A stretch of DNA of 58,511 nt from Chiloscyllium plagiosum (lineage: Eukaryota): contig NC_057719.1 of the NCBI RefSeq assembly GCF_004010195.1, forward strand, positions 24,747,854-24,806,364, written 5' to 3'. Shown here one piece after another: positions 1 to 58,511 of the stretch. The notes below the pieces were generated by a model. The model ran no database searches, was not told where the DNA came from, and saw only the letters and a list, made by a program, of their open reading frames with translations. The stretch's first letter is position 1. Each line of letters opens with the position of its first letter. The translations under genes and the position numbers were made by a program.

Positions 1-455
1 CTGCCAATTTCCAAATGAGCCTCAAGCTCATCCAACTTATTTCTAATGCTTTGAGCATTCATGTATAGTATTTTTAATTTATTACTGCCCTCACCCTTCC
101 CATCAACTCCTATTTCACTCAACCTTACAGCATGATCCCTTTCTGAGTTTTCTGCCTCATTGATACAGTTGTCTTTCTTGACTTCCCTTGTTCTAACTTT
201 CCCTCCAATTTCCTTCTTAAACATCCAATTTGTCCCCTCCCCCCCGCTACTTAGTTTAAACTTAGCTGTGTTGCAGAAGCAAACCTGCCTGCCAGAATGC
301 TGGTCTGTAAACTATTAAGGTGCAAACCGTCTCTCTTGTAGAATTTATGCGTAGCTGTGTTGCAGAAGCAAACCTGCCTGCCAGAATGCTGGTCCGTAAA
401 CTATTAAGGTGCAAACCGTCTCTCTTGTAGAATTTATGCTTTCCACAAAACACAC
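1..455 (-). mobile_element. CR1-clade LINE fragment: ORF1 esterase C-terminus, spacer and start of ORF2 endonuclease
   Basis: YKRDGLHLN...ILAGRFASA is typical of the CR1 ORF1 SGNH-like end. Bases 1-80 on the minus strand read LKILYMNAQSIRNKLDELEA (APE N-terminus). Confidence 0.8.
263..439. repeat. Tandem duplication, 2 x 88 bp with 1-bp spacer
   Basis: 263-350 and 352-439 are identical except one base (ggtctgtaa vs ggtccgtaa). Confidence 0.95.
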
Positions 456-2280
456 CCTATCTGATGGAGTTAATGGATGGAAAGCTAGTTGGCATGGACT
501 GGGCTACATTCACAACTCTGTAATTTCTTGCGATCTTGGGCAGAGCAGTTGCTTTACCAAGCTATAATGTATCTGATAGGATTCCATTGGGTATCTACAA
601 AAACTGGGAAAAGTCATTGTGGACACGCTGAACTTCTTTAGTCTTCTGAGGAAAGGCAGTTGTTATGCTTTCTTGACCAAAAAAATGGTTGGGGATGGAC
701 CAGGACAAATTGTTAGTGATATTTACTCCAGGGAACTTGAAGCTCTCAACCATCTCCACCTCAGTATTGTTGATAAAGACAACGATATGTCCTCCACTCC
801 ACTTCCTTAAGTTGATGACCAACTCTTCCATTTTGCTGACATTGCGGGAGAGATTGGTGTCTTTACACCATGTCACTAAGCTCTCTATTTCTTTCCTGTA
901 TGCTGCCTCATTGTTGGTTAAGATCCAACCACTACAGTATGTCATCAGCAAACTTGTAAATGGAGTTGAAGCAGAATTCAGCCACACAGTTGTGAGTGAA
1001 AAAGTAGTATAGTAAGGGACTGAGTATTCAGCCTCACAGGGCACTGGTATTGAGGATTGTTGTGGAGGAGGTGTTGTCACCTATCTTTACTGGTCGCGGT
1101 CTACAGGTCAGGAAGTCGAACATCCAGCTGCAGTTAGGGGAACAGAGTCCTAGGTCTCAGAGATTGCAGATGAGTTTGGTAGGAAATGTGTTGTTGAACA
1201 CGGAACTAAAGTTAATAAATAGGAGTCTGACACAGGTGCCCTTGTTATCCAGATGTTCCAGGAATGAGTGCAGGCCAGGGAGATGGCATTAGCCATGGAC
1301 CTGTTGTGACAGGAGGCGCATTGTTGTTGATCAAAGCAAACTAGGAGGCTGGATTTGATCTGTGCCATTACTAAGTTCTCAAAGTACTTCATAATGATGG
1401 AAGTCAGAGCCACTGAGCAGTAGTCATAGAGTCACAGAGTCATAGAGATCTACAGCATGGAAACAGACACTTCAGTCCAACCCGTCCATGCCAACCCCAT
1501 TTTCTGCAGTTCCACACAAAGGCCACTTTGCTGATCTTTGAGGGGCCCTATTCTCAGTAGTCATATAGTCACAGAGTCATAGAGATCTACAGCATGGAAA
1601 CAGACACTTCAGTCCAACCCGTCCATGCCAACCAGATATACCAACCCAATCTAGTCCCACCTGCCAGCAGCCGTCCCATATCCCTCTAAACCCTTCCTAT
1701 TTATAAACCCATCCAAATGCCTCTTAAATGTTGCAATTGTACCAGCCTAAGGCTTCCCATTTTCCAGCCGTCCCTTTACCTGCGAACATAGTCATTAAGG
1801 CACATTTCCTGATTTTTCTTTGGCACCATGATGATGGTTTTGACGCAGTTAGGAAACTCATAGTAAGGAGATGTTAAAGATATCTGCAAATACTCCCACT
1901 AGCTGGTCTGGGCTCGCTTTGTAGCCCATAACAACATGGCCACAATCAGCATGCGTTCGTGTGGTTCGTCTGAAATGCTAGTTTCGTCTGGTATTGTCTC
2001 TTGGTGTCCCTGAATGGATTTGCAAAGGTAGTACCTAGATTTCCTGTACAGGTCAGGGTCACCCAACTTGAAAGCCTCAGACCTGGACTTCAGTAGGGAG
2101 TGGATCATCCGGTTCATTCATGGCTTCCTTAGGGAACACTTGGACTAACTTCTTTGCCACATGGTCCTCTACACACTTATTGACGAAGCAGACTCATTTA
2201 GGTTGGTCACTGTGCTCTTGAATATGGATCAGTCCATCAACTCGAAGCAGTTAGGTAGGAGCTGATCCATTACCTCAGAC
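456..2280 (-). mobile_element. Degraded Rex1/Babar-clade LINE (RT region), interrupted at about 1424-1788
   Basis: Fragments ALTSIIMKYFENLVMAQIKSSL, NNEAAYRKEIESLVTWCKDTNL..NVSKMEELVINLRK and VESFKFPGVNITNNLSWS are typical of the Rex1/Babar RT; multiple frameshifts. Confidence 0.8.
1424..1788 (-). mobile_element. Mosaic CR1 insertion (two 3' tails plus two internal ORF2 pieces)
   Basis: Segments match the 7037-9472 CR1 copy at non-adjacent positions; flanked by tagtcat on both sides. Confidence 0.85.
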
Positions 2281-3415
2281 CAGCGCTGTCGGATTTTCTG
2301 TACCTATTCTTGATCCCACCATTCTTGCAAGCTGCTGCCCATCTCCAACCTTTTTTTTTCTCCAAAGTCCTTGAATTTGTTGCCTTCCAAATTAGTGCCA
2401 ATCTTTCCTGAAATTCCATGTTTGAATCCCTCCAATTAGTTGTTTGCCTGCCTCCTCCTTGCCAAGGCCTGAGACAAATGGCTGCATGCTGTGCCATTTG
2501 TGGCTGAAAATTGTAAATGTGGCTATATTTCTACTATACAAGCCTGACTGGCATATAAAGCAATCTTGTTCCACATTCATTTATAGGCCTGTACTGAAAC
2601 AAGAGGACCATGGCCATTCAAGAGGTAGCCACAAAGCCAGCCCACCTCCCTCCTTTGAAGCCTGTCGTCAATTTTAAAATGCAGGCATCTTGTTTTCAGG
2701 TATGAAATAGATAAGCAGCAGTTCAAAGTCTACCAAATAAAAATTTCCAGCCTGTCTCCTCTCTGCAATAAAAGATACTTGTAGATGTATGAAAGAAAAA
2801 GGGTCAAACAATTGCTGCACACTGCACTATGAATAAATGGCAAACTCAGAGTGTAATCGTGCATTTCTGCTCTGAACCATATGCTGGTGACATGTTCCCT
2901 TCAATGAAGCATGAAACATCAGACAGGCAGCCCTTCTGGTTCAATGCAATTCCACCCATTCCTGGCCAAAACAGCAGCATTACTGAAAATCAATGATCAA
3001 CAAAGACCAATGACTCTTCCTTGTCCCTCAGCTACTGAACAAAGACATGAAAAGAAGTACAAAAGGCTTAACTCAGTTTTATGATGGGCGATGGATTCAG
3101 GGTGGGACATTTTGCAAAAAATAATAGAAACACAAAAGTTTTTGCATACATTACTGTAACAACAAAGGCAAGCAAATACCTTTCTGCTTGACCAGAGAAA
3201 AGAGTGCTTGACGCCAATCTGAAACAAAAAATCATCAGGATTGTTACTCATTAGCACACAACAAATGAATTACTCAGTTACATTCACTTCGAAACAATGA
3301 TTCATGTGTCAGAAAAATACAGGCATTGCTGTTTTGATAAAATATTCACTGCAGGCAACTCATTTTCATAGTTTCATTAACACACTTCAAACAAGATATT
3401 ACAAACTGTGGTTAC

Positions 3416-3556
3416 CTTCCGACTGACTGCAGAATATCAAGCAGCAAGGGAGCAGCTAAGTCTGGGCTCAAGTGAGTGAATGTTGAAAGTACAACAATAG
3501 CCAACCCCAACGTTTCTTCATCATACTCTTCAAGAACAGCCCCACAGTCAAGACAT
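3416..3556 (-). CDS. UNC79: UNC79 exon (141 bp, phase 2-2), last in window; gene continues beyond position 1
   Basis: (R)CLDCGAVLEEYDEETLGLAIVVLSTFTHLSPDLAAPLLLDILQSVGR. Acceptor ctttgttacag, donor gtaacc. Confidence 0.95.
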
Positions 3557-4009
3557 CTGTAACAAAGAATGAAAATGTTAGAATCTTCTTCAACACTAAA
3601 AGTATAAGTCTGGGTGTGAACAAAAAGTCCACTATCTGTGAATTCAAATTCCACAATAGCAGTCTGTAAAACTTACAAAAGCTGGATTAAGAATTCATGG
3701 GGCCTTGGGTGCCAAGAGCATTTGGAACCTATCCACACATCTACAAAAAGGAGCACTTGGCCTTACATGCAACCAACTTGCAAAATTAGGTTGACCTGGT
3801 TCTGACAATCTTCTTAACTGTGATAAGGTTTGATTAAGTAATTGTTATTTGTTATGTGAATTTCATCAGTAGCTTTATATCTGAATGGGAGTCATTGATG
3901 TAGATTAAAAGTATAAATGTTAATCCTACCAAGAAGGCATCCTAAATCAACGTGGTCCATACACCACAAAAACTGCTGAATTGTCCTATAATTCACTTCA
4001 TCATAACAT

Positions 4010-4275
4010 CATGTAGTTCAAAGAGGCCTGTGGGCCCATTGACTCTGTACTGATATACTGTTACCCACACTAGCCTCACTATCTTGCAGAAGGCTATAGT
4101 CTTGAAAGTAATGGTTCCTCAAATCCCCTCTAAATCTCCTGCCTTTCACTTTAAATTATGCCCCCTTGTTAGTGACTCTTCAAATAAAGGGAATATTTGC
4201 TTTCTTTTACCCAGTCCATGTCCCCCATAAGCTCGTACACCTCTGTCAGGTATTCCCCGAACCTTCTCTAATCTA
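4010..4275 (-). mobile_element. Degraded CR1 3'-end fragment
   Basis: aaatcccctctaaatctcctgcctttcactttaaattatgccccctt resembles the CR1 ORF2 C-terminus (RGH.FKV.GRRFRGD). Confidence 0.6.
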
Positions 4276-4817
4276 CAAGAGATTTTGTGCAATTACAAAA
4301 GTATAATGTAACTTGGTGGAGTTATGACATGCATATTTACCATGTGACAACTCCGTTACCACTTATACAATATTCAATTCTTATTTCTATTTATTTTGCA
4401 TTTGGTCCCCTTTTAGTAGGGTATTGTATGCTGCATTTTACCACACTGCTTCGACCTTCAAAAGCTGTAAATATTGAGGAGGCCATTTTCCAGACACACT
4501 CTCTTGTTTCTCAATGCAACTCATAAAATCACACTAGTAGTTTATGAACTTCCTCACTGCCAACATTTATCCAGAACGATGAGGCTAAGCAGTAAATAAA
4601 GAAAATAGCAAAGCACAGTTCTCAATGGTGCAAGTGAGTTATGCCTAAGTCTTTGTAAAACAACTCCTTCACAATATTTGATTTGAGAATTGCTTTAGTA
4701 GGCAACATCTTTACAAATGCAAGTCCATTTCACGTGCCTTCACTTTTCCTACATCTGCAATTCATGTTTTATAATCCTTCAGATGAAGTCATAAAGGCAG
4801 TTAATAAATTACCTTAC

Positions 4818-4920
4818 CTGTCAGACATTAGCGTTGGCTGATCATCTGTAAATTCTTCTGGTGCAGGAACAAACATACTGACTATGCTCTGTGCTGAAAG
4901 CAAACTAGATTTTGTTGCAC
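4818..4920 (-). CDS. UNC79: UNC79 exon (103 bp, phase 1-2), not in the supplied ORF track
   Basis: Manual translation GATKSSLLSAQSIVSMFVPAPEEFTDDQPTLMSD(R). Acceptor attacag, donor gtaagg. Confidence 0.93.
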
Positions 4921-5509
4921 CTGTAATGATAACAGGCAGTTACAAACGCTGGAATGTGTATACAAGCAAAATACTAAAATACTTAAATCTGTCTAAAGAA
5001 GAGCGTTTTTGCTCACTTTTCACAAGATTTAATACTGTATAAATAAATAAAGTCATAAAGAACTTTTCCAAATTATAATGAACATAATCAGATTAGTAAA
5101 ACTGCTTTCAAGCATCATTTTACAAGTTTTATGTTAGTGGGAACTTGGTGAGGCATCCAGCCAGAACTTAAATTCTGTGCTTCACAATGAAATTAAGTGG
5201 TGTCAGGTAAAGCAACATAACAAAGCTTTGTGTTTGGTATTGTAAAACTGTTTGGTAAAAGCACTGCAAAGTTGGCTCTGTTGTCGCAAAACACAGTTGA
5301 ATTGAGAGATGGAACCTTTTAAATATTTTACCAGTCAAACTTTTAAGTGACAAAATCTTGGCTGATTAACCAACTAATCTTTGTTGATGAATGTGACATC
5401 TGTTATTGAACATGGAAGGAAGTAGAATTTTTGAAAAGTGTAAGAGTAAAGTCATATAGTGGATTTACAGGGGTACAGATGACCTTCCCTCAGCTATTAT
5501 GTCCATTAG

Positions 5510-5714
5510 TTGAAAAGTGTGGTGCTGGAAAAGCACAGCAGGCCAGGCAGCATCTGAGGAGCAGGAGAATCGGCATTTTGGTCGTAAGTCCTTCATCAGG
5601 CTTATGCCCAAAACGTCGATTGTCCTGCTCCTCGGATGCTGCCTGGCCTGCTGCGCTTTTCCAGCACCACACTTTTCAACTCTGGTCTCCAGCATCTGCA
5701 GTCCTCACTTTCTC
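5510..5714 (+). mobile_element. Short fold-back element with degenerate hammerhead-like core (Penelope-like, non-autonomous), copy 1
   Basis: Inverted arms of about 85 bp; 3' end ...gcatctgcagtcctcactttctcc; 16-bp direct repeat ctattatgtccattag at 5494-5509 and 5715-5730. Confidence 0.85.
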
Positions 5715-6342
5715 CTATTATGTCCATTAGCACAGCACCAACCAGAAATCTGGTACTCACATTCTAAGAGATTAGTGGCCACTACAGGACTAAAAGGAGA
5801 CCAGAGGAAGAAGTAATAATGTCTCATAGACTTCAGGCAAATCCAGGGACTATCAATGGGCAAGGTTAGGAGACTCCCACAAGGGGAGAGCTGAGCTCAG
5901 GTTAGAGTGAGGGGGGTGCAATCATGTGATGCCCCCCCAATGGGCATAGGGAACACCCGCCCCCCCGAAACGCTTTCCCCCCTAACCAAAAATGAGCACC
6001 AGAAGCAAACCGAGGCACTTATTTAGTAGTGAACTGCCTACTTAAGTGTTTTAATAGCTGGAGGTCAGGCAACCTGTCCGATATCTTACCCTATCCCTGC
6101 AAGATGAAGGACAGGTTGGGATTGGCAGGAGGGTCCTGGCAAACTGCTTTCATTTATGTGCACCCTTGCTTTTAAATACATTAGCGGGCTGAAGGGCATA
6201 ACAAACATAAGAGAAGATTGAAGGGCTCATTTGGATTGGTATATCCATAATAAACACTTGCACTATGAATGGGTGCATATCCAACATAATGCTTTGTTTA
6301 GTTTTATAAATTACAAACGCACATGTCTGTAATCATTTATGA

Positions 6343-6484
6343 GGAGAAAGTGAGGACTGCAGATGCTGGAGATCAGAGCTTAAAAATGTGTTGCTGGAAG
6401 AAGGGCTTATGCCCGAAACATCGATTCTCCTGCTCCGTTGATGCTGCCTGGCCTGCTGCGCTTTTCCAGCAACACATTTTTAAG
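6343..6484 (-). mobile_element. Short fold-back element, copy 2 (opposite orientation, one arm truncated)
   Basis: Same family sequence as copy 1; TSD ctgtaatcatttatga (6327-6342) / ctataatcatttatga (6485-6500). Confidence 0.85.
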
Positions 6485-7594
6485 CTATAATCATTTATGA
6501 CATGTCAAAATAGGTCTTCAGAATTCAGATTAACTGCTTTTCTTGTATGTAGCCCAAATTAGTGGACCAACAAACTTTTTATCAGATATATATTTCCCAA
6601 TTATATCCTTAAGTTTACTAATTATAAAAAAGTGTGTATATCGGACCTTTGTTAAACTGGAGTGTAATGTGCCTGTACATTTGGATGTCATGTCTATGTA
6701 CTTGATAATTGCAATGCCAATGGATGAGTACCAACCTGAAGTCTCACAGAAACAGTGAAAGATCAATGCCACAGAATGGGATGATTTAACCTACTAAGTC
6801 TTGTGTAGCAAATGGGAAGATGGAAGCAAAGTTTTCAGATTTGATAAGGCCAGTGGACAGAAAAATAAAACAACAAAAGGGTCTTCCTGCTGCTGAGTAC
6901 AGCAAGTCCAATAAGCTCATTTCAATGGAGCTGTCAGCAATATACTGGAACCAATAACTTTGACATAGCAGTAGGCATATCAGAGAAACTGCTGGAGTGT
7001 TATTTCCCTAATGAATTTGACAGCTAATTAACTGCATAGACATAGAGTCATAGAGATGTACAGCATGGAAACAGACCCTTCCGTCCAACCCGTCCATGCC
7101 AACCAGATATCCCAACCCAATCTAGTCCCACCTGCCAGCACCCGGACCATATCCCTCCAAACCCTTCCTATTCATATACCCATCCAAATGCCTCTTAAAT
7201 GTTGCAATTGTACCAGGCCCCACCACATCCTCTGGCAGCTCATTCCAGACACGTACCACCCTCTGCGTGAAAAGGTTGCCCCTTAGGTCTCTTTTATATC
7301 TTTCCCCTCTCACCCCAAACCTATGCCCTCGAGTTCTGGACTCGCCGATCCCAGGGAAAAGACTTTGTCTATTTATCCTATCCATGCCGCTCATAATTTT
7401 GTAAACCTCTATAAGGTCATCCCTCAGCTTCCAACACTCCAGGGAAAACAGCCCCAGCCTGTTCAGCCTCTCCCTGTAGCTCAGATCCTCCAACCCTGGC
7501 AACATCATTGTAAATCTTTTCTGAACCCTTTCAAGTTTCACAACATCTTTCCGATAGGAAGGAGACCAGAATTGCAAACAATATTCCAACAGTG

Positions 7595-7725
7595 NNNNNN
7601 NNNNNNNNNNNNNNNNNNNNNNNNNNNNNNNNNNNNNNNNNNNNNNNNNNNNNNNNNNNNNNNNNNNNNNNNNNNNNNNNNNNNNNNNNNNNNNNNNNNN
7701 NNNNNNNNNNNNNNNNNNNNNNNNN
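7595..7725. other. Assembly gap
   Basis: Run of N inside a CR1. Confidence 1.
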
Positions 7726-8992
7726 ATGCAGCACCTCGCATTTATCTGAATTAAACTCCATCTGCCACTTCTCAGACCATTGGCCCATCTGGTCCAGATC
7801 CTGTTGTAATCTGAGGTAACCTTCTTCGCTGTCCACTACACCTCCAATTTTGGTGTCATCTGCAAACTTACTAACTTTACCTCTTATGCTCGCATCCAAA
7901 TCATTTATTTAAATGACACAAAGTAGAGGGCCCAGCACCGATCCTTGTTGCACTCCACTAGTCACAGGCCTCCAGTCTGAAAAACAACCCTCCACCACCA
8001 CCCTCTGTCTTCTACCTTTGAGCCAGTTCTGTATCCAAATGGCTAGTTCTCCCTGTATTCCATGAGATCTAACCTTGCTAATCAGTCTCCCATGGGAAAC
8101 CTTGTCGAACACCTTACTGAAGTGCATATAGATCACATCTACCGCTCTGCCCTCATCAATCTTCTTTGTTACGTCTTCAAAAAACTCAATCCAGTTTGTG
8201 AGACATGATTTCCCACGCACAAAGCCATGTTGACTATCCCTAATCAGTCCTTGCCTTTCCAAATACATGTACATCCTGTCCCTCAGGATTCCCTCCAACC
8301 CCTTGCCCACCACTGAGGTCATGCTCACCGGCCTATAGTTCCCTGGCTTGTCTTTACCGCCCTTCTTAAACAGTGGCACCACGTTTGCCAAACTCCAGTC
8401 TTCTGGCACCTCACCTGTGACTATCGATGATACAAATATCTCAGCAAGAGGCCCAGCAATCACTTCGATATCTTCCCACAGAGTTCTTGGGAACACCTGA
8501 GCAGGTCCTGGGGATTTCTCTACCTTTAATCGTTTCAAGAAATCCAGCACTTCCTCTTTGTAATCTGGACATTTTGCAAGATGTCACCATCTATTTCCCC
8601 ACAGTCTATAGCTTCCATATCCTTTTTCACAGTAAATACTGATGCAAAATATTCATTTAGTATCTCCCCCATTTTCTGTGGCTCCACACAAAAGCCACCT
8701 TGCTGATCTTTGTGGGGCCCTATTCTCTCCCTAGTTACCCTTTTGTCCTTAATATATTTGTAAAAGCCCTTTGGATTCTCCTTAATTCTATTTGCCGAAG
8801 CTATCTCATTTCTCCATTTTGCCCTCTTGATTTCCCTCTTAAGTATACTCCTACTTTCTTTATTTTCTTCTATGGATTCACTCGATCTATCCTGTCTATA
8901 CCTGACATATGCTTCCTTTTTCTGAACCAAACCCTCAATTTCTCTAGTCATCCAGCATTCCCTATACCTACCAGCCTTCCCTTTCACCCTGA

Positions 8993-9240
8993 AAATGTGT
9001 TGCTGGAAAAGCACAGCAGGTCAGGCAGCATCCAAGGAACAGGAGAATCGACGTTTCGGGCATAAGCCCTTCTTCAGGAATGAGGAAAGTGTGTCCAGCT
9101 GGACTCACTTTCCTTATTCCTGAAGAAGGGCTTATGCCCGAAACGTTGATTCTCCTGTTCCTTGGATGCTGCCTGACCTGCTGCGCTTTTCCAGCAACAC
9201 ATTTTCAGCTCTGATCTCCAGCATCTGCAGTCCTCACTTT
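8993..9240 (+). mobile_element. Short fold-back element, copy 3 (near-perfect 220-bp palindrome with hammerhead-like core on both strands), nested in CR1
   Basis: Palindrome centred on tccag|ctgga (9098/9099); 16-bp TSD ttccctttcaccctga at 8977-8992 and 9241-9256. Confidence 0.92.
9120..9147 (+). ncRNA. Putative minimal hammerhead ribozyme core (mirror copy on the minus strand at about 9050-9077)
   Basis: CTGAAGA-A-GGGC-TTAT-GCCC-GAAAC-GTT: CUGANGA and GAAA boxes with a 4-bp stem II. Stems I and III are very short. Confidence 0.55.
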
Positions 9241-9744
9241 TTCCCTTTCACCCTGACAGGAATATACTTTCTCTGGATTCTTGTTATCTCATTTCTGAAG
9301 GCTTCCCATTTTCCAGCCGTCCCTTTACCTGCGAACATCTGCCTCCAATCAGCTTTCAAAAGTTCTTGCCGAATACCATCAAAATTGGCCTTTCTCCAAT
9401 TTAGAACTTAAACTTTTAGATCTGGTCTATCCTTTTCCATCACTATTTTAAAACAAATAGAATTATGGTTGCAAAAGTTATTAAAATCAATCATAAAACG
9501 TAATGCTCTTCACATTACATTTGGGAAAAAAAGCTATTCTAGTACTCATACACTGTATATCTGGTACAATTCAAATAGATCAGCAAGACTCCAAATATAA
9601 TATCCACATGATGGCTAAAATTTATCATGGCTTTTTATCTGATTTTTAGTTTAAACTCTGCATTAATTTTGATTTCAGAAATCAACATGAATTTTCCTAT
9701 TTATTGCAGCAACTTACAGTGAAACAAATGACGTGTTTTTTATT

Positions 9745-10220
9745 AATTCCTGAGATGTGTGTTACTGGCTAAGCCAGCATTTTGCCTATCTCTTATTGCC
9801 CTGGATAAAGTGCGGTGAACTACATTCTTGAATCACTGCAGTCCTTGTATTGTGCGGACACCTACGGTGCTGCTAGAGGAGTTCCAGGATTTTGTCCCAG
9901 TAACAATAAAGGCACGACAATACACACCCAAGTCAGGTTGGGATGTGGCTTGCAGGTGAACTTGTACGTTATGGTGTCCCTATGTATCTGCTGCCCTTGT
10001 CCTTCTAGATGGTAGAAATTGTGCGATTGGAAGGTTCTGTCTGAGAAGTCTTAGTGAATTACAATAGTGAATCTTGTAGATCATATACACTACTACTACT
10101 GTGTGTTGGTGATGAAGGGAATGAACGTTTGTGGATGTGATGCCAATCAAGCAGGCTGCTTTGTCCTGGATGGAGTCATGCTTCTTGAGTGTTGTTGGAG
10201 CTGCTCTTATCCAGCCAAGT
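9745..10220 (-). mobile_element. Degraded LINE 3' fragment (CR1/L2 group, tail gggcaata..aatgctggc)
   Basis: WIRAAPTTLKKHDSIQDKAACLIG...SLHHQHTV is a LINE ORF2 C-terminus; the same tail occurs at about 15270-15310 and 31590-31610. Confidence 0.7.
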
Positions 10221-10445
10221 GGGGAGTTCAAAGTAGATGGTGGAATAAAAAAGTCAGAAAAGTATGCAAAACCTTCACTAAAGTAATTAAAATAACAAAT
10301 TGCAAAGAAAACAGATGGGAGGAGGCTCATGTGTAGCATAAACATCACTGGCAAAATCCATCTGTGCCAAGTGGTCTGCTCCTGTGCCATTCTTACAAGT
10401 TAATGAGTGGCATAGGAGCAGATTTAGAAAGGATGCAATCTAGTT

Positions 10446-13290
10446 TAGAACATAGAACATTACAGCGCAGTACAGGCCCTTCAGCCCTCGATGTTGCGCC
10501 AACCTGTCATACCAATCTGAAGCCCATCTAACCTACACTATTCAATGTACATCCACATGCTTGTCCAATGACGACTTAAATGTACTTAAAGTTGGCAAAT
10601 CTACTACCATTGCAGGCAAAGCATTCCATACCCTTACTACTGCCTGAGTAAAGAAACTACCTCTGACATCTGTCCTATATCTATGACCCCTCAACTTAAA
10701 GCTATGCCCCCTCGTGCTCGCCGTCACCATACTTGGAAAAAGGCTCTCCCTGTCCACCCTATCTAACCCTCTGATTATCTTATATGTTTCTATTAAGTCA
10801 CCTCGCAACCTTCTTCTCTCCAACGAAAACAGCCTCAAGTCCCTCAGCCTTTCCTCGTAAGACCTTCCCTCCATACCAGACAACATCCTAGTAAATCTCC
10901 TCTGCACCCTTTCCAAAGATTCCACATCCTTCTTATAATGTGGTGACCAGAACTGTACACAATACACCATGTGCGGCCGCAGCAGAGTTTTGACAGCTGT
11001 AGCATAACCTCATGGTTCCGGAACTCGATCCCTATATTAATAAAAGCTAAAACACTGTATGTGTTCTTAACAATCCTGTCAACCTGGGTGGCAACTTTCA
11101 AGGATCTGTGTACCTGGACACCAAGATCTCTCTGCTCATCTACACTACCAAGAATCTTACCATTAGCCCAGTACTTTGCATTCCGGTTACTCCGAACAAA
11201 GTGAATCACCTCACATTTGTCCACATTAAACTCCATTTGCCACCTCTCAGCCCAGCTCTGCAGCTTATCTATGTCTCTCTGTAACCTACAACATCCTTCG
11301 TCACTATCCACAACTCCACTGATCTTAGTGCCGCCTGCAAATTTACTAACCCACCCTTCTACGCCCTCATCCAGGCCATTTATAGAAATGACGAACAGCA
11401 GTGGACCCAACACCAACCCTTGCGGTACACCACTAGAAACTGGACTCCAGGATGAACATTTCTCGTCAACCACCACCCTCTGTCTTCTTTCAGCAAACCA
11501 ATTACTGATCCACTCTGCTATATCTCCTATAATCCCATTCCTCCGCATTTTGTACAATAGCCTACTATGGGTTAACCTTATTGAACGCCTTGCTGAAATC
11601 CATATACACCACATCAACCGGTTTATTCTCATCTCCCTGTTTGGTCACCTTCTCAAAGAATTCAATAAGGTTTGTGAGGCACGACCTACCCTTCACAAAA
11701 CCGTGCTGACCATCCCTAATCAAATTATTCTTTTCTAGATGATTATAAATCCTATCTCTTATAACCTTTTCCAACACTTTACCAACAACTGAAGTAAGGT
11801 TCACTGGTCTATATTTACCAGGGTTGTCTCTACTCCCTTTCTTGAACAGGGGAACCACATTTGCTATCCTCCAGTCTTCTGGCACTATTCCTGTAGACAA
11901 TGACAATTTAAAGATCAATTCCAAAAGGCTCGGCAATCTCCTCCCTGGCTTCCCAGAGGATCCTAGGATAAATCACATCTGGCCCAGGGGACTTATCTTT
12001 TTTCACACTCTGCAGGATTTCTAATACCTCTTCCTTGTGAACCTCAATCCCACCTAGTCTAGGAGCCTGTATCTCAGTATTCTCCTCGACAACATTGTTG
12101 TTTCTAGGGTGAATACTGTCGAAAAATATTCATTTAGTGCTTCCCCTATCTCCTCTGACTCCACACACAACTTCCCACGACTATCCTTGATTGGCCCTNN
12201 NNNNNNNNNNNNNNNNNNNNNNNNNNNNNNNNNNNNNNNNNNNNNNNNNNNNNNNNNNNNNNNNNNNNNNNNNNNNNNNNNNNNNNNNNNNNNNNNNNNN
12301 NNNNNNNNNNNNNNNNNNNNNNNNNNNNNNNNNNNNNNNNNNNNNNNNNNNNNNNNNNNNNNNNNNNNNNNNNNNNNNNNNNNNNNNNNNNNNNNNNNNN
12401 NNNNNNNNNNNNNNNNNNNNNNNNNNNNNNNNNNNNNNNNNNNNNNNNNNNNNNNNNNNNNNNNNNNNNNNNNNNNNNNNNNNNNNNNNNNNNNNNNNNN
12501 NNNNNNNNNNNNNNNNNNNNNNNNNNNNNNNNNNNNNNNNNNNNNNNNNNNNNNNNNNNNNNNNNNNNNNNNNNNNNNNNNNNNNNNNNNNNNNNNNNNN
12601 NNNNNNNNNNNNNNNNNNNNNNNNNNNNNNNNNNNNNNNNNNNNNNNNNNNNNNNNNACTCAGGAGCTTTTCCTTGAATAAGCTCCACATTTCTAATGTG
12701 CCCATCCCCTGCAGTTTCCTTCCCCATCCTATGCTTCCTAAATCTTGCCTAATCGCATCATAATTGCCTTTCTCCCAGCTGTAACTCTTGCCCAGTGGTA
12801 TACACCTATCCCTTTCTATCACTAAGGTAAACATAACAGAATTGTGATTGCTATCACCAAAGTGCTCACCTACTTCCAAATCTAATACCTGGCCGGGCTC
12901 ATTCCCCAGTACTAAATCTAATGTGTCTTAGCCCCTTGTTGGCCTGTTTACATACTGTTCAGGAAGCCCTCCTGCACATACTGGAGAAAAACTGACCCAT
13001 CTATAGTACTCGTACTATAGTGTTCCCAGTCAATATTTGGAAAGTTGAAGTCCCCCATGAAACTATCCTGTCTCTCTTACTCCTATCGAGAATCATCTTT
13101 GCTATCCTTTCCTCTACATCTCTGGAACTTTCGGAGGCCTATAGAAAACTCCCAACAGAGTGACCTCTCCTTTCCTTTTTCTACCCTCAGCCCATACTAC
13201 CTCAGTTGACGAGTCCCCAAACATCCTTTCTGCAACTGTAATAGTGTCCTTGACTAGCAATGCTACACCTCCCCCTCTTTTACCATCTTC
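10446..13290 (-). mobile_element. Young CR1 LINE, second family ((agaacat)n tail), ORF2 from endonuclease to 3' UTR; contains a gap
   Basis: ORFs with VGEHFGDSNHNSV, VPEDWRIANVVPLFKKG, QHGFVKGRSCLTNL, SGVPQGLVLGPLLF, YCVQFWSPHY. Possible TSD atctagtt (10438-10445) / atctaatt (13291-13298). Confidence 0.95.
12199..12657. other. Assembly gap
   Basis: Run of N inside a CR1. Confidence 1.
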
Positions 13291-13299
13291 ATCTAATTG

Positions 13300-13720
13300 G
13301 GATCTCAGGATGTTCCAACGTACTTCACAATGACTTCACTGTTGTTATGTAGATAATTCTACATACAGCAAAATCCCATTATAGCAAATGTGATGGATGG
13401 TTAGTTATTCTGTTTAAAATCATGAGAAGAACCCTCTTGTGGTACAGTGATAGCATCCTTACCCCTGGACTGGGATGCTAGTGTTCAAGTTCCACCTGCT
13501 CCAGAGCTATGTAAAAACATCTCTGAATAGGTCGATTAGAAAAATAGGTTGGGATGCGAAGGAATATTTGATAGGGAGAATTTCTACTCTCCAAATGATG
13601 CCATGGACTTATTACATCCACTTTAACAGAGAAACAGGCAACTTCAAAATACAGCTGCTTCAACTATGCTACACTCCTTCAATACCATGTGTTGATCTAA
13701 ATTACATATCAAAACCTGCA
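13300..13720 (-). mobile_element. Degraded DeuSINE-like (SacSINE1-type) remnant split by a short tRNA-headed SINE at about 13430-13545
   Basis: cactgttgttatgtag...acagcaaaatccca, tgccatgg..ttacatccac and tgctacactccttcaatac recall the Deu-domain SINE consensus (from memory). The insert has A/B-box-like gtggtacagtgatagc and gttcaagttcc; a related fragment is at about 34100-34170. Confidence 0.5.
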
Positions 13721-14729
13721 CCCTCTGATGCACAGGTGAGAGTATTATCAACTGAATCAAGCTGACAGCTGGCTGCAAAACATCATAGAAATCAGCATTA
13801 TGCTTAACATTGAGGACAGCTAACAGTAAAGTGCTCCGAAAATTATATGTGCTTGGAAATAAAATGCAATTAGGTTAAAGAGCTAAGTGAATGAGAAGTA
13901 TCTTTTGTTTTTCTTCAAGCAGTATATTAAAAATAACTTTTTGCACGTTTGAGCTTTTACTTTTATTTGTGACGCTCTTGTGGTAAATTCAACAAAATGC
14001 AGGGAGTGGAATGGCAATGTTACTGATTCAAGTTTCAAATTACTTTCTAGTACAAAGATATAGGAATTAACTGCTTTCTAAAATAGCCTTGTAAGCCACC
14101 CAATTGTATTCAAGAAGGCAGCTCACCACCGTGTTCACAAGGGCAATTAAAGAAATGTGATAAATGCTGGTCTTGCCAACAAGACCTAGTTCCTATGATT
14201 GAAGAAAAAACTGTTGTTGGCTACTGTAGTCATTAGCAACAGAGCAGTAGCTCCTGAAGAGCAGCATCATTTCTAGCACCGTCCAGGCCGCCTGTCAGTT
14301 AATATTACCCCAACATAATTTTGCTTATAAATATATATACCAGAATATGGAATTTCAGTAACGATAACAAACAGTGAAAATGCTAATGAAATTTGGATAT
14401 CTGTGTGTGGGCAAATTCAGAAATAGTGCATCCACCATGAACCCCAGCCTGGGGTCAGTGACCACTTCACCAACACAGAAATTGCATGTTCCTCCACCAT
14501 TAGGGACCTATCTAGGATTAGGAAAACAGGTATCCAGGATTTTCACCATTTCAGAGGACATGAAAAGACATGTGGAATATTTGATATATTATTCAAAAAA
14601 GCAAACAGGATACTTCTCTTTATTAACCCCAAAAGCCATACAGCCACCTGCTTTTAATAGCCAAAGCATAATATGTTAGAACTGGGACTTTAAACTGAAA
14701 CTAAACACTTGTCTGGCCACACCAGAAGT

Positions 14730-15540
14730 GCTACTTGCAGTGCTGTTCACCACACTAGAGTAAAGATGTGATTGTGCTAGAGATGTGACAGAGAAGATTT
14801 ATACACATATTACCTCTACTGGAGAATTTCAGTTATAATGAAAGGTTATGTAGGCTAGAGATACTTTCTTTGGAACAGAGGAAGATGTAGGGAGATATAA
14901 CTGAAGTGCATAAAATTATCGAGGATCTTGCTTGGGTGAGAGTGCTTTAATCCCCTTGGTTCAGGAGTGAGAGATTTAGGGTAAGAGACAAAAGATTCAG
15001 AGGGAATTCAAGTATAAATTGTTTCATCCAGACAGTAGTGGGAAATGATAGCCTCATGGCATTATTTCTAGACTGTCAACCCATTTGAATCAGACGGTTG
15101 AATTTGAATTCAACAAATATCCAGAGTTAGGAGTCTGATGAAGACTATGAAACCACTGTCAATTGTCGGAAAAACCATCTGGTTCACTAACGTCCTTTGG
15201 GAAGGAAACTGTCATCCTTACCTGGTCTAACCTACATGTGATTCGAGACCCATAGTAATGTGGGCAATTAGGGATGGGCAAATAAATACTGGCTTGGCCA
15301 GTGATGCCCAGATGTTCTGAATTAATATTTTAAAAATCCTGCAACTCACTTCTTAAAGGGTAGCTTAGACAGAAACCCTGATAAACTTTTATAAAGTAAG
15401 GGGATACGCACCTGAGAAGTACCGTAACCTATAAAGATATGGAACAAGAACTGAGAAGCGATATTAGACTGGGTGGCTACTTGTCAGCCAGTGGAGCAGT
15501 AATGGGTTGAATGATCGTCTTCTGTGCAGTAAAATGTTTA
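14730..15540 (+). mobile_element. Old CR1 3' fragment interrupted by a SINE (about 15040-15330) bearing the gggcaattagggatgggca..taaatactggc tail
   Basis: Degenerate RVTEKI.., FSLEQR..GD, RFRGN..FIQTVVG, resuming WNSL-like at about 15338. Confidence 0.6.
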
Positions 15541-15619
15541 AGATGTTTAATTCTCTGAAACAGAATATCTGATAAAGGCCTGAAGTGTTACGTCCTTCCC
15601 CTCAGTGAGTAGAGAGTTT

Positions 15620-15638
15620 CAGTGCTCCCTGGTGGCCA
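15620..15638 (-). promoter_or_regulatory. CTCF-like motif
   Basis: Minus strand tggccaccagggagcactg, close to the CTCF consensus, in non-repeat sequence. Confidence 0.45.
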
Positions 15639-15823
15639 TTCTTTGTAGTAGGGTAATTTAAAACAGACAATTTAAATTTTCTTCAGAGTCCAGATCCTGT
15701 AGCTGACCTGAACACTTTGTTCACAATTTAGTGACAAAGTGTGATTGCTCTGATCAGGGGCAGTGCATGAAGGCTAGAAAAGTAAGAACTCTCTTCCCTC
15801 TCAGTCCTTTTTACCCCCAGAGC

Positions 15824-16028
15824 TGAAAAATGTGTTGCTGGAAAAGCGCAGCAGGTCAGGCAGCATCAAAGGAGCAGGAGAGTTGACGTTTCGGGCATAA
15901 GCCCTTCTTCAGGAAGGGCTTCTGCCCGAAACGTCGATTCTCCTGCTCCTTGGATGCTGCCTGACCTGCTGCGCTTTTCCAGCAACACATTTTTCAGCTC
16001 TGATCTCCAGAGCTGCAGTCCTCACTTC
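15824..16028 (+). mobile_element. Short fold-back element, copy 4 (intact hammerhead-like core on the minus strand, 15885-15912)
   Basis: Inverted arms; 19-bp direct repeat tcctttttacccccagagc at 15805-15823 and 16029-16047, partly overlapping the element termini. Confidence 0.9.
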
Positions 16029-16701
16029 TCCTTTTTACCCCCAGAGCCAGGTTTGGACCAATCAGAAACGTTGGCCAGAGGAAGGGAATCAGCTTCCCAG
16101 CTGAGCCCAATCTGCAGTCCTTTCCAGAGGCTGTTGTTCAAATTTCAGTGGAAATATGTCAGAAGGGTTGAAGGTTTTTAATGACCAAATAAATTGAAAA
16201 GAAACATCAAAAAATTGATCCTAATGTGATGCTGTGATACCCAGAAATCGTTTAGTTTGCTTGTTTATCAGTGCAAGTGCTCAAAGAACACATTTAATTT
16301 TAACAAGATTTTCAAGCATTTAAACTTCTATTATGTTCGACTGAAGCTCTTTTAAAAAGTCAACTAACAAAGAATGGGAGACCAATTCATGAAAGCAAAT
16401 GAGCAACTTAAATGTAATTATTTTCAATTCCTACAATGCCATTGTTGTTATTCAAAACGAGCCAGCTTTTGTAAAAGTATTCTTCCACAATTCAACTAAC
16501 AGTCTATTGAAAGATATCATCAAACCCTTTGCAACAAACTACATTATGAATGTTGTTTTTTCTCTGGTTCTCATGAAACTCCACCTTGCTCAGCAAAATG
16601 TTCTAACATGACATAATGACAATGGTATGAATCAGCAGTCTACATACGTTTGCAATAGCAAGGTTGGACCATATCTATATTGTAATGTTGAACATACTAA
16701 C

Positions 16702-16818
16702 CAGTGTCCCAGCTACTGATGTTGTGAGGTGCACTAGACTGATGTTCCAGTTGTCTCTTCATTAATTGGTTCAGTGTCAGGGCCCCCAGGGATCCCCTTT
16801 TCATTTGCCTATATTGAA
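16702..16818 (-). CDS. UNC79: UNC79 exon (117 bp, phase 1-1), not in the supplied ORF track
   Basis: Manual translation IQYRQMKRGSLGALTLNQLMKRQLEHQSSAPHNISSWDT. Acceptor atgtttag, donor gttagt. Confidence 0.93.
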
Positions 16819-18626
16819 CTAAACATGGTATAAAAACAAATACTGAAACAGGTGGACCTGATGTAAAATAAATGGAACTCAGTGCTCAAGTAAATGATAA
16901 TGTAGTGGTTAATCATTTCTTTTTATTCCTTTACAAATACTGTTCTGTTACCACTTTCCAGTGAGGTCTGTAGTCACTGGGTTCAGGACAGTGTCCCTGC
17001 TGTCATCACACTGGATCCAGCAATAATGGGCTGATTAAAATCGAGAATTTTCACTTAGCTGACTTCACTAAAATGCATATTTAAATTTGATTAACCACTG
17101 TATCAAATTCAGTGTTTGACATATAACTGACAAAAATGAAAAGACATACATGTACAGCCAAGAATTAACACAGAGCCTTCACCACAGATAACCCTTATAA
17201 ATCTGTAAACAAAATTGCTGTTGCTCTTCAAGTGAAGTTACAGCAATAGAGTAGACATGAATCTCTTAACCGTGTAAGCCAAAGGCTTTTGGCATATCAG
17301 AATTTTTCTAACCAACAGATGAAAGGTGAAACAACTGATAAAGAAAAGCTCTGATATGTATGTGACTTCAAACTCACGACTGTCGTTCAAATTCAAAGTG
17401 TTATACTGATCCATAAACAATCACAGCTTGGCAACATTTCAGATAACTGAAGACTGGTGCAGCACAACAATGAAGTGGAAGATTCAGCACAAAATTTATG
17501 CAAAAGTTATGCTCATCTTCCATCTTTAAGACTGGCAACATTAGTGGATTCAAAACCAAAACCACACATAGCTAATTGAGCATTTCTCATAATACACTGA
17601 CTTTTATTCACACAATTGCAGACATACACATGCATACACATACATCCATATATAGAATTAAACAGCCCACTTTTAACCTAAACAAGAAAACAGAAGATTA
17701 TCTGCAAAGCAAACTTTACACCCTGCCCCCATTCCTGCTGTACTCCCCACTGAAGCCAAGGGAGTGTAAAGCTGGCATTTTCCCTGATTCAATTGGTTTC
17801 TTGCCTGGCCAATTGGGTTAAAATCATCCTCAAAGCTTCAACAGATCCTAAACTGAGTTTAATACATTTTTCATTAGAATGACAATTTTTATGTGTTAAA
17901 ACAGAAGATATTCTGTTTGGCCAAAAGATAATCATCCTTTTTTTCTGCTCAGAAAAGTTCACTTTTGCTCAGGGATTTGCAGGTGAAGGATCATGTTTTC
18001 CAAATAGGTCAGTTCGATCTGAAGTTTCGAATAAGCCAACTACACTGTTCCTGGTGAGTAAAACTTTACTCTGGAGTTTATGATCATAAAAAAGCAAATG
18101 AAGCATACTCTTACACAAAAAAACTATTGCTAATGATTAGATATGACGTAGAACTAACACTTTGTTGGCTACCAAGTGGGTAATTGTAAATGTGTATATT
18201 GTACTTTTTGCGATACGAATGGTACCGCAGAACACATAAACAGCACTGCAAATGTACGTAAGGCCATTTTCTCTCATTTAGAAAAGAGAAGATATATAAT
18301 CTTTCCAAAGTTCAAACTGAGTGAAACAGTTGTAGTCATCGGCTGTACCTAGATTTAAGGAAGACAACCACTCAGGGTCATAAGTTTCAGCCATAGGACT
18401 TTGTGTAACTGAACAAGGTTGATTTTTGACCCTATACATTTAGGCACATACAGCAGGACATCACATGAGGTAGTGTGATCCAGAAGGCAGGGATTTTTAA
18501 TTTCCTTCCTTCTTTTAGGGTTTAAAGCATGATGCAGCTTGATGGATGAGTTGCCACACGCTCAAGTCATTAAAATCCATGCCACCATGCTTCAAGGAGA
18601 GCTTTAGAGTGCCTTGAAGTGTTTTA

Positions 18627-19105
18627 GACCATAAGAACATAGACATAGGAGTGGAAGTAAGGCCATTTGACCCATCGAGTCCACTCCACCATTTAATCAA
18701 GGCTGATTGGCATTTCAACTCCACTTACCTGCACTCTCCTCAAAGTCCTTAATTCCTTGCGAGATCAAGAATTTATCAATCTCTGCCTTGAACGTCCCGG
18801 CCTCCACTGCACTCCATGGCAATGAATTTGACAGGCCCACCACTCTCTGGCTAAAGAAATGTCTCCTCATTTCCACTAAATTAACCCCCTCTAATTCTAA
18901 GGCTATGCCCATGGGTCTTAGTCTCCTCGCCTAACAGAAACAACTTCCCAGCATCCACCCTTTCTAAGCCATGCATTATCTTTTAAGTTTCTATTAGACC
19001 TCCCCTCAACCTCCTAAACTCTAATGAATACAATCCCAGGATCCTCAGCCATTCATCGTATGTTAGGCCTACCATTCCAGGAATCATCCATGTGAATCTC
19101 CGCTA
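18627..19105 (-). mobile_element. CR1 3' fragment, third family ((cataaga)n tail)
   Basis: EMRRHFFSQRVVGLSNSLP..AVEAGT..FKAEIDKFL; close to the 25737-27100 copy. Confidence 0.9.
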
Positions 19106-19109
19106 TTTT

Positions 19110-21540
19110 GATCCCTACCATGAAAGGTTGGCCATTTGAGAATTGAGAGGAGAAGCTGATTTGAAGTTGATTTTTTAGGAGTTCTGCCTGAATGTCTATG
19201 AGGTTGGCTTCAAGGAGGCGGCGAGCATTTGTCCTCCCATTAAAGTCAGAGAATGTGGCAGAGGCATTGCTGATGTAATTTCTCTAGAGAAATTAGGTGT
19301 CATAGAACATAGAAGAATACAGCGCAGTACAGGCCCTTTGGCCCTCGATGTTGCGCCGATCCAAGCCCACCTAACCTATACTAACCCACTATCCTCCATA
19401 TACCTATCCAATGCCCGCTTAAATGCCCATAAAGAGGGAGAGTCCACCACTGCTACTGGCAGGGCATTCCATGAACTTACGACTCGCTGAGTGAAGAACC
19501 TACCCCTAACTTCAGTCCTATATCTACCCCCCCTTAATTTAAAGCTATGTCCCCTTGTAATACCCGACTCCATACGCGGGAAAAGGTTCACACTGTCAAC
19601 CCTATCTAACCCCCTAATCATCTTGTACACCTCAATCAAGTCACCCCTAAACCTTCTTTTCTCTAATGAAAACAGCCCCAAGTGTCTCAATCTTTCCTCA
19701 TACGATCTTCCTACCATACCAGGCAACATCCTGGTAAACCTCCTCTGCACCCGTTCCAGTGCCTCCACATCCTTCCTATAGTATGGCGACCAAAACTGCA
19801 CACAATATTCCAGATGCTGCCGTACCAGAGTCTTATACAACTGCATCATGACCTCAGGACTCCGGAACTCAATTCCTCTTCCAATAAAAGCCAGTACGCC
19901 ATATGCCTTCCTCACCGCACTATTTACCTGGGTGGCAACTTTCAGAGATCTGTGTACATGGACACCAAGATCCCTCTGCTCATCCACACTACCAAGTATC
20001 CGACCATTAGCCCAGTACCCCATCTTTTTGTTATTCCTCCCACTTAGCTACATTGAATTCCATTTGCCACCTTTCTGCCCAGCTCTGCAGCTTCTCTATA
20101 TCCTGCTGTAACCTGCCACATCCTTCCTCACTGTCAACAACTCCTCCGACTTTCGTATCATCTGCAAACTTGCTCACCCAACCTTCTAACCCCTCTTCCA
20201 GGTCATTTATAAAATGTCACTTATACATAGTCCAGATCTCACTGCAGTACAAGACTATGGTGACAACAACTGTTCTGTGTGCTACAACCTTGTTACATTG
20301 TGGAGGATTTTGTAATCACTCACTGCTGTAATTGTTAGAAGGCTGAACTGGCACTGCTGCTCCAGCTTTGGATCTCCCCATCAATAGTGGGGGCTCCTTG
20401 ACAGAAATGGCTGCTGAGGTATAGGATTAATATACTGCAGAGTGTCTCCTTCAACAGATCTTGGGAGATGTGATAGTTATCTGACCGGTGGGGTTGATTC
20501 ATCAGTTTTGTTTTGGCAACTTTCAAGACGAGACTATGTATCTCGCATGTGGAAGTGAGGAAAAGAGTGGTTTGCAAACCTGATGCAGAGTGGGAGTCAC
20601 ACTACATCGATCTGCAAGATATAGATACACATTTACAGTGATCAGTGCATTTTGGCACAAAGGGAACTGAAGCTAAAGAGTGTTCCATCAAGATGATTTA
20701 ATACTGCCAGCAGGAGGCAGCTGATCTTTGATGAAGTGAATAGCAAGTGTCAGGTGGATTGCAAATAGTCTGGAGGCTATCACACAGCCTCGTTTGACTT
20801 CAGTTTGAACTCTGAAGTTGTTTCAGATATTCAACTTAAAAAGTCACAGTCATATCATCAAGAAGCAACTGCAGGATTGTGATGGAGTTTCAAATATTCA
20901 AATCTTTGGAGTAGAATCCACACAGCCTCATGATACACTGAGTCAATTACTCTGGGTCAGGTCAATGAATGCAATGAAGAGTTCTGGTACTGCTCTCACT
21001 TTAAAAAAAAAATTGATGTTAGATCATGTTAGAAGTTCTTCTGGGAGACTGAAGTCACACCATGTCTCAGGAAGCATCTCCTCAGCCATAGCAAATAGAG
21101 AATTCAGGAGTGTGTGTGTCAGGACTTTAGTCTGCTGTGGTCAAGAAGGAAATACCTCAATAGATTCCAAAGCAATGCTTGATATACCTTCTTGATGATC
21201 GTCATAATTATCATATTCCTAATGTCAATGGGGAAAAAGGGGAGTAGGCGAATTGTTTTTCCTCTCAAATCTGTAGGACAAACGTATGAAGTTTTGATGC
21301 AAGTAAAGTCTACCATCCTTGAAGACCTCAGCTGGAATACCACTGGGGTAAAATTGTTGCTTTTTTTCATATGTTTGATTGTTCTGGAGGATAGCCCAGA
21401 GTGTATCAGCCACCTCTGTGAATTCACAGTGAGAAGTTGTTCATAAAGTTTCTTTTCAGCATCGACAAATGATATTGTCACTGTCAAGAGGAGAAACACT
21501 GTCCTGTGAACAAGTGGCATTTTGTCCATTCTTTTGGTCT
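19110..21540 (-). mobile_element. Old degraded RTE-clade LINE interrupted by the CR1 at 19303-20214
   Basis: Frameshifted fragments: GIPAEVFKDG, AEEMLPET, EVKRGCVIASRLFAI, LKVAKTKLMNQP, IDGEIQSWSSSASSAF, LEKLHQQCL. These are RTE/BovB-like motifs. Confidence 0.7.
19303..20214 (-). mobile_element. Young 5'-truncated CR1 with intact 215-aa ORF2 C-terminus
   Basis: ORF 19376-20023 (EQRDLGV, LEYCVQFWSP, LFSLEKRR, TRGHSFKL, WNALP) and FADDTK upstream; tgtca TSD at 19298-19302 and 20215-20219. Confidence 0.95.
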
Positions 21541-22199
21541 GTAATTTTTTTGCCACATTTAAAATCCTATTTGTTCTGTATACAAGATAATTTAGATTTT
21601 TTTTGTACAATTGGCTGAATTTTCCTAAAAGTGAAATAGACTCCAGAGACCTGAATCTGGAAGTCCCATCCCTATATTTTTGACTTTAATGGCATTTAAA
21701 TCACTTCACATGTCACAATTATCAGCATTTTGTTAGATCTCTCCGGCTTTCTCTTCACAGCATGTTTTTATTTTGGCTTCCAGATTTGTCTTTAGGGATC
21801 AGACTTGAGCTGATGCAGTGCTGCTTTCTCAAGTTGTAACCTTGAGCTGCTCTATCAGATAATGTAGGCTGCTCATTTTTATTTGAGAGATCACATATTT
21901 GACTATCATTTTAATCAAATCAGTCCTGGTAATTACTATGGTTCAGTGGAATGGTCTGGGCACAGGATTTATAAATAATATAAATAGAAAGCAGGAATTT
22001 TTAGCATTGCTTCACATGAGGCCCACTGAAGATGTTACCTAGTAAGGTAACAAAACGTCTGGAAATGAACCTCCAAGCTCAGCAAGCAAACGTACATCCA
22101 CTAAATTTAAAATTCAGAAGTCTAACGACAGCAGGGAAGAAGCTGTTCTTGAATCAATTCATACATGGATGCAAACTTCTGTCCGACGGAAGAGAGTGG

Positions 22200-22735
22200 A
22201 AGAGAAAGGATATATTGGCACTAGAGGGGGTGCAGAGAAGGTTCACTAGGTTGATTCTGAAGTTGAGGGGGTTGCCTTATGAGGAGAGACTGAGTAGACT
22301 GGGATTATATTCATTGGAATTTAGAAGAATGAGGGGGGATCTTATAGACACATATAAAATTACAAAGGGAATAGATAAGATAGAAGTGGAGAGGACGTTT
22401 CCACTGGCGGATAAAACTAGGACAAGAGGGTATAGCCTCAACATTAGGGGAGCAGATTTAAGATTGAATTGAGAAGGAACTTCTTCACCCAAAGAGTTGT
22501 CAATCTGTGGAATTCCATGCCCATTGAAGTGAATTAAGTCTTTTCATTGAATATTTTTAATTCTAAGAGAGATAATTGTTTGACAGTAAAGGAATTAAGG
22601 GTATGGTGTGAAGGCGGATAAGTGGAGGTGAGGCCACGAAAAGATCAGCCATGATCTTACTGAAGGGGGAGCAGGCTCAAAAAGCCAAATGGTCTACTTC
22701 TGCTCCTAGCTCTTATGTTCTTATGTATGTTCTTA
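22200..22735 (+). mobile_element. CR1 3' fragment
   Basis: RKDILALEGVQRRFTRLI..YEERLSRLGLYSLEFRRMRGDLI; tail tcttatgttcttatg. Confidence 0.9.
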
Positions 22736-23197
22736 CAACATATATTCAGGGCTGAGTAAGAAGGATTATTTGATCGACAAAGCAGTCAAGGGCTATGGCA
22801 GTGGTAGGGTGGCTGGGTAGCAGGAAATGTGGAGTTGAGGTCATGATTGGAACAATCATGATCTTATTGAATGGGAAGTAGATTAAAGCACTAAATGGTC
22901 TATTCCAGCTTCTTTATATGTTCTTATGTACTGACAAGTACAAGTAAAATGGCCTGATTTGAGTAACTATGGCTTCTCAGTTCAGCTTGATATTCATCCC
23001 TAGCAGACAGCAGCAACTAAAGAACTCAAGATGATCATAGCTTTGAAGATGATCCACAAAGTGACCAGAAACAAGGATTTTCTTTACCATGGCCATAGTA
23101 CGGATGTTTATGTATACTAAGCTGCTATGTTAGAAACTATTAAAAGTGTGGAACTAATTAGACAAGCATCTTGCACACAATATTTTAATTAGTTTAC

Positions 23198-23305
23198 TTG
23201 ATACGGAAGAGTGGCAACTGGTCTCTGGCACAGCTGCTTCTAGTGTTGGAGCAGAGGCAGATTCTCTTGGCATATCCAGAGCTGAAAGATCTTTAACAGA
23301 CTGAT
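23198..23305 (-). CDS. UNC79: UNC79 exon (108 bp, phase 1-1), not in the supplied ORF track
   Basis: Manual translation DQSVKDLSALDMPRESASAPTLEAAVPETSCHSSVS resembles the UNC79 MPRESSSAPTL...VPETSSHSS segment. Acceptor ttgttttgcag, donor gtaaac. Confidence 0.92.
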
Positions 23306-24673
23306 CTGCAAAACAATTTTGTACCAGGAATATAACTTTTTTTACTCTCTCTGAGCTTTACAACTGCAAACCATCATGACAAACTGAGCTGAATCTTAGT
23401 ATTAAATACTGATCATTTAAAATTAGCTAATAAGTTCTGGTTATTATTTGACTGTGAAATTTAATTACAGTTTCTTTATAATTCTTCATGCTGTCAGCAC
23501 TAAATACAAAATACTTAAACACTATTCACAAAGGTTAAAAAGGTTAAACTGAGACACTGAATGTCTTCCACATACATAATGTTCTTTCACAAATTTCCAT
23601 ATACAATTAAAGGGGTTAATGTAAAAACATTACTTTTAAGTAAAACTGTTCAATTGCAAGATTATTTGGAACAGCTTAAAACACATAGAGAGCAGTCATT
23701 AACTTCCTTATTTAATGAATAAAGAGGGATCTTCCTGATTCAGTTTGTTAAGAAATTAGCATTTGGAGTTTGAGGTAAATAATTTGATTAATCTCTTGTT
23801 CATTTGTGCATCAAATTTACCAAAATTTAAAACAAAAGTTTTGTAAAATGAATGAAGAAAACTAATTAAAACATTTCTTAACATCTTCCAAATTTTTGTT
23901 TCTCTTCTGAAAGGCACTAACTTATCTGTTTGGGGTTGCTGCTTTGTTTTATTCAATGTTTTCCAGTGCCCCACTGACGTGGTAATTTGTCAGATATAAG
24001 CTGTAGTGGTGACTGACAGCAGGTTACTTGCCCCAGAAGTCAATAAAGCAAGACACAATTCAGTGCCCACATGGTTAAATTTTCCAACAGCAGTTCCTCA
24101 ATCATGATCAGGAGCAGGAACTATGCTTAATTTTCTATCTTCCCCTCTCAGGAACTTAACTACAAGGTATGGGAAAAATTACCCACTCACATCAGGCTTT
24201 ATGTGCAGGGCAAGCTCAACACATAAAGCTGAAATTTACACTGATCAGGAGAACATATGTGAAGTTCACCCTCGGCATCCATAGATTGTTTTTAAATCCA
24301 CCAAATTATTAAATTATCATCTTTTGATAACTTTGAAATTGCAGACAATGAAGCCTGTTATTTTAGAATCCTATCCAGAACATTATAGACGCACACACTC
24401 TCACACACACACACACTCGTACACACACCTTGTGTGGCTCTATATACTCACACATGCTTTCTGTCTTATTTTCACAAAATACAGACTCACCCTTGGGTAT
24501 TCTATGAAAATTTGAAACCAAACATACTAGTTCCATTAAGATATTCTACAACTTGTTGCTCTACATTTTTCTTCACATAAACTGATGGATTAGAACTCTG
24601 AACTGCATGTCACAAGTGAACTATTTACTTAAGACGTTGCTAAGACTGTACATTATTTGAAGTTAGATTACAA

Positions 24674-25591
24674 TGTTATGGAACAGATCAACCCCCCCCA
24701 AAATATACTAAGAAGATAGTCTAGACCCTAATTTTCTTACTTTAAAAGTAAGTGTAAGGTATTGCCTTCCAGATACAATTTGATTGGTCAAACTTCTCAA
24801 GTTTAAGCAAAACACACTTAATTTTTACACTACAGTTAAAATACAGACAAAATAAAAAGAAAAGAATTGGCTTAATTTTAGCTCTTTAGAAATGCTTAAC
24901 AAAATAATATATGTATATATTAATTACTACTAATTAACCGGGTGGCACAGTTGTTAGCACTGCTGCCTCACAGCACCAGAGACACGGGTTCAATTCCTGC
25001 CTCAGGCGACTGACTGTGTGGAGTTTGCACATTCTCCCTGTGTCTGCGTGGGTTTCCTCCCACAGTCCAAAGATGTGCAGGTCAGGTGAATTGGCCATGC
25101 TAAATTGCCCGTACTGTTAGGTGAAAGAGTAAATGTAGGGGTATGGGTGGGTTGCGGGTCGGTGTGGACTCGCTGGGCTGAAGGGCCTGTTTCCACACTG
25201 TAAGTAATCTAATCTAAACTGTTCCAGTATAGTAATCTCCCATCAACACACCTTTCGCAAAGGCAAATTCAATAGATTGTCTCATATGCAATTCTGGCAG
25301 CAGGAAGAGAACCACAGTTTTTAGCTGTAACAGAGAAAGGAATAAGCATTCCCACATCCAGTTTCAAGACCTCAGGAACTGGAGAAAGCTAAGACTCAAA
25401 ACTTGAGTACTGTGGGAGCTTGATCCCATTGATTGAGGCTGCTTCTATTGTTCCAACATTTCAAAAAAGCCCCAAGGCCTCACAAGCTGTTTACTCTATT
25501 GGCTTTGAGCGGACTGCTTGTAACCTTTGTCTCAAACTTTCTTCAATAAAAAAAGACAAAATATACCTCTTAAAGCAATAGTATCACCACA
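24674..25591. mobile_element. Probable solo LTR (about 640 bp without the nested SINE)
   Basis: Termini TGTTA...CCACA (TG..CA), no coding capacity, LTR-like length; no clean TSD seen. Confidence 0.45.
24940..25217 (+). mobile_element. tRNA-derived V-SINE (HE1-like) nested in the probable LTR
   Basis: A box ggtggcacagttgttagc, B box gggttcaattcc, V-domain gtgtggagtttgcacattctcc..gtctgcgtgggtttcc, CR1-like tail and (taatc)n. Confidence 0.92.
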
Positions 25592-25736
25592 GTGAGTAAC
25601 TGATGAAAATATAAATATGTAATAATACATTGTCCAAATGGCAGAAATAAATTTGCACTGATTAGCATCAGATATCTAGGAGCTAGTCATCTACTTGTCC
25701 TCCCAGTTAAATTCTAGCAAGATGCAGGAAGATCTG

Positions 25737-27100
25737 TAAGACTATAAGACCTTAAGACAAAGGAGTGGAAGTAAGGCCATTCGGCCCATCGAGTGCTGAT
25801 GGGCTGATGGGCATTTCAACTCCACTTACCCGCATTCTCCCCGTAGCCCTTAATTCCTTGTGACATCAAGAATGTATCAATCTCTGCCTTGAAGACATTT
25901 AGCATCCCAGCCTCCACTGCACTCTGTGGCAATGAATTCCACAGGCCCACCATTCTCTGGCTGAAGAAATGTCTCCGCATTTCTGTTCTGAATTTACCCC
26001 CTCTAATTCTAAGGCTGTGTCCACAGGTCCTAGTCTCCTCGCCTAACGGAAACAATTTCCTAGCGTCCACCCTCTCCAAGCCATGTATTATCTTGTAAGG
26101 TTCTATTAGATCTCCCTTAATCTTCTAAACTCCAATGAATACAATCCCAGGATCCTCAGCCGTTGCTAATATGTTAGACCTACCATTCCAGGGATCATCC
26201 GTGTGAATCTCCGCTGGACACGCTCCAGTGCCAGTATGTCCTTCCTGAGGTGTGGGGACCAAAACTGGACACAGTACTCCAAATGGGGCCTAACCATAGC
26301 TTTATAAAGTCTCAGTAGCACAACGGTGCTTTTATATTCCAACCCTCTTGAGATAAATGACAACATTGCATTCGCTTTCTTAATCACAGACTCAACCTGC
26401 ATGTTTACCTTTAGAGAATCCTCAACTAGCACTCCCAGATCCCTTTTTACTTTGGCTTTACGAATTTTCTCACCGTTTAGAAAGTAGTCCATGCTTGTAT
26501 TCTTTTTTCCAAAGTGCAAGACCTCGCATTTGCTCACATTGAATTCCATCAGCCATTTCCTGGACCACTCTTCCAAACTGTCTAGATCCTTCTGCAGCCT
26601 CCCCACTTCCTCAGTACTACCTGCCTGTCCACCTAATTTTGTATCATCGGCAAACTTCGCTAGAATGCCCCCAGTCCCTTCATCCAGATCATTAATATAT
26701 AATGTGAACAGCTGCGGCCCCAACACTGAACCCTGTGGGACACCGCTTGTCACTGACTGCCATTCTGAAAAAGAACCTTTTATCCCAACTCTCTGCCTTC
26801 TGTCAGACGGCCAATCCTCAATCCATATGAGTAGCTCACCTCGAACACCATGGGCCCTCACCTTGCTCAGCAGCCTCCCGTGTGGCACCTTATCAAAGGC
26901 CTTTTGGAAGTCTAGATAGACCACATCCACTGGGTTTCCCTGGTATAACCTACTTGTCACCTCTTCAAAGAATTCCAACAGGTTTGTCAGGCACGACCTC
27001 CCCTTACTAACTCCATTTGACTTGTTCTAATCCGACCCTGGTCTTCCAAGAATTTAGAAACCTCATCCTTAATGGTGGATTCTAGAATTTTACCAACAAT
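25737..27100 (-). mobile_element. Young CR1 (third family), RT domain to 3' UTR
   Basis: 270-aa ORF with YLDFQKAFDKVPH, SGVPQGSVLGPQLF, KFADDTKLGG, RPHLEYCVQFWSP. Confidence 0.95.
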
Positions 27101-29629
27101 TTTACCTATAAAAGGCTCTAGGAGGAAAAAATATTAGAATATTGAACTTTCTCAAAAATGTTTGTTAAATAAATTGAAAATACAAATAATTTATATTTTT
27201 AAATTTGCTTGGCTTCCATTCTAATGTTGTAAAGTTAGTTTTCAATTGTCATTATTGAACTGCATATTAATGCAAGAGTTAAGGAAGTATTCCTGTGCTG
27301 ATTTTGTGGAAATTGTTGTGATTTTACCAGAGTTTTTAAGTTCCAATTTGATTATTTGTCTAAACATAAATGGCAAGAAAACCTGGTCCTGCTTTTTTTT
27401 GTTGCAGTCCAGACCCAGGGGTGCAAAGTTTGGAGAACTCCCAGCTTCACAAACTGGGAAAAAGTTACCTGAAGTTGAAATTTCATTCCACATTTTAGGG
27501 AGTCATAGTGGGCCACTCCAGAAAGCATGTGGAGTCTGTGAAATGCAGAAGCAGGCTCGTCAGAAGGCCTGCCTCTGTGGACTGGCACTAGATCAAAGAT
27601 ATGAAACAAAATCAAACAAAAAGCAACCCTTCAGCACTCACTTCTCACCCTCCAGACAATCTCTACACTCCTTCCCCTGCCAACCAATGTCAACTATTGC
27701 CCTCCACCCATCAACCATGGTCCATCAGATCCTCTAATGCTAACCTAACCCTTCAATCCACTCTCATGGCCCATCATACGCTCTACACAATGATTGTCCC
27801 TCACCCAAGGCTCTTTATACTCTTTGTGTCAACTGAATGCTAACTTATACCATCCCATGCCCCACTAGCCTTTATACGTACCATGCCAACTAACCCAGTA
27901 TTCACCATAAGCAAAACTCAACATCAATGCTGAGATGAGATAATGATGAGATAATAGTGTCTATTGAAGGATTCATTATTTTAAGAAAATAACATCTTTC
28001 ATTTAAAAACCCCATTCATCGCAGTTTAATTTATAAAAATAAGTATCCACTTGAAGTTATTAATCATGCTACCAAAAAAACAGCTACTCCGCTGTGATAA
28101 TCCAAGTTTGAGAAATTCAGTCATGTAGCACTACACCTCTCATAATGACCCCATTGTGTAAACAGACAGAATAAAACACCAAAGTATATTTTGGAATATT
28201 GCAAAGACATTTTTCTTTAAGATTTAAGGGGCAGGAGTGTTGACTGCCTTGTCAGTGCCCCAGCTCCTTTTGACAGTTCTCTTGAAAGATCAATATGTTT
28301 ATGCACATTTCTACTTTTCACGATCCCAAAGGGCACCATATACAAAAGGGTACCTTGTCATCTTGAGACCTTATTCTACCAGCTCTAAAGTGTACAAGTT
28401 GTGTTTGGCCACCCTCCTAACAAAAATAAAATCAGCCTGATGTTAGGTGTGCAAACCTCAACTTATTCCCTTCCTTCCCTCATGCTCATGAAAATAATAG
28501 AAGTCCTTTTTAAAAATGAGACTTCCAAATTCAGGTAACTGGTGCCTATTATGTAACAACAGAAGGACTCTATACTCTTATAAAACTTCAGTTCCAATTG
28601 TTCAAAAAATTTCAAAATTATCTTGTATATAGAACAAACATGATTTTAAATGTGGCAAAAAGATTACCTACTTAAAAATGGTTCAAATTTAAGTTTAATT
28701 GTCCTTTTTAAATATATCTTTTGTCGTATCTAATAATTTGATCTTGTGTAATCAGCTATGTAACCAGAAACCTATGAGTAAAATTATTTTGCCTTTTATT
28801 ATCCTGATCTCAAACTATCCAATATTAAGACCTGAGAGTTGATCAGCTGAATATACATATTGCACATTACTGCATATGTTAAAAATAACTTGCTTGAAAA
28901 TGCCAAATATGAAACAGAACATGAAATGTAATATGTTATTCCCATCTTCATGTTAGACATATGCACAGATAATAATCTTGTTTAAAATTGATCTGAGAGA
29001 ACAGAATAATCATGAGTTTCGCTAGAAGTGGAAATGGTCCACATCTATATCCTGGGTAATTGGAATGAGTTGATTTGCAATGTATGGTCATTAATTGCTC
29101 TTGAAGGGAATGGTAACTACTTATTTGGAAGTATGATGGTATGGAATATTGCTAATTTGAAGAGACACAATTGTTAATTTATCTAGGAATGATCACTCAT
29201 TGTTGAGGTGGGTCAGGTCATTAGTTTATTTGTTAAAGTAAGTATATAAGAATTTGTGTCTTGGAAATGACATCCCATGCTGACCACACTGTGAAACAAA
29301 AATTAGTGGTCCTAATACCCAACCTTGATGCGAAAAACTGTTTAGAAAGGAAATGGACAAATAAGTCTGTACACCTTCTGCATATACTTTAATATTAAAT
29401 ATTAATATTAAAATTATACAGTGTATGGTTTTTCAAATTGATTATAGTGTCATGGACTTTTCTGTTGTTGCTTTTCTATAAAATCACAAAAAATATTTTC
29501 TTACACATACTTTCCTTTAAGTGATTCAGTTTTGCAGTTCTCAAACTATCAACATCCTGGTGGGGGGAGGGTGGGGGGTCACCACTGGCCAGAAACTGAA
29601 CAGGACTAGCTACACCCTGAGTTACAAAG

Positions 29630-30178
29630 GCAGAGAGTTTTGAAGGGTGTAACTCCTCCTAACATCCCAAATTCTGTCCATGGTCTAAAGGTACAAGCCA
29701 GAAGTGTGAACAAAAACTCTCCATTTCCCAGGATGGCTGCAGTTCCAACAACTCCATAAAAGTTCAACTCTTTTCTGGTCTAGTCATGAACTCAATCATC
29801 ACCACATGACACTTAACTCTATCCATTTTCACCAACATTCCCTCCTTCCATTCTGGAGATGCACAATGTCAGCAGCACGTACCATATACAAGGCTCTTTT
29901 CTCAGTATCTCCCAAATGCACAACCTCTACCACCTAGAAAGACAACAGGACCAGGAGCATGGGAACACCATCATGTAAAAGGTCCCCTCCACTCACATAC
30001 CATTCTGACTTGGAGTTATACCACTGTTCCTTTATCATCATGGGATTAAAAACTTGGAACTGTTTTCCCAGCAGTACTGTGGGTTAGCCACATGAACTGC
30101 AGTGGCTAAAATGGATAATTATGGATGGGTGCCAACTACTGCCAATTATACCAATATCCCATGAAATAATAAAAAAAT
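29630..30178 (+). mobile_element. Old LINE 3' fragment (same CR1/L2-group family as 9745-10220)
   Basis: Degenerate YKAQVRS..EYSP..W..AVPTT, ctctaccacctagaaagaca..gcatgggaacacca, A-rich end. Confidence 0.6.
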
Positions 30179-30714
30179 TACAAGAAGGCCTAGATACAGC
30201 GGGGGGAATTTTAACAACTGGGTAATTCAGGGAATACATTGGTCCTGTTGAATTTGGGTCTATATCGAGAGTGGGAGATTTTCAAGGGCTGATTTCTTTC
30301 TCTAGTTTGGTCTTCCTTTAACATGGAAAGTAATTTTTAATTAATTGCTAAATTAAATGCAGTCTTAAAACAAGGGTGTTCAGGCTCTCTGTTAATAGCT
30401 CCAGCTAAATAACAAGGTTGCTAGTTAAAACTGATTTTCAGAAGCTTGAATTCAGTTGTTTTTGAGACAGCATAAAACAGGGCCTTCCTTTACGCTAGCT
30501 CACCTGTAATAAATACTGTTTTGGATGCAAAGAATGTAAAGTGGAAGTTTACTTTAGTGAGGGAGCTCAGTGAAGTGGATTATAGGTGCTTCTTTCTTTA
30601 TCTACCTTATTCTACTGTCAATAATTGGCTTACTTTGTTACAAGGGAATTAGCTTACTTGTGTAACTGGCAAGTTATTCCACTTATTCTAATTTTAATTA
30701 TCAGTTTTTAAATT

Positions 30715-31520
30715 TATGCTATGCCAAGTGGATTTCCTGCACTATGTTGGAAGTCTGGACACACCATGTATCCTAGGTGAACACATCTGCAGTGTCACCA
30801 GCTGTACAAGCTTGAGCTTTGGAATTGGGAACTCGTGTGGTGGCTAGAGACACTATTGTCATCACAAATTGGTATGGATAGCACATTTAGGGAGTGGTCA
30901 CACTGCAGGTTAGGAGCATAAAGGTGCAGAGGGAATGGGTGTCCTCTAAGCAGCAGAGGGAACCAGGCAGATAGTGCAGGAATCCTGTGAGCCTTGTAGC
31001 TTGCCAACTGAGTTTCCGTTTTGGATAATGTTGAGGCCAATGGTTCCTCTTGCGACTGCAGCCAGAGTGATGGCTGTAACATCAATGGTATCTCAATTTT
31101 ACAGCAGGGAAGGAAGAAGAATGCAACAGCAATAGTGACAGGGGATTCAGACAGGCACTTTTACTGCAGTAAACCTGAGGATTTAGGGTGTTACAAAGCA
31201 GCTACTGGACATCTTTCTGGAGATGGAAATTTAACAAGCAAGATAATGTTCTGAAAGCAGACTTTATGTAATTAGGAAAGTGATTCAAAAAGGACATCAA
31301 GTAGTAATTTCTGGTTTATAGTAATAGGAATAACATGATTAGACAATTAAACATTTGACTGCAGAAATGGCACAGAAGGGGAGGGCATTCAATTTCTGAG
31401 GCTTTTGGATGGATCTGGGGTGGGAACTGTACAAATTGGACAGATTACAATTTAACAGGACTGGGACTGATAATCTCAGAAGAAGTTTAATAGTGCTGTT
31501 GGGGAGGGTTTAAACAAGTT
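30715..31520 (+). mobile_element. Degraded CR1 ORF1 (Cys-rich N-terminus and esterase)
   Basis: SCTMLEV..HICS..QL, AIVTGDS, LYKLDRLQFNRTG...AVGEGLN. Confidence 0.65.
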
Positions 31521-31559
31521 TGCCACCATAGTGGGACCTGAGGGGCTTTTTTTTTATTT

Positions 31560-32790
31560 ACCCAGAGGACTTGGCCATCATCACGCCAGCCAGCATTTAT
31601 TGCCCACTCCTACTTGCCTTTCAGAAGCTGGTGATGAGCTTCATTCTTGAACTGCCGCAGCCTATGTGCTGTAGGAAAACCCACAATGCCCTGAGGGAGG
31701 GATTTCCAGGATTTTGACCCAGTGGGAGTGCAACGACATTGTTGTTGAAGTGCACCAATCCAGGTAAATGGGGAGTACTCCATTACAGTCATCACTTGGG
31801 CCTTGTAGATGGTGGACAGGCTTTGGGATTCAGGAATTCAGTTACTTGCTGTATTTGAACGTGGAGTGCTACAGTATCTGAGGAACTGCAAACGGTGCTG
31901 AGCATTGTGCAATCATTGGCAAACATCCCTGCTTCTGACCTTATGGTGGAGGGAAGGTTGTTGATGAAACAGATGAAGATGGTTGGGACTAGGACACTAC
32001 TCTAAGGAACTAGTGCAGAGATGCCCTGGAACTGAGATGACTGACTTCCTACAACCACAACCATCTTCCTACGTACCAGGTATGACACCTATCACTGGAG
32101 AGTTTGCCTCCAAGTATCCATTGATTCCAGTTTTGCTAGGGCTGCTTAATGTCATACTTGATCAGATGGGGCCATGATGGCAAGGACTGTCACTCTCAAA
32201 TCACGCTGGAATTTAGTTCTTTTGTCGGTGTTTGAACCAAGGCTGTAATGAGGTTCAGCGCTAAGTGGCCCTGGCTGAAACCAAATTGGATGTGGCTGAG
32301 CAGGTTATTGCTGAGCAGGTACTGCTTGATAGCACTGTTGTTGACACCTTCCATCAGTTTGATGATGAAAAGTAAACTGCTGGAGTGGAAATTGTTCAGG
32401 ATGAGGTCAAGTATGTTTTACCTTCATGTTGGTCTCCTCACCACCTGCTACAGACCCAGTCCAGCAGTTATGCCCTTAAGGACCTGACCAGCTGCTGCTG
32501 AGTCATTCTTGGTGGTAGACATTGAAATTCTCCATCCAGAGTACATGTTGTGTCCTTGCCACCCTCAGTGCTTCTGCTAAGTGTTATTCAAGTGTGATTC
32601 ATCAGCCAAGGGTGGATGGTATATGGTAATCAGCAGAAGGTTTCCTTGCCCACGTTTAATCTGAAGTCATGAGTCTTCATAGTGTTCAGAATCAATGTGA
32701 CTTCATAGGATCCAGAGTCAATGTTGAGGACTCCCAGGGCAACCCATTACTGATTAGTTGACATCTCTGCTGGGTCTGTTCTGCCCAGTG
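31560..32790 (-). mobile_element. Degraded, internally deleted LINE (CR1/L2 group)
   Basis: Tail ccagcatttattgccc; VMEYSPFTWIGA, WKSLPQGIVG, QFGFSQGH and endonuclease remnants. Confidence 0.7.
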
Positions 32791-33085
32791 GGACTCAGAA
32801 TAAAGGAGTACCAATTTAAGATTGAGATGAGAAGGAATTTCTTCTCTCAGGGGGTTGAGTGTCTTTGGAATGCCTTGCCACACAGAAGTGTGGGGGCAGG
32901 TTCCTTGTGCATATTTAAGGCTGAGATAGATAGATCCTTGTTCAGTAGAGAAATGAAAGGTTATCAGGGGAGGGCAGGAAAGTGGACGTAAGGAAAGTGG
33001 ACATAAGGAATGTAGGATCAGCCACAAATCTATTGAGAGGCGTAGTAGGTTCAAGGGGCTAAACATCTTATTTCTTATGGTCTTA
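32790..33085 (+). mobile_element. CR1 3' fragment
   Basis: LRIKEYQFKIEMRRNFFSQGV..WNALP..FKAEIDR; tail ttcttatggtctta. Confidence 0.85.
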
Positions 33086-33756
33086 AAGGTATAGTAGTTT
33101 GGAGGGTGTTACAGTAAAAAATTAATTTGATTAATCTTTCTCCATTTCTCATCCAGTAACTGGGCAGTTTGAAGGCTAGTATGGTGCTGGATAATCAGGT
33201 ACTTGGTGGATAACCATAACTGGTAACTGGAGAGGAGGGAGGGAGGGAGGGATTGTTGTGGTGGGAGTGTGGAGTTGGTTGTAGGATGATCACCAATGGA
33301 TCGTGGGAAGATTAGCAGTGGCTTCTTGTTGCGGAGGGGAGGATTGCTTAAAGTAAGATCTTTCTTTTGCTATAATAAATATGATTAACACCGTAGACCA
33401 AAAAAAGTGCATGCTTTTCTTTTGCCCATGTGACAGCCAGTAGGTGCACTGCTTTCGGGTATTGTGTTCTTAAAACTAAATCGTACAATATTTATTTTGT
33501 AAATATGGCAAGGTTGAATGATTTTGAACACTGCTTTCGAACTTGGCACTTTCAAAGGAGCTGAGGGAATTGCTCCTGTCCTCCTAGCCCCACAATTATT
33601 GCTGGAAAAGCACCCACCTGTTGCAGAAGACAGCTCTAGATCAATTTAGATTCCAGTTTCCTGACCCCAAGAAACACGTCCCACAACCTTGTTTGAATAT
33701 TGTATTTACTGAAGAGCATGGTTATCATCTTCTCTTCATTTGGTTAAACCTGAAAT

Positions 33757-34079
33757 GGGCGGCACGGTGGCACAGTGGTTAGCACTGTTGCCTCACAGCG
33801 CCAGAGACCCGGGTTCAATTCCAGCCTCAGGCGACTGACTGTGTGGAGTTTGCACGTTTCCTGTGTCTGCGTGGGTTTCCTCCGGGTGCTCCGGTTTCCT
33901 CCCACAATCCAAAAATGTGCAGGTTAGGTGAATTGGCCATGCTAAATTGCCTGTCGTGTTAGTTAAGGGGTAAATGTAGGGGTATGGGTAGTTTGCCCTT
34001 CGGCGGGTCGGTGTGGACTTGTTGGGCCGAAGGGCCTGTTTCCATACTGTAATGTAATGTAATGTAATCTAATCTAATG
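33757..34079 (+). mobile_element. Full-length tRNA-derived V-SINE (HE1-like)
   Basis: gggcggcacggtggcacagtggttagcac...gggttcaattcc...gtgggtttcctccgggtgctccggtttcctccca...gggccgaagggcctgtttcc, tail (taatg/taatc)n. Confidence 0.95.
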
Positions 34080-34249
34080 TAGGAAAAAGGGACTGCTCAG
34101 ATGGTTCAAGTTCCACCTGCCCCAGTGAAATGTTATAACATGTCCAAACAGGTTGGTTACAAACTATAGAAAGGGGTTGCCAGGAGTCTGCGATGGGGAT
34201 AGTGGGATGAGACAGAGATGCGTAAGACAGATCCTATGAATAAAGGAGA

Positions 34250-34815
34250 AGATCTTCAAGGTCATCTGGAGCTTTACAGCACTTTGGTTAAGCCACAGCT
34301 GATGAATGTGTGCAGTTTCCGTATCTGCACATATGGGATGGACGTGATGAAACTGAAAGGGGTGTGCAAAATAGACTCACCAAGATGTTGTCTGCGATAG
34401 AGCATTCCAGCTAAAGAGAGAGAGGTTTTCTTTGGCGCAGAGAAGGTTGAGGGGAAACCTGATAGAGGTGTACAACATTATGAGTAGCATGGACTGGGTG
34501 AACAGAAAGCAACTGTTCCCTTTATTTGAAGGATCAAGGGAGCATAATTTTAGAATGAAAGGCAAGAGGTTAAGAGGGGATTTGAGGCAAAGCTTTTTCA
34601 CACTGAGGGTAACGAGGGTCTGGAATACAGTGCCTGGGAAGATACTTAAGGTGGGAACCTCCCAACCTTTAAAAAGTACTTGGATGAGCACTTGAAGTTT
34701 CATGACATTAAAGGCAATGGGCCTACTGTGGGGAAGTGCGACTAATGTAGATAGAAGTACATTTTTGGTAATACAGTGTTGATGGGCTGAAGAGCTTTTC
34801 CATGATTCTATGATC
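34250..34815 (+). mobile_element. Old CR1 3' fragment
   Basis: LYSTLVKPQL, RRLRGNLIEVYNIM, FFTLRVTRVWNTVP. Confidence 0.8.
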
Positions 34816-35643
34816 TGTCATGTTTCCTACTTCACCATCTGGTACGGATCCTTTTAAACAGCTGGGATCAGGGATTCCTCATTTTTAAAAACTTAACAAC
34901 TCTCCCATCTTAAATCCATCTGAGGGAGGGTTGGGGGTGATTTAAAAAACCCATTCCAGTAGCCTGGCAATCAAATATTAGAAAACTATTTCATTTTTGC
35001 AACTATGATATTATTAGGCTGTCTGCTGCCCTTCCTCTCAAATGGGAAATAAGAATTGCTGCTGTTGATCCCTTCACTTGATTCACATACTTGCACAGCA
35101 CAAAATTAAAACTATATTATGCTATCACCAGAGTAACAATCACCAGTGTAAACATACGTTAAACAACAATTTTTGAAATTATACCCTTATTTACTGATAA
35201 CTAGTGATGTTTTTTAATAGCTGCTTTGGAACAAGCATGTAACCAATTCAGTTTCATGATTACGAAACCTCAGAGCAACATAAATATGCGAAAAATGTAA
35301 GGGTGGCATTTTTGTGCAAGATAACAGAATTGTAATTAACATTGCCGCACATATCAAGCCACATATAATATTTCTCACAAGATCACCGGCCCTTTGAGCT
35401 TTTGTTCAGGTTAGTACTTTTATGTTAATTTTACCTTTACATTACGGTAAATCTAATTATCGGTTTACAATTGTGAAAAATTTGGAATCAGTCAACTTTC
35501 AACTGCTGTGCCTTGTCACAAGTTACCTAATCAAAATTTAAAAATAAATTAACCAGGAAACACATGGAATTAACTCATGTTGAAAAAACTTGACTGCAAT
35601 ATATCATTATTCAAATTTGCATATGAGCATCTCAAATTCTTAC

Positions 35644-36858
35644 CAGTGTCTCTTTGATCTCCAATTCTGTCTAGAATGTTGAAGGAAATGTCAAGGTATT
35701 CCCTCTGAATAGCACTAACAGCTATCTTCCTTTGTTTTTTCTGACGTGGAACAATCTGGATTTTGAATTCTGTTTCTTCACCACTATCATCTTTTTGATC
35801 AGTATCTTTATCAGTAGACACCTCTGTGTTTGGTTTTTCACTGTCTTCGATTTCCGAAGGCAGCTTGAGAAATACTGTTTTAACTATGGGACTTGGAAAT
35901 GGGCTTTCAGATTTAATATCATCTCTATGCAAATCATCCGTATCATCTTGTGATATTTCAACCACAGCAGATGATTTCCTGAGGTTTTCTCGTTTCTGTT
36001 TAAGAGTTAGTGGACTTTCACAGCCAGAACACTTAGAATTTTTTTGTGGTGTTAGATTTTCAAAGTCTTTTTCATCTACAAGACCTATTGATAAAATGTT
36101 CTCAGTATCTAGCAAAGAAGTCATACCAAAATCCAGACATTTTGACTCTTTGGAGCAATCTTCAACATTAACTTTTACAACTGGTGTAACATTTAAGCTA
36201 TGTGATGCAGTATTCTGAGAGACCACATTAGTTTTTCCATTTGATTTATTATTAGGGGTATTCTGCATTTCATATTCCTCATCACTCTCTACAATTCTGA
36301 GAGGGGGAAGAGGCACAAAGACCAAAGAATCGCTATCAGAACTTGATAGAATTGATTGCTTCTCAGGAGCAGATGACGAATCAGAAGATAAATCAATCAA
36401 ATCACTTTCTTCTTTATGAAAGCAAAGATGTTTCTCAGGAGATTCAAGTTTTGCCTCAAATGTTTCCGTGCAGCTGAGTCTAACTTCTGGTATTAATGGT
36501 CGTTTCCCTTCTTGAGAGTTTACTGCAGCGGAAATATTTTCCTGATCTTCTCCAATTTCTGCACTGACAGACAAGTCCTGCTCTGGTCTTCCATACATGC
36601 TTGCCAAGTGAGGATAGCAGGAAGGGAAGCTTGCTTGTCGTAATGATTCATACCTATCCAGACATGACTTTCTGCGATGTTCATCTAAGGAGTACAGGAC
36701 AGAATCCGCGTTTCCTATATCAAGTGACTGCTGCTTAATTGCATATAATTTTTTCTTCTGAGCAACTCCCTCTTGCAATTGTGGAGATGTACCACACCGC
36801 ATTATATTGTCTGGCAAAAGGCTGGAATCTCTGTACTCTGACAGCTCTATCTCTGAGC
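35644..36858 (-). CDS. UNC79: UNC79 large exon (1215 bp, phase 1-1), acidic Ser-rich low-complexity region
   Basis: Lies within the 456-aa ORF. Contains SEIELSEYR, KQQSLDIGNADS, IPEVRL, DLIDLSSDS, SDSDSLVFVPLPPLRIVESDEE and EFKIQIVPRQKKQRKIAVSAIQREYLDISFNILD. Acceptor ttccctttag, donor gtaaga. Confidence 0.95.
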
Positions 36859-37738
36859 CTAAAGGGAAAATCATGAAGGTTACAAAAAGAATCAATGCAG
36901 ACAATTTCAACAAAATCCAATTAAATTCACAATTATACATCAGCTAAAATGAAAAATTTCATTAATTAGTGTATGCCAAAATATACAAATCACATAAACA
37001 AATAAGCTGAATAAAAGTTGATTGAATCTAAATTTTAAAAATAACAGACTTACAGGCATATTTAGAATTGAGTTTCTGGTATTTATAAATTTGCATACAG
37101 CGTAACTTCAGGGAACTAACAACGAGGTATGTTTTGATTTATTACATAGCTGCGGCAACAATATCAAGAATTCCAATTGCAAATTTTTAAGGCCGTAAGT
37201 TTCAAACAGGATATTCTAGCAAAGGAGAAATAGAAATTGCTTGAGATGCCAAGGTTTTGGGAACTATGGGCTTGGGCTGTAGGCTGGACAACTTGATGTA
37301 GGCCACCGTAGTTTGAATGACATTAACCTCTCTATTTACCTTTGGAAACCAGTAATCATTTGGAATTGGATAGGCCCATTGTACAGTTGTTGCTTTTCTG
37401 TGTATAAGCACATGGAAGCTTTGTTCCTGCTGGTTGTGAACATTTATTTGTAGGATCTGGACAACATGAACAAGGATGGGACAATCTTTAAATTCAAGCA
37501 ATTTAAATTGCAACGTTTTCTGGCTGTTCATGCTTTGGCTATAATTTTTAACTTGTCTTTTTAATTATCTGGGCAGGTGCAGGAAATGGGAGCGTGTCAA
37601 GATCAAAAGTATGCAGCAATTTCCTAGCAGGTACACACAAGATGGGAGTGAAAGTACAGGCTTCCTGCACTGTTGACATGAAATGCTAAATTACCTCTAA
37701 AAGCCTTACATTTCTTCTATAGAAGTATAAAAACTTAC

Positions 37739-37888
37739 TCTTCTGTGCATTCATCTCTACTGGTTGATATTTTACTGATTTACTTCCCCCTATCCTCTTC
37801 AGTCTTGCAAAGAATGTCTGTGGTTCCTTGTTGCAAGCTCCAACCGGTGTATCATGTACATCTGATTCATCAAACACACTATCTTCCT
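37739..37888 (-). CDS. UNC79: UNC79 exon (150 bp, phase 1-1)
   Basis: EEDSVFDESDVHDTPVGACNKEPQTFFARLKRIGGSKSVKYQPVEMNAQK. Acceptor ccttttgccag, donor gtaagt. Confidence 0.95.
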
Positions 37889-38727
37889 CTGGCAAAAGGA
37901 AAAAAAACAAGCATTAAAATACTTTCTAGATCTAAACATTAAAGACAATTCAACAGCTATTCATAATTACATAAGTTGTTTATTGCGACATCAAAAATAA
38001 ATCAGAAGTGTTTCCTTGTTTAAAATGCAGTTTATGTTATTAGAAGCTGCATAGACACCAATATCCAGGGCCATGGACTGATAACATTTGAAAGTGTAAG
38101 TTTCTACATGGCAAATTCCTGATAATATGTAGGGCATGGCTACTTTCCTAAGGAGATGAAAAATAATGTGACATCAAATTAGATAGATTTTTCCAGAAAA
38201 TATTTTGGACTTTGGCAGTTGGGTAATTTGTTCAATGACGAGGGTTTTTTACAATATGTTTGGGAGTTAAAAGTTGAATTTATGCCTGTGGTTCAGATAA
38301 AACTCTCCATCTTAGTGTCATTTCTAGACCACCTGTGCATTAAGTGAACAGATTGGTTGCTGTAATTTGTCAACTACCCCACTATAATTGTATCAGGTAG
38401 GAACCAGAAGCAAAGACAATGGCATAAATCTCTAAGCAAATCATACCCGTGATCTCAACTTGAGAAGGGTGCAGGAGTAAGAAGACATGAAGAGTTAAAG
38501 ACAACAACTAGGCAGGAGGCACGTAATTAACACAAACGTTGAGACTGTAGAGTTCTATAGCGGAACAATCAGTTTTTTTTTACAAAATATGATACCTTCC
38601 TACTTTTAGACTCCAATGTCTATCAACATTAATAAAACATATACACAGAGAAAATGTTATATTCGTTCTTACTTTATAAATATAACAAAAATTAAGAAAA
38701 CGTGTGCTTTACAGCTGTATATCTTAC

Positions 38728-38890
38728 CTTTTTCTTTCTCACTGTATTTGCTAATGTTACTATTATCACTGTAAAGGGGTCCAGCAGTGGGATGGGGCTT
38801 ACAGCTATGGTATTGTGCATTAAGTGTATTGATCGTAATATAGATCAGATGCAATACAATTTTGCTGATATCGGAATCCCTGTAAGGATA
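38728..38890 (-). CDS. UNC79: UNC79 exon (163 bp, phase 0-1)
   Basis: YPYRDSDISKIVLHLIYITINTLNAQYHSCKPHPTAGPLYSDNSNISKYSEKEK. Acceptor ttctttctag, donor gtaaga. Confidence 0.95.
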
Positions 38891-39169
38891 CTAGAAAGAA
38901 AATAAAGAATGTTAGTGCAATATATATCTGGAAGTGATAAAAATGTATTTTAAAACAAACATATCAAATGTTTCTAATACTTTCTTCATTGTAGAGGCTA
39001 CTTGCTTAACTTGCAAGAAGGTCTAACCTCCACATAATTTACATTTGTATAAATTGCTGCCAACACAAATGATTGAGAAACCGTACTCCACAGTTGCCTT
39101 TTCCCACAAAGGTCAATTAGCTTAATGTCTGACAATGGTAAAATGTTATGATCTATTACACAAGATGTA

Positions 39170-40270
39170 ATAGCAGAGCATTTAAAGAAGTATCATAAAA
39201 TCAAGCCCAGTCTGCATGGCTTCATGAAGGGGGAATCATGTGATAAATGTAGTACTGTTCTTTGAGGAGATAACAAGTAGAATAGATAAAGGTAACCAGT
39301 AAATGTAACATATTTAGATTTCTAAAAGGCATTTGACAAGGTGCCACAAAATACTACTTAATAAGATAAAAGCCCATGCTATTGGGAGTAGCGCTTTAGC
39401 ACAGATAGGGAATTGGCTAACTAATAGGAAATAGGGATTTGTATTAAAAGGGACATTTTCAGGATGGTAAACCATAACTAATGGAGTGTAATAGGGATCT
39501 CTGCTGGAGCCACAATTATTTACAATGTGTATCAATGACTTAGGGTGAATGTACTATCCAAGTTTGCAGATGACAACAAAAAAGCTGAGAAGGCATGTCA
39601 TGGAGATGACACAGAGTCTATAGATTAGTGAGCGGGCAGAACTTAGCAGATGAAATAGAATGTGGTAAAAGTGAGGTTGGGCACTTTTGCAGGAAGAACA
39701 GAAGAGTCGAATACTATTTAAATGGGGAAAGAATGCAGAAAACTGGAACTCAAAAGGATTTGGGGGTCCTAGTTAATGAATCACAAAATCTAGTACCAAG
39801 TTCAGCAGGTAATAGGGAAGGCCCTTATTTCAAAGAGAATGGAGTATAAAGATTGCTAGAACTATACATGGCATTAGTCAGACCACACATGGAATATTGT
39901 GAACAGTCTGCTTATCTAACCAAACTTACATTTTGACTTTGGATGCAGTCTACAGTAGGTTCATTAGGCTGATTCTGGGTATGGAGGACTTTCTAATAAG
40001 GTTGAGTAGGTTGGACTTGTAATCATTGGAGATGAGAAAAATGAGAGGAGACCTTATTGAAATATAGAAGACTCCTAGAGAACTTGACAGGGTAAATATG
40101 GAGAGGTTGTTTCTTATGGTAGGAGCATCTAGGACAAGAGGGCACAATTTCAGTGTTAAGGGATTGCTAATTTAAAAAGAGATGAGGATGATTTATTTTT
40201 CTTTCAGACGGTAGTGAATCTATGGAGTTATTTTCCAGATAGGGTTGTAAAGGCTGGATTGTTAAGTATA
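39170..40270 (+). mobile_element. Old CR1 RT to C-terminus fragment
   Basis: HGFMKGES, YLDF*KAFDKVP, KFADDNK, QKDLGVLV, LVRPHMEYC; many stops. Confidence 0.85.
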
Positions 40271-40296
40271 TTATTGACATGGAGGGGTGGCAAAGT

Positions 40297-40380
40297 CAAA
40301 AGTCACAAGACAACAGGTTATAGTCCAACAGATTTATTTGAAATCATATGCTTTTGGACGCTGCTCCTGCATCAGGTGAA
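40297..40380 (-). mobile_element. Fragment of a second Penelope-like terminal-repeat family with decayed hammerhead-like core
   Basis: Minus strand tcacCTGATGcaggagcagcgtccAAAAGcatatg...ttggactataacctg; family resemblance is from memory. Confidence 0.4.
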
Positions 40381-42065
40381 GAATCTGAACTGCCGTCTGG
40401 GCAATTAGAGATCGGCAATAAATGCTGGCCTAATAAATAATATTCACATCCTATGAACTTTTATTGTCAAAACAAATTTGTTAAGATAACAAATTGGGCA
40501 AAGAGCTCATGTATTGTTATATGAGTTAGAAGATCATTAACTTGCTGAATGTTTTCTGCAAATTCATATATATTAAATATCAATGGATGTCATTTGATTT
40601 TGCCATTTCCTCATAGCAATCAGAGGTTATCTGGGCATTCCAAATTGTGAATACTGTAAATTATGCAAGTTGCAATTAAGTATGCAGATATTTGTGTAAA
40701 TAATGTGGGTAAATTCTAAAATGACTGATAATTTATTTCTTCAGTTATTGCTTTAAGAAACCTAGAATTTTGAAATTTGATGGATGCTTTGCAGATGAAA
40801 TCTTTCCAGGAGAAGAATTAACTTCCATAATGTGGAATACTCAAAGGCGGAAAAGCAAGCATCAAAGCCCAAGTCCTGTGATTGTAATGATAATAAAACT
40901 GTCAAGGTGTGCCATTATTACTTTATGAAATGAAAAGCAACCTCAAGTGTCTGTCTGTGTGCAGTTAAACATAGAAATCCTGATGCAGCTGTTGATGATT
41001 CCTTACTCCTTCAAGGGATATACTTTTGAAGTCCTCACAAATGGAAGTCACCTTGAAATCACTGCAGTGATGTACATTATTTCAGCTATAAAAACCATGA
41101 AAAATTACAATTTGTTGAATGAGGAGTAGCTGTATTGTAAGTGGCATACCAAGTCATAAGAAGCGCTGAACAACTCCTCTGGTCCTGAAGGACTAAACTT
41201 AAAATTATGTCCTATCATATCTTTCAACTCCATGACAAAAATACTGTAGAACTTTATAATATTTATTTTTAATTGTAAAAGTGGAAATAACATGAAGTTT
41301 AATCATTTTTGTATGTCCATGTCTTTATTTTCTTTTCAGTAAAAGTACAAAATATGAATGATAAAACTTGTTAGTTACTTCCTGGTCGGCTTTTAGAGTG
41401 AACTCTGCCTTGTGATTGGCTGCTTAATCTGCTTGATATCATCACTGTTGCTGGATGTCAAGGGCCAGGTATTCTTACCTCCAGACACGTTAGAAAGAAA
41501 GTCTGTAGGATTTAAATAGGTTTAATGTTTCGAAGAAGTTTTTGAATAGCCATTTGATTATTTTGGCAATTTCCTGAGTATCTCAAAGACTTCCTAATGT
41601 TATTATATGCTTAATGAATTCTACCCATAACAATACTGGGTGATGTAGCTATGGGGTTAAGGAGGGGATATGGAGGGGTACATGACAGCGAGGGGTTCGG
41701 TGCCCAACTTGACAAAACTAGGCCAATATTTTGAATGGAGGCATACCTAATAATGAGTCCACCTTAGTATTTGTTGGCCTTTGTTCCTTTCTCGGGCTTG
41801 TTTCCAGAGGCAGCAGCCTGGCAGTAGGCCATCTTGCTATGAAATTATTATATACAGACACTGCTAGACAGAATATAGAATCACACATTGCAAACTGGCT
41901 CAACTTATGTTTCTTGCCTTACAGAATGAAAATCCAGGTCCACAGATCCCCTCTAGTTTGTGCCAGAATGAAATTAATGGTGGGAAGGATGAAATCTACA
42001 AAATACAGCTTGTCAGTTCTTCAGTCGCAGATGTCTTCAAGGTCAGCAGAAAGCACAATCACTTT

Positions 42066-42268
42066 CAAGAGTGTGGTGCTGGAAAAACACAGCAGGTTAG
42101 GCAGCATCCCAGGAGCAGAAGAATCAATGTTTCAGGCATAAGCCCTTCATCAGGAAGATGAAGTACTTATGCCCGAAACGTTGATTCTCCTGCTCCTCGG
42201 ATGCTGTGGTTTTCCAGCACCACACTCTTGACTCTGATCTCCAGCATTTGCAGTCCTCACTTTCCCCT
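42066..42268 (+). mobile_element. Short fold-back element, copy 5 (older)
   Basis: Inverted arms; decayed TSD agcacaatcacttt (42052-42065) / agcaccattacttt (42269-42282). Confidence 0.85.
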
Positions 42269-43116
42269 AGCACCATTACTTTGCCACAGATGGTAAAATC
42301 CAGCAAAGGCCTGGTGATGCCAGGCGTTGACTGTAAAACCAACATATCTTAGAAATGAAAGCAGTCTCAGGTCTGGTAAGGATATGCTTCACAAAATTTA
42401 AAAGTTCAAAGGCAGTGAGTTTTAGGTGATGCAGTTAAATAGATCTTCAAAGATGTGACTGCACATGGAAAAGGTGGAAGACAACTCAAGTTCTGGATTT
42501 TGTAATGAAACATCAATTATAGAAGCAAGGAATGGGTTGAAATTGGCTTAACAAGACATTATAAATCAGAGATTGACTATTATAATTCTGTCACCCCCAA
42601 TTATAGGAAGGATGTTAAAGCCACAGGTGCAATGCATCAAATATTCAGTACAACAATGAAGTTTGAAAACTACACTTTTTTGAAAAAAACCAAGCAGTTT
42701 TATTGAAAAAATAGAGCCTTCAAAATTTGATAGGCTTTAAGTTAAAGGATTGCTACTACCTAATTGGAGCAAATCAGTATGAAAGCACAGACAACAAAAA
42801 AAAGGAGGATGTTAGGAAAATAATTTTAAATGGGGAATATGATAATATGGATTGCTTTACCAGCAATAGCCTTTGAGGCAGTTGAAATGGAGATATGTAT
42901 GGAAAATGTAAATATAAAACAGTGAAAGGAAACAGCAGAAAATGATTGGGTGGAGCATGGGGTCTTCTTGAGCAATGTAATTCAATGGTGTAAGGTTTTT
43001 TTCAGGAAAGCTGCACTATTCTGATTAAAAAAGTGATCACCAATATCTTTGAAAAAGGAAAATGCCACATCTATCAAGGTAAACTTTCATGTTACATTAG
43101 TATCACAATATGTAAT

Positions 43117-43787
43117 TATAGAGTCATAGAGTCATAGAGATGTACAGCATGGAAACAGACCCTTCGGTTCAACCTGTCCATGCCGACCAGATATCCCAAC
43201 CCAATCTAGTCCCACCTGCCAGCACCTAGCCCAAATCCCTCCAAACCCTTCCTATTCATATATCCTTCTAAATGCCTCTTAAATGTTGCAATTGTACCAG
43301 CCTCCACCACATCCTCTGGCAGCTCATTCCATACACGTACCATCCTCTGCGTGAAAACGTTGCCCCTTAGGTCTCTTTTATATCTTTCTCCTCTCACCCT
43401 AAACCTATGCCCTCTAGTTNNNNNNNNNNNNNNNNNNNNNNNNNNNNNNNNNNNNNNNNNNNGCAACATGACCTCCCAACTCCTGTACTCAATACACTGA
43501 CCAATAAAGGAAAGCATACCAAATGCCTTCTTCACTATCCTATCTATCTGCGACTCCATTTTCAAGGAGCTATGAACCTGCACTCCAAGGTCTCTTTGTG
43601 CAGCTACACTCCCGAGGACCTTACCATTAAGTGTATAAGTGATGCTAAGATTTGCTTTCCCAAAATGCAGCACCTCGCATTTATCTGAATTAAACTCCAT
43701 CTGCCACTTCTCAGCCCATTGGCCCATCTGGTCCAGATCCTGTTGTAATCTGAGGTAACCCTCTGACTGTCCACTACACCTCCAATT
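43117..43787 (-). mobile_element. Young 5'-truncated CR1 (same family as 7037-9472), with gap
   Basis: LQQDLDQMGQWAEKWQMEFNSDKCEVLHFG...TRGHRFRV; (catagagt)n tail. Confidence 0.95.
43420..43462. other. Assembly gap
   Basis: Run of N inside a CR1. Confidence 1.
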
Positions 43788-44049
43788 GAATTGATCTGAA
43801 AAGCCACTCAGTTGTAAAGCTATCATTAGAGGTCAGAATTACATCCCAAAAAAGTCAAATTAGTCAATACTCAGGGAGCCCCAACCTCATTTATTTTGCA
43901 AAGAACTCATTAATATCTACAAATGTTCACATGGTAAGAGCTACTCCAAAGGCTAGTCAAACAACAGCTTTACATTTTTTTTTATCACCCTAATATTTAA
44001 TATCCCACATCAGTAATTATGGGTATAAAATGTCCCACTGGTGGTATCA

Positions 44050-44385
44050 GAGAATCCTTATAGTGTGGAAGCAGATCACTTACCGTCAAGTCTACACTGA
44101 CCCTCTGAAGAGCATTCCATCCAGACCAACTCCCCTAACCTATCCCTGTAATCCTGAATTTCCCATGGTTAATTTACCTAGCCTACACATCCGTGGACAT
44201 TATGGGCAATTTAACAGGGCCATTCCACCTAACCTGCAATTTGGACTGTGGGAGGAAACTAAAACTCCTTGAGGAAACCCGCAAAGGCATGGGGAAAATG
44301 TGCCAACTCCACACAGTCGCCCAAGACTGGAATTAAACCACAGTTCCTAACACTGTGAGGCTGCAGGTAAACCACTGAGCCACCA
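44050..44385 (-). mobile_element. Older V-SINE
   Basis: Reverse-complement A box (ggtggctcagtggtt), B box and V-domain (gtgtggagttggcaca..gggtttcctc..cctcccacagtccaaa). Confidence 0.8.
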
Positions 44386-45482
44386 TAGAACAATCAAATA
44401 TAGGTACTCGTGTTGAATGTAGTTAGGAGACCTTGTGCCTCAACATTGTCTAGAGTTAATCTGAAGTTTCATTGCTTCAGGTGAAATATCAGTTAGTAAA
44501 TTTTCTGTTGATTACTAGCTATATTCATTGTGTCGACCAATGAATTGATACTCCAACATGCTAGACACCACTTAAAAAAATCTCTGAAGAAAGCAAGGGC
44601 ACAAAGTTACCTTAACTTATAAAATGAAGACTGACCTAGTAGTTTTAACACTAGTTGAAGTACTGAAAGGCAAAGTTTCAAAACTGGACCTGCATCAGGT
44701 GATGAGGGCATTATCACAATGATCTTAAACTCACCAACCTACTTGCTTCAGACATATCTATCAACAACAACATTGGTAGGGATGACTATTGCACAGTTCT
44801 TATGAAGACAAGCCTTGACTTCAGAGTGATGGCACACAACATTTTGTAGTGTAGTACCAGAGAACTGCTTAAGAGCCAGCAAATGACGATGACCCACAGA
44901 AAAATCTGAACAAAAATGGTTGAGCCAACTCCCTCCTGACTTCCAATTGTAAATTATTTATCTACAATTCTACAAAGGGCTTCTCTGAGTTACTAAAGAA
45001 ATGAGAGAATAACACCACCATTGTAAATATTGTTTTGCATGAAAAACTGTCTCCATTTTTCAACTATACCAAAGGCATGTTTTTAACCTAGATCTGCTTT
45101 CAAACAATTTGAAACAAAATATTACGTACAATCATTTAAAGTCACTTAAATAGTTTTAAATCACTGAATAATCAACTGCAAATATCTTGCAAACTACGGC
45201 TGTGATGATTTAGTAAATCACAGTGCTAACATGAAACTGATATTACTTCATGATGTTCAATCAATCTTACTTCAACTTAATCAGTAATCACCAATTTCAT
45301 GATTTAATCTAATGCAGAGAAACTGAATGTTTTGATTATATTTCTGCATCACTAAAGGATTACAATCAAAGAATGTTGTCTTTCTTAAGACAAATTCCAT
45401 AATGCAATCTCTACACGTTATTTGGGATAGGTTATTACCCTAGTCAAGACCCATATTAATTTAGTTGAATACATAGTTATAC

Positions 45483-45665
45483 CTTGTACAGAATCACGAG
45501 CAAAGCCTTCAGCCACATCTGTCGTATATGAGGTTTCAGAGTCCAAAGTGAACAACGTGGGGGTTGTTGAAAGTAATGGCGAAGCTGTGGACAGGTGCAA
45601 TATTTTAGCACTTGCACCACCAGAGGAAGGAGTTGGTTGCCCAGACTAATGTTGTAATCCATAAC
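45483..45665 (-). CDS. UNC79: UNC79 exon (183 bp, phase 0-0)
   Basis: VMDYNISLGNQLLPLVVQVLKYCTCPQLRHYFQQPPRCSLWTLKPHIRQMWLKALLVILYK. Acceptor ttcttgtag, donor gtataa. Confidence 0.95.
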
Positions 45666-46001
45666 CTACAAGAAATGTAACATTAAATATCAAACATTTT
45701 GTGACTACAAAACTGTGAACAAGTCATTTAATCCTGCAACGTAGATTGCCTCCTGTAAATTATCACATATGGCACATCACAGAATTATTCCAAACTATTA
45801 GTTTCATGGTTCCATAATGTAGGAAAACCTAGGATGGCAACTGAAGTGCAACTTTAAGTATTAATTTTGCCTTTTATACTGAAAATCCACATCACAAAAA
45901 AGGAGAATCTTTAATATGAGCACCTTTCAGGAGAAAACATAATTTCAAAGAATATACTAGTTCTGTTTATGAGTAACATCATTGGATCTGAATAACTATA
46001 T

Positions 46002-46145
46002 AAATTGACCATACTAAATTGCCCGTAGTGTTAGGTAAGGGGTAAATGTAGGGGTATGGGTGGGTTTCGCTTCGGCGGGTCGGTGTGGACTTGTTGGGCC
46101 GAAGGGCCTGTTTCCACACTGTAATCTAATCTAATCTAATCTAAT
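46002..46145 (+). mobile_element. 5'-truncated V-SINE (3' half)
   Basis: Closely matches 33930-34079; (taatc)n tail. Confidence 0.9.
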
Positions 46146-46891
46146 CATATTATTTATATATAAAATTAAAGCAGTCTTGGAATCATCAGATCAGCAAACT
46201 GGCTCATCATGCAGCACACAACGCATCTAGGACTGAATCTAGTCTGATTATTAGGCTAAAGTGAGGTCAAGAAGTCAAACCATAGTTGGCAATGGGAATG
46301 GCAGACAAGCAAAGAAAAAAATGAATGACTTATTCAGGATTATACATTGTTCAGACAGCAACTGATCACTGACATAATTGAAGCTATTCGTTTTGGGTAT
46401 CAAACTGGCCTGAACCAGGAGCCACAAAAGGGGTGAGATCACCTTGTTGCCTGCTATACTGCACGCAGCTGCATTAAAGTCAATGAAACTGAACATTTCT
46501 CTCCCGAAATGTCTTATTCTATTTAACTTGCAGGCCCGTGGAATAGGGTGCTCACACCTAACCATAGTGGTGTTTCAAAGCTGTTTTCAAGGGAGATTTA
46601 GCAGAGTATAGATAATGCTGAAAACACTGGATTTGAAGAAAACTACATTCTTCATCACCTTATTATGCTTACACAAGGCATTAAACACCCTTATAAAAAT
46701 TAAGAGGTGCTAGAATAGTGATTGAGTTCAATCATAGCAGTAAAAGAACTAATTTAATTTAATCAAAGACAATTACTACAATTCAACATTTTAATAATGA
46801 TCAGTAAGAGAATTATTTTAGTAAAATTTCTTCAATGTTTTGAGAGAAACAAAACCAAGAATGATTAGCAAGTCTTTCTTTCTTTGTTGAA

Positions 46892-46910
46892 GAGTGCCAT
46901 CTGGTGGTCA
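46892..46910 (-). promoter_or_regulatory. CTCF-like motif
   Basis: Minus strand tgaccaccagatggcactc, a strong match to the CTCF core consensus in non-repeat intron. Confidence 0.55.
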
Positions 46911-48086
46911 GTTCTGCTCACCATCAGGAAGAAGAGAGGTTGCTTATTTCTTACAAATGATGTTAGTTCAGATATGGCACTACTAAAGCACTAGACCATT
47001 AGAGAGCCCGAGATGCTTTTCTGGTCAAGCTAGAGTTATGTAACTGTGAGTGAATTAAGACTATTAATTAACAGACCTCTTCTAAAGGCAGAAATGCAAA
47101 GCTGCATAACTGCAATTTCAGAACATCAGCTTGTTTTTCTTCCACCTTGGTAAAATCAGAGTGGAAGTTGGCTACTTGTAAATCTGTGCCACCTGCTGTG
47201 AAGTGGGCTGACCATGTATTTGAGTTCACCCTAACTTAAGTGACAAGGTTGAGCTGTAGAGGCCAGGAAATGGGGAAGTTGGCTGTTAAAGGAAGAGAAC
47301 CAATGCACTGCTGCAAGGTTTGCAAAGAAAGAAATATACTTTCATTCACTAAAAGCCAATTATTAGCAAAGTTGGAATATTCCTTAACAGAGAATGTCAG
47401 TGTGACCTGAAGAAACATTTAGAGAAGCTGTGAAAGTATTGTTAGATAAAATCCAAGGAAATTAATTAGCAGCCACATTGCTGCCTCTCTCTTTCTCATG
47501 TCAGAGGACATGTTTTAAAGTAAGGCATTATAGAACTCATTCTTTGGACTTCTTCAAGTACTTTAATCAACAAAACCACTTTTGAAAGATTGCTACTGTT
47601 ATTTTATAGGCAAAAGGGAGGGAAAAAGATTGGTCTCCTCTCCAGTTCATTTGTAAGCTTGATTGCAGATTGATTTTTATGTTATGATCATCAGCAAGTT
47701 CTCTAGGGTGCTATCATAATTCCTTAGGCAGCAATAACAGGACTAATGGGAAGTGTAATGTTGTCAGATATTGATCTACTGCATCTGACTCATGTTTTAT
47801 TTGTGTAGTATGTGGAAAGAAAGCCGATTTTTCACAGAGGTATTAGATTTCTTAATAAACAATGTCAGTAAGGTTTGCAGAAAAGTATAGAGCAGTTGTG
47901 AAAGTGTTTTGGGATAAAATCAGAGGAAATTAACTGCAATAATCTTTAAGGAGGAAAACAGCACCTTGATTTTACAACGGCACGTGCATTATAGTTTTAC
48001 AGATTTCTTAATAGATGCAACACCCAGTTCCTTGGCAAATAAACAAAATAAACTAATTTAAACACCATAATAATGACATACTCCAC

Positions 48087-48373
48087 CTGTGCTATTCCGG
48101 CAATAAAAGCATTGAAGCAAGTGGAAGTTCTCATTTTCTGAGGGGCAATCATGAAACACCCCTCCTGCTGGTCATAGCCAAGTAACACATACAGATGCCG
48201 CTTTACTGTATTGAATGCTTTGGCACTGCTGATATCAGTTTCAGCACTGCTTTTATCCTTCGCCATGAATTTCATTAGAACTGTGATTAGCTGATGGACT
48301 GTTTGATGATCAATGCCGGCATCTTCAGGTAAAGGATCCTTAATGATTGCATCATCCTCTGAGGCCTGCTGAC
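48087..48373 (-). CDS. UNC79: UNC79 exon (287 bp, phase 1-0)
   Basis: GQQASEDDAIIKDPLPEDAGIDHQTVHQLITVLMKFMAKDKSSAETDISSAKAFNTVKRHLYVLLGYDQQEGCFMIAPQKMRTSTCFNAFIAGIAQ. Acceptor tattcag, donor gtggag. Confidence 0.95.
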
Positions 48374-48529
48374 CTGAATATAGCAAAAGACCCTATGTTT
48401 AGTTCTCTTAGCTTTTTGTTTTACATTCTCTGCTAACTAATTCAAACGGCAAAAGTAATAGAAATAGTCACTGAGTTGAAATTAAGTAAGAACTGACTCA
48501 TTTAATACTTTTTTTGTGACATGTATCTT

Positions 48530-48920
48530 TACCCTCTCAGGGTATAAACTGATTGCGTACTGCTTTAAATGTTTCTTCAAACATTCTCCAATGTTCTTCA
48601 GTTGTTTCACCCATTAGCAGGTTTTCCCAGTTTACTGTGAACAGTCTATCCCATCTCATTGGTTTATCTGAATCAAAAATTTGAGATACTGATTCATGCT
48701 TTTTGCTTTCAAATGCTACATTGAACTCGATCATGTAATGATCACTATTTGATAAATACTCACACAATTAGATTACTAATTAAATCCAGCTCATTACTCA
48801 TTACTAAATCCAATATTGCTTGTTCCCTTGTTGAATCCAACACATATTGCTGTATGAAACTATCCCAGTCCCACTCTAGTAATTCACTACCTTTATGACA
48901 GGTGCTTATCTGCCTCTCCA
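48530..48920 (-). mobile_element. Old CR1 endonuclease C-terminal fragment; its N-terminal part is probably 51710-51905
   Basis: EYLSNSDHYMIEFNV; the partner fragment reads DIIAITEMWLQD..WEINIPRYKVYRADWEKGRGGGIA. Confidence 0.7.
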
Positions 48921-48924
48921 GTAA

Positions 48925-51710
48925 GCTACGCATGGTCAGGTAGGAGAGATCCTATCTGGAGTGAGACACAGCCCAAGCTTGGGGAATTTGGAGGCAGCGT
49001 GGGAATTTAGTGCAGAGGGGATTTTTTTGTTTGGTCTTTTGGCTCATAGTTTGTAAGATTTTTTAACAGGATAAATTGAAGCACAACATCAGACACCCAG
49101 CACAAAACAGAGGGTGACATCACAGGAAAACCATAAGTTCACTGGTTGGTAATAGCTTCTAATTTGACTCTAGGTTAGTTCAGATTGAGAGTAAATAGGG
49201 GAAATATTTACAGATTACAAATTAAAAGGCCAGTAGGAAATTTTTAAACATCAAAAAGTGAAATTAAAAGCTTAGTAAATGGAGATGCAGGGCCAGGTAA
49301 TGTGTTGTACCTGCATGATATGGGAGCTGGTGAACCCCACTGGAATGGCCATATCTGTAACAATTGTTAGTTGTTTGAGCAACTTTAGCACTGAGACGTC
49401 AGGGGAGAGTTACCTGAATGCTGTTCTTCAGGAGGCAGTTGCACCGCTTTAGATTAACTACCTCAAATTTGATCAGTGGTCAGGACAGGAGGATGTGACT
49501 ATGACTGAGGTAGGTAGAGATTTCCAGGATGTAATGCTGAAGGCACCTCAGCCCCTAAGCCTGTCTAACAGGTTTGAAATTCATGCTTACTTTGTGGATG
49601 ATAGTGGGGCTGCCGGGAGAATGAGCAACTTCACTATAGCACCGTAGTACAAGATGCCATTCAAGATGGGGGACAAAAAAGAAATGTAGTTGCAATTGGG
49701 GATAGTACAGTCAGAGGGACAGGCACTGATCCCTGTGGCCAGGATCAACAATCCAAAAGCCTGTGTTGCCTGCCTGGTATCTGGGTTCAGGATATCTCAT
49801 CTGGGCTGCAGAGAAACCTAGAGTGGGAGGGGAATGATCTAGTTGTTGTGGTCCACATAGTTACCAACAATATAGGTATAAAGAGGAAAAACGTTCTACT
49901 GAGGCAATATAAGCAATTAGGGGCTAAATTAAAAAGCAAAACCAAAAAGGTAATAATCACGGATTACTGCCTGAGCCACAAGCTAATTGTCACAAGGTCA
50001 ACGAGATTAAAGAGGATTAAATGCGTGATTCAAAGATTGATATGAGTGAAGTGGGTTCAAATTCATGGGACATTGGCATCAATACAAGGGAAGGAGGGAG
50101 CTCTTCCAATGGGATGGGCTCCACCTGAATCATGCTGGGATAAGAGTCTTGGCAAATTACATAACTAGGGATAGGGCTCTGGATAGGGCTTTAGATTAAT
50201 CATGGAGGGGTGGGTTCAGTGACTTGGAAAACTATGCAAAAAGATAAATGAGGGGGAGGCCTCAACAGAGGTTAATAAGGTTTCCAGAATAACTAAGAGG
50301 ACAGAGAGTATGGAAAGGGTCAGGGTTCTAACTTCAGGCATAGCAGGTAAGAGGACAACTATGAGAAGAGGTCAATGCAAAATTGTGGATGTTGTACTTA
50401 TACTTCGCAGTATATGAAACAAGGTAGATGACTTGTAGCACTGATTGAAATTGGCAGGTACACTGTTGTGGTTATCACAGAGACATGGCTAACAAGGGGA
50501 CCAGGGCTGGGAACTAAACATCCAAGGATCCATGTTTTATCGAAAAGATAGGCAAATGGGCAGAGACGTGGAATCTGTGTGGATAAAGGTTGAGGAGCTG
50601 CAGAAGGCAAAAGATCCTGATGGGAGTTGCATACAGACTCCTAGAAGTAGTCAGAATGTTGGGAAGAAAATAAATCTGGAAACAAAAAAGACATGTAAGA
50701 TGCACCGTTACAATAATTATGGGGGATTCCAATCTGCAGGTGACCTCAGAAAACAAGGTTGGTAGTGGATCTCAAGTAAAGGAACTTGTGGGATATCTAT
50801 GAGCAGCTTGGTGGTAGAGCCCACTAGGGCACAGGCAATTTCAGATTTGGTGATTTATATTTGAGGCAGACTTGATGAGGGAGCTGAAGGTGAAGGAACC
50901 CCTACAGTTGCAGTGACCATGATGTGATAGAATTCACCCTGCAGTTGAGAGGGAGATCCTTAAATTGATTGTAACGGTATTACAAAGACATGAGGGAGGA
51001 GCTGACAAGAGGTGATTGGAAAGGGAGCTTAGTAGGGAAAACAGTACAGTAACAATAGCAAGAATTAATGGGTTAACTCAGAAGACACAGCAGAAATTCA
51101 TCCCTGGGAAAAAAAATACATACTAAGGGGAGGATGAGGCAACCAGCGCTAACAAGGAAAGTCAGATATAGCATAAAAATTAAAGAAAAAGCATACAATG
51201 TGGTGAAGATTCGTGGGAAGCCACAGGATTGGGAAGTCTTTAAAAACCAGCAGAGGATAACTAACAAAAGCAATAATGAGTGAGAAGATGAAAATGAGAG
51301 TATGCTAGTTAGTAGCATAAAAGAAGATTACAAGAATATTTTTAGATACATAAAATATACGAGAGAGGCAAGAGTGGGCATTGAACCACTGGGAAATGAG
51401 GCTGGAGAAGTAGTAATAGGGAACAAAGAAGTGGTAGAGAAACTGAATAGGTACTTTGCATCAGTCATCATGGTGGAAGATCCCAGCATCATTCCAGAGA
51501 CAGTCAGGGATAGAGGTGAGTGTAGTGGCCATCCCTAAGGAGAAGGTACGAGGGAAGCTAGAAGGTCCGAAGGTGGATAAATCACTGAGACCAGATGGAG
51601 TACACCCCAGTTCTGAAGAAGAAAGCTGAGGAGATTGTAGAGGCATTGGTAGTTATCCTTCAGGAATCACTGGAGTCAGGGAGGATCCCGGAGGACTGGA
51701 AAATGGCTAT
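48925..51710 (+). mobile_element. Old CR1 5' half: 5' UTR, ORF1 (about 49280-50200), ORF2 endonuclease and linker, truncated before RT
   Basis: MQGQVMCCTCMIWEL, LSNRFE, VVAIGDS, CCLPG, VHIVTNNI, WDGLHLNHAG; then VVVITETWL, FASV, LVVILQESLESGRIPEDWKMA. Confidence 0.85.
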
Positions 51711-51949
51711 TCCACCACCTCTGCCCTTTTCCCAATCCGCCCTGTATACCTTATAACGTGGTATATTTATTTCCCAGTCCCAACAATCCTGCAGCCACAT
51801 CTCAGTAATGGCTATTATATCAGATCTCCAATTTGAATTTGTGCCCACAACTAATTTAATTTATTCCTTGCACTCCATGCATTTGTATACAAAACTCTTA
51901 TTTGGGCCATACACTGTAACTTGTTCCTCAGCACTGATACTTTAGACAT

Positions 51950-52240
51950 GGTATAGAAAGGATATTGTTAAATTAGAAAGGGTACAGAAAAGATTTACAA
52001 GGATGTTAACAGGACTAGAGAGTTTCAGTTATAAGAAGAGGCTGGATAGGCTGGGATTCTTTTCATTGGAGTGTAAGAGGTTGAGGGGTGACCTTAGGCT
52101 GGTTTATAAAATCATGAGGGCATAGATAAAGTCAATAACATAGGTCTTTTCAGTCGGGTTGGAAAGTTCAAAACTAGAGGTTATAATTTTAAGGTGAGAG
52201 AGAGGAGAAAGATTTAAAAAGGGATCTGAAGGGCAATACC
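51950..52240 (+). mobile_element. CR1 3' fragment
   Basis: YRKDIVKLERVQKRFTRML..SYKKRLDRLGFFSLECKRLRGDL. Confidence 0.85.
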
Positions 52241-52379
52241 TTAAGTAGGATTCCCATTTCTTCACTCTCTGTCCTGTTACTTGATTTTGAAACTATGTTG
52301 ATTTCCCCTGAGATTACCCCATTCCCCATATGGATCACAACAACTAGATTCGCCCTCTCCCTCTCCCTCTCCACTATCC

Positions 52380-52960
52380 TTTCATGCCGGATGAAATGTC
52401 CCTCACTTCAGTACCAGGTAGACAACAGACTATGCAGTACTCTCAATCCTGCTTACACAGGATGCTATCTCTATCCCTAATCATAGAATCCCTACTATGT
52501 GCTTGTGTTTTAGCCTCCCCCTTCCACACTTAAATGGCCTCCTGTACCATGGCGCTGTGGTCAGTTTCCCAATTCCCCATACAGTACTATTTCTCATCTA
52601 CACAGGGAGCAAGTACCTCATACCTATCGGATAAAGTCAAGAGCTGGGGTTACTCCAATGCTAAATTCAGGATCCCTCTATCTGCCTCATTCATAGTCAC
52701 ACTTTCCTGCCCTGACCACTTGCCAAATTTGAAGTTCTTAATCTATACAGTGTGACTACCTCCTGAAATACAGCATCCAGCTAACTCTCCCCCTCCTTGA
52801 TGTGTTACAGTGTTCAAAGCTCTGACTCCAATTCATCAACTCTGAGCTGTATTTTCTTGAGCAAACAACACATGCTACAGATGAGGTCACCATGAACCAC
52901 AATAGGGTCCATCACTCCCACATCATGCAATTATAACGTATCACTTGACACTGTGTTTCT
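52380..52960 (-). mobile_element. Degraded CR1 ORF1 fragment
   Basis: Minus strand: CMMW..C.MCVCSRKIQLRVDELESEL, LSDRYEVL, VGFYD.GIEI; parallels the ORF1 at 49280. Confidence 0.6.
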
Positions 52961-53044
52961 ATTAATTTTTAATTTATTTAACATATTTTGTATATCTTGT
53001 ATAGTTTTATCAAGAATTCCTACTTATAATACTTCAGACGTTGG

Positions 53045-53200
53045 AAATCTAAAATAAAAGCAGGAAGTATAGGAGAAACTCAGCAGATTTGACAGTGTCT
53101 ATGGAGAGAAAGAAATAGAGTTAACCATTCTGAAGAGGAGTGGTGTTTCCCTCTCCACAGGTGCTGTCAGGTCTGCTGAGTTTCTCCAGCACTTTGTTTT
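53045..53200. mobile_element. Older fold-back element related to the hairpin family, with residual ttCTGAAGAg at its centre
   Basis: ggagaaactcagcagatttgacagtgtctatggagag is inverted against ctctccacaggtgctgtcaggtctgctgagtttctcc; a similar single arm is at about 57487-57537. Confidence 0.65.
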
Positions 53201-53219
53201 AATTCTCTATTTTTGTATT

Positions 53220-53800
53220 CTATTCCCTTTGAAATAAAGACCAATAGTCCGTTTGCATTCATATTACATGCTAATCTTGGACGCTAGCCTTTTGTGATTC
53301 ATGCACAAGGAATCCCAAATCCATAGGTGTTGTAGCTTTCTTCAGTCTCTCTTCATTTAAATAATATTCAGCTCTTCTATTCTTCCTACCAACATGCAGA
53401 ACCTTAAATTTTCTTGTAATATATTCAATTTGCCAGGCTTTTGCCCAGTCAGTAAAACTGGTTATATCCCTCTGTAAATTCTTTGTTTTATCCTTGCTAC
53501 TAGCCTTCCCACCTATTTTTGCGGTCACCCCCAAACTTGGTGATGCTACATTCACTTTCCTCATCTCAGTCATCAATATATATTCTAATGACACCTGGAC
53601 TGATCCTGTGACATTGTACTAGTTACAGGTTGCTATCCTGAAAATGCACTTTATCCCAATTTTCTGTCTTCTACTAGATAACTAATCCTCTATCAGGCTA
53701 TTATAATAACCCCAACACCATTAAGCAGCCTTAGGTGCAATATCTTACTGATATTTCTTTTGCAAATCTAAATAGATTACATTCGCTGGTTCCCCTTTAT
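53220..53800 (-). mobile_element. Old CR1 RT fragment
   Basis: KIGGKASS..NLQRDI..DWAKAWQIEY..KFKVLHVGRKN..DLGFLVHES. Confidence 0.75.
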
Positions 53801-54212
53801 CCATCATGCATATGGTGTAGCAGCCACTTTAGAGTCTAGTAATTTAAATTCAATATTCCATTATCTATGACAAAATGCTTAATTATGCACTGGCAAACTG
53901 ACATCCTCACTGTAAAATTCACTCTCCCTTCTTTTGCTCAGATAGCAAAATTGTTGGGGTGGGGGGTAATTTCATGGTTATCACTGAAAGGAATTTAGAG
54001 GAATATTACTCATATTTTATAATAGATTTTAATATTGGAATCCCTGAAAGATCAGAATTTTAGATCCTGTTGCCTGAAGCAGTATATAACACAATTTTGA
54101 ATTGATATTTGATAATACATTAGGAGCTGTATGTTACTGAAACATCAATTAGTGGTCACTATAACTTAGATTCTAAACTGCATTAAATATGGAAACACTG
54201 ATATTGGATTAC

Positions 54213-54281
54213 CATGCATAGCATGCTCCATCATCGCACCAAGAGTTGGAGCTGATTGCTCATGTCTTGTCAGTCGCAAAG
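54213..54281 (-). CDS. UNC79: UNC79 small symmetric exon (69 bp, phase 1-1)
   Basis: (P)LRLTRHEQSAPTLGAMMEHAMH(G) resembles the UNC79 RLTRHEQSAP segment. Acceptor ttttacag, donor gtaatc; frame matches both neighbours. Confidence 0.88.
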
Positions 54282-55912
54282 CTGTAAAAATTAGAAACAA
54301 AGAAAGAATACATAAGATGCAATCATGGAATTTTCTGAATACAAATAATTCCCTTAACAGGTCATCCAGTGTCATCATTTGCCTATCTGAGCTCAATTCC
54401 TAAAACAACAACTGGTAAAACTAATATTTGTAACACGTGATTTTAGAAGTTAACAGTCAGCAATAATGGAAATTTGAGCAGTTGTTTTGTCCATCAATTG
54501 AGAAACTGTATATAAGTAATTCTTAATGCTATATACATGAAGTTAGTAGGAAAGAATTTGTACTGGAAGACATTCTAAAAAGTAAGAGAGTGTTAAGTCA
54601 GATAATTTCCAAAAACAGCAAAGGGATCAAGATTTGTGAATAGTCCCACCCACTGCATACACCACAGGCAGGACACTAACTTTCTTCAACTGGGACACTA
54701 ACTTTCTTCAGCTGGGACATTTCCATAGTTTGTGCAGTCATCACTCCTCGCAATAGTAATTGGCTGCATGCAAGCATCATCTGGTGACCTATGATCATGA
54801 ATTCCTGTCTAAAATCCTACCAAACTTAAAGCTTGTATGCCCCTCTTAAAAGAAGGCACATTATTGTTGTTGGTGGCATCGAAATCCTCTGAGTATTGCA
54901 CTAGGAAGGATTCCATACGCACGCATCAAATGTTTAAAATGTTGTACTAGAGAACTAAGAGATGGAAAGGAGGAGTGATGTCCTATATGCTAAGGATGGC
55001 TAGAGGTCTTCGGAATATGTGCACTAAAGACATTGGCAAGTTATAGCAAAGCCTAATTTGAGAACTGTACACCTACCTCCCCCTCACTTTCCCATCACTC
55101 AAGATTTGAAGGTTGCCAAAGGATTTAATGATCACATGAGTTGCAAAGCTATGACCTATTGAATAGCAGAGCAAGCCCAAGGGGCAAAAATAGCTTTCTC
55201 TTGTTCCTAATTTGTATGCTCACATATCAACTTCAGGAGAGAATCTTCAAATACCATATAGATTGTACCACTAGCCTGAGATACTGCACACCCATCACTG
55301 ACCTATAAACACAATCAATCAAGCAAAGACCCAACATTCATAAACTTTACCTCAACCTCCTAAGCACAGTACCATTTCAAGCCTCATTGCAACATCTCAC
55401 AAACTATTCAACTGTGAATACAAAATTATCACATTTGCCTCTTTCTTGCACAGGAAGATGGTGCACCTTCTGGAATGCTTATTGGTCCACATGGCCTCTG
55501 CTTATTCTTTCAGTCACTGTAAATGCCAAGCCAAAGCCCTGATTGGCTCTAAGTTATGACGCTCAGAGAGCTAGTGTAGATACCAAAAGGCCAACTGGTC
55601 TCCTTCTCTGCTGTAATAATTCTGTGATAAATAGTCTGTGCTATGAACCTCAACAATGTGACACTCCATACAGACCACTCCAGAGTCCTTGGAAGCCATG
55701 CAGATATCATGTTTTTCCTAAACAGACACCCATCCCACCACAACTTCCAGCACCATGGAACCAAATTTTGAAGTGGGCTTTTATATCTACACATGAAGAA
55801 AGAGTTTCCTAGCATATTAAATGGAACCCTACTCATCTGAATTAACAATTCTTATAATCTAGCCAAAAACAATTACAAGCTAAAATGACACTTTCAGGCA
55901 GAAAACACTTAC

Positions 55913-56092
55913 GCAGTTTGGTGCTTAGAGTTTCTGGAAGAGAAAGTGCCCTCTTTGACTCTCCTGGACCTTTCACACTATCCCTAAGAGATCGCACACT
56001 TCTCTGTCGGTTTCGTGCAAAGCGAGCGCGTTTGATCTTCCACATGGCAGCATCACTTAGATTAGCAACATTTGTCCTTACAGCAGTGATAG
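55913..56092 (-). CDS. UNC79: UNC79 internal coding exon (first in window, 180 bp, phase 1-1)
   Basis: Encodes (A)ITAVRTNVANLSDAAMWKIKRARFARNRQRSVRSLRDSVKGPGESKRALSLPETLSTKL, which I recognise as vertebrate UNC79. Acceptor ttcttcag, donor gtaagt on the minus strand. Confidence 0.95.
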
Positions 56093-56419
56093 CTGAAGAA
56101 AAGCACATGCAAACATGAAAAATACCTAGTCAAAAGGCAACTGATAAAAAAGTTGCTTTTGCAACTCAGACATCAAAAGTTTGCACTGCATGCCTAAACA
56201 ACGGTGCGCTAAGATAATTAGTTTATTTCTTGAGGGGTAGAATTGCAGAGAATTAGTGTCAAGCTTGAATTGAATTGAATTGAATTTCTTGTCACTTGTA
56301 CTGAGGCACAGTGAAAAGTTTGTAAGTAATTTTGGTTAGACCACTATTCAAGTACTGTGCACAGCTATTACTTCTATATTCTAAAATGGATCTACTTGTC
56401 CTGAAAACAGTGAAAAAAA

Positions 56420-57190
56420 AATTTATAAACATGATATCAGAATGAAGAGGAGATGCACATCAAGAAAGATAAAGCATGCTGAAGCCCTTTCTCTATTACC
56501 TGATAAAAGCCTTTTATACAAGGATTTAATGGGGATAATATATCTAAGGTAGTCATGAGTATACTTACTAGGAAATTCAGGACATACTTAATTACCTGGA
56601 GAATGGCTGCAATGTGGAACTCTCTACTATGAGAGGTAGTTGAGGAAAATAGCATAAATTGATTTTAAGCAGAAGCTTCACAAATATAAGGGTGAAAGGA
56701 TCGGAAGGTTAATAGAGCATACAGTATGACATTTCTGGGCACCACACTTCAGGAAGGAATTGAGCACATTGACGAAACTGCAGAGTAAGTTTGCCAAGCA
56801 TTGTTCCAGGGATAAGAGTTCTGTCTTCCTTGAAGAAGAGAAATCTAACAGGAGTTTTGATTGAAGTTTTCAAAATTATGAGAGATCTGGACAAATTAGA
56901 TATGGAGTAACTGTTGCCTTTTGCAAACAGATCAAGAAGGAGAGGGCACAGATTTAAAGTCATTTAAAAAAGTAGTAAATATGACACAAGAAGAATGTTT
57001 TTTCAGTCAGCAAATAGTTCAGGTCTGAAATGCACTGCTTAGAAGCATGATGGAGACAGATTCAATTGAACTAATGTGTAGCACTGAGGGGAAAGGGTGG
57101 GAGAATGGGATTAAGTTATCCCAAATTTTAAAAGAGCCAGTGCAGACGCAATTGATCAAATGGCTTTTTTTGCTTGTAACAATTCTGTAC
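56420..57190 (+). mobile_element. Two old CR1 3' fragments in tandem
   Basis: Degenerate FWAPHFRK, NLTGVLIEVFKIM, RRGHRFKV and WNSL motifs. Confidence 0.6.
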
Positions 57191-58267
57191 TTCTATTAGG
57201 CTGCAGCATTAGCTGAACTGGATCAGAGGAAGTATAAATGGAGAGACAGACCATTTGAATTAAATGCCATGTTTGTGCACTGTATAATTTATTCAATACT
57301 ACACAAATGCTTAATTTTCATATTTTTATCAAATGACAATGGCATGAATTGAAATACCAAAACTTAATCTCTCATCTGTCGGAAATAATACCAAAAATTG
57401 GCCCATTATTAAGTATTATTCGAAGTACCATGTATGCAGCAATACATTGTTATTTTAGATCTTTTATCACAGTGCAACAGCATTCAAAACAAGAAATGCT
57501 GGAAACACTCAGCAGGTCAGCATCTGTGGAAACAGAATCTCTTTGGTTAACATACGTTCATCAAAATTTTGATTTGAAACACTGGCAGAAATTTATCAGC
57601 AGCAGATGGCTCACTGCCTCGGAAGAAAAGTTGGCAGTGAGTCAACATACATAGAACAAGCCCAGCAGCAAACATAAAGTGCTATAGCAAGCTAAATTAG
57701 TGGAGAATGAGACTTCTGTCCCTCAGCTCCAACAGCCCCACAACTTCATGGTGGATGCTGCTCGTTTTGAGGCAGGCCTCTGGAAGGAAGCCTACAGGAA
57801 CCCTGGATCAAGATACGTCAGTGGGGCTTTGGTTAGGGAGGGCTTGCCCAATTTAGAGGCAGGGTCAAAGGGCAAGGGAGATTTGAAGTACAAGCAGGCA
57901 GGTAGGAAGGAAGGAAGGGGGTTACTATCTTCTGGGATGAGTTTTGCCCCTGATGGGCAAATACCACCCTCCCAAATAGTGGCATACCTCATTAGGGAAG
58001 AACGCTGGAAATTAGGCCCTGCTATTCTCCTAGTCATCACTGCCAATAATGAGTTTAAAAATACACAGCATTCCCCAGTTTACCTGTCTTTTACATGCAG
58101 GTTAACAGGAAATTTTTTGCACTTAACATGAATTCCAGTTGATTAGAAATAGGTAGATTCCAGCTGCAGATAAACCATTATGAACTGTTGACACATAACT
58201 ACTAGTTAAAGCTCAACTCACTAATAAACACCCCTTCTACACACACACACACAATTGGTGTTATGTC

Positions 58268-58511
58268 ATAGAGTCATAGAGATGTACAGCATGGAAACAG
58301 ACACTTCGGTCCAACCTGTCCATGCCGACCAGATATCCCAACCAAATCTAGTCCCACCTGCCAGCACCCGGCCCAAATCCCTCCAAACCCTTCCTATTCA
58401 TATACCCATCCAAATGCCTCTTAAATGTTGCAATTGTACCAGCCTCCACCACATCTTCTGGCAGCTCATTCCATACACGTACCACCCTCTGCGTGAAAAC
58501 GTTGCCCCTTG
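58268..58511 (-). mobile_element. Young CR1 3' end (same family as 7037 and 43117), continues beyond the window
   Basis: catagagtcatagagatgtacagcatggaaacagac... nearly identical to 43125-43368. Confidence 0.95.

Follow-up and report, generated by a model that had tools for sequence, protein, structure and literature searches.

Where Penelope-like elements (PLEs) have inserted, a 5'-truncated copy lies next to the element in inverted orientation, and one end may bear a tail of 30-40 bp (PMC8557442; PMC3846280). In vitro, the PLE protein of the anole introduces a nick into both strands and extends each of them, with two start sites bounding the tail and with uncleaved RNA being used (PMC11167929), and Arkhipova et al. 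put forward a different mechanism, in which head-to-head junctions result from self-priming on an antisense template (PMC3846280). PLEs also carry minimal hammerhead ribozymes (min-HHR), with a consensus comprising a U-rich leader, CUGANGAH, a G...C stem II, GAAAN, a palindromic C/G and UH, and these occur as opposite-strand pairs 100-700 bp apart and mostly as single motifs from truncated PLEs (PMC4209133). A non-LTR retrozyme, by definition, consists of hammerhead-bearing units repeated head-to-tail in tandem (PMC7229834; bioRxiv 10.64898/2026.07.22.740005). In sharks, PLEs have been reported to be expanded in the introns of the whale shark (bioRxiv 10.1101/443036).

The window, i.e. the whole stretch of DNA analysed (58.5 kb), contains five inserts of 142-248 nt, all of them real and located where the earlier note had placed them. 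Each is a head-to-head pair of one ~100-140-nt module, with an extra tail of 32-38 nt on one arm. From this anatomy and the lines of evidence presented below, we propose with considerable confidence that the inserts are terminal fragments (pseudo-LTR plus tail) of an endonuclease-bearing PLE, and we regard as probable the account as a whole, in which such fragments had their palindrome assembled de novo at each insertion by two-ended priming. The inserts are thus most likely ordinary dead tail-end copies from PLEs rather than a novel mobile RNA that cleaves itself; this kind of PLE insertion is already described in print.

Copy 1 is bounded by an exact 16-nt target duplication (5494-5509 and 5715-5730), and consists of an inverted arm (5510..5600, minus strand), which has kept the 5' box of the hammerhead with a mutated GAAA box and stem II, and a tail-bearing arm (5599..5714, plus strand), which starts 9 nt inside the hammerhead core and ends with a 35-nt tail (~5680-5714); the GG at 5599-5600 is common to both arms. 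In copy 2 (target duplication 6327-6342 and 6485-6500, exact over 13 nt or over 16 nt with one mismatch), the tail-bearing arm (6343..6399, minus strand; 36-nt tail at ~6343-6378) is very short and without hammerhead, and has 3 nt (6397-6399) in common with the inverted arm (6397..6484, plus strand), which lacks the first two core bases and has a mutated helix III site. As a correction to the earlier note, copy 2 lies on the minus strand. Copy 3 (exact 16-nt duplication, 8977-8992 and 9241-9256) possesses a complete minimal hammerhead both in the inverted arm (8993..9098, minus strand; core 9077->9050, GUC site) and in the tail-bearing arm (9099..9240, plus strand; core 9120-9147, GUU site; 36-nt tail at 9205-9240), and both arms extend ~21 nt upstream of the core. 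Copy 4 has an exact 19-nt duplication (15805-15823 and 16029-16047), the last 6 nt of which match the element too, an inverted arm (15824..15915, minus strand) with a complete core (15912->15885) and a broken first stem-I pair, and a tail-bearing arm (15913..16028, plus strand; 32-nt tail at ~15997-16028) without the CUGA box, the GAA at 15913-15915 being common to both arms. Finally, copy 5 (14-nt duplication with two mismatches, 42052-42065 and 42269-42282) shows a blunt join between an inverted arm (42066..42156, minus strand), with both core boxes (from 42153 downwards) and a mutated GUH site, and a tail-bearing arm (42157..42268, plus strand) with a 12-nt internal deletion and a 38-nt tail (~42231-42268).

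All five copies lie between the exons so far mapped of the host gene, a UNC79 homologue (3416..48392, minus strand; exons 3416-3556, within 35570-36943 and within 47997-48392), the intervening exons of which are only partly mapped. They make up 1.7% of the called bases of the window, and the family was matched by 92,598, 68,871 and 87,489 contigs in three public DNA runs, so that the high copy number first suggested is borne out by tens of thousands of contigs. The family is also present in Chiloscyllium punctatum, and copy 4 itself appears to be common to a second organism label among public contigs.

The target duplications, announced as 14-19 bp, occur at all five copies and measure 13-19 nt, copy 2 being exact only over 13 nt and copy 5 having mismatches. 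At control places away from the copies, an exact repeat of at least 13 nt was found in 5 of 2000 random places and one of at least 15 nt in none of 2000, and an anchored 14-mer with at most two mismatches was found in 2 of 5000. The one-sided tail, present in 5/5 copies, measures 32-38 nt, or 26-37 nt if the bases shared with the target (2, 2, 4, 6 and 1 nt in copies 1-5) are assigned to the outer end of the inverted arm. This outer end falls within a narrow range, 32-38 nt before the end of the tail (the offset of copy 3 was counted directly from coordinates). The earlier description of a variable-length inverted end therefore holds for the variation, which is located at the centre, and fails for the outer end.

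The fold-back point differs in each of the five copies, where the arms overlap by 2, 3, 2, 3 and 0 nt, respectively (the overlap of copy 3 was read against the upstream loose end in the public data); two or three shared bases thus occur in 4/5 centres, and the chance of at least four centres with at least 2 shared nt is ~0.004. Public contigs aligned to copy 4 displayed 393 different joints, all between element-internal positions among the 15 listed. Relative to the first core base, 7/10 arm 5' ends fall at -3 to +9, two near -21 and one at +69, with the inverted arm extending further 5' than the tail arm in all four asymmetric copies and no longer 5' extension of the module in the window. It is worth noting that nine of the ten arms cross the cleavage site upstream, and that none begins at it. 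Together, the five different centres, the shared bases and the arms running across the cleavage site make it likely that the palindrome was made anew at each insertion from uncleaved RNA, and the differing centres argue against the amplification of one palindromic master as a unit. Long palindromes can lose their centres via microhomology after insertion, which would mimic variable joints. The two arms diverge by 2.6% in copy 3, 5.3% in copy 4, 10.5% in copy 1 and 10.9% in copy 5, and copy 4 appears to be shared with a second organism label, so that "recently active" holds only in part and the copies are not all young. Arms of one copy share diagnostic sites and are 4.4% apart at non-CpG positions (4 pairs) versus 8.8% between copies (32 pairs); such sharing would equally be expected from a palindromic master, from a self-primed hairpin or from conversion at a later time.

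The complete minimal hammerhead core is present in 3/10 arms, namely both arms of copy 3 and, for copy 4, which the earlier note likewise gave as intact, the inverted minus-strand arm only. A hammerhead descriptor gave three matches in the window versus none in each of 200 simulated windows; these matches count as one event, since all copies belong to one family. As judged by eye against the consensus line of the PMC4209133 supplement, the 5' part of the module fits the published PLE min-HHR consensus CUGANGAH-G..C-GAAAN-palindrome-UH with helix II. Helix II is 4 bp long and helix I consists of 2 bp, then a U-U mismatch and one further pair, unlike the ~6-bp helix I and the helix III of a canonical type I hammerhead; loop III is absent, which upholds the earlier caveat that helix III cannot form within a monomer. 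The Rfam check proposed for this motif returned no hammerhead family among the seven matches at E<=5. The weak Rfam matches (mir-family, RRE) arise from the hairpin alone. Compensatory changes were seen in 0/7 hammerhead pairs over nine arms (all except the tail arm of copy 2, which lacks the hammerhead region), a comparison with little power, and loop II positions vary among the 40 listed of 92 public contig rows. The predicted pairing probability of stem II falls from 0.98-1.00 in a single arm to 0.00 in copies 3-5 and 0.07 in copy 2, and a whole copy is predicted to fold as one hairpin (-206 kcal/mol). Whichever strand is transcribed, the antisense arm comes first and the sense arm second, and neither strand of a copy has more than one sense hammerhead. 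In these models, the hammerhead is predicted to be locked inside the fold-back hairpin, and to be non-functional in these copies.

As regards the parent element, a search of the window for an ORF combining RT and GIY-YIG yielded RVT_1 matches in two of the ten frames tested and no GIY-YIG. Protein searches with the module translation returned 0, 0 and 1 match, the single match being a mis-annotated shark protein, and pattern scans returned 10 chance bacterial loci. As these searches turned up no RT/GIY-YIG gene linked to the module, it is the anatomy on which PLE membership rests. Upstream of the core, loose ends agree over ~10 nt and then dissolve (agreement 0.43-0.49; 1305, 901, 1289 and 479 records); however, copy 3 and the loose-end consensus from RNA data (a poly(A) single-cell library) extend upstream by at least a further 21-30 nt, so that a longer parent exists.

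We propose that the GIY-YIG nuclease of the element would nick both target strands 13-19 nt apart, that one target 3' end would prime reverse transcription at the tail end, and that the other would do so from a second start site lying ~32-38 nt more internally. Each of the two cDNAs would terminate prematurely, at the hammerhead front edge in most cases, their 3' ends would be joined via 0-3 complementary bases, and fill-in would produce the fold-back together with the target duplication. The parent's pseudo-LTR would be the source of the hammerhead, which would remain uncut in the copied RNA. For the two-ended step itself, in which both ends of a staggered cut act as primers, we put the chances slightly better than even. 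In LINE-1 twin priming, both target ends also prime, which produces an inversion with microhomology at the join; there, however, the inverted segment comes from another, upstream part of the RNA, whereas the present inserts contain the same terminal part copied twice.

Other readings account for some of these data. A dedicated short non-autonomous RNA template (one arm, ~130-150 nt) beginning just upstream of the hammerhead, used in trans by a PLE protein and folded back at insertion, would explain why arm 5' ends pile up around the first core base, why upstream loose ends dissolve and why no longer extension occurs in the window. We find it unlikely, however, given the evidence for a longer parent, and the same pile-up would be expected from a PLE transcript starting in the pseudo-LTR or from RT stalling at a folded or protein-bound hammerhead. 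The inverted arm may also be attributed to the self-priming of one nascent strand (hairpin snap-back, possibly on an antisense template) instead of both target ends, as proposed in PMC3846280 and in keeping with the diagnostic sites shared by the arms of a copy and with the few palindromic or shared bases found where the arms meet. Simple snap-back of a tail-primed cDNA would not yield inverted arms reaching further 5' in 4/4 asymmetric copies, the clustered outer end with 1-6 nt common to the target is what a primed start site would be expected to show, and the anole protein has been shown to extend both strands in vitro (PMC11167929), so that we judge self-priming quite improbable.

The "retrozyme-like family" of the earlier note would be an ORF-less palindrome propagating as a unit, with ribozyme cleavage via dimers and centres eroded after insertion. 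Its very high copy number, its stereotyped size, the presence of a complete core in each of the two arms of copy 3 and the close relationship of the arms of a copy would agree with such a unit, but none of the nine tandem arrays of the window involves the inserts, all five copies being single head-to-head pairs with different centres, no arm starts at the cleavage site, and whole copies are predicted to lose stem II pairing and to fold as one hairpin. As tandem units are absent from the window and the hammerhead is predicted to lie hidden within the hairpin, this reading is unsupported, and we consider it very unlikely. We give hardly any credence to a cut-and-paste DNA MITE, already disfavoured, with a chance hammerhead-like motif in its long inverted repeats: long inverted arms, high copy number and the lack of an ORF suit it, yet the unpaired 32-38-nt tail on one side means that the inverted repeats do not reach both termini, the duplications vary from 13 to 19 nt, shared bases are seen at the junctions, and the motif agrees with the min-HHR consensus of PLEs. 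The same asymmetric ends, duplications and junctions bear out the earlier view that the family spread by retrotransposition and not by cut-and-paste.

PLE fragments assembled by two-ended priming, our preferred reading, matter for annotation, as an abundant shark repeat resembling a MITE, a microRNA hairpin or even protein-coding sequence is best read as PLE debris. They also matter for the PLE insertion pathway, which is still unresolved (PMC11167929; PMC8557442), since many small fold-backs bounded by target duplications offer a cheap statistical test of two-ended versus self-priming. A bolder and doubtful proposal is that a shark PLE shed a ~130-nt RNA module, starting at the hammerhead front edge and copied to about a per cent of the genome, in which the hammerhead would act as a start, binding or RT-stop signal instead of a nuclease, and each fold-back would record double-ended priming by a dimeric RT-endonuclease. 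If so, tens of thousands of junctions would be a natural read-out settling the origin of PLE inverted repeats and tails. The inserts themselves would gain in significance only if a discrete short template RNA or an active ribozyme were demonstrated.

As compared with known systems, the inserts resemble animal non-LTR retrozymes (PMC7229834; bioRxiv 10.64898/2026.07.22.740005) in being ORF-less and PLE pseudo-LTR-derived, with a type I hammerhead and long target duplications, whereas retrozymes are tandem head-to-tail units with mostly canonical hammerheads, processed to circles, and the present copies are head-to-head with a minimal hammerhead predicted to be sequestered. Unlike full PLE units, they comprise the terminal module alone, without ORF and at very high density, and their duplications of 13-19 nt, longer than the 8-10 bp of rotifer PLEs (PMC3846280), count against the PLE-fragment reading. 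No shark row was found in the part of the PMC4209133 supplement searched, and helices I and II lie here at the weak end of its published rows. Similarly to the metazoan PLE min-HHR (Cervera and de la Pena 2014, PMC4209133), the motif comprises CUGANGA plus one nucleotide, the G10.1-C11.1 pair, no loop III, a palindromic C/G, a UH site and a U-rich leader, and occurs as single motifs and opposite-strand pairs. The junction microhomology and the copies spanning an uncleaved hammerhead are also those of PLE insertions (PMC11167929; PMC8557442; PMC3846280). Together, the consensus fit and the PLE-like anatomy support the Penelope-type origin and the minimal hammerhead first suggested, the inserts sharing with endonuclease-bearing PLEs (Penelope/Poseidon, Neptune, Nematis) an inverted truncated copy placed head-to-head in 5/5 cases, a one-sided 32-38-nt tail and a target-site duplication.

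The five non-coding inserts described in the earlier note were all recovered, at 5510-5714, 6343-6484, 8993-9240, 15824-16028 and 42066-42268 (copies 1 to 5, copy 2 lying on the minus strand), and every one of them (5/5) is a head-to-head pair of one module. The target-site duplications (TSDs) measure 16 nt in copies 1 and 3; 13 nt, or 16 nt with one mismatch, in copy 2; 19 nt in copy 4; and 14 nt with two mismatches in copy 5. At control places, chosen at random in the window away from the copies, exact repeats of at least 13 nt occurred in 5/2000 cases and of at least 15 nt in 0/2000, and 2/5000 gave an anchored 14-mer with at most two mismatches. Together the copies make up 1,003 nt (1.7% of the window's called bases), and the window held no sixth copy of the family, the remaining matches being weak ones to an older relative. 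All five fall between the exons of a minus-strand UNC79 homologue that spans them, the exons, of which not all were mapped, being identified by their match to solved UNC79 chains. The fold-back inserts are real and were well described in the earlier note; they are most likely what Penelope-like retrotransposition ordinarily leaves behind, here in a genome with many such products.

The ten aligned arms have a common body, which begins with a hammerhead-like part on its 5' side and ends in a short T-run, and one arm of every copy carries 32-38 nt more, the tail. The outer end of the inverted arm lies within a few bases of the same point in 5/5 copies, where it has 2, 2, 4, 6 and 1 nt in common with the target (copies 1 to 5, respectively). 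It is the centre that varies: counted from the first base of the hammerhead core, the inverted arm and the tail arm reach −1 and +9 in copy 1, +2 and +69 in copy 2, about −21 and −21 in copy 3, −3 and +5 in copy 4, and −3 and +2 in copy 5. At the centre the arms overlap by 2, 3, 2, 3 and 0 nt (for copy 3 the reference was the upstream loose end in the public run X21); an overlap of 2 nt or more in at least four of five copies has a probability of about 0.004 by chance. The arms of one copy diverge by 2.6-10.9%. The copies fall into two sequence types, 1 and 5 versus 2 to 4; the diagnostic bases are the same in both arms of a copy, and the non-CpG distance is 4.4% within versus 8.8% between. 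Immediately left of their TSDs, copies 1 (5484-5493) and 4 (15795-15804) both have a pyrimidine-rich stretch ending in CTCAG, and in copies 3 and 4 the TSD itself opens with a pyrimidine run similar to the end of the tail; these features may reflect a preferred target or priming assisted by homology.

In the available parts of PMC8557442 and PMC3846280, insertions of Penelope-like elements (PLEs) are described as having an adjacent, inverted, 5'-truncated copy, a one-ended tail of 30-40 bp and a TSD, and in that of PMC11167929 the PLE protein purified from the anole element is shown to nick both strands of the target and to extend them, from two start sites bounding the tail, and is predicted to form a dimer. 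We propose that a staggered cut, 13-19 nt wide, would generate two 3' ends, one of which would prime at the tail end and the second 32-38 nt further in; synthesis of both cDNAs would end prematurely, in most cases on reaching the front of the hammerhead, and the two would be joined through 0-3 complementary bases. Such two-ended priming would explain why the tail is on one side only, why the outer end is clustered and the centre variable, why bases are shared at the junctions and why a TSD is present.

Two-ended priming alone leaves unexplained that the two arms of a copy always belong to one sequence type; a single RNA, or a dominant master, supplying both would explain it. LINE-1 twin priming, microhomology end joining and palindrome instability are familiar processes. 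The inverted arm could possibly be produced by self-priming, as proposed in PMC3846280; in 4/4 asymmetric copies, the inverted arm reaches further 5' than the tail arm, which argues against the tail-primed cDNA having simply snapped back. It is also possible that a palindromic master was copied and that central deletions followed. The inserts do not fit the definition of a miniature inverted-repeat element (MITE) in their ends and TSD, nor, against the retrozyme-like family of the earlier note, that of a non-LTR retrozyme in tandem organisation and hammerhead type. A reading in which the template is a short RNA of its own and junction statistics record double-ended priming is, in our view, rather unlikely.

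The hammerhead-like motif comprises, in order, a U-rich leader, CUGA(A/U)GA, an extra A, helix II (4 bp with a 4-nt loop), GAAAC and GUH, and it agrees with the consensus line that the available part of PMC4209133 gives for minimal hammerheads in metazoan PLEs. The complete core is present in 3/10 arms, which belong to one family and count as one event, and a match occurred in 0/200 simulated windows. Helix I consists of 2 bp, a U-U mismatch and 1 bp, its first pair being broken in copy 4. Rfam returned seven matches in the window at E≤5, none of them to a hammerhead family; the best one, RRE (43.8 bits versus a gathering score of 104), was rejected as reflecting the hairpin shape alone. Across 9 arms, none of 7 hammerhead pairs showed a compensatory change, a comparison of little power, and in public contigs loop II positions and CpG sites vary among the rows listed (40 of 92). 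A lone looser match at 15135-15153 (plus strand), comprising the 5' box, 7 nt and GAAAC and no GUH site, probably arose by chance or is what remains of another family.

Since nine of the ten arms cross the cleavage site upstream and none starts at it, the RNA that was copied appears to have been uncleaved, like the template RNA of the anole PLE, for which insertion is reported to proceed normally when the hammerhead is mutated (available part of PMC11167929). Transcription of a head-to-head copy meets the antisense arm first, whichever strand is transcribed, and the predicted pairing probability of helix II is 0.00 in copies 3 to 5 and 0.07 in copy 2, as compared with 0.98-1.00 in a single arm; the predicted fold of copy 3 is a single hairpin. 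From this order of arms and the loss of helix II upon modelled folding, the fold-back copies are predicted to be ribozyme-dead. Co-folding of two arms gave a lowest-energy structure without the ACGU dimer, a result that was not counted because hammerhead cores lie outside thermodynamic folding.

Comparison of public DNA runs with 15600-16250, at 85% likeness, yielded 92,598, 68,871 and 87,489 matching contigs in three runs, nearly all on the element, a depth that is not a copy number; run X1 may derive from the source sample. We counted 393 different joints, and all 15 listed connect positions inside the element; these are other copies with other centres. Upstream of the core, the loose ends have a common sequence over about 10 nt, beyond which the agreement is lost. 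In run X6, from organism B, one contig enters copy 4 from the left flank by 22 nt (5 differences in 246) and another spans the last 16 nt of the tail and the right flank (9 differences and 2 gaps in 238); both fall below the 31-letter rule, and they indicate, without proving it, that copy 4 is a fixed insertion shared with organism B. No joint corresponding to an empty site for copy 4 was present among the 15 of 393 listed, which is not decisive. In a poly(A) single-cell run, 2,800 of 12,955,460 records matched, on both strands, 54 of them at ≥99%; none matched the flanks, and read starts and ends did not pile up. Such a library cannot reveal ribozyme ends, and its reads were given no weight on the question of cleavage.

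Five arm translations, combined into a protein profile of the module, found one match among 1.84 billion representatives, GCC20401.1, a 96-residue hypothetical protein of Chiloscyllium punctatum whose last 24 residues are the repeat translated in frame; this match places the fold-back family in bamboo sharks and gives the window a shark-like character. The end of GCC20401.1 stems either from a faulty gene model or from exonisation of a copy, and the protein was rejected as the parent because it is not a PLE ORF. A PLE expansion in whale shark introns is reported in the available part of bioRxiv 10.1101/443036.

Regarding relatives, two motif scans of viral contigs gave 0 and 0 loci, and the six loci from metagenome contigs and four from genome contigs were all (10/10) GC-rich chance matches, alike only in the typed motifs. 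In copy 1 a frame runs from the loop II ATG to the tail end, its register relative to the cleavage site being that of the anole PLE ORF, at 26 bp (available part of PMC11167929); this is a weak lead, with coincidence at one in three at best. Protein searches found no PLE protein beginning at that ATG, and a weak search for a parent ORF starting with the module, comparing two copy 1 frames with longer proteins, left 2 and 1 candidates, all of them above the limit of E≤0.01. The idea of a LINE partner sharing its 3' end was discarded because the window's RT fragments share no tail sequence, and a tRNA-derived head because the window has no tRNA gene.

Other repeats occur nearby. An older fold-back of the same design lies at 53045-53212, with arms 75% alike, a central CUGAAGA-like box and no convincing TSD around it; it is 77-80% alike to the studied family over 40 nt, and has a single-arm relative at 57486-57530 (78% over 49 nt). 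Many decayed LINE-type RT fragments, presumably CR1/L2-like, lie on the same minus strand as the host gene (7122-9020, 10542-12927, 19376-20047, 25816-27026 and 43206-43832); two that were tested match Pfam RVT_1, and copy 3 sits inside one of them (frame 8535-9020). Another short family, which resembles a SINE, has three copies (24941-25203, 33766-34081 and 46003-46146), two of which end beside 5-nt tandem tails; ARAGORN called no tRNA in the window, these copies included. An 89-nt tandem duplication (98% match) occupies 263-439.

The open-access literature yielded neither this shark family nor a two-ended priming model for PLEs, and the family may well be named already in Repbase or Dfam. 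Its probable membership of the PLEs is based on four non-coding features, all of them found; the searches tied no defining ORF to the module. Compared with endonuclease-bearing PLEs, the anatomy of the insertions is the same and the proposed way of working is alike.
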